A stretch of 64,000 nt of DNA from Candidatus Latescibacterota bacterium (GCA_965217585.1 OZ244561.1:2528001-2592000); one strand, 5' to 3'. Positions 1-64,000 are shown, counted from the first letter of the stretch. Numbers and translations are program-made. The notes: generated by a model not told the origin, from the sequence alone.

Positions 1-2
1 GC

Positions 3-710
3 GGTGGAGCTCTCTTGGTGCGTGGGGTAGCTGAGCGGCCTCTGTCCCCACCCGGAGAAGGTCTAATTCGCCGCTTGCGCCAAGCGCTAGCTGCACCCCA
101 GATGCGCGCGTACACCCTCTTTATTATGGCCCGCACGGCCGTGCTAGCGGCGACCTTTCCACTGTGGGTGGTGGCGCTCACGGGTGGGGGACTGCCCGTT
201 AGCTACTTCGTCTGGATGACGCCCGTACAAGCCCTCGGCTATGTGGCTGGGCTGCATGGCTGGGGTCGGATGGTGGACCGGCACGGCAGCCGGGGCCCGC
301 TGACCATCACCCTGTTGTTGCAAGCAGCCATGGCACCCGCTTGGCTCTTCCTTCCTACAGGACTCCCGTGGATCGCACTCTGGGCGGGGGGCGTCTATCT
401 GCTCTGGGGTGCGCTGGACGGCGGCCACCAGATGGGGCAGTCGCGGGCGATGATCGACGCCGTTTCCAAAGAATACCAGGCAGAGGGTTTCTCCCTTGCG
501 ATGTACGCGTCGGCGCTGGGTGGTATTGTCGGCGGCATCGCGGGTGGGGCCTGTTTCCAATGGTCTGCTGCGCTGGTTGGTCCGCGAGGACCGCTCTTTT
601 ATTTGTGTGCGGTTCAACTCGCATTTACTGCGGCTTGGTTGCTCAGTACTCGGCTGGCCGGCTACCGAGAGCAAACTCCCGTGCGCCGCTTCTGGAGCTT
701 GTCATCTTAA
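3..710 (+). CDS. MFS transporter, C-terminal part (5'-partial, frame open to window edge)
   Basis: Multiple hydrophobic helices and an MFS motif-A-like WGRMVDRHGSR; no in-frame stop upstream of position 15. Confidence 0.7.
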   Translation, partial: GGALLVRGVAERPLSPPGEGLIRRLRQALAAPQMRAYTLFIMARTAVLAATFPLWVVALTGGGLPVSYFVWMTPVQALGYVAGLHGWGRMVDRHGSRGPLTITLLLQAAMAPAWLFLPTGLPWIALWAGGVYLLWGALDGGHQMGQSRAMIDAVSKEYQAEGFSLAMYASALGGIVGGIAGGACFQWSAALVGPRGPLFYLCAVQLAFTAAWLLSTRLAGYREQTPVRRFWSLSS

Positions 711-780
711 GGCCCTCGTCTTATCGTCTTATGTTGCTAATTTTTGCGTTGATTCTCACTCCTAAGATGCCCTCATAAGC

Positions 781-1890
781 ATGATCCATACCGCACAAGC
801 ACTTACCGAACTCGTCGAGCACGCCCTAGACTGCGAGCGCGTTGCCCTAGACACTGAATTTGTTTGGAACCGCACCTATTATCCCAAGTTAGGCGTGATC
901 CAATTGGCCCTCGCCGGCGACGACTGCCACCTAATTGACCCGGTGGCGATTGCGGATCTCTCGCCCCTTGGTGCCCTGTTAGAGCACGCGGAGGTCGAAC
1001 TGATTCTCCACGATGCCCAACAGGACCTGGCTATTCTGCGCCGGGTCACGGGTGCCTTTCCGCGCAACGTCTTCGACACCCGCTGCGCGGCCGGGCTTGC
1101 CAATATGAGTTCGACCTCTTCGCTGGCTGATCTCTTGGAGCAGACCCTCGGCGTAGTCCTCGACAAGACCGAGACGCTCACCAACTGGGTCCGCCGCCCT
1201 CTCTCCGAGGACCAGCTAGCTTATGCCATTGAGGACGTGCGCTATCTGCACGAGGCATGCAATGTGTTGCGGGCGCGCGTCGAGAAAATTGGTCGCAACA
1301 CTTGGCTGGCAGAGGAGATGACCGCGTACGACGATCCGCGGCTATACGAGGAGCGAGACCCACGCGAGCAATTCACTCGGGTCAAGGGCGCGGGCCAAGC
1401 TTCTGCGCGCGAGCTGGCCATTCTCCGCGAATTGGCCGCTTGGCGCGAAGAGGAAGCCCAGCGCTGCAACCGACCGCGCAATCACGTACTGACGGACGAA
1501 ACTCTCGTGTTACTAGCTCGGCGCAAGCCCCAATCGCCGGAGGAACTAGGCCGACTCCATGCATTCGGCAATCGCCGCTATGACCGCTACGTCCTCGAGC
1601 AGGTTCACCGCGGCTTGGCCGTCCCCAACGAGGAGTGCCCACCCCGGCCGCGCCGGCCGCACCTCGATAAGGAGGTCGTCGAGCGCAAACTCGCCCAATC
1701 CATGGATTACTTGCGCCGGCAAAGCAACGCGGCGCAGATTGACGCGCCTTTTGTCGCGGCCCGCGCCGAAGTGCGCAACCTAGTCCTCGACTCGGTCGCT
1801 GCCACGCCCGAGGATCATCGCCTCCTGCGCGGGTGGCGGCGCGATTTTATTGGCGAAGCCCTATACGGCATCGCTACTTGCCCTGAGTGA
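781..1890 (+). CDS. rnd: Ribonuclease D (DEDDy 3'-5' exonuclease + HRDC)
   Basis: ALDTEF..RTYYPKLGVIQL, LHDAQQD, FDT, NWVRRPLSEDQLAYAIEDV, HRDC LAAWREEEAQRCNRP and C-terminal LLRGWRR. Confidence 0.93.
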   Translation: MIHTAQALTELVEHALDCERVALDTEFVWNRTYYPKLGVIQLALAGDDCHLIDPVAIADLSPLGALLEHAEVELILHDAQQDLAILRRVTGAFPRNVFDTRCAAGLANMSSTSSLADLLEQTLGVVLDKTETLTNWVRRPLSEDQLAYAIEDVRYLHEACNVLRARVEKIGRNTWLAEEMTAYDDPRLYEERDPREQFTRVKGAGQASARELAILRELAAWREEEAQRCNRPRNHVLTDETLVLLARRKPQSPEELGRLHAFGNRRYDRYVLEQVHRGLAVPNEECPPRPRRPHLDKEVVERKLAQSMDYLRRQSNAAQIDAPFVAARAEVRNLVLDSVAATPEDHRLLRGWRRDFIGEALYGIATCPE

Positions 1891-4800
1891 AGCGTGCCTC
1901 ATAACTGGCCCTGAGCCGGGCTGAGCCTCGCCAGATCAGACATAGCGGCACGACCAACACCACCAGTACCGATGAAGATATTAGCCCCCCTGATGTGCCC
2001 AAGGCCAAGGTGTACCAGATGTCGCCCCGGTCTCCTTGCAACAACAACGGCAAAAACCCGGCGATCGTCGTCAGAGTGGTAATGAAAATGGGGCGCAACC
2101 GCTGGAAAGCAGCGCGAGTAACCGCGTCCTGCGGAGCCGCCGGCTGTGCTCGTAACGCTCTAGAAATATGGTGTACCAGCAAGATGGAATTGTTCACGGA
2201 GATACCCATCAAAAGCAGCAGCGAAGCATATCCACCTTGGTCGAAAGAAGCGCCCGACAAGTAAAACCCGGCACCCACCCCGATCAGGGCTAGCGGCAGG
2301 GCGAGCAACACCAGCAACGGCCAAGTCCAAGACTCAAAGAGCGCCGCCGCGATCATCCAGACTAAGACGACCGAGAGCAGCACGATGAGGGCCAGTTCTC
2401 GTTCTTCCTCTTCACTGAAAACCGACATCATATAACCCCGCGACAAACTGTATCCATAGGGTATGGGCGTGTGGTCCATTATATCCTGTACCACCATTTC
2501 TGCGTAAGAGAAATCGCCCAAGATCGTAAACCCGACCTCTTTGATGTAACGCTGATTTTCTCGCTTGATCTCAGGCCGTACATAGTGCTTTTGCAAGCGG
2601 CTGACATCGCCGATGCGGGCACCCCCTTCCGCCAATAAGGCTTGATTCAAGCGGCGCAGATCGGTTCGGCGGGCCGTTGTATCGGCAACAGCCGCCATAT
2701 ACTCCCGACGGTCCACGTACAGCTTGGCGACCGGGGCCCCACCGTCGAGCCGGGTTTGTATCTGATCGGCGACCGCAGCGTGGTCAAGGCCCAGCGGGAC
2801 GGTCTTGGCGTGGTCAATCTGGGCTAGCACCTCGTAACGAGGTGGCCCGTAAGCACGGTCGATGTGAATATCCTTGATCCGCCGTGATCGCCGATCCTGC
2901 AATCGCTCGGCGATTCCGGTGGCGATTTGGCCTACCTGCCTAAAATTGTAGCCCTTTACTTCCAGTCGCCTCGACGCGCTCAAGCCACCTCCTAGCCCTC
3001 TCCCCTCCGGTTCCAGATCCTGGCCCCATATCCGAAAGCCGACGCCGCCGATGTTGTGCCCGTAAGCCGCTAGATTGTCGTATAGCACGTAGGGAACATT
3101 CGACTTTTTGTACTCTTCCTTTAGCAAAACCTGCACAAGCCCGTACCGGCCGTAGGTCTGGGTGACGATCCCCCTGATGTACGGGGAAAACAAGAGTAGC
3201 TGCTTTTCAATGCCCTGCAACAGTCCGTCCAGTCGGCTGATGTGTGCGTTGTGCGGCATTTCGAGGAAGACGATCAGCGAAAACCCTTCGGTTACTTCTC
3301 GCAAGAGGTGTCTATACGATGACTCTTCTATCCGGTGGCCAACGTCGCGGAACAGAAAGTAGGTCGCGCCGCCCAACACACTAAAGAGCGCCGGTTTAAC
3401 CACGCCCAGTAGCGGGTTGCCCCACACCGTGTTGTAGAGCTGTGTCCCCCCATCGTAGAGCCGTCCCCAAGCGGAGTCTGATCCCTCTTCCTTTTCAGGC
3501 ACCAACACTTTTCTGCCGAATGTATCTAGCGCCGCGAGACTATCCCTATCGGCGAGCCATTGTTGGTACTCTTGACGTGTCTCAATTGCACCTGTGAGCC
3601 TCCCTTTTTCCACCAACCCCCGGCGTGTTCCCACTTCGTCTGGCAAGAGCCATAGTGGGACGCCTACCATCCACGCGACCAGCCCTAGCACCCACCCTTT
3701 GCGGCGGACGCAAAAGGTGAGAACTCTGCGGTACGCCCCATAGAGGCGGCGGTCTGCTGCTGGGGATGGCGCAACCCGGCGGACGCTTAGATAAAAAAAC
3801 GTCGGAATCAGGGTGAGGGCGAAGACCAAGGCTAGGATGAGCGTCAGGCCTAACGACACTACAAAGGGCGTGAAATGTCGCTGCAATTGGGCAGAGAGGA
3901 AAAACACCGGCAGAAAAGCCCCTAAAGTGGTTAGGTTGGAAACCACTAAGGGGTACATCACCTCGCGCAGACCCTCGGCTACGGCTTCTTTTAGATCCCC
4001 TTCCGGACCGCAGTCCTCGGCGCGGCGGTGGATGTAGTCATAGACGACGATGGCGTTGTCTATGATAATCCCAAACCCTATGGTAAAACCGGCCAGGGTA
4101 ATTAGGTTCAGTGGTAGGCCGAAGAGGAAAAACAGGCTGAACGCCCCCAGCACAGAAAGCGCGACCGAGCACAGGATCAACACTGGGGTCTGGAGCCGTT
4201 TGAATACCCCGATCAGCACTAGCGCGATACACAGGACAGAGAAGGCGGACCGGCGCAGCAAGAAGTGGAGGTCGTCCTCGATGCGAGCGCCCTCGTCGTT
4301 GAGCACGACAATCTCGACCTCCTCCGGCAACTGCGCGGCGAGCGCGGCGAGCTTGGTCCGCACCCGCCGAGAGGTGCCGATCATGTCGCTACCGGCCATC
4401 TTTTCGACCTGCACGGCAATACCGTTGCGCCCGTTGATCCGGTACAGGACCTGCGGATCGCTAGACTGGTAGCGGACGGTCGCTACATCCCCCAAGTAAA
4501 GGACGCGCCCGCCCGCCATCCGCTTGAGGGGAATCCGCCTGAGCGCGTCGAGATCCTCAACGCCTCCTTGTAGCTGGATGCGGCTCAGGGTGCTGTGCGC
4601 CTTGGTCGTCCCCAAGGAGCGGGTCTGCATACCCTGCGCCGCCAACGCCGCTCGCAGTGTCCGCAGGTCAATCCCCCAGCGCTGGGCCAAGGCGTGGTCC
4701 AACTCGATGAGGATGCCTTGCTCTCTCCCTCCTTGCACCGAGACCTCTCTGACCCCGGGTACGGACAGCAGCGGGAGCCGCACCTTGTCTTCTACGAACG

Positions 4801-5272
4801 TGCGGAGCGCGGCAGGGTCCTCGCGCCCGAGCACCTGAAAAAGGATAAAGCCGCGCAAATCGCGCAGCAGATCCGGCTCAAAGCGCCGCACCACTGGATA
4901 GGAGACGCCTGGGGGCCGCTGGCGGAAGAACGAGTGGATCTTCTCGTTGAGTTCCAATTCGGCTAGCTGCAAATCGGCCGTGCGGGCAAATTCGGCAGTG
5001 ATATAGGCACTCCCGACCGAGGTGACAGAGCGCAATTCGACCACATCTGGCACTCCCCGCACCAGCGATTCCAACGGGGCCGTGAGCCGCGATTCTATCA
5101 CGACGGCCGAGGCTCCCGGCCAAGAAAGGTTCACCGTCAGCTGGGGTGCGTCGGCTTCTTCCGTAGTGTCGATGGGTATGAGGGGAAAGCAGAGCAGGCC
5201 CATGGCCAGCACAGCCGCACTGGCAACCCCTATGGCCACGGGCCGGTCCAACAATTTGTCGGCTATCCCCAC
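1874..5272 (-). CDS. RND efflux permease (AcrB/MdtC-like) with an internal ~100-aa insertion
   Basis: DRPVA N-terminus, WPGAS..IE..LTAPLE, GIIIDNAIVV, GISVNNSILLV, RLRPIFITTLTT. Start reassigned to GTG at 5272, just after the upstream TGA (ORF track start at 5455 overlaps the upstream gene). Confidence 0.92.
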   Translation of the reverse strand: MGIADKLLDRPVAIGVASAAVLAMGLLCFPLIPIDTTEEADAPQLTVNLSWPGASAVVIESRLTAPLESLVRGVPDVVELRSVTSVGSAYITAEFARTADLQLAELELNEKIHSFFRQRPPGVSYPVVRRFEPDLLRDLRGFILFQVLGREDPAALRTFVEDKVRLPLLSVPGVREVSVQGGREQGILIELDHALAQRWGIDLRTLRAALAAQGMQTRSLGTTKAHSTLSRIQLQGGVEDLDALRRIPLKRMAGGRVLYLGDVATVRYQSSDPQVLYRINGRNGIAVQVEKMAGSDMIGTSRRVRTKLAALAAQLPEEVEIVVLNDEGARIEDDLHFLLRRSAFSVLCIALVLIGVFKRLQTPVLILCSVALSVLGAFSLFFLFGLPLNLITLAGFTIGFGIIIDNAIVVYDYIHRRAEDCGPEGDLKEAVAEGLREVMYPLVVSNLTTLGAFLPVFFLSAQLQRHFTPFVVSLGLTLILALVFALTLIPTFFYLSVRRVAPSPAADRRLYGAYRRVLTFCVRRKGWVLGLVAWMVGVPLWLLPDEVGTRRGLVEKGRLTGAIETRQEYQQWLADRDSLAALDTFGRKVLVPEKEEGSDSAWGRLYDGGTQLYNTVWGNPLLGVVKPALFSVLGGATYFLFRDVGHRIEESSYRHLLREVTEGFSLIVFLEMPHNAHISRLDGLLQGIEKQLLLFSPYIRGIVTQTYGRYGLVQVLLKEEYKKSNVPYVLYDNLAAYGHNIGGVGFRIWGQDLEPEGRGLGGGLSASRRLEVKGYNFRQVGQIATGIAERLQDRRSRRIKDIHIDRAYGPPRYEVLAQIDHAKTVPLGLDHAAVADQIQTRLDGGAPVAKLYVDRREYMAAVADTTARRTDLRRLNQALLAEGGARIGDVSRLQKHYVRPEIKRENQRYIKEVGFTILGDFSYAEMVVQDIMDHTPIPYGYSLSRGYMMSVFSEEEERELALIVLLSVVLVWMIAAALFESWTWPLLVLLALPLALIGVGAGFYLSGASFDQGGYASLLLLMGISVNNSILLVHHISRALRAQPAAPQDAVTRAAFQRLRPIFITTLTTIAGFLPLLLQGDRGDIWYTLALGTSGGLISSSVLVVLVVPLCLIWRGSARLRASYEARFTQGK

Positions 5273-5274
5273 CG

Positions 5275-8200
5275 TCAGGCTTTCTCTCGTATCACCACCG
5301 AGTAGAGGATGGGAATGACGATCAGAGTTAGCAGGGTCGCCAAGGATAGACCACCGACGATGGCCCAAGCCAGCGGGTGCCGCAACTCGGCCCCACTGCC
5401 GCTGGACAAGGCCATGGGCAGGAGGCCGCAAACCGTGGTCAGGGTGGTCATGCAAATGGGCCGGAAGCGCTTTTGTCCGGCTCCCACAATAGCGCCCCGC
5501 AGGTCGCCGTCAGAGCGGAAGCGCGTGTGGATGAAATCGACCTTGACAATCGAGTCGTTCACCACAATACCCACCAGCACAATACACCCCAACAAGGACA
5601 TGATGTTCAGGGTATTATTAGTCGCCCACAACGCGAAAACCACCCCCATGGACGCCAGCGGCACAGCCGCGACGATCACAAAGGGGACGACCAGCGATTC
5701 AAACTGGGCGGCGAGGATGCAGTACACCAAGATCACCGCCAAGGCGACCAGCACGTACAGGTTCCGGTACTGCTCCTGCATCTGTGCGTAGTGGGTTCCG
5801 ATGGCTACCCAATGCCCACTGGGAATAGTTAGGCCATCCAACAGCGCGGCAAGTTTGGTTTGGGCTTCGGCGCGATCAATGCCTTGAAGAGTAGCGGTTA
5901 TCATCGCAGTGCGGGTTTGGTCCTCGCGGTGGATTTCCTCGTAGCCTTGGCTGGGTTTTAGTCGGATGAGTTGGGAAAGGGGAACGTGGATGGTGCGGTC
6001 TTTTCTCCGCACCGGGTACTGTAGGCTCAAGATGCGCTGTGGGTCGAGCTCGTCGGAGTGCCCGGCGCGCACCCGGATGTCGATGCGATCGACAAAATCG
6101 ACGAATTGGGTTGGGGTGCTGCCTTGTACCTGTCGGTTGATGAAATCGGTGAGTTGTTCGATGCGAATGCCATAGTTTATGGCGGCATCGCGGTCGATGA
6201 CGACCTCAAAGGTCCGCTTGCCGGTTCGCAGGTCGGAAACCACGTGCGCAAAGCCGGCGGTCTGCCGCATAAAGTCTGCGATCTGTTCGCTCAGAGCCGC
6301 CAAGGTCTCTAGCTGAGGCCCGACGATCTTCACGTCGAATAGGGTCTGCTGTCTCTGAAACAACTGTTCAAAGACCGACTCTGGCTGGGCGAGCGTCAGA
6401 GTTAGCTCGCCAAAGGCCGCGAAGGCCGCTTCCAATGTTCGCTCCACCTCCGCGCTCGGCACGTCCTCGGCGAGCTCAAGGTCGAGGACCGCCTTATTCA
6501 GCCCGGGCCGATACCCCCCGGCTACGCTCTCGCGGACGATGCCCACCGATGCCAACACCGAGCGGACGCCGGCCTCTTGCCGCAGGCGGTGCTCCAGCCG
6601 GGCAACCGCCGCCGAGGTGGCCGACAAACTCGCTTCTGTAGGCAACTCCACGTGCAAGACGAGATGCCCTCGATCCACATCCGGCATAAGCTCCCGATCC
6701 AGTCGCACGGCCAGCCAGCCACTCAAGGCTAGTAACACAAACGCGGCCACCATCACCGTATAGCGGTGGCGCAGGGCACCGGCCAAGACCCGTTCATAGA
6801 GGGCAAAGAACGCGCCGAACACCTGCTGAAAAAGGTCAATGGTCCAAACCAACGGGGCCGCCAGCCGGTAGAGGGCACGGACCGGACGTCTCTTCCAGCT
6901 TCTAGAAGAGAGCATGGGCAGCAGGGTAATGGACACCAGCAGGGAAGCAGCCAGCGCCAAAGAGATGGTGACGGCCTGCTGGTAAAAGAGCGCCCCGGCC
7001 ATTCCTTTGACGTACACTAAGGGCAAAAACACGGCCATGGTGGTCAGGGTCGAGGCGGTAATGGCCAGCCCTACTTCCTCGGTGCCGCGCACGGCCGCTT
7101 CGCCGGGGGCATGGCCCAACTCGCGGTGGCGGTAGATGTTTTCCAGCACCACAATCGAGTTATCGACCAAAATCCCAATGCCCAGCGCCAGCCCGCCCAG
7201 CGACACGATGTTAAAGTGGATATCGAGGAAGTACATGCAGATGAAGGTGGTGACGATGGAAACAGGTATGGATAGGCCGACGATGAGGGGATTTTTGAAG
7301 TCTCTGAGGAAGTAGATGAGGGTGATAAAGGCGAACACGCCCCCTAGGTAGAGCGCCTCGACCACACTGTCGATGGACGCTTGGATAAACTCGGCTTGGT
7401 CAAAGACCGGTCGCACCGCAAAGTCGGGATAGTCCAGCGAGAACTGGTACAGATCGCCGTACACCTTCTTCGAGGTCTCTACCGTGTTGGCCCCGGCCTC
7501 CTTAAAAAGATACAAGGTGATGACCTCGTGGCCGTTCAAACGGGTGTACCCGCTCCGTTCCGCGTAGCCTTCCTCAATGCGAGCGACCTCCTCCAAGCGA
7601 ATCTGTTTAGGCTCCTGTCGCACGGGAATCCGGCCGATCTCCGCAAGGTTGGTAAACTCCGCCTGTATGCGCAGCGGAAACTGAGCCACGCCGTCGCGGA
7701 TGGTGCCGCCCGAATGCGTAACATTGAACTGCGCGAGACTCTGTTCCACCGCGGCAAAGCCAATGTTGTAGCGCCGACATTTCTCCACATCGAGGGATAC
7801 TTGGATTTCGCGGTCGAGACCGCCGGCCACCTGCACGTAGGCCACGCCGTCAATCTGTTCGAGGCGGCGTTTGATGACGGATTGGGCGACCTCCTTTAAC
7901 TCCATCAGGGCTTGATGGTAATCGCGCGTGGACTGGGGGTGCTCAATCCGGTCGCCGGTGACGATTAGGGTCATTACGGGTGCTGAGGAAGGGTCAAAGC
8001 GCAAGATGGTGGGGCGTCCGGCGGCTTGCGGCAGTCCGGCCCGGTCGAGACTGCTGCGGGCCTCAATGAAGCCCAAGTCCATGTCGCTGCCCCAGCGGAA
8101 CTCGACCTCGACCAACGAGAGGCCATCCTGCGAAACCGACCGCAGGCGGCGCACACTGCTGACCGAGCTGAGGGCGGCTTCAAGGGGACGAGTGACGTAT

Positions 8201-8382
8201 TCTTCTACATCGCGGGCGTTCAGGCCGAGACAGTCCGTGCGGACCACGAGCCGGGGAACGTCAATGTCGGGTAGGAAGTCCACGCTCAGGCGGAAGAGCG
8301 AATAGACCCCCAAAAGGAGCGCGGCCAGAAAGCAGACGGTGGTCGCCACGGGCCGCTGGACGGCAAAGCGGACGAGGCGCAC
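5275..8382 (-). CDS. RND efflux permease (AcrB/MdtB-like)
   Basis: AVQRPVAT, GILVDNSIVVLENI, LAAQFESL, GIVVNDSIVKVD, RFRPICMTTLTT. Confidence 0.95.
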   Translation of the reverse strand: MRLVRFAVQRPVATTVCFLAALLLGVYSLFRLSVDFLPDIDVPRLVVRTDCLGLNARDVEEYVTRPLEAALSSVSSVRRLRSVSQDGLSLVEVEFRWGSDMDLGFIEARSSLDRAGLPQAAGRPTILRFDPSSAPVMTLIVTGDRIEHPQSTRDYHQALMELKEVAQSVIKRRLEQIDGVAYVQVAGGLDREIQVSLDVEKCRRYNIGFAAVEQSLAQFNVTHSGGTIRDGVAQFPLRIQAEFTNLAEIGRIPVRQEPKQIRLEEVARIEEGYAERSGYTRLNGHEVITLYLFKEAGANTVETSKKVYGDLYQFSLDYPDFAVRPVFDQAEFIQASIDSVVEALYLGGVFAFITLIYFLRDFKNPLIVGLSIPVSIVTTFICMYFLDIHFNIVSLGGLALGIGILVDNSIVVLENIYRHRELGHAPGEAAVRGTEEVGLAITASTLTTMAVFLPLVYVKGMAGALFYQQAVTISLALAASLLVSITLLPMLSSRSWKRRPVRALYRLAAPLVWTIDLFQQVFGAFFALYERVLAGALRHRYTVMVAAFVLLALSGWLAVRLDRELMPDVDRGHLVLHVELPTEASLSATSAAVARLEHRLRQEAGVRSVLASVGIVRESVAGGYRPGLNKAVLDLELAEDVPSAEVERTLEAAFAAFGELTLTLAQPESVFEQLFQRQQTLFDVKIVGPQLETLAALSEQIADFMRQTAGFAHVVSDLRTGKRTFEVVIDRDAAINYGIRIEQLTDFINRQVQGSTPTQFVDFVDRIDIRVRAGHSDELDPQRILSLQYPVRRKDRTIHVPLSQLIRLKPSQGYEEIHREDQTRTAMITATLQGIDRAEAQTKLAALLDGLTIPSGHWVAIGTHYAQMQEQYRNLYVLVALAVILVYCILAAQFESLVVPFVIVAAVPLASMGVVFALWATNNTLNIMSLLGCIVLVGIVVNDSIVKVDFIHTRFRSDGDLRGAIVGAGQKRFRPICMTTLTTVCGLLPMALSSGSGAELRHPLAWAIVGGLSLATLLTLIVIPILYSVVIREKA

Positions 8383-8391
8383 GTGGCGGCC

Positions 8392-9552
8392 CTAGCGCTG
8401 AACGACCACGACCTTGGCGTCGTGGGCCAGATTGAAATGTCCGGATACAATCAGTTCCTCGCCTTCGCTAAGCCCTTCTTCGATCTCAATAAAGTCGTCG
8501 TTTTCGAGGCCGGTCCGCACATAGCGCCACTTGGCCTGACCAGCTTCATGCACGAAGACCAGCGCGCGGTCATCGCGGATGAGCATGGCGTCGCGCGGGA
8601 TGAGCAGCCGCTGTTTAAAAACTCTGGTTTCCACGGCGACTTGGGCGAACATGCCCGGCTTGATGCGGTGGTCGGGATTGTCGATTTCAATGTGAATACT
8701 ACAGGTCCCGCTTTCGGCATCAACTACCGGGCTGATGGCCTTGATGATGCCAGCAACCTGCTCGCCGGGAAAGGCGTGGGGCCGGATGGAGACTTGGGCA
8801 CCGAGTTGCACCAGCCGTAATTCGCTCTCCAAAATGGGGACATCGAGCCGCAGCGGGTCCAGCGCCACCAACCGCATCAAGGTGCGGCCTTGCGCGACCA
8901 TGCCACCCGGGCTGACCTCCACCTGGGTGATGTAGGCGTCAAACGGTGCCTTGATGACCGTGTGTTCTAAGTCTAACTCAGCCCTTCTCAACTCTAGCCG
9001 GTTACTGGTCAGCCCAGTCGTGCTGGCGATCCACTGCTTGGGCGAGTGATCGGTAAACAGGGCGAGGGCATCGCGGTCGTTTACTTCGGCGGTGTCGGCA
9101 ATGGCTTCGACGTCGTCTTGCAGGAGACGGCCCCGCTTCATCTGGCTGCTCGACAGGGCAATCGCGGCATATTCGCGCAACGAGCGAGTCATCTGGTCCT
9201 TGGCCTGTAGATAGGCAAGGTGGTAGGATTCGGCATCGATTTGCAGAATGGTGTCGCCTTGGCTGACGAAGTGGCCTTCCTCGGCATGCAGGCTGCTCAC
9301 CGGCCCCGACACTTGGGCGGTGAGGTCGGTCTCAACCCAAGCCTTAAAGACACCACTGGCCAAAATCTGCTGCACGAAGTCGCGCTTCTGCACCGTTTGC
9401 GTGGCCACGGGCGTGGCTGGCGGTTCAAGTTCGGGCAATGTGGTAAGGGATGGACTGTCGTCAGTTGAGGATGGAGCGGATTCCCCCACAATCGCATACG
9501 CTAATGCACCCAGTCCGAACAACGTTAGGGCGATGTAGAGGATTCGTTTCAT
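8392..9552 (-). CDS. RND efflux periplasmic adaptor (MFP)
   Basis: N-terminal anchor, lipoyl halves (AQVSGPV..EGHFVSQGD; IKAPFDA), ISPVVDAESGT, IKPGMFA, VRTGL...EGLSEGE; directly upstream of the RND pair. Confidence 0.93.
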   Translation of the reverse strand: MKRILYIALTLFGLGALAYAIVGESAPSSTDDSPSLTTLPELEPPATPVATQTVQKRDFVQQILASGVFKAWVETDLTAQVSGPVSSLHAEEGHFVSQGDTILQIDAESYHLAYLQAKDQMTRSLREYAAIALSSSQMKRGRLLQDDVEAIADTAEVNDRDALALFTDHSPKQWIASTTGLTSNRLELRRAELDLEHTVIKAPFDAYITQVEVSPGGMVAQGRTLMRLVALDPLRLDVPILESELRLVQLGAQVSIRPHAFPGEQVAGIIKAISPVVDAESGTCSIHIEIDNPDHRIKPGMFAQVAVETRVFKQRLLIPRDAMLIRDDRALVFVHEAGQAKWRYVRTGLENDDFIEIEEGLSEGEELIVSGHFNLAHDAKVVVVQR

Positions 9553-9628
9553 GGGTTGTGCGGGACGAGTGAGAGGGAGACCATTTCTGCATTAGATACA
9601 AATATAAAGGATATAGGCGCAGTGACTA

Positions 9629-10633
9629 TTATCCACCCGTCACCTCGGCCAAAGCCGCCAAGGCAGTCCGCTCCCGTCCTGCGAGGGCACACAGCCGCGA
9701 CTGAATGCGCGGCAGTACCCTTGTTGCATCCTTGACCGTCCCTTTGAAACACAAATTCTTCACCACAAACCAGCCCTGGGAAATGGACTCAAATTCCCGG
9801 CTGAGGTCACCTAGACGCGGAAGTTGGCAGACCTGAGCAGCATGGTGAAGAAAGCGGCCATGACCTTCGCGGAGCAAGGCGATCTCTAGAAGCAACTCAG
9901 CGCACCGTCCCAAGCGCGCTTTGAGGAACGGCTTTTCGTACTCCGCCCATGCTCCGGCATCCTCGGCTAGTTGCTCAACGCCCTTCAGTCCCACGGCGAG
10001 ATTCGCTTGATCGCTAGACGCGGACATACTGCGCAGGTTGCGTTGCAGAAGGGCGCGGGCGGCTTCGGGCCGCAGGGTAAGCCGTCTCCTCGGCACCTCC
10101 GGCCAGAACCAGTTGTATCGGTCTTGACTCTCTCCGGGAATCGCGCTCACATCCCAACTGGCAAGGAACAATTCGAGCGGGATACTCCGCGCTGAAGGCT
10201 GCCACGGCGAGGGATCGATGAGGTGAACGGTAGCGGCCTCGTCGTCGTACCCAGCGGCGATATACTGGTGGTCTGAATGGCGCAGACGGGGATAGAGGCC
10301 GGCTTGGGCCAGCGGGAACACGTCCAAACTAATGGCCACCGGGGTATCCGCGTCTATTAGCTTTTTCACTTCATCCCACGCGCTTTGCCCATCGTTCGCG
10401 TTGCGGTTGAACAGCGCAATGCCAAAGGCTTTGAGCGTATCGGGCAGGGGCACGACCCGTCCTTGGATAGTGAACCGTTCGCCTTCCTCTCGGCAATAGA
10501 TAAAGTCCCAATGGGAAAAACAGGGCACCGATGGTTCGCATTCATAGAAGCGCAACAGGCTATCCAACACCACATAGACGCAGTTGTAGCGTCGGTGAGT
10601 GCAAAAAGGGATGCCATCAATGTGTTTTTTCAT
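9629..10633 (-). CDS. BtrH-N / C39-like papain-fold cysteine peptidase
   Basis: N-terminal Cys (RYNCVY), helix/strand VKKLIDADTPVAISLDVF, then His and Asp in HSDHQYIAAGYD..VHLIDP, followed by a helical C-terminal domain typical of BtrH-like proteins. Confidence 0.72.
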   Translation of the reverse strand: MKKHIDGIPFCTHRRYNCVYVVLDSLLRFYECEPSVPCFSHWDFIYCREEGERFTIQGRVVPLPDTLKAFGIALFNRNANDGQSAWDEVKKLIDADTPVAISLDVFPLAQAGLYPRLRHSDHQYIAAGYDDEAATVHLIDPSPWQPSARSIPLELFLASWDVSAIPGESQDRYNWFWPEVPRRRLTLRPEAARALLQRNLRSMSASSDQANLAVGLKGVEQLAEDAGAWAEYEKPFLKARLGRCAELLLEIALLREGHGRFLHHAAQVCQLPRLGDLSREFESISQGWFVVKNLCFKGTVKDATRVLPRIQSRLCALAGRERTALAALAEVTGG

Positions 10634-10650
10634 ACAGATGTCTCTAAGGG

Positions 10651-11916
10651 CAGGGCAATCGCATTATAACTGTCCATGTGCCAATAGGTTCGCCAAATAT
10701 TTGTGGTCCCACCCGGCCTTGAGCCGTTTGGTTTGCATGCCGGCTTTGGTCGTTTTGTCTTGCTGGAGTAGATTGAGCGCGATGTGGCGTATAACGGCCA
10801 TATTTTCGGGGCCATGCCCCCGGCGTATGCGGGACTGATCTTCGTTGAAGACGACATCGAGGATCCAGTGTAATGAATTTTCAATGGCCCAAGGACCGCG
10901 CACGGCCTGTCCCAATCGTTGGGCGTTGTTGTCCAGGGTGGAGATATAGTAGCGTCGTTCGACCGAAACGCTATCGCCGCGGTGCCGGGTGGCCTCGACC
11001 ATACCGAACAGGCGTAAGCCCGGCCAGTGAGCATGATCGGCAAAAGCCTCAATCTGGTTGGTGGTCCAGTACTGCCGCGTTTCTCGACGCCCGTGGTTTT
11101 CGTCCTGAGTAAACCAATAATCTACGGTGGGGTCGGCGTGGAGTTTGGAGTCGGAACGGTCAAAGAGTTGTTGAAGATGGGCGTGGAGTTTGGGTTGATT
11201 CTCCTTGACGGCCAGCACGTAGTCGGCCTCTTGTTCGACGACCTGTTCGGCCGTGCTTTTATGACACCCCAAGGCATCGGGGGTGACCAGGCAGCCTTTG
11301 AGGTCTAAAACACGTAATAATTCGGGGATGAGCGCAATTTCTTCGAGGGCTTCTTCACCATGGAATTGCCCCAAGACCAGCCGATTTTTTACCGCCCAAG
11401 CATGCACCCTGTGGATGGCGGCTTGGCCCGAGTCTGTATCGTAGGAGCGGCGCAGTGTCTTGCCATCCAGCGGCACGATCTCGCCCTCGTCGGCCAACAG
11501 GGGCGTCAGCGATTGCACCCAAGCGGTAAAACAGTCTTGGAAATGCCAAGGCGAAATACGGGCCAACACACGACCGAAGGTATCATGCGAGGGGATGCCG
11601 TTCGGCACGGCTAGAAAGGTCTTAAGCCAGTCGGCTTTAGCCCGGCCAAATTCGGCGATCGCCACCCAGTTGTCGGCCCCACAAATGGAGCCGCACACCG
11701 CAATCATGAGAATATCAATCAAGCGATGCGCCCGACAACGCTCCATACGCGGGTCGGGGATATCGGCCAAATAATCCAGCAACCCCGAAGACGATGAGGA
11801 CATGAAGAAACACTCCAGGCAAGAGGGAAATGGGAGGACATGAACCTAAGCTCCATAGAACGGCCAAAAGTAACATAACCGCATGGTAAAAATCAACTTA
11901 TAATGCGATTGCCCTG
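10651..11916 (-). mobile_element. ISAs1-family insertion sequence
   Basis: Perfect 19-bp TIRs CAGGGCAATCGCATTATAA (10651-10669) / TTATAATGCGATTGCCCTG (11898-11916); no target duplication visible. Confidence 0.92.
10664..11803 (-). CDS. ISAs1-family (H-repeat) transposase
   Basis: DPR..RAHRL, GIPSHDTFGRV, DGKTLRRS, YVLAVKENQ, HGRRETR, WAIENSLHWILDVVFNEDQSRIR. Confidence 0.95.
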   Translation of the reverse strand: MSSSSSGLLDYLADIPDPRMERCRAHRLIDILMIAVCGSICGADNWVAIAEFGRAKADWLKTFLAVPNGIPSHDTFGRVLARISPWHFQDCFTAWVQSLTPLLADEGEIVPLDGKTLRRSYDTDSGQAAIHRVHAWAVKNRLVLGQFHGEEALEEIALIPELLRVLDLKGCLVTPDALGCHKSTAEQVVEQEADYVLAVKENQPKLHAHLQQLFDRSDSKLHADPTVDYWFTQDENHGRRETRQYWTTNQIEAFADHAHWPGLRLFGMVEATRHRGDSVSVERRYYISTLDNNAQRLGQAVRGPWAIENSLHWILDVVFNEDQSRIRRGHGPENMAVIRHIALNLLQQDKTTKAGMQTKRLKAGWDHKYLANLLAHGQL

Positions 11917-12159
11917 CTAGTCTAGCTTATAGAAGGGCGCACATTACTCTCTAAAGGGGTCATCAGATATGTGATGACCTTCTACTACCTCTAAAAGCGA
12001 CGCGTCTGTTAATTGGGCGAGCGGTGAATCCTCGAACCCCTCCGTGCTTATCCCGAGGGGAGGGAAATGTCTGAACACTAGTTTGGTAAAAAAGATAACG
12101 GAAAACTGTTCCTTTCCATATATGGGATAATGGCATTGGAGAATAGTATTACGCTCGTT

Positions 12160-13404
12160 CTGATTCCCTGACACTTTTGAAAAAAGGGCTGCTGCCCATA
12201 GATTACGGCCCTCTTTTAACCGACCCCGATCAAAGGAGTGCCTTATGAGCAGCAGCGAACAGGTATATACTCGATTGATGACCACCTTGCAAGCGATAGT
12301 GCCGGTATCGAATCGAAAACAGTTGGCTAACTGGGCTTGGATCGCGGTGGCTATGTTCCAAGCTAAGTCGATTGCCTTGAGCCAGATCGCTGTTTTTCTG
12401 CCGGGCTCGGCCAAAGCCGAGTCGCGGGTGATGCGGTTGCGCCGTTGGCTGTCGAATCGGCAGTGTTCGGTGTGGGCACTGTATCGCCCGCTGCTTATGC
12501 ATGTGTTGGCTCCGTTTAAGAACCGAGCGGTTGATGTGATCTTGGATGGGACGTTGGTGTTCGGCAATCGCATGCAGATTTTTCGCCTGTCGTTGGTACA
12601 TAAGAATCGAGCCATTCCTCTGGTATGGAAGGTCATCCCCGGTAAAGGCAACACGCGCGTGTCGCAACTAGAAGGGATGGTGACCCAAGCCGCTGAAGTG
12701 CTTGACGGGTTGGTTGCGTCGGTGACCTTGCTGGCCGATCGGGGCTTCCGCGATCATCAGTGGGCGGCGTTATGTGTGCAACTCAACTGGCATTACGTCC
12801 TTCGCCTACCGGCCAACACGTGGGTCAACAGGCCCGATGGGACCGCCGGGCGCATCGATCAGTTGGCTATACCCAAAGGCCAGCGCCGCTTTTATCCACA
12901 GATTACACTCACGAAAGAGGCCACGCTGACCTGTTCGCTATCGGTGGGCTGGACCCAACCGACGACCAAGCAACCCGCCGAGTGGATCGCCGTCATCTCC
13001 GATCAACCCGCCGGCCCCGCCCGCCGGCGTGCCTATAGCAAGCGGATGCACATTGAGCAGAGTTTCAAAGAAGATAAATCCGGCGGCTTCGATCTGGATC
13101 ATACCCGCTTGCTCAATCCCCAACGCCTTGAACGCCTGCTGCTGGCGGTGGCGTTGGCCACCTTATGGGCGCACGAGATAGGCGAATAGGTCCTCCGGGG
13201 AGGCCCCGCCCGCCGACAGACTATCGATGCGGGCACCCGGCGCGAACTGAGTGTGTTTCAATTGGGCCTCCGATGGCTCAAACGGTGTATCGCCCTCCAA
13301 CTCCAGCGCTTGCCAGCGTTCAAAGGACGGTTGGCACCCACGGGAATAAAAACTGTTGTTAAAAATAAGACGACCAGCAGAAAGTAAAAGTGTCAGGGAA
13401 TCAG
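12160..13404 (+). mobile_element. IS4-family insertion sequence
   Basis: Perfect 19-bp TIRs CTGATTCCCTGACACTTTT (12160-12178) / AAAAGTGTCAGGGAATCAG (13386-13404) and a 9-bp TSD ACGCTCGTT (12151-12159, 13405-13413). Confidence 0.95.
12245..13387 (+). pseudogene. IS4-family DDE transposase with internal TAG at 13187-13189
   Basis: VILDGT, RAIPLVW, LLADRGF, YSKRMHIEQSFKEDKSGGFDL; the transposase-like frame continues past the stop (..RELSVFQLGLRWL..) to the TAA at the right TIR. Confidence 0.8.
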
Positions 13405-13954
13405 ACGCTCGTTAACAAGCAGGATTAGGGGAGTCTGTTTGAGAAATTCATCTAGTGAAGTGTTGTCTTCTTTTATTATCCCAAACTGATAATCTAACCG
13501 AAAGGCGCGTTTGAACTGCCAAAGCCTTTCCAGAGGAATATCCTTGGAAAGGGCGTATATAGGAAATTCATTGGGATCTGTCAGATTGTCACGTATATGC
13601 TGTAAACCATTCAACACCAACTCAAGACAAGGCTGACACGATTTCGGGTCAAATAATAGCACTAAACCACCCTTCTTCTTGGAAAAATCAGTATATACTG
13701 TATCACCACGATCTGTCTGTATAGAGACTACAGGGAAGTGTTGTCCAATCTTCTTAGTCGAGTTGTAAATGTTGAGCAAAAATGTCTTATTTGTCTGATT
13801 GTTTGCAAGATCAAATAAATAGAGCTTGCCGATCCAAGCCACGGATACCGTTATGCCGATAAGTAATAATACGCTCGTTATACCCAATAACTGGGCAGAG
13901 GTAAGACGTTTCATAGATTGTGTCTCTGTTGTACTCTACATTTACCTCAATAAC

Positions 13955-15252
13955 TTGAATTCGACAGGTAGGTTGATATTTAGGCTCGAACAGGCATCGG
14001 AGTCTCCCTATTTTGGGATAGCTTGATTCACCGCCATGGATCATCTACCCCAGGGAAACTCCGATGCTGAACCTGACTCGCTTGCCTGTGAACCTTCGTT
14101 ATTTTTTGCGTGGGACTCAACATTTTTTTCGTCATCGCCATCATCTGGTGTTCTGTTGGAGTATGACGCTGTTGTTAATCTATCAAGATAAAGCGACGCT
14201 GTGTGGTTTAGCCCGCTTGGGGCCTAACCATATAGCGGAATGGCACTTACGTCGCTTGCTGAGTGCGACCTACTGGAGTTGGCGGTTGCTGTTGGGGTAC
14301 TTGGTTGATGCGGTGATCGCCGGGCTGCCACCGGCGGAAGACGGTCGGGTGTTGGTGATCGTCGACGGGACCTACAAAGCCAAGGTGGCCAAGAAACATC
14401 CGTTGGTGCGCAAAGCCCGCGCCGATGGCTATAGTCCCTTTCTGTGGGGGTTTGAAGTGATCCTGGTCATGCTGCAGTGGGGCAATTATCGAATCCCTAT
14501 CGATTTCGAGTTGGTTCGGCGTAAAGAAGACCCGGCCTATCAGAAGCCCAATGTGTTGTTTCGTCAGATGCTGACCGCCTTGGTACCACCGGCTTGGGCC
14601 CAGCAAGTGATCGTGGTCGCCGATGCCGGGTTTCCCGCTAAAGAAACGCTGCACTTGATCCAGCAACGAGGCTTCTTTTTCGTCATGAGTCTGCCCCGCA
14701 CCTGGAAGTTTGAAGACGGCCATACGCTCAAAGATTGGGTCCATCATACGCGCCATACCTGTTATCGAAAAATCTGGTTTCGTCCGCACGGCTCCCGTCG
14801 GCGGGTCTATTGGGTCTACCGCGGTCGTAAACGCCTGCGACACATCGGAGATGTCACGTTGGTCTTGAGCAAGAAACGGCGCAACGATTCGCCGAAACAA
14901 ACCAAAATCCTGGTGACCAATCTACCGGACGTGACCGCAGGCCAACTCGTCGTGTTGTATACCCGCCGCTGGCACGTGGAACTGCTCATCAAAGAATTGA
15001 AAGGGGCCACCGGATTAGGACAAGCCCAGGTGACCAAGCAGACCCAACGAGTCGAACGCTCCGTCGCGTTGTCCGTTATGGCCTACTTGGTTTTGATCCA
15101 TTTTCGGCAGCGGGATATTCCCCACCAAGGACCGTGGAGTGCGTTTACCCTCAAGCGAAATTTTGCTTGGGAGTGTGCGCGAAAACAGATTGAACATAAC
15201 CAAAAACGAACCTACACAAAGGCCGCCTAAGACAACTACCTGTCGAATTCAA
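13955..15252 (+). mobile_element. IS4/IS701-like insertion sequence
   Basis: 17-bp TIRs TTGAATTCGACAGGTAG (13955-13971) / CTACCTGTCGAATTCAA (15236-15252) flanked by the direct repeat CTCAATAA (13946-13953, 15253-15260); exact end uncertain by 1 bp. Confidence 0.9.
14064..15230 (+). CDS. DDE transposase (IS4/IS701-like)
   Basis: VIVDGT, VVADAGF, ILVTN, YTRRWHVELLIKELKG DDE motifs; lies within TIRs. Confidence 0.9.
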   Translation: MLNLTRLPVNLRYFLRGTQHFFRHRHHLVFCWSMTLLLIYQDKATLCGLARLGPNHIAEWHLRRLLSATYWSWRLLLGYLVDAVIAGLPPAEDGRVLVIVDGTYKAKVAKKHPLVRKARADGYSPFLWGFEVILVMLQWGNYRIPIDFELVRRKEDPAYQKPNVLFRQMLTALVPPAWAQQVIVVADAGFPAKETLHLIQQRGFFFVMSLPRTWKFEDGHTLKDWVHHTRHTCYRKIWFRPHGSRRRVYWVYRGRKRLRHIGDVTLVLSKKRRNDSPKQTKILVTNLPDVTAGQLVVLYTRRWHVELLIKELKGATGLGQAQVTKQTQRVERSVALSVMAYLVLIHFRQRDIPHQGPWSAFTLKRNFAWECARKQIEHNQKRTYTKAA

Positions 15253-15262
15253 CTCAATAAGG

Positions 15263-15300
15263 TTCAGCGGACTCGATTAAAGAAAATCGAGTCCGCTGAA
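15263..15300. terminator. Perfect 16-bp stem-loop downstream of the small peptide gene (terminator or mRNA-stabilising element)
   Basis: TTCAGCGGACTCGATT-aaagaa-AATCGAGTCCGCTGAA; no classical U-tract after it on either strand. Confidence 0.6.
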
Positions 15301-15360
15301 AAAAGACAGGGACTAATCTCAAAAATAAATTAAGATGCCTTTAAAAAGGATGAAGGCCCA

Positions 15361-15585
15361 TCAGTCGCAGTCTACTTTGGTCCACGATCCGCTGTCCCGA
15401 TCCCCTGGAGTGCAATTATGCTTGTTCCCAGAGAAACACTCCCAATTCCAAGCATACCATATTGTAAGACATCCGTTTTCGTAGTCAGAATCAAAATCAT
15501 CTCCTCCTACCCAACGACCTTCGGGACTGTAGGTACAAATGAGATCCGTACGCCTGTACGGGGTCTTCTTGGTAAGATTAACCAT
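15361..15585 (-). CDS. 74-aa Cys/Trp-rich small peptide, candidate precursor
   Basis: AAAGGA RBS 7 nt before ATG; co-oriented between the propeller and redoxin genes; followed by a hairpin; 5 Cys, 5 Trp, GG at residues 27-28. Confidence 0.68.
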   Translation of the reverse strand: MVNLTKKTPYRRTDLICTYSPEGRWVGGDDFDSDYENGCLTIWYAWNWECFSGNKHNCTPGDRDSGSWTKVDCD

Positions 15586-15635
15586 AACGCATTCCTTTCG
15601 TTTGAGGGATTGAGGTGTGTTCCCTGTCTTATAAT

Positions 15636-17006
15636 TTATCTTTTAACGAACAGCTCATATATGTCCACTGTGCCATTGGACTTCTCCGCTGCTTCTACTG
15701 GTGGTGGCCTATAAACATAAATCTGGCTCTTCCAAGATGCTATTCTTCCGCCTATCCCGCTTGCTTTAGCTTTAACTACAGTTCCCTGAGAATCTTTTTT
15801 GATACCTTCAAGAGATTGATATGCAGCACCATTGAGCGAGTATGCCTCAATCAATTCCGACGAATCCGAAGTCACCAAATCATAAAGCGTCCATTCATTT
15901 GGTGACTGTGGTCTCTCACGAGAAGTGTGTGAGATTAATAGGTAACGATCATCTATCAGGACCATGCTAGTCGCCCGATTGATTCCACTCATTATTAGGG
16001 AGAAATCGCCCCGATCTGTTGATCCACAGTCTAGGCCGTGGTACTCCCTCGATAAGAATTTGAAATCTGGCTGCTGCTTCTCAAGGGTGAAGACGTTATA
16101 ACTAGGCACAAGAGCACCGAATTGCCGCAGGAGATCACCGGTGGAGGCATCGATCTCTTTTACCATGTAGTCATTGGCCTCCAGATAATACAGACGATTT
16201 TGCATAGTATTATAGCGTAGTTGAGCAGGGTTACGTAGGTAGCATGAAATGATCTGATCTGTCTTACTAGAGAGAGGTATGGTATATTCTACTGCCCTAT
16301 TGAGGCCAGTAATTTTCTGTATCTGTATGATAGATCCACCATGTTTATTCTCCATAACGATCAGTGCATCATCTCGGTTGATCAACAAGCCTCTACATCC
16401 AACCCAGCTCATCTTATCATCAAGGTACTGACCTTGTCGATTATAATGCAATAATTGGCCGTATATAGGATCCATGATATAGACATCTCCCTTGGAATCC
16501 ATAGCCATCGCCTCAGCACCCCCATATTCCCCAGGCCCCTTCCCAGTGCGTCCGAAAGACCGGATATATTTGCCATCGTTCAGGCTGAACTCGTGCGCCC
16601 TACGAGATATCCGATCTGTAAGGAGTAAGGAACTATCAGGAGTAATGCCCATCCAGCGTATCCTGCCAATACCCGGAACTGCCTTATCAAATACCAATTC
16701 GACTGTACGCTTGAGTTCAAGGCCCATCTCCCCGGCATATTCTACAGGCACTTTGGGAATACTCGACTCGTCTAGCTGCTCCTGCGCCGCAACAGACTTG
16801 ACCCCGCCATAGCCTGCTATCACCCACGTAATGAGCATGGCCCTGAAGAAGATCAAGACGTTATTAAAGGTGAAAGTACTGGAGATCATGAACCGACTCT
16901 TTCTCAATGTTACAGGTGCTCGCGGAATCCAAACCGCTATCGGCAGGAATACCCTTCGCAGATTAAAGATAGCCACCGATTCGGTGTGCTTATATAGAGA
17001 GAACAT
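15636..17006 (-). CDS. 6-bladed beta-propeller protein (NHL/DUF5128-like), probably exported
   Basis: AAGGAGG RBS before ATG 17006; hydrophobic segment ending VAA-QEQ; hallmark GKYIRSFGRTGKGPGEY and DSKGDVYIMD..YNRQGQYL blades. Confidence 0.82.
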   Translation of the reverse strand: MFSLYKHTESVAIFNLRRVFLPIAVWIPRAPVTLRKSRFMISSTFTFNNVLIFFRAMLITWVIAGYGGVKSVAAQEQLDESSIPKVPVEYAGEMGLELKRTVELVFDKAVPGIGRIRWMGITPDSSLLLTDRISRRAHEFSLNDGKYIRSFGRTGKGPGEYGGAEAMAMDSKGDVYIMDPIYGQLLHYNRQGQYLDDKMSWVGCRGLLINRDDALIVMENKHGGSIIQIQKITGLNRAVEYTIPLSSKTDQIISCYLRNPAQLRYNTMQNRLYYLEANDYMVKEIDASTGDLLRQFGALVPSYNVFTLEKQQPDFKFLSREYHGLDCGSTDRGDFSLIMSGINRATSMVLIDDRYLLISHTSRERPQSPNEWTLYDLVTSDSSELIEAYSLNGAAYQSLEGIKKDSQGTVVKAKASGIGGRIASWKSQIYVYRPPPVEAAEKSNGTVDIYELFVKR

Positions 17007-17061
17007 CTTATTTCCTCCTTCAGAAAAGCTGATTTTGCGACCCAAGCGTCCCGGAGCCTCC

Positions 17062-17706
17062 CTACTCCAGCGACACAATTCCTTCTCTGATCGCGTATTT
17101 GGTCAACTCAGCCACCCCGTTCATGCCGAGCTTCTTCATGAGATTCTGGCGATGATTGCCCACAGTTTTCTCGCTCACTACGAGTTGATCGGCTATTTGC
17201 GGGGTCGTTTTTCCCTCGGCGATAAGCTGCAGCACCTCTCGCTCGCGGGATGTCAGGAGGGGCGAGGCGGCACCATCGGCGAGGCGTTGCGCGTAATCGG
17301 CGATGAGAGGGTCAATCAATTGCGGGCTCACGTACTTGCGGCCGGCCTGTACCTCCCGGATCGCTTCCACCACCTCACGGGCCGCCGCCTCTTTCAGCAC
17401 ATAGCCCAAAGCCCCCACCTGCAACATGGCGGCCACAAAGCGCTGGTCCGAGCGCGACGACAGCGCCACCACCTTCACGCTCGGCTCCCTATCCCGTATC
17501 TGCCGAGTCGCCTCAATGCCATTCAAGTCGGGCAGGCCAATATCCATGACCACAATGTGGGGTAGGTGCTTGAAGACCAAGGCGACGGCTGTACGGCCGG
17601 CCCCGGCCTCGGCGACTACCTCAATATCGCTTTCTTTCTCACACAGCGAACACACCCCTTGGCGCGTAACTTCGTGATCGTCCACAAGCAAGACCCGCGT
17701 ACTCAT
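17062..17706 (-). CDS. NarL/FixJ-family response regulator (REC + LuxR HTH)
   Basis: VLLVDDH, VVMDIGLPDLNG, GYVLK, LTSREREVLQLIAEGKTT..IA..L.VSEKTV..HRQNLMKKL; no adjacent kinase. Confidence 0.95.
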   Translation of the reverse strand: MSTRVLLVDDHEVTRQGVCSLCEKESDIEVVAEAGAGRTAVALVFKHLPHIVVMDIGLPDLNGIEATRQIRDREPSVKVVALSSRSDQRFVAAMLQVGALGYVLKEAAAREVVEAIREVQAGRKYVSPQLIDPLIADYAQRLADGAASPLLTSREREVLQLIAEGKTTPQIADQLVVSEKTVGNHRQNLMKKLGMNGVAELTKYAIREGIVSLE

Positions 17707-18095
17707 ATAAACCGACTCTTTCTATGGGAATATGGCTCGTGGGAAACGCCGCGACCTATTCACAGCATTTGGCACGGACCTTGAGGAGGAACACCGGCTA
17801 GCCGTTCCGAAGAGGCCGCAAACATAACGGGTATTCATACGTTGTCAAAACAGAAATTCAAGAACACCGGCCATTCAGACGCCATCTTGACGGTCAATGG
17901 GTTTTAGCTACATGTTGCGTACGGACGGCTTGCCGCCATCGGCGAGGCGTTGCGCATAAGTCGAGCCGATCTAGCCCCAAGGTCTTTCGGCCGGGACTTT
18001 GCAGGCTAGCCCCTGTGCTCTATAATAAGGCCGTCCATAAGGGAGAGGACGATTAGTGTTGCTGCGATCTGATATACAGAAACAGAGGTAGCCCA

Positions 18096-18317
18096 ATGAA
18101 TGAGTTTATCGTTGTAGATCCAGAGATTTGTTCGGGGAAGCCTATAGTTTGCGGTACGCGGATCATGGTAAAAAATATCTTGGGAATGGTGGCAGGCGGA
18201 TATGCGGTTGACCAGATTGTCGAAGCCTATCCCGAACTGACTCAGGAGATGGTGCAAGCCGCTTTGCAATATGCAGCGGCAGTCATAGATGAGGAACAAG
18301 TGATCGCACGTGCATGA
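18096..18317 (+). CDS. DUF433 family antitoxin
   Basis: IVVDPEICSGKPIVCGTRIMV..IL..YPELT..V.AALQYA. Confidence 0.92.
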   Translation: MNEFIVVDPEICSGKPIVCGTRIMVKNILGMVAGGYAVDQIVEAYPELTQEMVQAALQYAAAVIDEEQVIARA

Positions 18318-18687
18318 ATCGCGGTTGGCGATCTGACTCGATCAGAATGTGCCATTGGTCGTAGCGAGCTGGTTGAGGAATCAGCGCCCTCATTGGAAGA
18401 TTCAACACGTCAACGAACTCGGTTTTCAAGGTCGTTCCGACGGTTTCCTATATCACTGGGCTCAGGAAAATGAAGCGATTATCGTTACGTACGATGAAGA
18501 TTTTGCTGATGCCCGTATGTATCCACTTGGCCACCATCGAGGCATTGTCCGGCTGCGCGTCTGGCCAACGACAACAGAGCAAACACAAGACGCCCTTTCG
18601 CGCCTGCTGGCTGATCTACCTGCAGCTGATTGGCGCGATAACTTGATCATCATTGACAATCGGAAAATCAGAGTGCGTAAATTATAA
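18310..18687 (+). pseudogene. DUF5615 / VapC45-like PIN toxin with in-frame TGA at 18334-18336
   Basis: Frame from GTG 18310 reads VHESRLAI*LDQNVP...GRSD..YHWA..IIVTYDEDF..HRGIVRLR; overlaps the antitoxin stop as in TA pairs. Confidence 0.75.
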
Positions 18688-18779
18688 GTAGCCCCGCGCT
18701 CTATACGCTTCGGAGGTAGGCTATCTTCCCCTTATGATCGACCTGACCGGCCAACCACCTCAACAGGAGACTCGCGGCC

Positions 18780-19271
18780 ATGAACTGGACTGAAGTGTGC
18801 CAAAACAAGGCCCTGCAGGACCTACCCTTCAAGATCGAACTAAACGAATGGGGGCAAATAACCATGACGTCGGCCCCAAATAAACGCGGCCATATCCAAG
18901 TCCTCATCGCCTTCACATTGATGCAGCAGAAAACAGCAGGGCGCGTCCTGACCAAGTGCTCGGTCCAGATCAGCCAAGGGGTCAAAGTCGCCGATGCGGC
19001 TTGGGGTTCGGACGCTTTCTTCGCCCGCCACGGAATGGATACGCCCTATCTCCAAGCGCCGGAACTATGCGTTGAAATTCGCTCGCCCTCCAACTCCATC
19101 GGCGAGATGCTGGCCAAGAAGGATCTGTACTTGGCTCGGGGTGCCCAGGAATCCTGGCTTGTCGACGAAGAAGGTCGCCTGAGCTTTTACTCCTATGGTG
19201 GAGAACAAGAGCAATCGACCCTGTTCGCCGACTTTCCTTCAGCCCTAGCCGTTCCAAAGGAGACCCCATGA
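18780..19271 (+). CDS. Uma2 family (DUF820) PD-(D/E)XK endonuclease-like protein
   Basis: FKIELNEWGQI, GVKVADAAW, APELCVEIRSPSNS..KKDLYLARGAQESWLVD. Confidence 0.9.
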   Translation: MNWTEVCQNKALQDLPFKIELNEWGQITMTSAPNKRGHIQVLIAFTLMQQKTAGRVLTKCSVQISQGVKVADAAWGSDAFFARHGMDTPYLQAPELCVEIRSPSNSIGEMLAKKDLYLARGAQESWLVDEEGRLSFYSYGGEQEQSTLFADFPSALAVPKETP

Positions 19272-19525
19272 CCGAACCCGTAACGCAAGCCCAAGACCAC
19301 GACCGCCGCATTGGACGGCTGGAAGGAATCGCCGAGCAGCTAGACCACCGCTTGGATGCCATTGAGCGCGGCCAAGCGCAGGGCTTTGCCGAGGTCCGGC
19401 AAGCCATCGCCGAGCAAGGCCGCCAGCTCAACGCCCGCCTTGACTCGCTCACCCGCTGGCTAGTGGGGGTGCAGATAGCCAGCCTCATCGCGCTGGGTAC
19501 GCTGATTTTGTCGCGCTTGCCCTAA
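19268..19525 (+). CDS. Small coiled-coil protein with C-terminal TM helix (DUF1640/CCDC90-like)
   Basis: Heptad region RIGRLEG..RLDAIE..RLDSLTRW followed by hydrophobic LVGVQIASLIALGTLIL; ATG overlaps the upstream stop. Confidence 0.6.
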   Translation: MTEPVTQAQDHDRRIGRLEGIAEQLDHRLDAIERGQAQGFAEVRQAIAEQGRQLNARLDSLTRWLVGVQIASLIALGTLILSRLP

Positions 19526-19578
19526 TCCGGTCCACACCGCCGGGGCGGAGTGCCCGCCCTCTTTCCCGCAGACAACAG

Positions 19579-20829
19579 ATGCTCAACTTACTGCGCCGCC
19601 AATTTCTCGAATGGGGCCTCGGCAAGGACCTCGGAGAAGATCTCGCCGCACTGGTCGCCTTGGCTTTAGTGGCCTTAGTCGCCGTGCTCGCCCATCGCTT
19701 AGCCAGAGGGCCTCTACTCCGCGGCCTCACCGCCATCATTCGCCGCACCGATATCCCTTGGGACGATGCCCTAATCGAGTGCCGGGCCCTGCACCGGCTG
19801 GCCCATATAGTCCCCGGCCTCATCTTCTACCACCTAGGGCCGCTGGCCTTAGAAGGCCACCCCGTTTCCGTCAATATCATCCAGACCGCAGCGCATATTT
19901 ATCTGGTGCTCTCCGGCTTACTAGCCGTCGATGCGTTGATAAGCGCGGGCGTCCGCATCTACCACGGCACTAGGTCCTCGCACGAAGTCTCCATCAAGGG
20001 GCTGGTGCAGTTTTTCAAGATAATCCTCTATTTGCTCGGCAGCGTCCTCGTCGTCTCAATCCTAATCGGCCAATCGCCGCTCTTCTTACTCGGCGGCCTG
20101 ACGGCGATGACCGCGGTTTTGCTTTTAGTCTTCCGCGACTCGATCCTCGGGTTAGTCGCTGGCATCCAGATCTCGGTAAATCGCATGGTCGCCTATGGCG
20201 ACTGGATTGAAATGCCCCAGTACGGGGCCGACGGCGACGTGATCGACATAACGCTGACGACGGTCAAGGTCCAAAACTGGGACAAGACCATCACGACCAT
20301 CCCCACGTACTCGCTGATCAGCGAGTCGTTCAAAAACTGGCGCGGGATGCAGGACTCGGGCGGGCGCCGGATCAAACGGGCAATCTGCCTCGATGTCAGC
20401 ACCATCGTGTTTTGCGACGAGGAAATGCTCGCACGCTTTGCCAAAATCCAGTACATCACCGCCCACATTGAGCGGAAGAAGCAAGAGCTAGCCGAATACA
20501 ACAAGCTCAACCAAGTGGACCTTTCGCATCTGGTAAATGGCCGGCGCATGACCAATATCGGCACCTTCCGCGCCTATGTGCAGGCCTATCTGAAACACCA
20601 TCCGCAGATCAACCAAGAGATGACCTTTCTGATTCGTCAGCTAGCGCCGACCTCCAAGGGGCTACCCATCGAAATCTATGTCTTCTGCAAGGATATAGTC
20701 TGGGCCAACTACGAGGCGATTCAGGCCGACATTTTCGACCACATCTTCGCCATTGTGCCCGCCTTTGATCTGCGTGTTTTTCAGGAGCCGACGGGGACGG
20801 ACTTTCAGGCACTGGGGGAATCGCAGTAA
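19579..20829 (+). CDS. Mechanosensitive channel, MscS family (YbdG/MscM-like)
   Basis: LGGLTAMTAVLLLVFRDSILGLVAGIQ, GDWIEMPQYGADGDV, VKVQNWDKTITTIPTY, SFKNWRGM, TNIGTFRAY. Confidence 0.93.
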   Translation: MLNLLRRQFLEWGLGKDLGEDLAALVALALVALVAVLAHRLARGPLLRGLTAIIRRTDIPWDDALIECRALHRLAHIVPGLIFYHLGPLALEGHPVSVNIIQTAAHIYLVLSGLLAVDALISAGVRIYHGTRSSHEVSIKGLVQFFKIILYLLGSVLVVSILIGQSPLFLLGGLTAMTAVLLLVFRDSILGLVAGIQISVNRMVAYGDWIEMPQYGADGDVIDITLTTVKVQNWDKTITTIPTYSLISESFKNWRGMQDSGGRRIKRAICLDVSTIVFCDEEMLARFAKIQYITAHIERKKQELAEYNKLNQVDLSHLVNGRRMTNIGTFRAYVQAYLKHHPQINQEMTFLIRQLAPTSKGLPIEIYVFCKDIVWANYEAIQADIFDHIFAIVPAFDLRVFQEPTGTDFQALGESQ

Positions 20830-20850
20830 GATGCCCCGCCCCTCATCCCG

Positions 20851-20880
20851 TATCTGCGCTCATCTGCGTTTATCTGCGGA
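20851..20880 (+). repeat. Three tandem 10-bp units with ATCTGCG core
   Basis: TATCTGCGCT CATCTGCGTT TATCTGCGGA, intergenic between mscS and ogt. Confidence 0.7.
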
Positions 20881-20899
20881 TAAAAATAGAAGGATCCCT

Positions 20900-21400
20900 A
20901 TGCCCACTGAAAACTTGCTCTACACCACCATGCCCAGTTCCATCGGCGAGCTGCTCCTAGCCGGCGACCGCACCGGCTTGCGGCACATCCATTTCAAAAG
21001 CCGCGACTTTACCCAGCCGCCGGATTGGCAGGCCGTGCCTGCCTTGCCCTACCCGGTCGCCGAACAGCTCGATGCTTACTTCGCCGAGCACCTGCACAGC
21101 TTCGATCTGCCGCTCCATCCCCAAGGAACGGCGTTTCAGCGCAAAGTCTGGGCCGCACTCGCGGAGATTCCCTACGGCGAGACGATCTCCTACTTGGAGC
21201 TAGCTCGCCGCATCGGCAATCCAAACTCGGTCCGCGCCGTCGGCTTGGCCAACGGCAAGAACCCCCTGCCGATTGTCGTGCCTTGTCACCGCGTCATTGG
21301 CAGCAATGGCGCGCTGGTCGGCTACGCCGGAGGACTGCCGATCAAAAGAGCGTTGCTCGCCCTCGAAGGTGCGCTTTCTCCTCAACTCGATCTCTTTTAA
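20900..21400 (+). CDS. ogt: Methylated-DNA--protein-cysteine methyltransferase
   Basis: GTAFQRKVW..IPYGETISY, RAVGLANGKNP, active-site PCHRV, GYAGG; start at ATG 20900 after AAGGA. Confidence 0.95.
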   Translation: MPTENLLYTTMPSSIGELLLAGDRTGLRHIHFKSRDFTQPPDWQAVPALPYPVAEQLDAYFAEHLHSFDLPLHPQGTAFQRKVWAALAEIPYGETISYLELARRIGNPNSVRAVGLANGKNPLPIVVPCHRVIGSNGALVGYAGGLPIKRALLALEGALSPQLDLF

Positions 21401-21413
21401 GGTTGGAGGTCCC

Positions 21414-22517
21414 ATGTCCACTTATCGCGTTGCTATCATCGGCACGGGTCGCGTCGGCTATCAGTTCAGTTTCTCCGACCTGCCCGACAACCACGCCGCC
21501 GCTGTCGCTCAACACCCTTCCTGCGAATTGGTCGCCGGCGTCAATCGAGGGCGCGAAAAGCTCGACGCCTTCGGCGAGCGCTTCGGCGTGGAGGCGCTCT
21601 ACCACGACTATCGGCAAATGCTCGCCGAGGTGCAGCCCGACATCTGCATCGTCGCCACCCACCCCGAACTCCACGCCGCAATGGTCACCGACTGCGCCCA
21701 AGCCTCCTCGACCCAAGCCATCATCTGCGAAAAGCCAATGGCCCTTTCGCTGGAGGAATGCGACCAGATGATCGCGGCCTGCCAAGCGGAGGACGTGCTC
21801 TTGCAGATCAACCACAACCGCCGCTGGCACTCCGAATGGGTTCTCGCCAAAACGCTCCTCGACGCGGGGGCTATCGGCGAGTTCAACCACATCTATTGCT
21901 ACATGGATGGGGGCAAGCCGGCACCTTGGTGGCGCAGCGAGAACGAAGGCCCCTTACTGCACGACTTCACCCACTATTTCGACCTGATGGATCTCTACGC
22001 TGGCGAGGTGGATTGGCTGTGCGGCATGGCTGAACAGCGCCTGCGTCCCTGGGCGGTCGAGGATTTTTCGGCCGCTATGCTCAAGTTCAAAGGGGGGGGC
22101 ACTGGGCTGATCTGCGGTGCCGAGCTGACCCAGTACACCGACAACGCCTTTGAGTTGCGCGGCAGCACCGGCCTGATCCGCATGGACGCCGAGCAGGTCT
22201 GCCTCTTTCAGTCCAAGGTTTCGCTGTCCGAACCTGACAGCGGCTTTGAATGGAGCAGCCTTGAAGAAGTTGAAGTTGAACGGCCGACCCCGGTCTCTAC
22301 GTACGTCGCAGCACTGTCCGAGTTGATAGACGCCCTTGAAGGCCGCGGCATCTTGCGCAGCGACGGTGCCGTGGGCCGCCGCTCGTTGGAAATGGTCATG
22401 GCCATCTATCAGTCACAGCTAGAAGGCAACCGTCCCGTTCACTTCCCCATCTCGCTCGCCGAATCCGGCGTCGAGGCGCTGCGTCGGGCGGGAAGTTTTA
22501 AGGAGCGGGAAGCGTAA
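21414..22517 (+). CDS. Gfo/Idh/MocA oxidoreductase
   Basis: RVAIIGTG, ICEKPMA, NHNRRW, HYFDL; GGAGG RBS before ATG 21414. Confidence 0.9.
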   Translation: MSTYRVAIIGTGRVGYQFSFSDLPDNHAAAVAQHPSCELVAGVNRGREKLDAFGERFGVEALYHDYRQMLAEVQPDICIVATHPELHAAMVTDCAQASSTQAIICEKPMALSLEECDQMIAACQAEDVLLQINHNRRWHSEWVLAKTLLDAGAIGEFNHIYCYMDGGKPAPWWRSENEGPLLHDFTHYFDLMDLYAGEVDWLCGMAEQRLRPWAVEDFSAAMLKFKGGGTGLICGAELTQYTDNAFELRGSTGLIRMDAEQVCLFQSKVSLSEPDSGFEWSSLEEVEVERPTPVSTYVAALSELIDALEGRGILRSDGAVGRRSLEMVMAIYQSQLEGNRPVHFPISLAESGVEALRRAGSFKEREA

Positions 22518-22596
22518 CTATGAACGGGGCCGATCCCTCAATCTATTCAGGCAGCACTCGCGCATATGCACATATAGCTGCGCCCGGAGAATAGAC

Positions 22597-23604
22597 ATGG
22601 CCAAAGCCAAAACGCGACCCAAGCACAAAAGTCGCGCTCGCAAAAATGTTCGCGTCGCCATCATCGGCGCTGGTGGCCGCGCCCTAATGGCCCACTACCC
22701 CTCACTGCGCGACATCCCCGAGGCCCAACTAGTCGCCGTTGCCGAGCTCGACGAACAGCGCCTGCACAAAACCTGTGACCTCTACGACATCAAAGGCCGC
22801 TACAGCGACTACCGCCAAATGCTCGAGCGCGAAAAACCCGACGCGGTCTACGCCATCATGCCGCCGCACCACCTTTTCGACATCTGCGCCACCATTATCG
22901 AACACGGCTGCCATCTCATTATCGAAAAACCCCCCGCCGTTACCACCGAGCAAATCCGCCAGCTCGCCGCTTTAGCCCGCCGCCACAAAGTCCTGACCGG
23001 CGTCGCCTTCCAACGCCGTTTTGCCCCCGTCATTCGTCGCGGTAAAGCGCTGTGCGAAAAACGCGGCACCGTGCACACCGCCCATGCCAGCTTCTATAAA
23101 AATTGGGTCGGCGGTGCTCCTTACTATCGCGGAGCGATGGACATGCTTACTTGCGACGGCATCCACGCCGTCGATACCCTGCGCTACCTGTGCGGCGGCG
23201 AAGTCGAATCCGTCGCTAGCGACTCGCGCCGCCTCGACGCCGGCCATTGGAATGTCCACTTGGCCCTAGTTCGTTTCAGCAGCGGGGCCACCGGACTCTT
23301 GCTCAACAACTTCATGGCCGGTCGGCGGATGTTCAGCGTCGAGGTCCACTCCCCCGGCATCTCCTTCTTCGGCGACCCCGAAGAAGGCGGCCAGCTATAC
23401 GCCGACAACAAGACCGAGCCCATCGACGAATTGGACCCCTCCGTCCTAGCCGGCAGCGCAGAGGACTATCGAGCCTTCGGCCCCTACGATATCAACCGCC
23501 ACTTCGTGGATTGCATGTTAAAGGGAAAAGACCCCGAAACGAATTTCGACGACGCGATCAAGACCATGGAATTGGTCGACGCGGTCTACCGTTCGCAGAT
23601 TTGA
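22597..23604 (+). CDS. Gfo/Idh/MocA oxidoreductase
   Basis: RVAIIGAG, IIEKPP, AFQRRFAP, DGIHAVD. Confidence 0.9.
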   Translation: MAKAKTRPKHKSRARKNVRVAIIGAGGRALMAHYPSLRDIPEAQLVAVAELDEQRLHKTCDLYDIKGRYSDYRQMLEREKPDAVYAIMPPHHLFDICATIIEHGCHLIIEKPPAVTTEQIRQLAALARRHKVLTGVAFQRRFAPVIRRGKALCEKRGTVHTAHASFYKNWVGGAPYYRGAMDMLTCDGIHAVDTLRYLCGGEVESVASDSRRLDAGHWNVHLALVRFSSGATGLLLNNFMAGRRMFSVEVHSPGISFFGDPEEGGQLYADNKTEPIDELDPSVLAGSAEDYRAFGPYDINRHFVDCMLKGKDPETNFDDAIKTMELVDAVYRSQI

Positions 23605-23680
23605 TCAGCGCTGATCTGGCGTGAGATTTTACCTATTGCCCCTCAGTAGGCTGGCCGTGGTGCCGCTGCCTTCTTAGGCG

Positions 23681-24085
23681 TCACTCGGCGACGCACCGTC
23701 CATCCCCATACGCCAAAACCGGCTCGTTGGGCACTGAGCAGTCCGAAGCATATCCATAGCGCTCGTTCATCTCGGCTTCAAAGGCGTTATACGCTGTCAG
23801 TCGCTCGGCTAGTGCCGTCGAATCGGTGGACGAGGCGGAGTAGATTACGAAATCCCAAGGCCCACCGCAGGGCTTGGAGCCCAAGCCCGAGTAGCGACAG
23901 TCCTCAATGGACGCGCCCGCAGCGTCGCCGACGAGCGCCTCGATTTCCCGTCGCATCTCCGCTAGCTGTGCACGGTCGCCTTCCTCGGTCTGCTGGTCGC
24001 CATTGTTGTCTCCAGCGACAGGATCCGAGTCGCCACAAGCAACGAGGGAAACGGCGATCAATGCCGCCGCAACCAAGTATCGCAT
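23681..24085 (-). CDS. Small Cys-containing lipoprotein (KPCGGP motif)
   Basis: MRYLVAAALIAVSLVA-C lipobox; AGAAAGGA RBS; CRYSGLGSKPCGGPW...SDCS...C. Confidence 0.75.
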   Translation of the reverse strand: MRYLVAAALIAVSLVACGDSDPVAGDNNGDQQTEEGDRAQLAEMRREIEALVGDAAGASIEDCRYSGLGSKPCGGPWDFVIYSASSTDSTALAERLTAYNAFEAEMNERYGYASDCSVPNEPVLAYGDGRCVAE

Positions 24086-24134
24086 GGTCTTCCTTTCTGT
24101 TAAAAGAGAGCCATAGTCCGCACTGTGAGAACAC

Positions 24135-25100
24135 CTAACCTGCTGAACGGTTCCCCCACCGCGTCGCGATAACTGCATCCGCAAAAATCTGCCCTAGGTG
24201 AAACACAATACAAGGTATTGCTATCAATCCCTTCTGCTCGGGCGACACCGCTGAATCCGGCAAAAACGCCAGCACCGTCATCGCCACCGGCAAGGTCTTC
24301 TGGCTGGCCATCAGCACAACGGCCTTGTGCGCCGCCGCTTCGAGTTGCAACAGCACGCAAGCGCCGCCGTTGAGCAGCAGGTAGAGCCCGTGGATTGCCA
24401 AGCCAGACACCACCAGAATCAACAAGCTCACCGGCTCTATCTGGGCTAGCCGTCCAGAAGACTCGCTGAATTTCATCCACGGAATCGAGATCAGCGCCGC
24501 GTTGCTGGCCAAAGTCAACCGCGAGCGCTGGGCGTTGATCCAATCGACGGCGAAGCGCCGCAGGTACTTGCCGACGCCCAAGGGCAGCAAGATCGAAAGA
24601 CAGAGTTTGGCGAACAGATCGCCGGCCGAAAGTTCGACCTGACCTAGGGAACTCAGAAGATGCGCTAATACGAAGGGCACCGTGAAGATGCCGACGATAT
24701 TGGTCAGCACCGTCAAAAGCAGGGCCAAGGCTACGTTGCCTCGGGCCTGCGCCGTCAACGCCACACCCGAGGTCAGGGTCGTCGGCATGCAGCAGAACAG
24801 GGCTAGACCGAATTGGAAGGCGGGCTCCATCGGGAGCTGGAACGCGATCGCTGCTCCCAGAAAGGGCGTGGCGAAGAGAATCGAAACACACCCCCAAGAC
24901 GTCGCCTTCCACGCGGCGAGGGCGGCGTGGACTTCGTCGGTCTTCAGCATCAGCCCGGAAAGGAAAAAGATAATACTGACCGCGACGTACTGCGTGGGCA
25001 GTTCGGCCATGTAGAGGCCCGGACGGGGAAAGAAGAAACCCACCACGGCCGCAGCCAACAGACCAACGGGTAGGAATTGTCGCTGTAGGAAACCTAGCAT
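24135..25100 (-). CDS. Bile acid:sodium symporter family (SBF-like) transporter
   Basis: IFFLSGL.L, GLALFCCMPTTLTSGVALT..ARGN, SQKTLP. Confidence 0.88.
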   Translation of the reverse strand: MLGFLQRQFLPVGLLAAAVVGFFFPRPGLYMAELPTQYVAVSIIFFLSGLMLKTDEVHAALAAWKATSWGCVSILFATPFLGAAIAFQLPMEPAFQFGLALFCCMPTTLTSGVALTAQARGNVALALLLTVLTNIVGIFTVPFVLAHLLSSLGQVELSAGDLFAKLCLSILLPLGVGKYLRRFAVDWINAQRSRLTLASNAALISIPWMKFSESSGRLAQIEPVSLLILVVSGLAIHGLYLLLNGGACVLLQLEAAAHKAVVLMASQKTLPVAMTVLAFLPDSAVSPEQKGLIAIPCIVFHLGQIFADAVIATRWGNRSAG

Positions 25101-25111
25101 TGCTCGCTAAT

Positions 25112-25137
25112 AAAAAAGGCCGGACGTCGTCCGGCCT
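25112..25137 (-). terminator. Intrinsic terminator after the mntR-like gene
   Basis: Minus strand AGGCCGGAC-GAC-GTCCGGCCT followed by a T-tract. Confidence 0.75.
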
Positions 25138-25171
25138 GACAGATAGAAGTTGTGTCCCCTCGGGTCGGGAT

Positions 25172-25717
25172 CTACTCGCTCTCTGCTAGGGCAACCATGG
25201 GGTAGCCATAGCAGATGTCCTCACAGAGGTTGCACGATTCCACATCGCCAGCGCGGCACTCCTGGGCACCTTCGCGGAACATGCGGAGGAACTCGTTAGC
25301 CGAGGGTTTTTCCGAAAATAACACGCGCAAAAAACAGACCAGCCGCACCCGCGCTTCATTGCTGATTAGGTGCTCGACCTTGCAGGCGTCGATCATTGCG
25401 TCGTCCTCGTCCATACCGAGGGCGTCTTTGAGGAACCGCTGCACGACCAAACGCGTGGCCTCGGTCTCTTGCACCACCTTCAAGCCCTGTTCGGTAAGTT
25501 CGAGGAAGCGGTTGAGGTCCTCTTGCACATAGCCGCGCTCCTTGAGGTGCTTCATTGCCGTCGAAACGCTGCCTTTGGTGATGCTCAGGTGCTTGGCAAC
25601 ATCCGAGACGCGGGCGTAGCCGTGCGCCTCGCGCAGCTCGTGGATCGCCATTAGGTGATGCGCGGCACTGTGGCTTAGTTCGTTTTCTTCGTAGGCTCTC
25701 CAGACTTCCTCAAACAT
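25172..25717 (-). CDS. DtxR/MntR-family metal-dependent regulator with Cys-rich tail
   Basis: ARVSDVAKHLSITKGSVS..L.E.G.V, LTEQG, DACKVEHLIS; C-terminal C-x7-C-x2-C-x3-C. Confidence 0.88.
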   Translation of the reverse strand: MFEEVWRAYEENELSHSAAHHLMAIHELREAHGYARVSDVAKHLSITKGSVSTAMKHLKERGYVQEDLNRFLELTEQGLKVVQETEATRLVVQRFLKDALGMDEDDAMIDACKVEHLISNEARVRLVCFLRVLFSEKPSANEFLRMFREGAQECRAGDVESCNLCEDICYGYPMVALAESE

Positions 25718-25770
25718 GCGTTTCGCCTTTCTGCCTCCGCATAAGACGCAGGGCCTCGTATTGAGTCATG

Positions 25771-26841
<1,071 letters not shown>

Positions 26842-27105
26842 TCAACCGCTCATCGCTGCGGGCTATACGACTATCCAAAGGGATGATGAACGGAACTTTA
26901 CAGCCCGATGTAAAAACTTATATTGCACAGTTGCGGGAAGCGGGCAAGGCGGGCAAATCGGACTTGATTCTCAATTTTTGTCAATTTTTGTGTTGCAAAA
27001 AGCTAATGAATAAACCCAACCTCAGCAAGAGCACTACCGCTGGTCGAAATGAGCGATGGTGGCTAAGCTGAAGGGCAGGGAGGACGATCAAAGAATAGAG
27101 ACGCG

Positions 27106-28518
27106 ATGCGAGAGGAAGGCATAGCCTTAGAAAAAGCGCTGCTGTGCATCGACGAGCAGCAGCGGGCCTACATCGAACAACTGAAATCCTTTATCCGCAT
27201 CCCCAGCATCAGTGCTGGTGCCGATGCTGCCGCAGGCGACGGCCTCGCCCAAGCGGCCGATTTCCTCGTTGGCCAATTCAACCAAATGGGGTTTGAGGTC
27301 GAGAAGATCCAGGTGAGGGCCGCTACCAATCCTCTGGTCCTCGCCCGCAGCCCCGAGTTCTCGCCGGACCGACCCACCGTCTTGATCTATGGCCATTACG
27401 ACGTGCAAGGGGTGGACAATCCGCGCTCGGCTTGGGAGGTGGACCCCTTCGCCGCCGAGGAGCGGGACGGCTTCCTCATCGCCCGGGGAGCCAGTGACAA
27501 TAAAGGCCCCAGCTTCGCGCATCTGAAGGCAGCCGAAACCATCCTCGCCAATGGGAATCAGCTTCCGTTCAATCTGGTCTTCCTGATCGAAGGCGAGGAG
27601 GAATGCGGCAGCGCTGCGTTGAGCCAGTTTGTGGCCGAGGGCGGGCTTGGCGAATTTGCCCCAGTGCTCTGTACGGTGATTTCCGATACCAGCATGTACG
27701 GACCGAGCCAGCCCTCGCTGACTGTGGGTCTGCGCGGTATTGTCTATACCGAGGTCGAGGTTTTTGGGCCGGTGCAGGATGTGCATTCCGGCCTTTTCGG
27801 CGGCATTGTCCACAACCCCAACCAACTCCTCGTCAACGCCTTGTCCGACCTCATTGACGCCGAAGGGCACATTGCTGTACCCGGTTTCTACGAGGGGGTG
27901 CAGCCGCTCTCGGCCCGCGAAAAGAGCCTCTACGCCGCCCTCGCGGTTGACGAGGGTGCCTATTGCCGCACCTTGGGCGTGCCCTCGCTAGTGGGAGAAC
28001 AGGAATACTCCATCCTCGAAAGGCGCTGGACTCGTCCCACGCTCGACATCAACCTCCTCAGCGGCGGCAGCCCGCGCACTGTCATACCGGCTGTAGCCCG
28101 AGCTGCCGTCTCCTGCCGACTAGTGCCCGACCAAAACCCCGAACACATCCAAGCTGCCCTCGAAGGGCACATCCGCGCTCGGCTACCCGCAGGCACCCGC
28201 GTCGAGTTCAAAAACCAGCATTGCTCACCGGCCTACTACTTGGATCTAGACCACCCATTAGTCGCGCCAGCGCTCGAGGCGATGCGCAAGGGATTCGGAG
28301 TTGAGCCGGTGTTTACCCGCGAGGGCGGCTCCATCCCCATCGTCGTCGATTTTGCCGCCGCGACGGGTGCACCAATCCTGCTCATCGGTCTAGGGCAAAT
28401 CACCGACAATTGGCACGGCCCCAACGAGCGCTTTTCCATGCGTGACTTTCACTGCGGCATCCGCACTTCGGCCGCGCTCTTATGCGAGTTGGCGCGAGCA
28501 TCTCAGCGCGCAACCTAG
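27106..28518 (+). CDS. M20/M25/M40 metallo-dipeptidase
   Basis: YGHYDVQ, ARGASDNKG, EGEEE, DVHSG, GGSIP, HGPNE. Confidence 0.92.
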   Translation: MREEGIALEKALLCIDEQQRAYIEQLKSFIRIPSISAGADAAAGDGLAQAADFLVGQFNQMGFEVEKIQVRAATNPLVLARSPEFSPDRPTVLIYGHYDVQGVDNPRSAWEVDPFAAEERDGFLIARGASDNKGPSFAHLKAAETILANGNQLPFNLVFLIEGEEECGSAALSQFVAEGGLGEFAPVLCTVISDTSMYGPSQPSLTVGLRGIVYTEVEVFGPVQDVHSGLFGGIVHNPNQLLVNALSDLIDAEGHIAVPGFYEGVQPLSAREKSLYAALAVDEGAYCRTLGVPSLVGEQEYSILERRWTRPTLDINLLSGGSPRTVIPAVARAAVSCRLVPDQNPEHIQAALEGHIRARLPAGTRVEFKNQHCSPAYYLDLDHPLVAPALEAMRKGFGVEPVFTREGGSIPIVVDFAAATGAPILLIGLGQITDNWHGPNERFSMRDFHCGIRTSAALLCELARASQRAT

Positions 28519-28551
28519 TCCCGCCACCCTGCACAAGACGAGGAACCACTC

Positions 28552-29367
28552 GTGTCTATCTCCCACGCCCAAGTAACCCATTTCAAAAACCACGGCTACA
28601 CTGCGGTTGCCGATTTTTTTGATCCCCGCGAAGTCAAAGCCATGCAAGCCGAAGTCGAGCGCTTCAAACGCGAGGGCTTGGTCCGCAATGTCGCCACCGA
28701 GGGCGACGGCAAGACTCCCTCCATCTCCAAGGTCAACTTGCAACTTATTCCCCTGTACGACAAAAGCGATCTCATCCGCGCTTTGCCCTTTGACGAAAAA
28801 GTCACCATCGCCGTTTCACAGCTCATCGGCACTCCCTTCATCCTGCATCTAGATCAGATGTTTCTCAAGCCGGCCGGCCACGGCATTGGCACGGACTGGC
28901 ACCAAGACAACGCCTATTTCAAAATAGACGACCCATTAAAAGGCTCTGCCATGTGGGTTGCCGTTCACGACGCAACCATCGAAAATGGCACCATCCACGT
29001 CGTGCATGACTCCTTCAAGGAGGAATACCCGCATGACCGCGATCCTTACTCCGATCATCACATCCACTGCCAAGTACCCGAGGAGCGCGCCGTGCCTATT
29101 GAGCTAAAGGCTGGTGGCGTCGTCTTCTTCTGCTACGGCACTGCCCACGCTACCAAGGCGAATACCACCAATCGCGAGCGCGCCGGACTTGCCTTCCACT
29201 TCCTGCACACCGCCTGCGTCGATCGCGCCAACCTCATCGGCCAAAGACGCGGCCAGCCCATCTTGGTGGGGCCGGAAGCCACTGGCGGCAAAACCGAATA
29301 CGGCGTGCGAGTCGCTGGGACTTGGGAACGAGAAATCGAGCGCGTCCTCGAGGGAGCAACCAACTAA
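28552..29367 (+). CDS. PhyH-family Fe(II)/2OG dioxygenase
   Basis: FLKP, WHQD (HxD), WVAVHDATIENG, distal H in TAHATKAN..R. Confidence 0.88.
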   Translation: MSISHAQVTHFKNHGYTAVADFFDPREVKAMQAEVERFKREGLVRNVATEGDGKTPSISKVNLQLIPLYDKSDLIRALPFDEKVTIAVSQLIGTPFILHLDQMFLKPAGHGIGTDWHQDNAYFKIDDPLKGSAMWVAVHDATIENGTIHVVHDSFKEEYPHDRDPYSDHHIHCQVPEERAVPIELKAGGVVFFCYGTAHATKANTTNRERAGLAFHFLHTACVDRANLIGQRRGQPILVGPEATGGKTEYGVRVAGTWEREIERVLEGATN

Positions 29368-30425
29368 TGCCGCACATCAAACCCGACGACCTGCGCCAGA
29401 TAGGTTACCTGCTTTTCGAGACGGCCGGCTGCCCTCCCGCAAGCGCCCACGCCGTGACCGATCACTTAGTCGAGTCCTCCCTCTACGGGCACGACTCGCA
29501 CGGCAGCTTGCGCCTCTACGAATACGTCGAACAGATCCGAGACGGCATCTTTGATCCCAAGGGCCAGCCTTCTATTGTCAGCGAAAGACCCTGCATGGTG
29601 GTCGTTGATGGCGGCGGCACTATGGGCCAGATCGGCGGGACGTTCGCCACCCAGATAGCCATCGACAAGGCCGCCCAGTACGGGGTCGCTACCGCCACGC
29701 TGCGCAACTGCGGGCACGTCGGTCGGGTGGGGGCCTATCCGCTACAGGTCGCCCGCCAAGGCATGATTGGTCTAGCCTTTTGCAACGCCGGTCACCTCGG
29801 GCGACAGATCGCTCCCTACGGCGGGATCGACGGCAAGCTCAGCACCAACCCCATCTCCTGCGCCGCACCTCGGCGCAACGCCGATCCGCTCTTGGTCGAT
29901 ATGACCACCTCGGTCTGCGCCGAGGGCAAGGTCCGCGTCGCCCATAACCGCGGGGAGCAGCTACCCGAGGGCCGGATTATCGACCACGATGGCAACCCCT
30001 CTACCGATCCAGAGGCATTTGTCGGCGATCCGCCCGGCGCGATCCTGCCTTTCGGCGGCCCGGTGGCCTATAAGGGGTACTGCCTAAGTATGATAGTAGA
30101 GATTCTAGGCGGGGCTCTCAGCGGTCAGGGCTGTGCCAACGGCGAGACCGTCATGCAGAGCAACGGGCTGCACCTGACGGTATACAACATCGAGCACTTC
30201 GTCGAAATGGACTATTATTTCGACGAACTTGAAAGCCTCATCCGCCATGTATCCACCAGCCGCGTCGATCCGCACGTCGGCGAGATCCTGCTGCCCGGCG
30301 ACCCCGAATACCGCACGGGACGCCAGCGCCAAGAAGAGGGTATTCCCATCGACGACACGACTTGGGGCCACATCGTCGAGGCCGCACAAAGCCTTGGGCT
30401 AGACCCTCAGACTTGGTCACAATGA
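29367..30425 (+). CDS. Ldh_2 family (malate/L-lactate/sulfolactate-type) oxidoreductase
   Basis: GHDSHG, RNCGHVGRVG, STNPIS, DMTTS..AEGKV, YKGYCL; TAATG overlap with phyH. Confidence 0.9.
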   Translation: MPHIKPDDLRQIGYLLFETAGCPPASAHAVTDHLVESSLYGHDSHGSLRLYEYVEQIRDGIFDPKGQPSIVSERPCMVVVDGGGTMGQIGGTFATQIAIDKAAQYGVATATLRNCGHVGRVGAYPLQVARQGMIGLAFCNAGHLGRQIAPYGGIDGKLSTNPISCAAPRRNADPLLVDMTTSVCAEGKVRVAHNRGEQLPEGRIIDHDGNPSTDPEAFVGDPPGAILPFGGPVAYKGYCLSMIVEILGGALSGQGCANGETVMQSNGLHLTVYNIEHFVEMDYYFDELESLIRHVSTSRVDPHVGEILLPGDPEYRTGRQRQEEGIPIDDTTWGHIVEAAQSLGLDPQTWSQ

Positions 30426-32386
30426 TGACGGTGCCTCCGCAGGGGGACCGACAGCAGGCGCGGGATCTGCAGGGGATCCCTCTGCGGGGCATCCTTATCG
30501 GGGCGGTGCTAGCCCTGGTGCTCAACATCTGCGATACCTACGCGACCAATGCGATTCAAGGTTCCTACCTGACCCTCAACTTCAGCACCCCGGCCGCCCT
30601 CTTCTTATTTTTCTTCCTCGTCCTGACCAGCGCCGCGGTCGGCCTCCTCCACCGATGGCTGGCACTGACCCGGGCGGAACTGATCACCATCTACATCATG
30701 CTGGTGGTGGCCTGCTGCATCCCCGGCATGGGCTTCACCCAGTTCATGATCCCCTGCCTCCTCGGGTCGACCTACTACGCCACGCCCGAGAACAACTGGG
30801 ATTCCCTCTATAACCAATACATCCCCCAGTGGATGATCCCGCGCGGCGAGAACGTGGCCCGCTACTTTTTTGAGGGGCTGCCCGAGGGCATCTCGATCCC
30901 ATGGGGCGCCTGGGTCGTGCCGCTGAGCCTGTGGTTCGGCTTCTTCCTCGCCCTCGCCTTCGCGATGATCTGCGCGATGGTCATTCTGCGCAAGCAGTGG
31001 GTCGACAACGAGAAACTCAGCTACGCGCTGGTGCAAGTGCCGATGGAGATGATGCGACAGGAAGAAGGCGGCACCGTGGGCCGCTCGTTCTTCACCAACA
31101 AGACCATGTGGCTGGGCTTCGCCATTTCCTTCCTGCTGTTGAGCATCAACGGCGTGCACTCCTACTTTCCGGAGTTTCCCCACTTCGAGCGCGCCGTGGG
31201 CGTGCCCCTGTTCGGCAACACCTGGCTCAGCTTCTGGTTCAGCCCGCCCTGGACCGGGTTCTTCTATTTCGTCAACCTCGACATCTCGGCCTCAATCTGG
31301 GTCTTCTACGTCCTCGTCAGGCTGCAGCGGGGCATCTTCAACACGCTCGGCGTGCAGAGCACGCAGCGGATCGACTTCTACTCCGAAGATCCCTTCCTCG
31401 CCCACCAGGGTCTCGGGGCGATGATCGCCTTCGTCGTCGTCGGGCTGTGGGTGGCGCGCCGGCACCTGCGCGATGTGGTGGCGAAGGCCGTCGGCGGGCT
31501 GCGGGAGATCGATGACAGCGGCGAGATCCTCTCCTACCGGCAGGCGTTTTTCGGGCTGCTCGCCGGCCTGCTGACCGTCGCCGTCTGGCTGTGGACGATC
31601 GGCCTGCCCTTCCCAGTGGCGCTGCTGTTCGTCTTCGGCGCCATGATCCTGTTCCTGGCGCTGACGCGGGTGGTCGCCGAGGGCGGCATCCCGGCCATGC
31701 GTCCGCCCCTGATGACCTCGACCTTCGCGATCTCCGCGGTCGGCACCTCCTCCATCGGCACCCAGGGCCTGGTGGCGCTCGGCTTCTCCTACGGCTGGCA
31801 CGCCGAGGTCCGCTCCTTCGTGATGGCCTCGGTCGCCAACGGGCTGAAGATGAGCGAAATGATCCGCGGCCAGAAGCGCCGGCTGTTCTGGGCCATTGTC
31901 CTCGCCATCCTAGTCAGCCTGGCGGGCTCCTCCTACGTCACCCTGGTCATGGCGTACGAGCACGGCGGCATCAACCTCAACCCCCTGTTCTTCTCCTGGC
32001 AGTCCACCCACTTCGGACCCATGGACATGGCCCCGCGCATCGCCGCCGAACCCGAAGGCCCGCGCTGGGACGCCTATCAGTTCATGGGCATCGGGGCGGG
32101 CGTGATGGCGGCGCTCATGTGGGCGCGCCACCACTTCCTGTGGTGGCCCCTCAACCCGCTCGGGTTCACGATCGCCGCCAATTGGAAGACGGGCCACATC
32201 TTCTGCAGCGCCCTGCTGGCCTGGTTCCTGAAGCTGGTGATCCTGCGCTACGGTGGTGTGCGCCTCTACCGCAACCTGCGGCCCTTCTTCCTGGGCCTGA
32301 TCCTGGGCGAAATCGTCGGGGCCGGGGTGTTTGTGCTCATCGACTACGCCACCGGCCACACCGGCAGCTTCCTGACCCAGGTCTGA
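30422..32386 (+). CDS. Large polytopic membrane protein (DUF6785/DUF6784-like, putative transporter)
   Basis: Many TM helices; YYATPENNW, LRKQWVDNEKLSYAL, RVVAEGG, WWPLNPLGF, LRYGG..LY..RPFFLGLILGE. Confidence 0.75.
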   Translation: MMTVPPQGDRQQARDLQGIPLRGILIGAVLALVLNICDTYATNAIQGSYLTLNFSTPAALFLFFFLVLTSAAVGLLHRWLALTRAELITIYIMLVVACCIPGMGFTQFMIPCLLGSTYYATPENNWDSLYNQYIPQWMIPRGENVARYFFEGLPEGISIPWGAWVVPLSLWFGFFLALAFAMICAMVILRKQWVDNEKLSYALVQVPMEMMRQEEGGTVGRSFFTNKTMWLGFAISFLLLSINGVHSYFPEFPHFERAVGVPLFGNTWLSFWFSPPWTGFFYFVNLDISASIWVFYVLVRLQRGIFNTLGVQSTQRIDFYSEDPFLAHQGLGAMIAFVVVGLWVARRHLRDVVAKAVGGLREIDDSGEILSYRQAFFGLLAGLLTVAVWLWTIGLPFPVALLFVFGAMILFLALTRVVAEGGIPAMRPPLMTSTFAISAVGTSSIGTQGLVALGFSYGWHAEVRSFVMASVANGLKMSEMIRGQKRRLFWAIVLAILVSLAGSSYVTLVMAYEHGGINLNPLFFSWQSTHFGPMDMAPRIAAEPEGPRWDAYQFMGIGAGVMAALMWARHHFLWWPLNPLGFTIAANWKTGHIFCSALLAWFLKLVILRYGGVRLYRNLRPFFLGLILGEIVGAGVFVLIDYATGHTGSFLTQV

Positions 32387-32539
32387 AGGCGGTCGCGCCC
32401 CGGCTAGGAGCGCAGGGCGACCAGGAACAGGACGATGAGAGGCGTTTCACGGCGCGTTGCCCGTGGCGATATCGAGTTTCGGTTGACGCCGGCGCAGATG
32501 GTCGGCAGGGTGGCCCGCAATACAGAAAGGGAATTGGAG

Positions 32540-33985
32540 ATGGCTAAGAGGAAAAGAGCGAAGACGAAGACGAAGAGCAAGACCGCCGGCAGCACCCCGG
32601 CGGGCGTCATCGAGCTAGGCGACCGGCGCGAACTGTTCGTCGACGACTACCTGATCGAGCGGCTGCGTGGCGTCGAGCTGCGCCTGCAGAAGCCAGTGCC
32701 GCGGAACGTGGCGCTCGACCACGACGTGCCGTGGGAGGGCAACACCAGCGCCTACCACACGGTGTTCCGGGACGGCAAGCTGTTCCGCGCCTATTACCGC
32801 GGCTCGCACTACGACCCGTCAGGCAACCACTACCGGCCGGTCGTGTGCTACGCGGAAAGCCGCGACGGGATCGAGTGGTACCGGCCGGAGCTGGGCCTGG
32901 TCAACTACCAGGGTTCGACCCGCAACAACATCGTCTGGGACGGGATCGGCGCGCACAACTTCGCGCCCTTTCGCGACCTTAACCCCGACTGTCGGGAGGG
33001 GGAGGAGTACAAGGCTCTGGGCAGCGCGCTCGCGCGCACCGCCGACGAGCAGGCCCTCTACGCCTTCAAGTCGCCGGACGGCGTGCACTGGAGCCTGCTA
33101 TCGGAAAAGCCGGTGATCACCGTGGGTGCCTTCGACTCGCTGAACCTCGCCTTCTACGACCCGCTGCGCGGCTGCTACGTCGACTACCACCGCGACTCCA
33201 TCTATCCCGACGGCGTGCGCGTGCGCAACATCATGACCTGCACCTCGAAGGACTTCCGCCGGTGGACGAAGCCGCAGTGGCTCGACTTCGGCGACGCCCC
33301 AGTCGAGCACCTCTACACGAACGCGGTGACCCCCTACCACCGGGCTCCGCACATCTACATGGGCTTCCCCAAGCGCTTCGTGCCGGATCGCAGAATGCCC
33401 GGCAACACCGCCCGCGGCGTGTCGGACGGCGTGTACATGACCAGCCGCGACGGCCTGCACTTCAAGCGCTGGAGCGAGGCCTTCGTGCGACCCGGGCTGC
33501 AGCCGGAGCGCTGGGAAAACCGCAACAACATGACGGCTTGGGGCATTCTGGAGACGGCCAACGACCTGCCGACTGCGCCGAAGGAGCTGTCGATCTTCAC
33601 CACCGAGGGCTACTACCGCGGCGAGGCCTGCCGACTGCGGCGCTTCACGCTGCGCGTGGACGGCTTCGTGTCCGCCAACGCGCCGCTGAAGGGGGGCGAG
33701 CTGATCACGCGGCCCTTCACCTTCGAGGGCGGCGCCCTGAGCCTGAACGTAGGCACTTCCGCCGCCGGCTCGGTGCGCGTCGAGATCCAAGACGGCGACG
33801 GCAAGGCGCTGAAGGGGTACACCCTGGGCGACTGCGACGAGATCTACGGCGACTACCTGGACCTCATGGTCACCTGGAAGGGCCAAGCCGACGTCCGCGG
33901 CCTGACCGGCAAACCGGTGCGCCTGCGCTTTGCCCTCAGCGACGCCGACCTGTACAGCCTGCAGTTCACGCCGCTGCCTGTCTGA
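32540..33985 (+). CDS. Five-bladed beta-propeller glycosidase-like protein (GH32/43/130-like) + C-terminal beta domain
   Basis: RELFVDD, PWEG, CYAES.DGIEW.RPELG, S.DGVHW Asp-box-like repeats, LRVDGFVS..GELIT.PF. Confidence 0.7.
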   Translation: MAKRKRAKTKTKSKTAGSTPAGVIELGDRRELFVDDYLIERLRGVELRLQKPVPRNVALDHDVPWEGNTSAYHTVFRDGKLFRAYYRGSHYDPSGNHYRPVVCYAESRDGIEWYRPELGLVNYQGSTRNNIVWDGIGAHNFAPFRDLNPDCREGEEYKALGSALARTADEQALYAFKSPDGVHWSLLSEKPVITVGAFDSLNLAFYDPLRGCYVDYHRDSIYPDGVRVRNIMTCTSKDFRRWTKPQWLDFGDAPVEHLYTNAVTPYHRAPHIYMGFPKRFVPDRRMPGNTARGVSDGVYMTSRDGLHFKRWSEAFVRPGLQPERWENRNNMTAWGILETANDLPTAPKELSIFTTEGYYRGEACRLRRFTLRVDGFVSANAPLKGGELITRPFTFEGGALSLNVGTSAAGSVRVEIQDGDGKALKGYTLGDCDEIYGDYLDLMVTWKGQADVRGLTGKPVRLRFALSDADLYSLQFTPLPV

Positions 33986-34001
33986 GAGAGGAGGCCATCC
34001 G

Positions 34002-35375
34002 ATGCCCCGACACGTTGGGACGCAGATCTTCTGCGACGACGCAATGCTGGCGCAAACGGAGAACGTCTGGCGCTCGGTCCATCACCCGGCCAGACACGAA
34101 GCCAACCCTGTGCTCATACCCGACCGGCCCTGGGAGGGATATCTGGTCCTGCAGCCGGGGACGGTCATCTGGGACGAGGAGGATGGGTGCTTCAAGATGT
34201 GGTACAACACCCAGCCGAGCCGGGACAGACCGGATGCCCCGCTGAACCTCTGCTACGCCGTATCGGCAGACGGGGTACACTGGGAGAAGCCGGAGCTGGG
34301 TCTGGTAGAGTTCGGCGGATCGACGGAAAACAACATCCTCATGCAGGACGTGGCGTGGACACACTGCGTCCTGAAGGACGCGGCGGAAAGGGATGCTGAA
34401 AGGCGCTACAAGCTGCTCTACTGGACGCCGGCGGGCGACGGAATCCATGCGGCTTTTTCCGAAGACGGCGGCCGCTGGCGGCCGTGGGAAGACAACCCGG
34501 TCGTGCCCCGCCGGGCGACGGGCGATACCTTCAGCGTCATGCGTGATCCGGCGTCGGGTGAGTACTGGCTGTATCACAAGACGAGGACGCCGGCCCGGCC
34601 GATCCGCATGGTCTCGCGCATGGTGAGCGAGGATTTCCTGCACTGGAGCGGGACCCGCCGCGTGCTGGCTCCCGACGCCTTCGACCCGCCTGACACCCAG
34701 TTCTACGGGCTGTCCGCCTTTCCCCATGCAGGCCAGTACCTGGGCGTTCTGTGGGTGTACCACACGTACCTGCAGACGCTGGATATGCAGCTGGTCTCCA
34801 GCCGCGACGGGTTGCGCTGGGACCGCACAGCCGACCGCAAGCTGTTCATGCATCTGGTACCGACCAACGAGTACCGGGGCGGCACCTTCGATCGCACGCA
34901 GATCTATCCCGTTTCGGCGCCGGTGGAGAGAGACGGACGGCTGTGGTTGTTCTACTCCGGCTTTACCGTGCCGCACAATGCCCCGGCCGCCGACCACGAC
35001 GGGCGCATCGGCCTGGCCACCATTCGTCTGGATGGCTTCTGCTCTCTCGATGCCACAAGTCCGGGATATGTCCTTACCCGTCCCTTTACCTGGAACGGGA
35101 GCCGGCTGCGGCTGAACGCGGCTACCAGTGGCCCGAGTCCTGAGCCTTCAACAGACAGTAGCGGCGGGGTCAGGGTGCAGATCGAAGATGAACAGGGACG
35201 ACCCATTCCCGGGTTTGCCGCTGTGCAGTGCACCCCGTTCTGCGGCGACGAGACCGGAGCCTTCATGGACTGGGGCGGGCACAGCGACCTGAGCGAACTC
35301 ACGGGACGAGTCGTGCAACTGCGCTTCGACCTCGAGGCTACGAACCTGTATTCTTTTCGCGTCTGCAACCGGTAG
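34002..35375 (+). CDS. Five-bladed beta-propeller glycosidase-like protein, paralogue of the upstream gene
   Basis: NPVL.PDRPWEG, CYAVSADGVHWEKPELG, SRDGLRW, IGLATIRLDGFCSL; GGAGG RBS. Confidence 0.7.
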   Translation: MPRHVGTQIFCDDAMLAQTENVWRSVHHPARHEANPVLIPDRPWEGYLVLQPGTVIWDEEDGCFKMWYNTQPSRDRPDAPLNLCYAVSADGVHWEKPELGLVEFGGSTENNILMQDVAWTHCVLKDAAERDAERRYKLLYWTPAGDGIHAAFSEDGGRWRPWEDNPVVPRRATGDTFSVMRDPASGEYWLYHKTRTPARPIRMVSRMVSEDFLHWSGTRRVLAPDAFDPPDTQFYGLSAFPHAGQYLGVLWVYHTYLQTLDMQLVSSRDGLRWDRTADRKLFMHLVPTNEYRGGTFDRTQIYPVSAPVERDGRLWLFYSGFTVPHNAPAADHDGRIGLATIRLDGFCSLDATSPGYVLTRPFTWNGSRLRLNAATSGPSPEPSTDSSGGVRVQIEDEQGRPIPGFAAVQCTPFCGDETGAFMDWGGHSDLSELTGRVVQLRFDLEATNLYSFRVCNR

Positions 35376-35417
35376 GGATGAGCGCAGACATATCCTAGCG
35401 GAAATTTTCTTTTAAAT

Positions 35418-36851
35418 TCAAGGATACTGATAACCTTCATTGTTGATATTAAATGGCCATATCTTCAACATATGTCTGAGTCGAATAAGGTCGCCTTTCT
35501 CCAGCTCCCCTATATCCAGTTCCCTTTTTAACGATGGATCATTAAAATCCAATCTTTTACTCGCCGTCAAAAACCCTTCTTTGAGAATGATGTGGGTCAG
35601 GTGGCTTGCGATTAAATAATATCCTTCATTTGAAGGATGCAGGTGTTCAACAATCATTGGTTTGCCAATCACACTCTTGGGATCGCAATCCTGGAATACG
35701 GTTTCAAGGTCTGCTAATATAACGTCTGTTTCTTTGGCAACACCTTTTATGGTTTCATTTACCTCTGATGGGGCTCTGATCGGTAAAATATCCAAGTCTC
35801 TTGCTCTTGTGAAGGATTGTTCAGCTTTATCTCGATGTCCTTGGGCAAGGTAAACATGACCTAGGTCAAAATGAGTTTGGGCATGAGCTGGGAAAAGTTC
35901 AATTGCTGTCTGGTAGATACGCACCGCCTCTTCCAGATGATTTTGTTCAAATGCAGCCTTGCCATTCTCTAACAACTGTTGCCATTGAGTAACATCGAGT
36001 GAAGATGGCGGTGGTTCTGAATCAAATGGGCGCCAATCTCGAAGATTGGAAACGATCGTCCCTAAAATCACAGGGATTCGATGACGCTTTGCGATAGAGA
36101 TAATTTCTTGGAGATTTCCCCTGAAATTCTCAAGGGCTTGCTCCCGTAGAGGATGATGAGGGGCAAGAGAACTGCTTACCATCATTTTATATGGCGATTG
36201 TTCCTTTTCAAATCGATTAGAAGGTGCTCTTAATTTTGAGTAAAAATTGTTTGCTAGCTGAAATATCTTAATCTCGCGTAATCGCAAAATCAGATTGATT
36301 ACTTCGCGAGACGTCCCCAATGCCACATTCGATGCCACGCCAACTGGTCCATAAATTTCGTTATGTCCCATATAAATGATCAAAAGGTCGGGATCATACT
36401 GAGGAAGTTTTTTCACGATGTCGAGAACTTGATAACTATTAAATGTATCTATTCCTAGGTTAACCACTTCTACCGTTTTATCCACGTTGGAACGTTTTAA
36501 TAATTCGTTAAGTAGCGTGGGGAACGGCCCTCTTGTCGTTGATCCTCCAAGACAAAAGATGCGAAAATCCTTTGCGGATTTCTGCTGTTTCATGCTTATC
36601 TTGGGAATTAGATTTTTAAGCATTGGATTATTAATTGAATAATATTTTCGGTACAACTCCTGATTAAGTTGATACGTAAAAGAAGAGCTTTGAGGGATAA
36701 ATAGCCTGTCATCAAGGCCGTAATTAGTATGCCGCAAATAGATCTCTAGTCCTATAAGCAGTAGAAAGGGGATAAGAACCAAAAGGACGTCAAGGAATAT
36801 GATGGTTTTTCTAGACCATTTAATGGTTTGTCCCGTTTGTGTCTGCATCAT
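35418..36851 (-). CDS. SGNH/GDSL hydrolase-TPR fusion protein (AT-rich gene)
   Basis: TM anchor, RIFCLGGSTT, VVNLG, IYMGHNE, TPR (AQTHFDLGHVY), EHLHP. Confidence 0.78.
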   Translation of the reverse strand: MMQTQTGQTIKWSRKTIIFLDVLLVLIPFLLLIGLEIYLRHTNYGLDDRLFIPQSSSFTYQLNQELYRKYYSINNPMLKNLIPKISMKQQKSAKDFRIFCLGGSTTRGPFPTLLNELLKRSNVDKTVEVVNLGIDTFNSYQVLDIVKKLPQYDPDLLIIYMGHNEIYGPVGVASNVALGTSREVINLILRLREIKIFQLANNFYSKLRAPSNRFEKEQSPYKMMVSSSLAPHHPLREQALENFRGNLQEIISIAKRHRIPVILGTIVSNLRDWRPFDSEPPPSSLDVTQWQQLLENGKAAFEQNHLEEAVRIYQTAIELFPAHAQTHFDLGHVYLAQGHRDKAEQSFTRARDLDILPIRAPSEVNETIKGVAKETDVILADLETVFQDCDPKSVIGKPMIVEHLHPSNEGYYLIASHLTHIILKEGFLTASKRLDFNDPSLKRELDIGELEKGDLIRLRHMLKIWPFNINNEGYQYP

Positions 36852-37010
36852 CTACGCCTTACGAAAGAATTACCCTAGTGAGGAGGCAGCAGCAGCGCCT
36901 GGGCTTCGTCCTCTACCCAGCAATGCCAGATGGAGCATTCGCCGTCTCATGTTCTGCGCGCCTGATTAAGATACCCCAGGTCCGGTTAAATGGATACCCC
37001 CGATAATGCC

Positions 37011-37100
37011 TCTAACAACACGCTCTACAACAACGAGGGGCGGGGACGCTTCGAGGCCATCACCCGTCAGGTCGGTCTCGAGGTTGGGGCATCAACATGC
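37011..37100 (+). pseudogene. Isolated FG-GAP/CRTAC1-type repeat remnant
   Basis: NNTLYNNEGRGRFEAITRQVGL matches repeats of the CRTAC1 gene in this window (e.g. TNTLYHNDGGRFFSDLT), but the rest of the protein is absent. Confidence 0.5.
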
Positions 37101-37298
37101 TGGAAGTTTTCCTTGGATTTCCGGGCAATTTTCCCCATATTAAGCCTAATTGTTTCACGCAAAATCACCAGTTCCCATTTGCTCTCGCTCGCTGAGCGAA
37201 TGGTGCGCTGAAAGGAGGTGTTCAAGGGAAAAGCCCGCATTTCACAAATCAACGCAGTAGCAGTAGTCATCTTTCTACAGATGAAAGGAGAAGCAACA

Positions 37299-38216
37299 GT
37301 GAAGAAGATTATCATCATAGCTGCCGTTTTGGGCCTCGTTCTCGCCTCCTTTACTCCGAGTTCGGCCCACCAGCGGACAGACCGGAACTGGGCGGCGGTA
37401 CAGGTGCCCATCGACGTCGCTGGAGTCAGGAACGTCGTGATGGACGGAGATCTCGGCGATTGGGACAACGTACCGTCTGTCTTCTGGGTAACCCAGGATG
37501 ACCTAACCGAGGTCGTCACGGGCACCCAGGGCGACCCGGATGCGGGCAATCTCGCCGAGCGCATCATCGTCGGCTGGAGCCCAGAGACCAACCTTGTGTA
37601 CGTCATGGAGGAAAGGTTCGACGACGTCTGGTACGGCACCCTCGACGACACCAACGACAAACTCGAGCTCGTGCTCGATGCCGACCACAGCGGCGGGCAG
37701 TTCCAAGGCGTGGAAGGTATCGGCCTGGATCCGGAGCGATGGGCCGGGGCCGCCGCGCAGGACTGGCAGCAGTCGCTCAATAACGAAGACAACAACCTGT
37801 GGTTATGGGGCGGCGGAGTATGGGCTTCCGTGGAGCCTTACGCCGGCATCAGATGGAACGTCGAGGGCGAGGCCGGTGGACCCGCCACCCTCTTTCAGGA
37901 GAGTTGGTTCACCACCTTCGACGACCTGCCTGCCAGTTCGACCGGTCCCGACGATCCCGACCTGATTACCCATGACTTGGAGGAAGGTCAGGTCATGGGC
38001 ATCGGCATGGCCATTCAGGACGATGACAACGGCCCAGGCAATTCGTACAACGGCTACTGGGTCTCCACTGGCGACATCAACATGTACTTCAACGCCGACT
38101 CCCTGGTAGACTACGTGCTACTTGGTTTTGACGCAAACAACTGGATGTCCGACTCCGACGCCACAGCGGTCGAGGACGACAGCTGGGGCCGCATTAAGGC
38201 GGGCTTCTCCAAATAG
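37299..38216 (+). CDS. Secreted acidic CBM9/DOMON-like protein with C-terminal TAVEDDSWGRIK tail
   Basis: AAAGGAG RBS, GTG start, signal peptide to SSA-H; MDGDLGDW, VGWS..VY..FDD, ELVLDADHSGG, MAIQDDD. Confidence 0.72.
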   Translation: MKKIIIIAAVLGLVLASFTPSSAHQRTDRNWAAVQVPIDVAGVRNVVMDGDLGDWDNVPSVFWVTQDDLTEVVTGTQGDPDAGNLAERIIVGWSPETNLVYVMEERFDDVWYGTLDDTNDKLELVLDADHSGGQFQGVEGIGLDPERWAGAAAQDWQQSLNNEDNNLWLWGGGVWASVEPYAGIRWNVEGEAGGPATLFQESWFTTFDDLPASSTGPDDPDLITHDLEEGQVMGIGMAIQDDDNGPGNSYNGYWVSTGDINMYFNADSLVDYVLLGFDANNWMSDSDATAVEDDSWGRIKAGFSK

Positions 38217-38257
38217 GGGGAAAGGTCGGCTGTAAGGACCCAGGACGGCTGTTGTTG

Positions 38258-38298
38258 AAGGGGGGGCGAGATCGTTGATCCTCGCCCCCCCCTTTTTT
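38258..38298 (+). terminator. Intrinsic terminator
   Basis: GGGGGGGCGAG-atcgttgatc-CTCGCCCCCCC followed by TTTTTT. Confidence 0.8.
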
Positions 38299-38363
38299 CG
38301 GCGCTCAACGGCGTTTCTGACATGAGCGGGGCGCAAGCTCGGGAGCAAGATAAGGAGAAAGAA

Positions 38364-41102
38364 GTGCGCTCATCGGCGCTATTGCTGAACTCGACAAGAA
38401 CCCGAGTGCCGCGCGGCGTAGGTAGGGAGCGCCGCGAGCGGGGATGGGTCGGCGCTCAACGGCTAACGGACCCCCTCCGCGCGGCACTCGTCTGTTCCGC
38501 GTTGACGTTGTCGGCGGTATGTCTGTGCTGGGGACAGGAGGGGTATTCGCTGGATTCAGGCAGGGTGGTCGTCGATTCCAGGGCGCATTGGGAACGCTGG
38601 CACTCCGCTGCCAACACGGTCCAGATCAGCGATGAGGGAGTGAAACCCGCCTTCATCCGCAAGCACACGAGACTGGAAATAGAAGATGAGGAAGTCGTCG
38701 TTCCCGGCATCAACGCCGTCCTCAATGCCGTCGATTTCGGCGGCGGTGTATTAGATGCCGGATCCAATCGCTCGAGCGGCATCGATCTCATGGATGGAAG
38801 GATGGACACCTTCTGGGAACCGGACCCCTCCGACCTGTTGCAGGACTGGTGGGTGCAGATCGATCTGGGGCGGACGGTATCGGCCACCAGGATCGTCCTC
38901 AAGTTTGTCGGTGAAGATCTGGGAGACCCTTTTCTGCAGTTCAAGGCGACCACCTCACAGGGACAGAAAACGCTCGGTCAGCTCCTTTTCCGGACGCGCT
39001 TCACCACGGACAAACCGATCAAGAACGAGCGGGTTTTCGAGATCGATCTGACCAAACAGCTACCGACGAAGTGGCCCGATGCACGGGGCGACTTCACCGG
39101 CGACGTCATCCAATACGTCGGGGTGGGGATCACGGACAGCGACTTCGGCAGGGCGAGGCAGGTTTCCCAGTCCGAATACGATAGTCTGCCAGCCGACCAA
39201 CAGGGAGAGATAGACTACTTCCGACGAGAGGCATCGGGGGAGGTGAGGTTGCTGGATGGGAAAGAGGATTGGGAAGCTCTGGCAGGCACGGAGAGGCAGG
39301 GGCCGGTAGTCTACTACCGCCGCGAAATACCCAGGCTGGCCGAGATCGAGGTCTGGACCATCGGCGACAACATCGGCACGGGCGTACTGGAGCGGGGCGG
39401 CAGGGTGACCGCCCGGGAGAATGTCAACAAGGGGGCGGCCGTGGTAGATGGGGACCTCTTCGGCGAGGTCGTGTTCTGGTCTGCCAACGGGAGTTACGAT
39501 CCCAACAAGTTGCCGATTGCGGATCCGCGGGATGCGGAGCGCTCGATGTTCATAGATCTCGGAGGCTCCTACTTTGTGGACAATATCAGAATACTCCACG
39601 CCCTCCCCAACCCACCTCCGTTCAGAGCCTACCGCATTCAGCTCTCGGACGGCTCCACCAATGCCGGCGGCGAACTGGCCTGGAAGACGGTGGGGTCGCT
39701 CAGCGACATCGTGCGGGGGCAGAATTTCCACGACTTCAAGTTCCCGCTCACGAAGGTCGAGCATTTTGCCTTTACCTATAGGCTCCACGACCGCTCCACG
39801 TACGAGCCCGGGCAAGGGAGCCACGGGGTGTCGGAGGTCCAGTTTTTCGGGGAAGGGTTCCTGCCGGAGTCGCAGATCTCGTCTGAGTTCGGAGGGGAGG
39901 CCCCGTTCATAGAGGTGGCGCGGACCCCTCGGAACCTAGCTTCCATCGAGTGGGAGGCCGACGTGCCACCGGGTGCGAATCTAATCTTGCAAACCCGAAC
40001 CGGCGATACGGTCGAGAGCATAACCCGCTACTACAAGAAGAACGGGGATCAATACCCGGGCACCGAAGAGGAGGCGGCCAAGGCCTGGGAGACGGACAAG
40101 AAGTTCTTCGGGGATGCTTCGGTAGGGCCGGTCTTAACCGAGACGCGCCCGGGCAATGACTGGAGCGGCTGGAGTCAGCCTTACTTCGATTCAGGCGCAA
40201 AGATTACCTCGCCCAGTCCCAGACGGTTCGTCGCCATCAGGGCAATCTTCCTGACAGAAGACCCCAAGGCGGCGACCACGCTGCGTTCGGTGGCGCTGAA
40301 CTTCGTGACGCCGGTGGCCGGCGCGATCGTGGGCGAGATACTGCCCTCGCGTCTGGAGGAGATCGGCACGAAGCAGCAAATGTCGTATTTCATCCGTTCG
40401 ACCTTCAAGGCGGGCAGTAGGGGGTTCGACGAGATCCTCATCGAGGCGCCCGACGGCGTCGACATGAAGCTGAAACAGGTGAATGTAGACGTGACGGGGC
40501 AGGACGCCGCAACGTATACGGCGGAGAGCGAGGGGTTCGAGGTGGTGATGGAGACGGATTCGCTGTGGGTGCGTCTGCCGGCTGCGATCAAGACGACGAG
40601 TGGATCAGCGCTGGTGGAGCTTCAGTTCGAGGCGACCATATTCGGGTACAACACGTTTTTCATCGGCTCCATGGGGAACTCGGCGTTCGAAAACTCGTGG
40701 CAGCGGGTGGATGACGGCGATGCCAACGGGGTTGTGGACAGCGAGACGACGGTGGTGTTGGCGCTGGAGCGCGGCCAGTTGCTGGGGGATCTGCAGGTCG
40801 ATCGCGTTTTCACGCCCAATGGCGACGGCGTCAACGACGAGCTGGAGGTCAGTTTTTCGCTGATGCGGGTGCTCAGTTCGGCGCCGGTCCAAGTGGACGT
40901 GTACGATCTGGCCGGCCGGCCGGTGGCGCGTATAGCCGAGACGACCATAACGGCAGGCCGTCATACGGTGACGTGGACGGGCGTCGACCAGTCGGGAGCG
41001 GTCGTGCCACCGGGGATCTATCTGATGTGCATCGACCTAAAAGTGGATTCGACATCCGAGAAGAAAACCTCGGTCCATCGATTGGTGCGCGTCGCCTACT
41101 AG
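38364..41102 (+). CDS. Large secreted protein: discoidin-like domains + C-terminal FlgD-Ig/CHU_C-like domain (paralogue 1)
   Basis: AAGGAG before GTG 38364 (start uncertain); WVQIDLG, FIDLG, WSGWSQPY..SPSPRRF, FTPNGDGVND..YDLAGR..W.G.DQSG.VVPPGIY..VAY. Confidence 0.75.
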   Translation: MRSSALLLNSTRTRVPRGVGRERRERGWVGAQRLTDPLRAALVCSALTLSAVCLCWGQEGYSLDSGRVVVDSRAHWERWHSAANTVQISDEGVKPAFIRKHTRLEIEDEEVVVPGINAVLNAVDFGGGVLDAGSNRSSGIDLMDGRMDTFWEPDPSDLLQDWWVQIDLGRTVSATRIVLKFVGEDLGDPFLQFKATTSQGQKTLGQLLFRTRFTTDKPIKNERVFEIDLTKQLPTKWPDARGDFTGDVIQYVGVGITDSDFGRARQVSQSEYDSLPADQQGEIDYFRREASGEVRLLDGKEDWEALAGTERQGPVVYYRREIPRLAEIEVWTIGDNIGTGVLERGGRVTARENVNKGAAVVDGDLFGEVVFWSANGSYDPNKLPIADPRDAERSMFIDLGGSYFVDNIRILHALPNPPPFRAYRIQLSDGSTNAGGELAWKTVGSLSDIVRGQNFHDFKFPLTKVEHFAFTYRLHDRSTYEPGQGSHGVSEVQFFGEGFLPESQISSEFGGEAPFIEVARTPRNLASIEWEADVPPGANLILQTRTGDTVESITRYYKKNGDQYPGTEEEAAKAWETDKKFFGDASVGPVLTETRPGNDWSGWSQPYFDSGAKITSPSPRRFVAIRAIFLTEDPKAATTLRSVALNFVTPVAGAIVGEILPSRLEEIGTKQQMSYFIRSTFKAGSRGFDEILIEAPDGVDMKLKQVNVDVTGQDAATYTAESEGFEVVMETDSLWVRLPAAIKTTSGSALVELQFEATIFGYNTFFIGSMGNSAFENSWQRVDDGDANGVVDSETTVVLALERGQLLGDLQVDRVFTPNGDGVNDELEVSFSLMRVLSSAPVQVDVYDLAGRPVARIAETTITAGRHTVTWTGVDQSGAVVPPGIYLMCIDLKVDSTSEKKTSVHRLVRVAY

Positions 41103-41140
41103 TCTCCGCGACAGGACACCAAGGAGCCCGTGTTCAGCAA

Positions 41141-42886
41141 GTGATAACTGGAACATCACCTCATAGAGCAGTGGCCCTGCCCGTTCTGTCCGTAGCTCTC
41201 CTCGGACTTGCGGCGGCAGGCAATGGAGAGACGATCGTCTTCGGAGGTGGCCCGGGTTCCCGCGCCTGGGATCAGGCACATTCTGACATAACGGTCATCG
41301 ATTTCGAAGCCAATCCCGGTTCCATTCAACCTTTACAGAATGATCCTGAAGAGAATATTTCCCTGAAGTTGATCGAAAGGGGGGGGCAAATAACGTCGCC
41401 AAATGCGCGCACGGTCCTCGAAGTCATCCAGAGTGAATTCGAGGACTTGTTGGACAACATGGTGGACGGCAGGAACACGGCCTTCGAAATCAAGATCCCG
41501 TCAGCCACAGGGATCATACTGAGATTTGATCTGGGCGAGCGTTTCGGAATCAACAGGATCAGATTTTTCCCCCGCGAAGGGTTTGAGGAGTTCTTCCTGA
41601 AGGGTTACCTGGTGAGGCTGAACGACGGCAGCGAGGAGCAGAAGACCGTTTCCGGAAATCCCGATCTCAGACTCTTCAAGACAGTCGAGCGCAATCTCGA
41701 CCCGGTCGTCGACCTAGCTGTGCCGCTGCAGTTCGTGCGTTTCATAGAAGTGAAACAGCTCGTTCGAGGGGAATGGGAGATCGACGAGTTTGAGATCTTC
41801 GGCGAAGGTTTCACATCTGCTGCTGCGTACACTTCGAATGTGTTCGATGAGGATCGGCCCGCCGTCTTCGGCGGTATAACGTGGGCAAAGGAGACGATAG
41901 GAGAGCCTACCAAGGTATCTGCTACCGTATCCACCCGGAGTGGCCGCACGCCGGACCCGAGCGATAACCTGGAGTGGAGCGGATGGTCTCCTCCCTATCC
42001 GGCCGGAGTCCGTACACAGATCGTATCACCTGCACCCCGCCAGTACTGGCAGTTTCGCGTTCTGTTCCAGAGCAGCGACATCCTTTCGGCAGCGACGGTC
42101 GATTCGATCGCCGTGGAGGTCTCGCCAGCGCTGGCCGATTCCGTGGTGGGGGAGGTGTGGCCCCAGGACGCCGTGATCGGGCAGGCGACCGAGCTGACCT
42201 ACTGGGTGCGCAGCTACAACAGCAGCGGCTTCGACCAACTCGACATCAAGACGCAGGCACCGGTGGAGGTCATCCGATCCGTCCAGATCGACGGGACCGA
42301 CGTGGCATGGGACAAGGAGGACACCGAAGAAGAAGACGGCGACATCGTCGGCGTCCGAATCAGCTTCCCGAGGATCACCGGTGACGACCGGCTGCTGCGC
42401 GTCGTGTTCGAGAGTATCGCGCTGCACTACAACACCGTCTTCGTCGGCAAGGTCTTCGATACCCGGAGACCGCAGAACCTGCCGCAGACGCTCGTCCCGG
42501 GAGACGTGGGCGCTGACCCCGTCGCCGAGGGCGACGACCTGTCGGTCACCACCCAGGTCGCCGACAACCGCATCCACTTCCTCGAGGTTGCCCCGGCTCC
42601 GTTTACGCCCAATGGCGATGGAGTTAACGACCAAGCCATCGTCACCTACGATATCGTTAACCTGACAGACGGTACTCCGGTGTCGGTACAAGTCTACGAC
42701 CTCGCCGGCAGCCTCAGAAGGGTGATCTACTCCGACCTCGACATCAGTGGAAGATATCAGAGAGTCTGGGACGGCGCGGACGACAACGGACAAATGCTAT
42801 CGCCGGGAGTCTACCTCGTGCGCGTGGAAGTCGCTGCAGATACAGATAAGGAGAGCAAGACTGCGATCGTGCCTTTGGTCTATTGA
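41141..42886 (+). CDS. Secreted FlgD-Ig/CHU_C-like domain protein (paralogue 2)
   Basis: Signal peptide, RFDLGERF, WSGWSPPY..SPAPRQY, PFTPNGDGVND..YDLAG..WDG.DDNG..PGVY..LVY; start approximate. Confidence 0.75.
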   Translation: MITGTSPHRAVALPVLSVALLGLAAAGNGETIVFGGGPGSRAWDQAHSDITVIDFEANPGSIQPLQNDPEENISLKLIERGGQITSPNARTVLEVIQSEFEDLLDNMVDGRNTAFEIKIPSATGIILRFDLGERFGINRIRFFPREGFEEFFLKGYLVRLNDGSEEQKTVSGNPDLRLFKTVERNLDPVVDLAVPLQFVRFIEVKQLVRGEWEIDEFEIFGEGFTSAAAYTSNVFDEDRPAVFGGITWAKETIGEPTKVSATVSTRSGRTPDPSDNLEWSGWSPPYPAGVRTQIVSPAPRQYWQFRVLFQSSDILSAATVDSIAVEVSPALADSVVGEVWPQDAVIGQATELTYWVRSYNSSGFDQLDIKTQAPVEVIRSVQIDGTDVAWDKEDTEEEDGDIVGVRISFPRITGDDRLLRVVFESIALHYNTVFVGKVFDTRRPQNLPQTLVPGDVGADPVAEGDDLSVTTQVADNRIHFLEVAPAPFTPNGDGVNDQAIVTYDIVNLTDGTPVSVQVYDLAGSLRRVIYSDLDISGRYQRVWDGADDNGQMLSPGVYLVRVEVAADTDKESKTAIVPLVY

Positions 42887-42914
42887 TTTTTCGCGAAAGA
42901 TAGGGGGGAGTCAC

Positions 42915-45623
42915 ATGGTAACCGGTCATACATTCAGAGCCGCGATGCGCCCGGTCGGTACGCTGGCCATATGGTGCACCATCGTCTCGGCAATTCTGCT
43001 GCACAGTACTCGCTCGGAAGCCCAGGGTCCCGATCGCGATCGGATAAAGGGGTTTCGCCGCGGCGGCGAGCTCACGTTCGAACCGACGGGGCCCGGCGTC
43101 CTGTTCGGCGCTCTAGACCCCGCGGTCAAGAAGTGGTACGTCCCACAGGAGCTGTTTCGCGAATATCAGTGGAAGCAGTGGGAGTACAGCAACTACGCGA
43201 GAGATCACTACCAGCGCTATGTATCGACCAATCTCGAGGGGGACTACTTCTACGACATCTACGGTTCGTACATCACCAGAGGATGGCTGATCTACGACTG
43301 GAGCCAGACCCAGCCCCAGCAGGGGGGAAGCAACCTGTTCAAGACCGGACGGTTCCGGAGTTTCTTCAGCAATCTGGTCATAGCCTCCGATCAGAAGGGA
43401 CAGCACAATCTGGCCATCACCATAGGCGACGAAATCCGGTCGACCCTGACCCCGATGACCTTCTCCAAGCCGGCGTTCGACGGCATTCAGGTGGACTATC
43501 AGTCCGACAAGTACGAAGTAACGGCGCTCCTCTCGCGGATCAGCTCGCCGGGTGCCGCCGGCCCGCGAAGCCCCAATAACCAGCAGACGAGCTCGACGAC
43601 CCTGACCGGCCGACGCGCGACGACCCAGATTGGAGATTATCTCAAACTCGGTGCCAACCACGTGAGCGCCCACAACTCCTCTCAGCTCCTCGACGCCTTC
43701 GAGGGCAGCCCGCGAAGCGGTTCGATCACCTCCAGTCAGAACGCGGAGAACGTCACCCAGGTCTTCGTGCGACTCTCGGACGACTCGCCAGAGGACAACG
43801 AAGGCGGCGCCACGCTATTCGCGTGGGACATGATCATAGAGGCCGACGTCGAAACGATCGATGAAGCGGGGGATGTGAGTTTCGAGAGGGAGACCGTCCG
43901 GGCCAGCGAAGTCGGGCTGATTCCCGCGCCCCAGGGCGGCTTTCAGAGGCTGGGGTTCTGGGAGGCGAACGGCTCCGAGCAGATCGAACTGGTCTACGAC
44001 TTCTCGGTGGCGACGTACACAGGCCCGGATCCGTCAGAGATAAGAATGGTGACATTCGAGCTGGTAGTCGCCAACGACTACAGAATCGAGATGACCTCGG
44101 ACCGCCAGTTCGACAGGCAGTTGGCCAACGTCTACCTGCTGGCTGCCAGAGCCGATGAAAACGTCAAGGATGGCTCCAACCTGACAGTCCTGAAGATCCC
44201 GTATGGTCTGCCGACGGCCACCGAGATATTCGGATTTACGCTGGAGGCGACCCGCCTCTGGGGATTCGACTTGTACGGAGAATGGGACCGCAGCGTGAGT
44301 TACAGGAAGTACCCCAACAGGGCGCACACCAAGCACCTAGGGGCCTCTGACCAAGGCGATGGCTGGATGTTGAATCTATCGAAGATCGCCCATCCGTTCT
44401 TCTTCTTCAGCGAAGCCTACAGCATGGCCCACAACTACAACACCAGCGCCATACTGGCCAGGGGCGAGACCAACATAGACTACTCGGACGAGGGGAGGTT
44501 CTTCTACGAGCTCGTCGACGACAACGACGATCAGGACCGATTCCCCGACTGGCAGAGGATATTCCAAAACATAGACATCGAGGTGTTTCCCGGGTACGAC
44601 GAAAACCTCGACTTCATATCCGATTTCAACCAGAACGACAGCGAAGACCTTCCCAATCTCGTCCCGGACTACGACGAGCCGTTCTTGAGATACGGAACAG
44701 ACAGGCCGGAGTACTTGTTCGGATTAGACATGAACAACAACATCTGGGTAGATCGGTTCGAAAACGACGATGAGCCGGATTTTCCCTACCCGAGGGACCA
44801 CAAAGGATACAACATCTACGGCGGCGTCGACCTGCTTCCGGGCATCAGGCTGACCGTCGGACGAACGGATGAGAGGCTGATTGCAGGTGACGGGGAGAAC
44901 ACGACTAACTACGTGCTCTTCGCCCTGGAACGGGACTATCCGGGTCTTGGAAGGCTGACGATCTACGAGAACTTCAGAATCGCGCAGGACAACATCGAGA
45001 ACGATCTTCGCCAGTGGAACGAGTTCGAGAGGCGGAACGTTCCAACCGTCGATCCCCTGGCGGCTCAGGACACGTGGATAAACTCCACGTTCATGAGCTT
45101 CAAGTACACCAAGATCGAGGATGTGAATTTCGTAAGTAAGTTCAAATACGATCGCTGGCACCAGAACGAACGACAGCCCGATCTGCGCGAGGACTACACC
45201 TTCTTCGGTCTCATCAACAAGGTGGACCTCGAGCGCAAGGTCGCCTATGTCGATCTTATGCCGAGAATAAAGAACGAGCTCAGGCTGGAGGCTCCGGCGC
45301 TCAGGTCTGATCCCGAGCGCAGGGAAGACACGCTGCAACTCTCCCTGCTGGCGCGATGGCCGCTGTTCTCTTCTTCCACCATGCAGGCCGGTGTGGAGTA
45401 CACGATCTTCAACCAGCTGCGCAAATCGGAGACCGCGGCCAAGGAGGGACTGCTCGACGATTTCACCGAGATCGTCGGAGCGGTGCAGTTCTCGAACGTC
45501 ACCAATTACTTGGGTTACCGGCTGTTGACGAACATGGGTATGAGATTGACCAGAAGATCGATAGATGACGAGACCGAGACGGGCAGCGTGTCCTTTGCCA
45601 CGATGTACGCCGGTCTAGATTAG
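42915..45623 (+). CDS. Large exported protein, putative outer-membrane beta-barrel with Asp-rich loops
   Basis: GGGGAG RBS, signal peptide to SEA-Q, amphipathic strands in the C-terminal third ending FATMYAGLD; DxDxD-like loops. Confidence 0.55.
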   Translation: MVTGHTFRAAMRPVGTLAIWCTIVSAILLHSTRSEAQGPDRDRIKGFRRGGELTFEPTGPGVLFGALDPAVKKWYVPQELFREYQWKQWEYSNYARDHYQRYVSTNLEGDYFYDIYGSYITRGWLIYDWSQTQPQQGGSNLFKTGRFRSFFSNLVIASDQKGQHNLAITIGDEIRSTLTPMTFSKPAFDGIQVDYQSDKYEVTALLSRISSPGAAGPRSPNNQQTSSTTLTGRRATTQIGDYLKLGANHVSAHNSSQLLDAFEGSPRSGSITSSQNAENVTQVFVRLSDDSPEDNEGGATLFAWDMIIEADVETIDEAGDVSFERETVRASEVGLIPAPQGGFQRLGFWEANGSEQIELVYDFSVATYTGPDPSEIRMVTFELVVANDYRIEMTSDRQFDRQLANVYLLAARADENVKDGSNLTVLKIPYGLPTATEIFGFTLEATRLWGFDLYGEWDRSVSYRKYPNRAHTKHLGASDQGDGWMLNLSKIAHPFFFFSEAYSMAHNYNTSAILARGETNIDYSDEGRFFYELVDDNDDQDRFPDWQRIFQNIDIEVFPGYDENLDFISDFNQNDSEDLPNLVPDYDEPFLRYGTDRPEYLFGLDMNNNIWVDRFENDDEPDFPYPRDHKGYNIYGGVDLLPGIRLTVGRTDERLIAGDGENTTNYVLFALERDYPGLGRLTIYENFRIAQDNIENDLRQWNEFERRNVPTVDPLAAQDTWINSTFMSFKYTKIEDVNFVSKFKYDRWHQNERQPDLREDYTFFGLINKVDLERKVAYVDLMPRIKNELRLEAPALRSDPERREDTLQLSLLARWPLFSSSTMQAGVEYTIFNQLRKSETAAKEGLLDDFTEIVGAVQFSNVTNYLGYRLLTNMGMRLTRRSIDDETETGSVSFATMYAGLD

Positions 45624-45655
45624 GACATAGACGCGAGCTTGAGTGGAGGTGTACG

Positions 45656-47317
45656 ATGCGCGCTTTTTCTATCTCCTACGGAGCGCTAGGCAGCCTAGCG
45701 CTCCTTTTAATTTGCACAGGCTGCGGACCGCAGGATGAAAATCCCACGGTCGCGGAGGTTGGAGACCAGACGATCACTGTACAGGACGTGCGGGATTTCC
45801 TCGCCAAACTGCCCGAGCACGCCAAGGGCGAGGAGGCCTGGAAGGTGCCGTTGAGAGACCATCTGCAGACCATGATCGACATAGAACTGCTGCTGATGGA
45901 AGCCCGAAGCCAAGGCCTCGAGAGGAGTTCCGCCTACCTGACCAGGATGATCCGGATCAGGAAGGCGAAGCTCGTCAGTGAGTACGAGCGAAGAACGATC
46001 GACGCAACGGTAGAAGACGGTGACGTAGAAGAGTACATAGACCGGGAGGGGCTCGCCCGCGCTGTCAGACTAGGCGACATCCTGGTCGCCGACCTCGAGA
46101 CGGCAGAGAAGGCCGCGAGGGAGATCGAGGGAGGTGCGAGCTTCGCGGACGTCGCGAGGAAGCTGTCGATGAACGAAGAGACCGCTGCCCGGGGCGGGGA
46201 CACAGGCCGGTTCTCCACCAGGTACGAGATGATTCCCGGCCTCGCCGAGAAGCTGTTCGGGCTCGCGGTAGGTTCGGTGTCGGATCCGGTTCGAATCGGT
46301 AATCGATACGCCGTCTTCAAGATCCTCGATGAGACGACCGTTCAGTTCAATCCGCGGCAGCGGATAAAAATCGCTGAAGAACTCCAGCGAAAGAAGCATG
46401 GAATCGCGAAGGCCGAGCTGGTGGCGGAATTGAGGGATAAATACCGCCTCGAGCCGGTCCGAGACGGCATAGCCGCTGCCGTTGAGGCACTGCGCCCCGG
46501 TGCGGCGGACGTCGGCCACGACCCCTCTGCGATCGCACTCTACCAGTACGACGGCGGAGAGATTACCGCTGCCGACCTCATCGGCGCGGCCAAAAGCCGC
46601 AAGGGCAATGTCCTGGAGACACTCCGCGACGCCGAGCAGGTGGTCTCCTTCGCCGAGCAGTACATCGTCCCGGACATGATGATTCAGGAGGCGGCTGTGC
46701 ACCAGGGGATCGATCGCGAAGAGGAGGTGGCCCGATGGCTCGAAGAGCAGGGAAAGCAGTTGTTGGTACGGGTCCTCAGGTCCAAGGTGTTAACGGAGAG
46801 AGTGACTATCGCGGAAGACGACCTGCGCCAGTACTACGAGGCCAACGCTGAGAGATTCCTGCATCCCGAACAGACCGAGGTGCAGGAGATCCTCGTAAGA
46901 ACAGAAATAGAAGCACTGTGGTTGAAAGGGATGATCGAGGACGGCGCCGCCTTTGGCGACCTGGCGAGGAGACATTCGGTTCGATCGCTCGAGGTGCGTG
47001 ATGACGAAGGTCGATTCCACGTGCACCGTTACGAATCACCCCAGTTCGGCGGTTTCGTGGAAGCTGCGGTCGAAGCCGAAATCGGCGAGCTCACGGGACC
47101 GGTCAAGGTGCAGGAGGGCTACTCCATCTTCAAGGTGCTCTCCCGGGAACGCAAGCGCGAGACCTTCGCCGAAGCTGAGATGAGGGTCAGATCTCAGCTC
47201 AGACGCCAGAGACACCGGAACGCGTTCAACGAGTACATGGAGGAACTGCGCAGCCGCTACGAGTCAGAGGTGTCAACCCACGAGGACAGGCTCGAGGCAG
47301 CGTTTACCGTACCGTAG
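45656..47317 (+). CDS. PpiC/SurA/PrsA-type peptidyl-prolyl isomerase, lipoprotein, two parvulin domains
   Basis: Lipobox CTG-C; VAEVG..IT; GASFADVARKLS..GGDTG; GAAFGDLARRHS; GPVKVQEGYSIFKV. Confidence 0.88.
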   Translation: MRAFSISYGALGSLALLLICTGCGPQDENPTVAEVGDQTITVQDVRDFLAKLPEHAKGEEAWKVPLRDHLQTMIDIELLLMEARSQGLERSSAYLTRMIRIRKAKLVSEYERRTIDATVEDGDVEEYIDREGLARAVRLGDILVADLETAEKAAREIEGGASFADVARKLSMNEETAARGGDTGRFSTRYEMIPGLAEKLFGLAVGSVSDPVRIGNRYAVFKILDETTVQFNPRQRIKIAEELQRKKHGIAKAELVAELRDKYRLEPVRDGIAAAVEALRPGAADVGHDPSAIALYQYDGGEITAADLIGAAKSRKGNVLETLRDAEQVVSFAEQYIVPDMMIQEAAVHQGIDREEEVARWLEEQGKQLLVRVLRSKVLTERVTIAEDDLRQYYEANAERFLHPEQTEVQEILVRTEIEALWLKGMIEDGAAFGDLARRHSVRSLEVRDDEGRFHVHRYESPQFGGFVEAAVEAEIGELTGPVKVQEGYSIFKVLSRERKRETFAEAEMRVRSQLRRQRHRNAFNEYMEELRSRYESEVSTHEDRLEAAFTVP

Positions 47318-47438
47318 TTGTGAGATACGCGAACTTTGTTTAGTTTGCCGCCGTAGCGGTGTTCTCGGTAGCGTGAATGGGTTGAGTGGGACGGAGAAAT
47401 ACCAGAAAACACCGTCCAGAATCCATTGAGGTCTAACT

Positions 47439-49073
47439 ATGGGTATCGACACCTACACCGTGAACCACTGGAACGAGGCGACGCACGTACACGAGCCCTC
47501 GATCCTTACCATAGAGCAGGACTTCACCTTCGACGCGCTCGGGTTCGTCGTGCTGCCGCAACTCCTCAGCCAGGCCGAGCTGTCCGCGTGCCGCGACAGC
47601 GGCGATGGGCTGGGCGATCTCTGCAGCGAGGCCGGCGCCGTCGGACGCTACGTGCGCGAGCTGTGCGGCGATGGCTTTCGCCAGGACGGCCTTGCGAGGC
47701 ACGTCCCTGCCGCCGCCGCAGGAGGGTACGACGAAGCCTCGCTGCCACTGGAAGGCGGGGTGCACACGCTGGACCGGGCGTACATCAACCTAGCGGGGTG
47801 GAATGGCCGCAACGCCGACGGAACTCAGCTCCCGCGGGCCGGCGGCGCCTGGGAAGAGGTCCGCATCCGGCAGTGCCAGGGGCTGGTGGTGGCCATCGCC
47901 CTCACGGACTCCGCAGAAGGCAAGTGCCCGCTGGTGGTCGTGCCCTCCTCGCACAAGAGCGGGCTGCCTGCCCCACCGCTTCCATCCTCCAGCCGCTTCG
48001 CCGAGCGCCCGGCGCTGGCGGCGGGCGACGTGCTGCTGTGCGCCGCCAGCACGCTGCACGGGGTCTGCCCGCAGGGTGATGAGGGCGAGCTACTCGTGGT
48101 AAATTTCATCTCGCGCACGGCTCGGCCACAGGGGCCACCTGACCAGCAGGACCAGCAGCCCCTGCCCGCATGGGCGGAAGGGCTGGGCGAGGCCGAGCAA
48201 ACCGTGCTGGCGGGCGGCGACTCGCGTCGCCTGCTCCTATCGGACGGCACTACCACCTGGCTTACCTCCGCCGCCGATGCCGACGCGGCGCAGAGGGCCT
48301 CCTCTGCCATCGAGTTCGAACGCCGAGATGATCATGCCGAGCGCTGGGCGTTTGACACCCAGGGCTTCCTGTTGGTCGAGGGCGTCATGGACGATGATTG
48401 GGTCGATGCGGCCGTGGCGGGCATCGACGCCAACCTCGACCGTCTGGTGTACCGGGGCGCAGGCGACAAGCTTGACGGGGACGTGACGCTTGCCGACATC
48501 CCTGGGGCGCCGACGATCTCGGGCACGGGCCGGCCGGACCTGAAGGACTTGTTTCAGCTACCGGCGCCGCACAATGCGCCTTTCCTCAAAATGCTGGCGC
48601 ATCCGGCCGTCATCCAGCGCCTGAACTGGATGATTGGACCAGGGTACAGGGTAACTCAGAACACGGCCCTGGGCCACGTCAAAGGCTCGAGCGGGCAGAT
48701 GCTGCACTCGGGGAACGCCAACCCGACCTGCATCGGCAAGCACTACGAGATGGTAAACGGGCGCGTGCACACGAGGTCGGGCATCAACGTCGCCTGGCAG
48801 CTCACCGACGTCGGGCCCGACGATGGCGGATTTGTCGTAGTGCCGGGCAGTCACAAATCGTGCTACCCCTTGCCGCATTCGGTGCGGGTCTGCAACGAGC
48901 GCGCGCCGATCCGCCACATTCCAATGCGTCGCGGGTCTGTTCTCTTCTTTTTGGGAGGGACGGTCTGTCACGGGGCGTACCGCTGGGAGGCTGAGTCACC
49001 GAGGCGGACAGCGCTCTTCACGTACGGGCACGACGGCCGGCACCCTTTTGCATGGCCCTCGAGCAAACTGTGA
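47439..49073 (+). CDS. Tandem-domain PhyH-family Fe(II)/2OG oxygenase (HxG variant)
   Basis: Two repeats beginning FDxxGF; LTD...VVPSSHKS / LTD..DGGFVVVPGSHKS; LHSG and CHG..W...RR in domain 2. Confidence 0.75.
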   Translation: MGIDTYTVNHWNEATHVHEPSILTIEQDFTFDALGFVVLPQLLSQAELSACRDSGDGLGDLCSEAGAVGRYVRELCGDGFRQDGLARHVPAAAAGGYDEASLPLEGGVHTLDRAYINLAGWNGRNADGTQLPRAGGAWEEVRIRQCQGLVVAIALTDSAEGKCPLVVVPSSHKSGLPAPPLPSSSRFAERPALAAGDVLLCAASTLHGVCPQGDEGELLVVNFISRTARPQGPPDQQDQQPLPAWAEGLGEAEQTVLAGGDSRRLLLSDGTTTWLTSAADADAAQRASSAIEFERRDDHAERWAFDTQGFLLVEGVMDDDWVDAAVAGIDANLDRLVYRGAGDKLDGDVTLADIPGAPTISGTGRPDLKDLFQLPAPHNAPFLKMLAHPAVIQRLNWMIGPGYRVTQNTALGHVKGSSGQMLHSGNANPTCIGKHYEMVNGRVHTRSGINVAWQLTDVGPDDGGFVVVPGSHKSCYPLPHSVRVCNERAPIRHIPMRRGSVLFFLGGTVCHGAYRWEAESPRRTALFTYGHDGRHPFAWPSSKL

Positions 49074-49102
49074 GCTCCTGGCGCCCAATGCCCGCGGCCT
49101 TG

Positions 49103-51388
49103 ATGAAACCCAAACATCTGTGCTGCGCCGTGCTGGCGCTCGCTGCGGCTGCTCCGCTCAATGCCGAGGAATTGCGCTTCGACAACGCCGCCCAGTGGCG
49201 CCAGTGGACCCTGCCCCTGGGGATCGTCGAACTGACGCCCCAGGGGGTCGTCCGCCCTTCGCCGGTTCGCAAAAACATCAATGCCGCACTCGATGCCCTA
49301 GACCATGGCGGGGGCATCCGCGGCGTCGGGTCCAACCGCGCCACTGCGGCCCTGGTCTTCGACGGCGACCCTGCGACCGGCTGGCAGCCCGCCTCGGGCG
49401 ACCTGGAAGAGACGGGCTGGATCGAGGTGGATCTGGGCCGCGGCGTCCCGGCCAGCCGCGTCTCCCTGGTCTTCGACGGCGCCGCACCCCCTTTCGAGAT
49501 TTTCAACCTGCTGCTGTCCACAGGGGAACAGTTCGTCGACGATGCCAGAGTCCCGGTCCCCGGCACCCTGACCTACCGCATCGCCGAGCGCTTCGGCGCA
49601 AACAGCGCCCACCGCATCGACTTCGCCATTCCCGCCATACCCCCGACGCCGATCCAGTTCGTGCGCTTTGAAGCGCTCAAGGCCGCGCCCGATGCGCGGC
49701 TGGTCGAAATCGAAGTGGAAGCCCTAGGCGACAACCTGGTCTCGGGTTTGCGCGAGCGGGGCGGGGGCGTCGAGATCATCATCGGCACCAGCCGCACAGA
49801 TTTCGAAGCCGCGACGCTGACCAATGCCCTGCGGCTGATCGACGGCCGAATCAACACCTACTGGCGCAGCGGCCGAGTCCCGCGCGCCTCCGACGATGTC
49901 TGGGCCTGGATCATCCTGGACCTGGGCGCCGTCTACTGGGTCGACCAGGTGCACCACATCGGCCATATCGATCGCGGGCGGCATTTCAATATGAACTTCC
50001 ACGAGATGATGACCTCGGACGGCTCGCTGGCCGCGGACGGCTCGCTGCGCTGGACCAAGCACTTTTCCGGCGTCCTGCCGTGGACCATCCGCCGCCAAGG
50101 CATGATTGCGCACCGCTTCGCCCCCATCCCCACGCGCTTCGTGCGCATCCTCTTCAAGACCTGGGACGCCCAGTGTACCACCGCATCCGGCACTGGCGCG
50201 TCCGGTTGCTACTCCAATGGCCACACTGCGGAGATCATGGTCTTCAGCGAGGGTTTTCCGCGCGAGGTGCGCTTCCATTCCCCCATCCTCGATCTCGAGG
50301 GCCGGAAGAATGTCAATGCCCTCCGCTGGGCCGCCGATGTGCCCTCCGGCACCCGGCTCGAGCTGCGCAGCCGCTCGGGCGACGAACTGGAGCAGCTTTT
50401 CACCTTCTACGACAAGAATCTCAAAGAAGTCACCGAAAAGAGGTGGGACAAGCTCATTCCCTCTTTCCGCGGCCCCATCGATACTACCACTGCGGCCGGC
50501 GGCGACTGGAGTCCCTGGAGCAATATCTACGCGGCCTCCGGCCAGACCTTCCTCTCGCCCTCACTCAGGCGCTTCGTCCAGCTCGACGCGCGTCTGGTGA
50601 GCGACTCCCCCCTGCGGGCACCCTCCCTGGACTGGGTGAGCCTGGACTTCGCCGATCCCATCGCCGAACGCGTCAGCGCCGAGGTCTACCCCTTCCAGGT
50701 CGAGCCGGGCACCATGGTGACCTTTTCCTACTGGCTGCGCGCCCCTGCTACTCGCGAAGGCTTTGACCGGCTGGCCATAGAGGCCTCCACGCCCCTGCGC
50801 TTTGTCGACACCCGCCTCGATGGCGCGCCCATCGAGGTCCAGGCGAGAGAGGACAGCGCCGGCTTCCGTTTGCAGTTCCCCCGCCGGGTGCAGAGCGGCG
50901 AACTGGTGGAGATGCGCTTTGAGGCCGCCGCTTTCCTGCAGGCCACGCGTTTTGACCTCTTTCTCGAAGACAGCCGGCTGGGCCCGGACGTGCGCCAGCG
51001 GGTCGAACCGGGTGACGCCAACCCACAGGTCGAAAGCAGTACCAATATCGTCGAGTTGCCCCTGGACCGCGCCCTCTTCGCCCATCTCTCCGTGTACCCC
51101 AGAGTGCTCACACCCAATGGCGACGGCATAGGTGACCGCCTCTTCATCAGCCTGAACCTGATCAACGTGCTGGAGCACAGACCGCTGAAACTGGAGCTTT
51201 TCGACCTGGCCGGCCGCCGGGTGCGCCAGGTCTCGGCACGAGCGCTGGCCGGCGCCCAGGAACTGGTCTGGGACGGGCGAGACCAATCGGGCGACCTGGT
51301 GCCGCCCGGCCACTACTTTCTACGGCTCAAAGTGGAAAGCGACGCCCGCAGCCAGAGCGTCAGCCGAATGGTGTCGATCGTCTATTGA
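49103..51388 (+). CDS. Secreted discoidin-like + FlgD-Ig/CHU_C-like domain protein (paralogue 3)
   Basis: Signal peptide to LNA-E; WIEVDLG, IILDLG, WSPWSNIY..SPSLRRF, LTPNGDGIGD..FDLAGR..WDGRDQSG..VPPGHY..IVY. Confidence 0.75.
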   Translation: MKPKHLCCAVLALAAAAPLNAEELRFDNAAQWRQWTLPLGIVELTPQGVVRPSPVRKNINAALDALDHGGGIRGVGSNRATAALVFDGDPATGWQPASGDLEETGWIEVDLGRGVPASRVSLVFDGAAPPFEIFNLLLSTGEQFVDDARVPVPGTLTYRIAERFGANSAHRIDFAIPAIPPTPIQFVRFEALKAAPDARLVEIEVEALGDNLVSGLRERGGGVEIIIGTSRTDFEAATLTNALRLIDGRINTYWRSGRVPRASDDVWAWIILDLGAVYWVDQVHHIGHIDRGRHFNMNFHEMMTSDGSLAADGSLRWTKHFSGVLPWTIRRQGMIAHRFAPIPTRFVRILFKTWDAQCTTASGTGASGCYSNGHTAEIMVFSEGFPREVRFHSPILDLEGRKNVNALRWAADVPSGTRLELRSRSGDELEQLFTFYDKNLKEVTEKRWDKLIPSFRGPIDTTTAAGGDWSPWSNIYAASGQTFLSPSLRRFVQLDARLVSDSPLRAPSLDWVSLDFADPIAERVSAEVYPFQVEPGTMVTFSYWLRAPATREGFDRLAIEASTPLRFVDTRLDGAPIEVQAREDSAGFRLQFPRRVQSGELVEMRFEAAAFLQATRFDLFLEDSRLGPDVRQRVEPGDANPQVESSTNIVELPLDRALFAHLSVYPRVLTPNGDGIGDRLFISLNLINVLEHRPLKLELFDLAGRRVRQVSARALAGAQELVWDGRDQSGDLVPPGHYFLRLKVESDARSQSVSRMVSIVY

Positions 51389-51611
51389 AATCCCGGCGGG
51401 ACGTTGGGAATGGGAGCCGTGTTGGCGGCAAAATTCCCTCCAGCCGCCGTGTCTTTCTTCCACCTGACGTAAAGGAGCGGGATCCATCTGGTGCAGGCGG
51501 CGGAGCAAGTGCCCGATGGTCCGGGCAAGGCCGAGACGCTGGGGCGGTGGGACCGAGGGCCAGACCGCGGGCAGAGGTTGGCCCGACACCCGAGTCATCA
51601 AGACGTGTATG

Positions 51612-51690
51612 AGATCGCATCAATTCGGCTTGCAGGATGCGCTCGGCCAGGTCCTTGGTCACTGCTTGAGGAGACCGTCCTTATTGACTC
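51612..51690 (-). pseudogene. IS256-family transposase N-terminal remnant (frameshifted)
   Basis: KDGLLKQ / TKDLAERILQAEL joined across a 1-bp gap resembles the IS256 motif DGLLKQLTKAL.ER.LQAEL. Confidence 0.5.
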
Positions 51691-51731
51691 GTATAGTGAT
51701 CGGTTTCGTTTCCATACACGTCAGGCCGCCG

Positions 51732-53447
51732 TCACTGGCTCGGCTGAACGATCCCGCTTCCCTCGCGAATCACCAGAACCCTGTTGGCGGACAGATCTTC
51801 AACGCTTTCGACCAGACCGCTCGGCCAGAATACTTCCAGCCGGTCTACAGTAGTGCACTCGCCCAGGCCGAAGTGGACCCTCGAGTCGTTCTGCGATAGA
51901 TAGCTCGAACCGCTCCGCACCTCATCGACCTGCGTCACGTCCCCGCAGCGGAGTTTTACCCGAGCGCCGATGCCGTCCCTGTTGCTCTCGGTGCCTTCCG
52001 TCCGGACTATCAGATAGTTGTTTCGATCACCCCCGTCGTTGCGCAGCAGCGTCGGGAGATCGTTGAGCTCCAGGACGAATATGTCGAGGTCGCCGTCCTC
52101 ATCGTAATCCCCGAAGGAAGCGCCCCTGCTTACCTTCTCGATCTGCAGTCCCGCGCCCGAGGTCAGGGACACTTCGGCAAAGGTGCCATCCCCCATATTC
52201 TCGAACAGCTGATTTGTCTGGGCATAGCTGACTCCCAGGTTCGCCCTGTCGACCTGCGGATAGACATGGCCGTTGGCGACGAAAAGATCCTTGTCACCGT
52301 CGTTGTCGTAGTCGAAGAACCCGGTGCCCCAAGCGAGGAAGTGGAAGCTTGCCAACCCCACTCCCGCATCGAAAGTGAGATCCGAGAAAAACCGCCCTCC
52401 GTCGTTGTGATACAGGGTGTTCGTCTCTTCCCAGAAGTTGGTGACCAGTATGTCTGGATACGCGTCGTTGTCGTAGTCCCCGAAGGCGATGCCCATGCAT
52501 CCCTGTGGCTGGCCGCCTTCGTCGTATGCCGCACCCTTCATCCAAGCCACGTCGGTAAAGGTCCCGTCGCCCCTGTTCTCGTAGAGATAGTTGGGCCCCG
52601 TATCGTTGGCCACGTAAACATCCGAATCGCCGTCATTGTCGTAGTCTCCCGCAACTACACCGAGTCCGTACAGCATGTCGCGATCCACAAGACCGGCTAC
52701 GGCAGTCGCATCGGAAAAGACGCCCTCGCCCTCGTTGCGGTAGAATACGTCCGCCTCCCCCCGCATCCCGTGCGGTCCGAAATGGACGGTCAACCCCCGC
52801 CACTCGTGCCTCCTGTCGGGAGTGGTTTCCATGAAATGATCGAAATCGACGTAGTTCGCCACATACAGGTCGAGATCGCCATCGCGGTCGTAGTCGAAGA
52901 AAGCACATCCGGTGCTGAATGGCTCCTCTCCGAAGACTCCGGCGCGCTGCGCGACATCGGCAAAGGCCCCATCTCCCCGATTTTCGTACAGCGCGTTGCT
53001 GCCGTAGTTGGTCACGTAGATGTCCGCATCCCCGTCGTTGTCGTAATCGGCGACGGCGCAGCCCATTCCCCAACTGGTGTCTCCGAGACCCGATTCTTCT
53101 GTGGCGTTCGAAAACGTCGCCCCCTCGTTTCGGTAGAGGGCATTGCGCGGACGATCCCGGCCGGGGAATCCTCCCACTCTCGACCCGTTCAGCACATACA
53201 GATCCAGGTCCCCGTCCCGGTCGTAGTCGAAGAAGGCCGACCCCCCCATGAAGGCATCGACCAGGTACTGCTGTTCGCCATCACCGGAGACGTTCATCAA
53301 GGTGACGCCGCCCTCTGCCGCGACATCGACAAACTGCACGCAGGTGTCGAGCACGAGCCCGTCGTCAGCGGCCTGCAAGCGGCCACAGGGGGAGATCGAG
53401 ATAAGAAAATAGAGCCCGGAGGTGTAGAGGCGAGATCCGCGAGCCAT
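51732..53447 (-). CDS. CRTAC1-family protein (FG-GAP repeats + ASPIC/UnbV)
   Basis: Repeated DYDxDGDxD and LY.N.GDG.F; C-terminal NRDGIGARV..GSSYLSQ..HFGLG..WPSG. Confidence 0.92.
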   Translation of the reverse strand: MARGSRLYTSGLYFLISISPCGRLQAADDGLVLDTCVQFVDVAAEGGVTLMNVSGDGEQQYLVDAFMGGSAFFDYDRDGDLDLYVLNGSRVGGFPGRDRPRNALYRNEGATFSNATEESGLGDTSWGMGCAVADYDNDGDADIYVTNYGSNALYENRGDGAFADVAQRAGVFGEEPFSTGCAFFDYDRDGDLDLYVANYVDFDHFMETTPDRRHEWRGLTVHFGPHGMRGEADVFYRNEGEGVFSDATAVAGLVDRDMLYGLGVVAGDYDNDGDSDVYVANDTGPNYLYENRGDGTFTDVAWMKGAAYDEGGQPQGCMGIAFGDYDNDAYPDILVTNFWEETNTLYHNDGGRFFSDLTFDAGVGLASFHFLAWGTGFFDYDNDGDKDLFVANGHVYPQVDRANLGVSYAQTNQLFENMGDGTFAEVSLTSGAGLQIEKVSRGASFGDYDEDGDLDIFVLELNDLPTLLRNDGGDRNNYLIVRTEGTESNRDGIGARVKLRCGDVTQVDEVRSGSSYLSQNDSRVHFGLGECTTVDRLEVFWPSGLVESVEDLSANRVLVIREGSGIVQPSQ

Positions 53448-53458
53448 CCGGTGTCAGC

Positions 53459-55066
53459 TCATGGTCCGTTCTCGTCTGCCGGCTCCAGCCGGCGAGAGAT
53501 CTCGAACTGCTCATCCGCTTCGTGGTACCTGCCCGTTTTCAGGTAGGCGTCGCCGAGACGGCGATGGTATTCGACATTGGCAGGGTCGAGAGCGATGGCG
53601 AGCTTGTACTCATTGATGGCGCTGATGTCCCGCCCCTGTCTGGAATACTGCATAGCGAGCTCGAAGTGAAACTGCGGATTGTCGGGGACCAGGGCGACGC
53701 TGCGTTCGAGTTCGGCGATGTTGCCTTCGCGCTGCTTCCGGAATATCTGCATCTCCCTCTCGCCCTCTTCGCGATTCCCCTGCTTGAAGTAGGCGTTGGC
53801 GAGACCGAAATGCGCTTCTGTGTTGAAGTAGTCGAGTCCGATGGCCTTCTCATACTCCGCGATCGCCTCTTCGGTTCTTCCGGTCCGGGCATACACAGCT
53901 CCTAGGGCGTAGTGGAAGAGCGTGTTGTCCGGCTCGCGCTCAATTGCCTGCCTGTACTGGTCTCCAGCTTCCTCGTATTTCCTGTTTCTGGAGTAAATCA
54001 TACCGAGGCGATAGCGCGTGTACGCGAGGTCGGGATCCACCGTCAGGGTCTTTCTGTACTGCACCGCCGCTTCCTCGTAGTTGCGCTGCCGCTCATAGGC
54101 CATGCCGAGGTTGTGCTGGAACCAGCCGTTGTCGGGGGCCAGCTCAACCGCCTTGCGGTGTTCCTTCACGGCGGCAGCGAGTTTGTCCTGGTCTGCCATT
54201 GCCGCTCCCAAGAGCACGTGTGACTGTTCGGTGTAGACGAGCCCCAGCTTGTCGTGCACATCTGCACGACGGGGGTCGAGCCCCAGGGTTGCGGCAAATG
54301 CGTCTGCCGCTTCGCTCAGTCTGCCGATGGCCATGTACGCTTTTCCCAGGACGTAGTGGACCGACGGTTCATTCTCGACCAGCTTTGCAGCCTGCTGCAG
54401 TTCTTCTATCGCTTTGGCGTATTCCTGTTCCTGAAGATAGATGGCTCCAAGTCGATAGCGAGAGGGGCCGTAGTCGGGCTTGAGCCGGAGCACAGTCTTG
54501 AAATGCTCCGCCGCCGCCGTCGGTTTTCCCTCCTGCGAGTAGATCATGCCGAGCCCGTGATGAGCGAGGAAGTACGTCGGCTCGGATGCGATCACTCTTT
54601 CGTAGGCATCCTTCGCTTTTTCGCGATCCCGGCGGATCAGGAAGATCTTGCCCAGCTTGTAGAGAGACGGCGCATAGTCGGGGTCGATCTCCAGTACTCT
54701 TTCGAATTCTGCCTCTGCCTCTCGGAATCTTTTCTGCAGAGCATAGATGAAACCAAGGCCGTCGCGCGGGCGAATGTCAGTCGGGTCGATCTCGATCGCT
54801 TTCCTGTACTCTCGCTCGGCGCTCTGGAAGTCACCGCTCTGCGCATGGCGCAGACCGAGTCTGTAGTGGTGTTCACTCTGTCGGGAGCTTTCCGTCGACA
54901 GCATTGGCGACGCCACGGGTCCGCCGGACTCCTGGCTGAGAAGCTTCTGGGGGCATACCAAAAAGCAGACAGCGAATGCCGCGCAGCCGACGCCACCGCG
55001 AGCTGTCCGTCGCCAGCATTGGCGACGCAACTCAGTGCTGGTCATGCTGAAAAAAGCGATTGTCAA
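53459..55066 (-). CDS. Tetratricopeptide repeat protein, exported
   Basis: About a dozen TPR units (Y.LG..Y...G...A...Y..A...P) after a signal-like segment. Confidence 0.9.
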   Translation of the reverse strand: MTIAFFSMTSTELRRQCWRRTARGGVGCAAFAVCFLVCPQKLLSQESGGPVASPMLSTESSRQSEHHYRLGLRHAQSGDFQSAEREYRKAIEIDPTDIRPRDGLGFIYALQKRFREAEAEFERVLEIDPDYAPSLYKLGKIFLIRRDREKAKDAYERVIASEPTYFLAHHGLGMIYSQEGKPTAAAEHFKTVLRLKPDYGPSRYRLGAIYLQEQEYAKAIEELQQAAKLVENEPSVHYVLGKAYMAIGRLSEAADAFAATLGLDPRRADVHDKLGLVYTEQSHVLLGAAMADQDKLAAAVKEHRKAVELAPDNGWFQHNLGMAYERQRNYEEAAVQYRKTLTVDPDLAYTRYRLGMIYSRNRKYEEAGDQYRQAIEREPDNTLFHYALGAVYARTGRTEEAIAEYEKAIGLDYFNTEAHFGLANAYFKQGNREEGEREMQIFRKQREGNIAELERSVALVPDNPQFHFELAMQYSRQGRDISAINEYKLAIALDPANVEYHRRLGDAYLKTGRYHEADEQFEISRRLEPADENGP

Positions 55067-57057
55067 TAGGCCACCGCAACGACACCGCTGCTAGTCGCCT
55101 TCTCTGACTGCACATCCACCACTAGCCGGTACAGATACACCCCCGGCGGCACCAGCTCGTTCGAGTCGTCCCGGCCATCCCACACGTGGCTGTACTCTCC
55201 CACCGGATCCTCCCCCTCATACACCCGCCTCACCAGCCGGCCCGACAGATCGTAGATCTCGATCGCTACCGGCACCGCAGAGGTCAACCGCAGCAGCTTG
55301 TACGATATGTTCACCACCTCATTCACCCCATCGCCGTTCGGCGTGAACGGATTCGGCGAGATCCGAGGCGAAAACACCAGCGATTCGCTCAGAGCCGTTC
55401 TCACCGACAAACGATCGCCTTCGATCTCATTGGTAGCATTGCCCGGCACGACCCGCTGCCGCACCTCGTGCGGCCTGGTCGTGTCGAACACTCTGCCTGC
55501 AAACAGGGTGCCCACTTCTCTCAGTACCGGAGCGGTGAACACCACCTCTACCAGCGCACCGCTGTCCGTCGACTCCAGCCGACGCGGGAGCAGAGCCTCA
55601 AACCCCAGACCGTCTTCGTGGATAGTCCACGAGAAATCCTCCTGATTGATGCCGGCTATGCGCAGCGAATCGACCGACACCACCCCTGAAGGCGTCGCGA
55701 TCTCCACCCCGTCAAAACTGCTGTCGGTGGACCGGATCGTCGGACTGATGTAATACGTAAATTGCGTCGTTTCGCCCACCTGGGTCTCGGTCGGGTGAAT
55801 CTCCCCTACCAGGCGGCGAACCAACGGCGGTACCGACGCCTTGAACTCTATGTAGTCGATCTTGCCCCCGTCTTCGACGGTGGTAGAGGCAAAATCCACT
55901 CTGATCTGGACGAACTTCCGCGGACCGGGGGATGCAATGGGGACCCCGGGATGCTCGAACGCATACGGACTCGAATAGAAGCTCCAGTGCTCCGTGTCGG
56001 GACGCACCCTGTCCTGCTCGTCTTCCGGTTTGAGGAAATCAGCCAGTTTGTCATACTGGCGCTTGTACTCCGTCAGACTCAGATCGCCGCCCCCTTGGAG
56101 AAACCTGACGATGTCCTGCTGCTCGGGGCGGGTCTCCCAGAAAATGACCGGCTGCGGGTCGGTACCGGCCCGGGTGCGGATCGCGACCTGGGCGTGGGGA
56201 TCCTGCCGTCCCGACCAGCGGATCTCGCCTAGACTGGCGATGTCGTCCAGTTCGATGACGTCGGATTCATATGAGGCCTTCCTCACGTACCCCCCCCCGT
56301 ACAACTCGAAAGCGGCCAGCCCGATCTCCTTGGGCGTTTGCCGAAGGATCCGCAACTGCACAAAGTTGGTCGTCACGGGTCGATCGAGCATCACGCTGAC
56401 TTCGGGTTCAGTATTGCCCTCTACCTCCACAACAGTTGGGAGATTCGGGACGTGTCCAATTATACCGTATCTCTCGTCGCTGACACCGATGACGAATTGC
56501 TCCAGGAAGTGATCCGACCTGTCCGCCAGAGGCCGCAGTCTCACCTCCCTGATGAGGAATCGTCCGCCTAGATCGAAATGCACTCTCAACGATGCACCGG
56601 GGTCGTTACAACAGGCGGCGCGAAAGTCGAGGGTCGCTTGATCTATGGCCTTCCATGTGTGCGCCGTACTCGGATCCTGATCGACCAGCAGGTTTCCGAT
56701 CGTCTGGTCGAAGTTGCTCCTACCAGCTTCCCGCTGCACTGCCACCCAGCCGTCTCTGCTCAACAGCGTTGCGGCGATATCCTCGTCTTCTGCGAAGAAA
56801 TTGGGCTGCAGTACGCTCGCCTGTAGCGAGTCCGGATCGAGGGCATCCTCCAGCTGCGAGTTTTCCGACCAGTCGAGCTCCCTGAAGTCGATGCCGATCC
56901 CCTCCAAGCTATCCTTTTCCGCCTCGGAAAAAGGCGTGCCGATGCGGTAGACGATCACGCCCGAAGCGTCGCGCGCATTGAGCGCGAGGGCAATTAAGGC
57001 AAGCAGGAACATTCCCGTCGTCATCTGGCAGAAAGATTTGGAGGAAACTGATACCAT
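55063..57057 (-). CDS. Secreted FlgD-Ig/CHU_C-like domain protein (paralogue 4)
   Basis: Signal peptide, HFDLGGRF, WSFYSSPY..SPGPRKFVQ, PNPFTPNGDGVNE..YDLSGR..WDGRDDS..VPPGVY..VAY. Confidence 0.78.
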   Translation of the reverse strand: MVSVSSKSFCQMTTGMFLLALIALALNARDASGVIVYRIGTPFSEAEKDSLEGIGIDFRELDWSENSQLEDALDPDSLQASVLQPNFFAEDEDIAATLLSRDGWVAVQREAGRSNFDQTIGNLLVDQDPSTAHTWKAIDQATLDFRAACCNDPGASLRVHFDLGGRFLIREVRLRPLADRSDHFLEQFVIGVSDERYGIIGHVPNLPTVVEVEGNTEPEVSVMLDRPVTTNFVQLRILRQTPKEIGLAAFELYGGGYVRKASYESDVIELDDIASLGEIRWSGRQDPHAQVAIRTRAGTDPQPVIFWETRPEQQDIVRFLQGGGDLSLTEYKRQYDKLADFLKPEDEQDRVRPDTEHWSFYSSPYAFEHPGVPIASPGPRKFVQIRVDFASTTVEDGGKIDYIEFKASVPPLVRRLVGEIHPTETQVGETTQFTYYISPTIRSTDSSFDGVEIATPSGVVSVDSLRIAGINQEDFSWTIHEDGLGFEALLPRRLESTDSGALVEVVFTAPVLREVGTLFAGRVFDTTRPHEVRQRVVPGNATNEIEGDRLSVRTALSESLVFSPRISPNPFTPNGDGVNEVVNISYKLLRLTSAVPVAIEIYDLSGRLVRRVYEGEDPVGEYSHVWDGRDDSNELVPPGVYLYRLVVDVQSEKATSSGVVAVAY

Positions 57058-57067
57058 TGAAAAGTTT

Positions 57068-57214
57068 TGCTTTAGCTGACAGGGGAGTAGTCTGTCGCCA
57101 GAATTGGCGACACATGGAGACCGGCTTGAGCGACGGGGCCTTGTGCCCTGAGAGCGATAGTCGATCTACGTAAGAGCGTGCGTAGCCTCAGAAGCTGTCT
57201 GCTTTAGCTGACAG
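57068..57214. promoter_or_regulatory. 15-bp direct repeat pair plus 8-bp palindrome upstream of paralogue 4
   Basis: TGCTTTAGCTGACAG at 57068-57082 and 57200-57214; TGTCGCCA-gaat-TGGCGACA at 57093-57112. Confidence 0.45.
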
Positions 57215-57331
57215 TAGTTCACGCAAGGATACAACAAAAACCCCGACCCCTCAAATTAAACTGGTCGGCCCACTAGTGCTCTGCCAATTGACGGTAACGA
57301 GACCTGAGCATGCGGCTGTAATCCGCGCCTT

Positions 57332-58402
57332 TCACTTCACCATCACCTGGTTCACCTTGACGCGCCGGGCCTTTCCCTTGGGTCCCTCGACATCAAGCGT
57401 AACCACGAACTCCCCCGGTTCCTTGTACTGGTGAATCGGGTGCTGTTCGGTCGAAGACGTGTCATCGCCGAAGTCCCACGACCACGACGTGATCTCTCCA
57501 CGGGACCGATCCGTGAAGGCGACCATCCGGCGGTCCATGTCGACCACCGTAAAGGTGTACTCCGCCTCGAGCGGCTTGAGGTACTCCGGCTCCAGCGGCA
57601 TCAATCGGAATGCGCACAGGTTCGAGGCGTCGCTGTCCATGCGCGTCTCGTGGGAAAGGTTCCAGAACCCCTCGTATTCCGTGTGGTCTTCGTCGAAATC
57701 GAGGACCGACCAGGACAGGGCGATCAGGCTGTTCTCCTCCAGCTTCGACACGGCTGCCCGCTCCGGGCCATCGTACGGAGCGTAGTCGAAGAGCGTGATC
57801 CAGAACTCCAGCACGAGCTTGCCGCTCTCCCCTTCCTCGAAATCGTACGAGTACGCGTGATTGGCGTACGGCAACCTGCCGATCCACGGCTGACACCCCC
57901 AGACGAACACCCAATCCCGTCCTTCCCCGGGAGGTGTGAAGATATGGTAGTTCTGGGCGTGCACTCCCTTGAACAGGAAGTGGCTTTCCCACGGGTCGTC
58001 GATCTGGGGGTTGGCAATGTTCGGCCCGCCGGACCGGTCCGCGTCGATGGCGATTTCGAACAAGTCACCGTATTTGTAGTACATATTCCAGTAGTCGTCG
58101 TACGCCTCGTAGAGGAAATAGAGCCGGTTCAGGCCTTTGACCCAACCGACGCGCACGGTGACGTCCAGGTCTTCGCGGTCGTAGTTGGTGAAGTTTCCCA
58201 TGACCGTGTCGGAAAGCTGGTCGGTTCCGTATGCGTAGCTGTCGGGTACCATCGTCCAGTCGTCGGTCTGGCCGTCGATGCGGGGAATCATGTTGGCGGG
58301 GAACTGGAAGATCTTGAATTCCGTGTTGGTTCGCTGCAGGGCCTGAGACGGTGAGATACCCAGCAGCACGGCCGCGGCGATTCCGCATGCTTGCTTGATC
58401 AA
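57332..58402 (-). CDS. Secreted CBM9/DOMON-like protein with C-terminal PKD domain
   Basis: Signal peptide to SQA-L; IDGQTDDW, VGW..LYF..YDDYW, EIAIDADRSGG; PKD FTDRS..SWSWDFGD..QHPIHQY..PG. Confidence 0.8.
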   Translation of the reverse strand: MIKQACGIAAAVLLGISPSQALQRTNTEFKIFQFPANMIPRIDGQTDDWTMVPDSYAYGTDQLSDTVMGNFTNYDREDLDVTVRVGWVKGLNRLYFLYEAYDDYWNMYYKYGDLFEIAIDADRSGGPNIANPQIDDPWESHFLFKGVHAQNYHIFTPPGEGRDWVFVWGCQPWIGRLPYANHAYSYDFEEGESGKLVLEFWITLFDYAPYDGPERAAVSKLEENSLIALSWSVLDFDEDHTEYEGFWNLSHETRMDSDASNLCAFRLMPLEPEYLKPLEAEYTFTVVDMDRRMVAFTDRSRGEITSWSWDFGDDTSSTEQHPIHQYKEPGEFVVTLDVEGPKGKARRVKVNQVMVK

Positions 58403-58435
58403 GTGTTCCCCCTTTCTAACGCGATAGACGGCGCG

Positions 58436-59644
58436 CTATTGATCCTTGAAGATCCCGATGCGGTGATTGGCCATTGACAGGAACCACTCCTCTCCCTCGT
58501 GGTACACCGGTAGATTGCTCGCCAGCTGATCGGGCATGTGGCATTCGGTACAGCGGTCGCCCTGCGCTAATTCGGGCTCTTCAGCGTGGGACTGCTCGTG
58601 ACAGGTCAGGCACTTCCGCGAAAACATCGCGGTCTTGTCCGTCTCGTCTTCGTGTACATTGTGGCAGGTGGAGCACGTCATGCTGCCCGACTCTTCAAAA
58701 CAGCGACTTTCCTGGAGGAACGGCACCTGCCCCCCGTGGACCGACAGCTTCTTCTGCTCCGCTTTCGCGTATATGCGATGCTCTGAGATTTCGTCTCCCG
58801 GACGGAATGACAGCGGCGGCGTTCTCAGAACGCCCTGCCCCGCATGGCACAGGGCGCAGGAAGAGATCTGTTGCGATCGACTCAGGCTGGCCGGGTTGAC
58901 GATGTGTCGGCCCTCCTCTGCTGCCGGGTTCTGCTCGTGGAAAGCAATGTGTTGGGCACCGGGACCGTGGCACTTGGCGCAGCTGATGCCTACCTCGAAG
59001 CTGTCGGGATGAAATCGAAACCCTGCCGGCGAGCCTACCGGCATGGCCGTCGCGGCGTGGCACTCTATGCAGCGTCCGCCGATCGGTCGTTGGTACAGCA
59101 TTCCCAGGCTTTTGTTCGGCAGATCCTCCCACAGAGTGATCCAGTTTTCATAGCCGGGCGCGAGCGTCCAAGTCTCTTCCGGGGTGAAGTACATCCCCGG
59201 CAGCTGGAACAGTCTGTCCCCCTCCCAGAACAGGTAGGTCTGCGCCCGCTCTCCAGAGCCCACCACGACCTGAAGGGGCTTGGTGAATGTCTCTGTCGTG
59301 TCCTTGGTGTACACAGCAGTCTGAAAAAACCCGCCCCTCCTCTCCTCCATCACGAATTGCAGGTCTGGCAGCAGCGTACGCGCGACATTGCGGCCTTCGC
59401 CGAAGTCGCCCATAACGGTCGCCTTGGTGGCGACAGTGGAAGTGAGGTAGTGCCCGGTCTTGACGTAGCTGTCGTAGATCGACCGATGACAGGGTCGGCA
59501 GGCTTCACTCGTGCTCGCCGCTCCCCGGAAAGCGTGAGGCGGGTCGACGGTCCCGTTTGCGAAATAGTTGAAGTAGAGCAGGGCGAAGCTGCCGAGAACC
59601 GCGGCAACCGCAACGGTCAAGCCCCACGCCTTAACACGCTTCAT
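58436..59644 (-). CDS. Multiheme c-type cytochrome (7 CxxCH)
   Basis: CRPCH, CIECH, CAKCH, CALCH, CSTCH, CLTCH, CTECH; N-terminal TM; VVGSG..QTYL. Confidence 0.88.
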   Translation of the reverse strand: MKRVKAWGLTVAVAAVLGSFALLYFNYFANGTVDPPHAFRGAASTSEACRPCHRSIYDSYVKTGHYLTSTVATKATVMGDFGEGRNVARTLLPDLQFVMEERRGGFFQTAVYTKDTTETFTKPLQVVVGSGERAQTYLFWEGDRLFQLPGMYFTPEETWTLAPGYENWITLWEDLPNKSLGMLYQRPIGGRCIECHAATAMPVGSPAGFRFHPDSFEVGISCAKCHGPGAQHIAFHEQNPAAEEGRHIVNPASLSRSQQISSCALCHAGQGVLRTPPLSFRPGDEISEHRIYAKAEQKKLSVHGGQVPFLQESRCFEESGSMTCSTCHNVHEDETDKTAMFSRKCLTCHEQSHAEEPELAQGDRCTECHMPDQLASNLPVYHEGEEWFLSMANHRIGIFKDQ

Positions 59645-59682
59645 AGAAAGACTCCCCGATGACTGCCGAGCGACCGATGTCA

Positions 59683-59862
59683 CTATCTCAGCAGCAGTAG
59701 TTTGCGCGTATCGACCTGCTTCCCTGCCTGCAGCCTGTATATATACACACCACTGGCCAGTTCACGTCCGTGCTGGTCCCGGCCGTCCCACGCGACCGAG
59801 TGATTCCCGGCATCCAAGACCGTGCGCAGCAATCTCCGGGCTTTCTGACCGGCGAGATTGTA
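59683..59862 (-). pseudogene. Orphan C-terminal half of a T9SS-type-A/FlgD-Ig-like sorting domain
   Basis: Unannotated frame YNLAGQKARRLLRTVLDAGNHSVAWDGRDQHGRELASGVYIYRLQAGKQVDTRKLLLLR*; no start of its own. Confidence 0.75.
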
Positions 59863-62042
59863 GGTTTGCCGGCCGTCACCGAGTCCTCAGCGATAAACAA
59901 GGGCGCGTACGAATCCCTCGAGGCCAGATACTCGTTCCACGATGACTCCCCGCCCGTGTCGCCCATCGACCAGAAGTGCATCGCCGTGGCCCCATAGCGC
60001 CAGCTCGTCCACGCCGTAAGTCGGGCCGTGTACGGATCGAAAAGTCGAGTCGCCCACGCCGAATAGAACTCCAACCCGATCCCCTGATCCCGCTTCTGCA
60101 CGTAGTAGTCGCGATAGCCCTGGCCCTCGTTCAGGAAGATCTGACGGTGCGGGGACAACACGTGGCACGCGTCGATCATCGCCTGGTTCGCCTGGTCCAT
60201 GTCCCGGTGGTTCGGATTCTCCCAGATGCGGACCCCCGTATCCGCCTCGCGGATGGCCTGCGCCCACGCCAGAATGCGCTTGTCGTGCTGCGGCTCGCGA
60301 GGCTCATCCACCAGCAACAGCGCCAGCTGTTCCGGCTGCAACCCCTTCGCCACCATATGCTCCGCCCAGAAGGTCACCCACGCCTTCACCGCGGTCGTGA
60401 ATTCCGGCGTGCCCATCGCCCACGACTCGAACTGCGTCCCCACTTTGGCGAACACCAGGTACTGGGCCGCATCCGGCCACAACTCAATCCAAACATCGAA
60501 GTGGTCGGTGTTGGGTGGCGCCGTCATCGCCCCCTGCGCATCGTGCGTGCCCCGCGGCAGCGCCCAGGGTAGGCCCCACGGCGAGTCGACGTAATGTTCG
60601 CGCAGGTGCTCGATGAGCGCCATTCGGTTCTGCTCGGTCACTAGGCGGTGATGCCCCACCTGGTCCGTATAGTCCCAGCCGCCCAGGTGCAGCGACTGCT
60701 TCTCCGGGAAATATAGGGGATATAGGTGCATGCGCAGCGGAAACCGCTGGCTCCCGGGCACCGACTCCACGACGACCTCGCCCTCATACACGCCCGGCGC
60801 CACGTCCACCGGATGGAAGGTCAGCCACACCTGCCGCGTCATGCCCGACGGCACGGAGATCGTATACAGATCGTTCTCGGCAACAACCTCCGGCAGGGCC
60901 GCCGCCACCGGTACCCCCCTCCGGGTGTCCGTCCAAGCCACCTCGTGCACCGTCACATACGCCGGATTGTCGCCGCCGGGCAGCCCGCTCAGGCGGAACG
61001 CTACCTCCATCGGCTCATCGCTACTGTTGCTCACATTGAACGCCGCGGCGCGGTATTCCCGCCGCATCAGATGCACCTCGACGGCCAGTTCCCCCGTCGT
61101 GTCCAGCCGGCCGATGAGCGGCAGTGGATCCCACAGATTCGAACGCCAGAAGGTGAGCGGCTCCAGACCTCTGGCACGCCAGAGCAACGCCTGCGTGCGC
61201 AACAACCGTTCATGCCACGAATTCAGCGGCAGTACGGCCCTAAAACCATCTCCGAACGCCGTGCCGGCCTGCCCCAATGCTCCTTCCACGGCCGCCAGCT
61301 CGCCCAGCACGTCGCCCCGCGTCTCGACCGGGACGCCCTCCTCCTCTGCCGCCCTCCTCAGCGCCTGGATGTCCCGCACCAGGCGCGTCCGAATCCCCGC
61401 CTGGATGCCGATCTGGCCCGCGTACGCCTTCAGATCCGCAATGGCTGGCCCGGGCAGCGGCTCATCGACCCACTCCGGCTCGCCGGCGTAGACCTCGATC
61501 TCGTCGACGAAGATGAACGGCTCGTTCCACACAATCAGGCTGACATAGCGGCCGTGCGTCCGCAACCGGTCCGTCCAGTATCGATGCGTCCCGTACCCCG
61601 TCGCAACGGGCGAGCTGTGTTCCGCGCTCAGTCCCACCAGGTCCCCGATCTCGTGGAATTGCCTGTCCTCACCGGCCGTGAAGATCCGGATCGCCAGCGG
61701 CCACCGCACGTCCGCACGACCCGCCGCCGTATTGAACGAGACACCCCGTATCGGCTGCACCGTACCCAGGTCCAGCGTCACGATCACGGGCTTCTTGTCC
61801 TGCCAGCCCACGGTCGATAGCTGCGTCCAGAAACTCTCCTCCCCTCGAGGGTACACCCCGTCCGTCAGTTGCCTGACATCGGCGGCGTCCGTGCAGTGTT
61901 CATAGTTCGGCACCGGGTCCATCGTGTAGCTCGCCGCCAACGCAATGTTCTCGTCCGGACGGTCCGCCGGACCCGCCTCCGCGTCTTGGGCCCACGCCAG
62001 TGCCCCCATCAACGACGCTACCGCTGCCAATCTCCATCTCAT
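59688..62042 (-). pseudogene. Secreted discoidin + GH123/DUF4091-like protein, C-terminally truncated at ~59863
   Basis: Signal peptide, LTDG..VTLDLG, LLVDEP; similarity to the neighbouring paralogue stops abruptly after DSVTAGK. Confidence 0.65.
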
Positions 62043-62065
62043 CCCTTGGGCCCTCGCTATCCTGA

Positions 62066-64000
62066 TCAGTGCCCGGCCAGCTCCGTCAACGCCGCCAACA
62101 CCTGAATCCGCGCCTCGTCCGCCAGCGTGCGGTCCACTTTCTCGTCCAGCCAGTGAAAGCCGCCTAGGGGCTGGTCGGAGTCGATCCCGCCCCCGTGGCC
62201 CGCCGCATCACAGACACTGGCCGGCAGGCTCTCCAGCAACCGACGGGCCTCCTCCACCTCCGGGCCCGTCCTCCCCTGCGCAGACGCGTTCTCGATCGCC
62301 CGGTCCAACATGGCGAAGTACTCGTAGTCCTGCACTCCTTCCCGCGCCGCCTCAAGGTGTTTCCCGGCCGTCACCGAGTCCTCGTCGATGAACAGTGGCG
62401 AGTACGCATCCTTGAAGGTGAGATACTCGTTCCACGATGACGCTCCGCCCGTGTCGGTCAGCGACCACATGTAGATAGCCGTCGCTCCATAACGCCAGCT
62501 CGTCCACGCCATGAGGCGGCCGGCGTACGGATCGAAGACCCGGCCCGTCCACGCCGCGTAGAACTCCAACCCGATCCCCTGATCCCGCTTCTTCAGGTAG
62601 TAGTCGCGATAGTCCTGGCCCTGTCTCAGGAAGGCCGCGTAGTTCGGGCACAGGACGTGGCACGCATCGATCATCTCCTGATTCGCCCGGTCCATGTCCC
62701 GGTGGTTCGTATCCTCCCAGATGCGGACTCCCGTGTCCGCTTCGCGGATCGGCTTCGCCCACGCCAGAATGCGCTCGTCCATCCACGGCTCGTCAGGTTC
62801 GTCCACCAACAGCAGCGCAAACTGCTCCGGCAGCAACCCCTTCGCCGCCATATGGTCCGCCCAGAACGTCACCCACGCCTTCACCGCGGTCGTGAACTCC
62901 GGCGTGCCCATGGGCCACGACTCGAAGTGATTGCCCACTTTCGCGAAGACGAGGTACTGGGCCGCATCCGGCCACAACTCGATCCAGGCATCGAAGTAGT
63001 CGGTGTCGGGCGGTGCCGTCATCGCTCCCTGCGCATCGTGGGTGCCCCGCGGCAGCGCCAGCTTGAGGGCCCACGGCGAGTCGACGAGATGTTCCCGCAG
63101 GTGCTTGATGATCGGTAACCGGTTCTGCTCTGTCAGAAAGCGGAAGTGACCGATCCGGTCCGTGTAGTCCCATCCGCCCAGGTGAAGCGACTGCTTCTCC
63201 GGGAAGTCCAAGGGATACAGGTGCATGCGCAACGGAAACCGCTTGCCCACCGGCACGGACTCCACGACGACCTCGCCCTCGTGCGTGCCCGGCTCCACAT
63301 CCACCGGATGGAAGGTCAGCCACACCTGCCGCGTCATGCCCGAGGGCACGGAGACCGTATACAGATTGTCGTCATCCGCAGCAACCTCAGGCAGGGCCGC
63401 CGCCACCGGCACCCCCCTCCGGGTGTCCGTCCAAGCCACCTCGTGAACGGTCACATACTCCGGATTGTCGCCCCCCGGAAGCCCGCTCAAGCGAAACATC
63501 ACCTCCATCGGTCCGTCACTGCTGTTGCTCACATTGAACGCCGCCGCGCGGTATTCCTTCCGCATCAGGTGCACCTCGACGGCCGGTTCCGCCGCCATGT
63601 CGGGCATGCCGATGAGGGGAACTGGATCCCACAGATTCGAACGCCAGAACACGAGCGGCTCCAGACCCCTGGCGCGCCACAGCCACGCCTGGGTACGAAA
63701 CATCCGCTCATGCCACGGATTCAGAGGCAGCACGGCCTGAAAGTCATCCCCGAAGGCCGTGGCCAGCCCCAACTCCCCTTCCACAGACGCCAGCTCGCCC
63801 AGCACATCGCCCTGCGTCTGCACCGGGACACCCTCTTCTTCCGCCGCTTCTTTCAGGGCCTGGATGTCCCGCACAAGGCGCGTCCGAATCCCTTTCTGGA
63901 TGGCGATCCGGCGCGCATACTCCTTCACGTCTGCAATGGCCGGCCCCGGCAGCGGCTCATCCACCCACTCCGGCTCTCCCGCGTAGACCTCGATCTCGTC
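62066..64000 (-). CDS. GH123/DUF4091-like glycoside hydrolase paralogue (5'-partial)
   Basis: LLVDEP motif and C-terminal LEAAREGVQDYEYFAML (DUF4091-like); collinear with 59863-61500; frame runs off the window end. Confidence 0.65.
   Translation of the reverse strand, partial: DEIEVYAGEPEWVDEPLPGPAIADVKEYARRIAIQKGIRTRLVRDIQALKEAAEEEGVPVQTQGDVLGELASVEGELGLATAFGDDFQAVLPLNPWHERMFRTQAWLWRARGLEPLVFWRSNLWDPVPLIGMPDMAAEPAVEVHLMRKEYRAAAFNVSNSSDGPMEVMFRLSGLPGGDNPEYVTVHEVAWTDTRRGVPVAAALPEVAADDDNLYTVSVPSGMTRQVWLTFHPVDVEPGTHEGEVVVESVPVGKRFPLRMHLYPLDFPEKQSLHLGGWDYTDRIGHFRFLTEQNRLPIIKHLREHLVDSPWALKLALPRGTHDAQGAMTAPPDTDYFDAWIELWPDAAQYLVFAKVGNHFESWPMGTPEFTTAVKAWVTFWADHMAAKGLLPEQFALLLVDEPDEPWMDERILAWAKPIREADTGVRIWEDTNHRDMDRANQEMIDACHVLCPNYAAFLRQGQDYRDYYLKKRDQGIGLEFYAAWTGRVFDPYAGRLMAWTSWRYGATAIYMWSLTDTGGASSWNEYLTFKDAYSPLFIDEDSVTAGKHLEAAREGVQDYEYFAMLDRAIENASAQGRTGPEVEEARRLLESLPASVCDAAGHGGGIDSDQPLGGFHWLDEKVDRTLADEARIQVLAALTELAGH

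Follow-up and report, generated by a model that had tools for sequence, protein, structure and literature searches.

The described clusters closest to our locus are CLI_3235, CcpM and SacP23 of the Firmicutes, in which a TIGR04065 precursor is accompanied by TIGR04066, a TIGR04068 radical SAM enzyme, a TIGR04069 ACP-like protein, a subtilase and an ABC transporter. The small subunits of amine dehydrogenases are matured by a QhpE-type protease, an ABC exporter, MauE and a redoxin, and the NVEALA/BF3164-type loci of Bacteroidota contain a 6-bladed propeller, a small Cys-rich peptide, a thioredoxin and an RND pump. According to the accessible text of PMC10731318, ABC, TIGR04066, ACP-like and subtilase genes surround an active peptide with a predicted 19-aa leader. 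In the accessible text of PMC12865890, CtaG, BtrH and AsbE are carrier-dependent ligases with a Cys-His-Asp triad; the same text, in which the term "RiPP" does not occur, calls the aziridine-forming enzyme AziU3/U2 functionally unrelated to CtaG, which argues against acyl transfer by its homologues.

The intact form of our locus shares with CLI_3235, CcpM and SacP23 the ABC exporter, the subtilase, the carrier protein and, by a match below cut-off, a TIGR04066-like domain, all of which are deleted in the window (the whole 64,000-nucleotide stretch of DNA that was analysed). Its leader resembles theirs in length and shape (M-x-x-L-x-K-K to A-Y), the alignment to an annotated member being weak (P 0.051). 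In contrast to these clusters, it has no TIGR04068 radical SAM enzyme, it joins the protease to the DUF1611 domain in one fusion, it further includes a propeller, a CxxC redoxin, a rhodanese, an AziU2-like/BtrH pair and twin RND permeases, and its cores are acidic predicted disulfide sheets that TIGR04065 does not match. The QhpE/QhpF and MauD/MauE maturation systems are similar in the QhpE-like subtilase, the ABC exporter, the redoxin and an occasional MauE; however, no cofactor-forming oxidase or radical SAM enzyme was seen in our loci, and their cores are hypervariable. As in the NVEALA/BF3164-type loci, a DUF5128/NHL propeller lies beside a small Cys-rich peptide, a redoxin and an RND pump, but the peptides of our cluster lack a signal peptide and carry a protease-type leader. 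The link to NVEALA drawn in the preliminary description did not hold, since that family is absent from the Pfam matches of 21 peptides at E 1; a literature search, largely confined to papers outside subscription journals, found nothing on NVEALA. Homologues of both subunits of AziU3/AziU2 (Azi29/Azi28) of Streptomyces sahachiroi (PDB 7WUW, 8GS1) form an overlapping gene pair in the relatives, whereas the mapped loci showed neither a sulfotransferase, the G022 operon included, nor an NRPS. With CtaG, BtrH, AsbE and CcbD, our BtrH-fold protein shares a full-length two-part fold (TM about 0.6), the triad and a neighbouring carrier gene, and its model predicts the papain-like N-domain and helical C-domain of the CtaG type. 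However, CtaG, BtrH and AsbE act, according to the accessible text, in non-ribosomal pathways (PMC12865890), whereas the cluster pairs the enzyme with a ribosomal precursor and a partner subunit.

The damaged locus and its intact relatives

The window comes from a Candidatus Latescibacterota genome (GCA_965217585.1 OZ244561.1:2528001-2592000; G000). The eight co-oriented minus-strand genes of the preliminary description all lie where it had placed them, its three insertion sequences (IS) are present, and Pfam agrees with its families for the regulator, the propeller, the BtrH-like protein, the adaptor and the two RND permeases. The features are as follows.

781-1890, plus: RNase D-like gene, one border of the cluster insertion site
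1874-5281, minus: RND permease 2 (Pfam ACR_tran); start uncertain, longest ORF from 5455
5275-8382, minus: RND permease 1 (Pfam ACR_tran)
8392-9552, minus: RND periplasmic adaptor, HlyD-type (Pfam); TIGR01730 above cut-off
9629-10633, minus: BtrH/AziU3/CtaG-fold protein (Pfam BtrH_N and DUF4872)
10630-10650, minus: AziU2-like gene remnant, last codons and stop, overlapping the BtrH start (junction against L016)
10651-11916, minus: ISAs1-type element (Pfam DDE_Tnp_1_assoc and DDE_Tnp_1); no target duplication
11944-12159, minus: 3' part of the redoxin gene, severed by an IS (match to the intact G022 gene)
12160-13404, plus: DDE insertion sequence within the redoxin gene (Pfam); 9-bp target duplication
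13405-13914, minus: 5' part of the redoxin gene, 170 codons, membrane-anchored, CQPC, ResA/TlpA-type
13954-15253, plus: DDE insertion sequence, intergenic (Pfam); 7-bp target duplication
15263-15300, minus: 16-bp stem-loop 3' of the peptide gene, no U-run
15361-15585, minus: precursor peptide gene, 74 aa (leader/core comparison)
15636-16889, minus: NHL/DUF5128-type 6-bladed beta-propeller (Pfam DUF5128, E 3.5e-8)
16863-16946, minus: GNAT acetyltransferase gene, 5' remnant (tblastn, 61% over 28 aa to a G009 ORF)
17062-17706, minus: NarL/LuxR-type response regulator (Pfam Response_reg and GerE)
19579-20829: mscS gene, other border of the cluster insertion site

The GNAT gene (Acetyltransf_1) is intact in G005, G009 and G014, and its remnant in the window now runs into the propeller frame. 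The propeller-peptide-redoxin core is AT-rich, as had been noted: without the IS it has 44.2% GC against a genome mean of 59.5%, and 7 of 3036 equal-sized segments of the genome are as low. Promoter and terminator scans stayed at chance level (13 vs 9.3 +/- 3.4 and 22 vs 17.2 +/- 5.5). RNA run X12 covers only IS pieces and one piece of the regulator and is uninformative on expression; 16 of 23 runs contain small shares or none, which is uninformative on habitat or expression.

Relatives within Ca. Latescibacterota that lack the IS have the same gene order and, at the position of the ISAs1-type element, five further genes: an ABC exporter, a membrane rhodanese, an S8-DUF1611 fusion, an ACP and an AziU2-like subunit. 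One of them, G022, aligns collinearly with the window on either side of a 5.2-kb gap, the nucleotide identity being 91-99%, and the deletion junctions map to L016 5433 and about 10590. The element at this point, which we take from the preliminary description to belong to the ISAs1 family, has no target duplication, whereas duplications of 9-10 bp flank all eight other close copies (six 73%-identical ISAs1-like copies, for which the boundary was one base off, are omitted from this count). The three IS are real, but taking them out in silico falls short of the ancestral arrangement, as the ISAs1-type element stands in place of about 5.2 kb with five genes. Multi-gene deletions can thus hide behind an IS that lacks a target duplication, and in silico removal of such elements can yield a false "novel" architecture. 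The other two IS are later insertions; that at 13954-15253 has 10 copies in the genome, and that with the 9-bp duplication splits a 238-codon redoxin gene. A second strain (run X5, from a different study) has the same five-gene loss: both later IS are absent, the ISAs1-type element stands at the same BtrH-side point, and the redoxin-side junction lies 121 nt further into the redoxin than in the window.

The deleted genes had no blastn match elsewhere in G000, and among the 40 best tblastx matches listed for the deleted block only ABC paralogues appeared. The AziU2-like profile had no match in G000, nor did the DUF1611 part, though the latter is present in 87 of 168 genomes of the phylum. The PAS-HisKA_3 kinase found upstream of the regulator in relatives (kinase domains in L023) likewise had no tblastn match in G000 at E 1e-15. 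We are nearly certain that the window locus is the decaying remnant of an accessory cluster, which comprises 13 genes and is inserted between rnd and mscS. The window copy very probably does not produce the peptide product, since it has no genes for cleavage, acyl transfer or ABC export, its redoxin is split and its peptide has no signal sequence. The dN/dS of the BtrH and pump genes against G022 is low (0.09-0.13); this mostly predates the deletion and is no proof of present function.

Intact clusters are known in G022, G013, G014, G030 and G004, and G164 has the same genes in reshuffled order. Propeller, ABC, S8-DUF1611, ACP, adaptor and RND1 are present in all 11 other peptide-bearing pump loci, and the orthologous group of RND permease 2 occurs in 18 of 168 phylum genomes; the locus counts are not independent, because the peptide and propeller profiles were built in part from loci later counted and the genomes are kin. 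Profile searches assigned all genes of the intact G022 operon, among which there is no radical SAM enzyme. In G013 the propeller, peptide and redoxin have been swapped as a block: they are 32, 40 and 50% identical to their G022 counterparts, whereas the remaining genes reach 88-95%.

At first glance, the eight genes could suffice by themselves, with the BtrH/C39-like protein cleaving the peptide and the RND pump taking the place of an ABC transporter, as the preliminary description proposed. The peptide, propeller, BtrH and pump frames are intact, the papain-type triad of BtrH is kept, and there is a marginal Peptidase_C39_2 match (24.3 bits against a cut-off of 24, over 65 residues). However, the five extra genes of the IS-free relatives contradict this reading; the window is the only one of the 12 peptide-bearing pump loci without ABC, S8 and ACP, the deletion is bounded by an IS end that lacks a duplication, the redoxin gene is interrupted, and decay at the same site is visible in six genomes, so that we regard it as very improbable. 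The appearance of RND export instead of ABC export, and of a system without a maturation enzyme, results from the five-gene deletion: the lack of such enzymes is true of the damaged copy only, and the relatives carry a subtilase in the block that the window has lost. Equally, the missing target duplication and the GC step between the two blocks might suggest that an ISAs1-type element fused two unrelated loci into an accidental neighbourhood. This reading, which the preliminary description had itself named as fatal to its model, is scarcely credible and is refuted by collinearity: the propeller/peptide/redoxin block and the pump block are linked in IS-free G022, where the GC step recurs, and in 10 more peptide-bearing loci of three genera. 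The genes thus form one conserved unit that recurs with variable Cys-rich peptides, and the earlier interpretation as a whole is partly supported.

Precursor peptide and associated proteins

The 74-aa peptide has no signal peptide. A cationic leader of 19 aa ending in Tyr19 precedes an acidic core with Trp25 and Cys39, Cys50, Cys58 and Cys73, and the structure model predicts a disordered leader and a three-stranded sheet for the core. All of 38 peptides have M1, L4, Y19 and C58; 33 have a leader of 19 aa, 33 an even number of core cysteines (mostly four), and Trp25 and the acidic core are each kept in 37. The cores are hypervariable, with 25 clusters at 50% identity. This conserved leader and variable core bear out the view that the peptide is a precursor. 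Acidic cores are unlike most membrane-active bacteriocins. The gene has its own AAGGA ribosome-binding site and, as had also been observed, a 3' hairpin (z -7.1, with none of 200 shuffles as stable), which probably stabilises the transcript; of 13 peptide genes, 9 have z values of -3 or below. Neither Pfam nor NCBIfam assigned the peptides to a meaningful family, and seven of them had no NCBIfam match, TIGR04065 included, at E 10. Comparing the fold of the peptide model with 48,161 chains was uninformative (best Z 3.6, none at or above 5), and the ESM Atlas gave no usable match.

The S8-DUF1611 fusion keeps the subtilase motifs and matches QhpE (E 1e-45, its best NCBIfam match) and TIGR04066 (E 5e-34), both below cut-off; on the G022 fusion the TIGR04066 match is full-length, with 118 bits against a cut-off of 200. 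In a quick tree, 15 of the 16 such enzymes from propeller/RND loci fall on a single branch (SH-aLRT 100). Counted from the aligned Met, the propeller has 417 aa, the longest ORF beginning at 17078; its N-terminus carries a hydrophobic segment. The redoxin matched no Pfam family, but a 14-sequence profile matches thioredoxin-like/ResA structures (best E 7e-10); with its membrane anchor, thioredoxin fold and CQPC motif (C93, P95 and C96 invariant) it is a ResA/TlpA-type protein, which bears out the CxxC redoxin of the preliminary description, and the 5' part of the split gene in the window is 97% identical to the intact G022 gene.

BtrH_N and DUF4872 are above the Pfam cut-off in the BtrH-fold protein, whose Cys18-His122-Asp140 triad is invariant in all 11 sequences. 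Its model (pLDDT 85) matches AziU3 (TM 0.72; about 17% sequence identity) and CtaG and CcbD (TM 0.56-0.61, with 0.59-0.60 for CtaG and 0.61 for CcbD among the values) over the full length, whereas C39-type peptidases match only part of it (TM 0.34 or less) and, in contrast to C39/PCAT systems, the ABC exporter of the cluster has no peptidase domain. A role of the protein as the cleaving peptidase is therefore not supported. Profile and fold searches alone found these relatives; phmmer with the single sequence found none in the PDB. The upstream gene in relatives matches AziU2/Azi28 (E 4e-19) and directly precedes 22 of 25 near-full BtrH genes, and the ACP, adjacent to the BtrH-fold enzyme, keeps its DSI serine. 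The BtrH-fold enzyme probably depends on a carrier protein; the window has lost both this carrier and the partner subunit. A lead to DarH was dropped, the DarH in the accessible text of PMC3949708 being a different one.

Proposed working of the intact cluster

We favour, with moderate confidence, the view that the intact cluster is a chassis of the SacP23/CLI_3235 type without the radical SAM enzyme, and that it works as follows. The response regulator would turn the operon on, and the cytoplasmic subtilase fused to the DUF1611/TIGR04066-like domain would cut off the 19-aa leader after Tyr19. In the least certain of the proposed steps, the BtrH/CtaG-fold enzyme and its AziU2-like partner might then acylate an amine of the core with a group taken from the carrier, by way of a Cys18 intermediate. 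The protease-free ABC transporter would take the peptide to the periplasm, where the CQPC redoxin and the membrane rhodanese would form two disulfides in the three-stranded sheet, and the adaptor, the twin RND permeases and a TolC encoded elsewhere would export it. The propeller would bind the peptide as a chaperone, receptor or immunity factor. The larger gene set, apparently unstudied, thus probably serves to trim, modify and fold a small disulfide-bonded peptide and to export it. We regard cleavage, export by the ABC transporter and folding by disulfides as likely; acylation is possible, but we lean slightly against it, there being no acyl-activating enzyme in the cluster. Against the mechanism, 15 further loci with propeller homologues comprise 13 tandem arrays without a cassette or detected peptide, one decayed copy and one fragment at a contig end, and G108 and G109 have BtrH without the AziU2-like partner. 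More speculative, and on balance somewhat unlikely, is a new class of ribosomal lipopeptides, in which the thiotemplated papain-like ligase and its partner acylate the protease-freed core from a dedicated carrier protein, the peptide leaves in two steps, through the ABC exporter and, once its disulfides have formed in the periplasm, through the twin RND permeases, the swappable propeller-peptide-redoxin block sets specificity, and strains such as that of the window, with propeller and pump but without the producer genes, are immune or listening non-producers.

The ACP, AziU2-like and BtrH proteins might instead be a separate small-molecule module for acyl transfer or ring closure, the peptide being only cleaved and disulfide-folded and the locus still a remnant. 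AziU3 is the top fold match, the acyl-loading enzyme is absent, the AziU2-like/BtrH pair occurs without an S8-DUF1611, ACP or peptide (in all five extra loci, L047-L050 and L052, the fetched DNA gave no S8-DUF1611 or ACP match), and G009 and G014b have glycosyltransferases and a divergent BtrH-like protein in its place. However, 9 of 11 peptide-bearing loci have the pair between ACP and pump in a co-oriented operon, unrelated precursors with similar leaders (L019/L036, L030/L051) are likewise accompanied by the pair together with S8-DUF1611 and ACP, and the nucleophilic cysteine is kept; we consider this separation unlikely. Alternatively, the mature peptide could stay in the periplasm and serve the propeller as a small subunit or ligand; its maturation would then resemble that of the small subunits of amine dehydrogenases, and the RND pump would handle something else. 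The QhpE match of the protease, the MauE genes of G009, the retained Trp25, the acidic cores and the block swap in G013 would fit such a role, which is nevertheless improbable: the mapped propeller/RND loci showed no radical SAM enzyme, flavin monooxygenase or di-heme enzyme, the cores are hypervariable, and peptide and propeller did not co-vary significantly with RND1 controlled (r 0.03, p 0.42; r 0.26, p 0.07 after post-hoc re-pairing).

The recognition of the remnant shifts work from a broken allele to the intact clusters. The poorly studied TIGR04066 and carrier-protein genes are now linked to a candidate carrier-dependent enzyme, which makes testable the old question of why an ACP is present in such peptide clusters. 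If acylation is true, ribosomal peptides, represented by at least 25 diverse natural cores, would join the substrates of a ligase class known from non-ribosomal pathways. A metagenome scan with the BtrH alignment yielded one locus from 163 candidate stretches.

A deletion at the ISAs1-type element

The eight minus-strand genes and the three insertion sequences (IS) of the preliminary description were all found at their places, and the AT-rich core was confirmed: its GC content is 44.2%, and only 7 of 3036 windows across the genome reach so low a value. Target duplications are clean at two of the three IS. The ISAs1-type element lacks one, and a 9-10 bp duplication was found in 8/8 other close copies of this element in the genome. 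A search with BtrH gave matches in 16 of 61 related genomes. The nearest relative, G022, is collinear with the window on either side of the element (91-99% nucleotide identity) and holds about 5.2 kb at the element's position. The products of this segment are an ABC exporter lacking a peptidase domain, a membrane rhodanese, a subtilase-DUF1611 fusion (S8-DUF1611), an acyl carrier protein (ACP) and a 207-aa protein that belongs to no Pfam or NCBIfam family. In the window's genome (completeness 94.6%), no blastn match to the five deleted genes was found elsewhere. Likewise, the profile of the 207-aa (AziU2-like) protein had 0 matches in this genome, as did the DUF1611 part of the fusion, which is present in 87 of 168 genomes of the phylum; the sole DUF1611 gene here is a stand-alone 334-aa frame.

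Contigs of X5, a sequencing run from another study, stop in the ISAs1-type element at a BtrH-side point identical to that of the window, and the junction between element and redoxin lies 121 nt further into the redoxin than in the window. Because these contigs carry the element and lack the two later IS, the deletion is not an assembly error and is older than the other two insertions. All that is left of the GNAT gene in the window is a remnant of 28 codons, and the relatives' cognate kinase was not found in the window's genome. The window locus is a remnant of a larger cluster. The genes had been read as a complete system; that reading is contradicted here, and because the protease, the carrier, the AziU2-like partner subunit and the ABC exporter have all been deleted and the redoxin is split, the window's allele is very probably unable to mature or export the peptide.

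No Pfam family matches the redoxin; the profile of its family hits thioredoxin-like and ResA structures (E 7e-10), and CQPC is kept. A ribosome site and a 16 bp hairpin (z -7.1) accompany the peptide gene, and a comparable hairpin (z -3 or lower) occurs at 9 of 13 peptide genes.

Decay at the rnd-mscS site

Two features of the window concern the element and the interval between the cluster and mscS:

10664-11803, minus strand: transposase ORF, translating on the minus strand only
18096-19525: genes for DUF433, DUF5615 and Uma2 proteins plus an 85-aa ORF, located between cluster and mscS

Of 31 genomes in the genus, 20 have an empty rnd-mscS interval and 1 has a rearranged one. The interval holds a cluster that is intact over its sequenced part in 3 genomes, a decayed cluster in 6 (the window's genome included) and a fragment of the regulator in 1. 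Decay at this site is common. The propeller and pump are kept and the middle is gone in four loci (G159, G025, G007b and, as fragments, G027). The dN/dS values against G022 (0.09-0.13 for the pump and BtrH, 0.24 for the propeller and 0.85 for the peptide) cannot date selection. The propeller and pump of the window's allele might still serve as immunity.

Small genes like those at 18096-19525 have been gained and lost at this site across the genus. A 24-nt near-copy of regulator coding sequence (17273-17296) lies at 17936-17959, upstream of the regulator gene, and is probably left over from a second copy of the regulator. Elsewhere in the window, 38322-45623 and 59688-63964 contain several long ORFs (632-958 aa) without a Pfam family at E 1e-8 or with only a short sugar-binding domain.

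The intact cluster and its precursor peptide

We compared 19 other loci with this RND2, three of which are cut by contig ends. The propeller is present in 16, S8-DUF1611 and ACP in 14, the ABC exporter in 12 and the peptide in 11, and all 11 peptide-bearing loci contain the full set of propeller, ABC, S8-DUF1611, ACP, adaptor and RND1; these counts express linkage and not independent origins, since related genomes were compared and the profiles were partly built from the counted loci. The genes thus form one conserved unit, as had been proposed. On a quick tree, 15 of 16 S8-DUF1611 enzymes of these loci fall on one branch (SH-aLRT 100).

Between the related genome G013 and G022, identity is 32% for the peptide, 40% for the propeller and 50% for the redoxin vs 88-95% for the other genes, so this AT-rich block is a cassette that is exchanged as a whole. 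However, co-variation of peptide and propeller was not significant, and related propellers are also found as arrays in which no peptide was detected; both count against the cassette. In genus g11 (loci L087-L090, L095, L099 and L100), 2-4 related propeller genes stand in tandem at a spacing of about 1.4 kb, without cassette genes and without any peptide matched by the leader pattern.

The peptide profile yielded 19 proteins at 90% clustering and 25 clusters at 50%, and matched in 11 of 168 phylum genomes; no named protein was found among 12 family members from 10 clusters. M1, L4, Y19 and C58 are invariant in 38 sequences, and W25 is kept in 37. The leader has 19 aa in 33/38 (median charge +4), cores are acidic in 37/38, and the cysteine number is even in 33/38. 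The window peptide has no signal peptide. In its model (mean pLDDT 71), the leader is disordered and three strands form a sheet; the sheet topology, together with two members lacking the outer pair, points to predicted disulfides C39-C73 and C50-C58. At other loci with the same enzyme, leaders of similar type stand ahead of unrelated cores, and a similar leader, by a weak formal match, is found in an annotated CLI_3235 precursor and a Bacillus mycoides DUF692 cluster.

Proposed peptide maturation and related loci

The preliminary description assigned cleavage of the peptide to the BtrH-like protein. C18, H122 and D140 are invariant in this protein, and its model (pLDDT 85) matches AziU3 (TM 0.72), CcbD (0.61) and CtaG (0.59-0.60) along its length but C39-type peptidases only in part, which argues against that assignment. 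Its 207-aa neighbour matches AziU2/Azi28 (E 4e-19) and is encoded directly ahead of BtrH in 22 of 25 near-full cases, some of these loci having been found with that gene as the query. CtaG, BtrH and AsbE are described as papain-like ligases supplied with acyl groups by carrier proteins, and AziU2/U3 as structurally similar but aziridine-forming (PMC12865890; for the latter also PMC12559475), and the BtrH family is counted among transacylase-like enzymes (PMC2922099). In SacP23, cleavage by a subtilase has been proposed by analogy (PMC10731318). In the present cluster, too, cleavage is better assigned to the deleted subtilase than to BtrH.

In the intact cluster, the leader would be cut off after Tyr19 in the cytoplasm, the core possibly acylated from the carrier protein, and the peptide exported by the ABC transporter; disulfides would form in the periplasm, the twin RND, together with a TolC encoded outside the cluster, would perform the final export, and the propeller would bind the product. 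The window's genome has 19 OEP domain matches, none within the cluster. The cluster encodes no acyl-activating enzyme, and the ACP/BtrH module may therefore have a role separate from the peptide. The intact cluster would work like the CLI_3235/SacP23 systems; it is not a member of them, because it lacks a match to their precursor model and has no radical SAM enzyme. The intact cluster is a variant of this known kind, and the window's copy is broken. No description of this architecture was found in the literature searched; for this phylum, the available text of PMC12993501 reports antiSMASH classes only.

Several other loci share parts of the cluster. L054:7647-14557 (Bacillus mycoides plasmid NZ_CP035996.1) has the same S8-DUF1611 fusion together with an ABC exporter, an ACP and a DUF692 enzyme. 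It also encodes two peptides of 44 aa whose leader is similar, and a protein that resembles BtrH by eye and has no Pfam match; the locus is the same chassis with another tailoring enzyme. L036:4748-9592, a second locus of G013 with counterparts in G002 and L020, combines S8-DUF1611, ACP, AziU2-like and BtrH with two CAAX-protease genes and a 120-aa precursor that has a similar leader and almost no cysteine. L055:8195-14384 (G009) is a variant cluster with two MauE genes, in which a glycosyltransferase and a divergent BtrH-like protein replace the AziU2-like/BtrH pair and the pump is an RND2 remnant only. L042:26-10615 (G019) unites a divergent S8-DUF1611 and the AziU2-like/BtrH pair with a 246-aa protein with a twin-arginine-like start and a putative radical SAM ORF, judged by eye.
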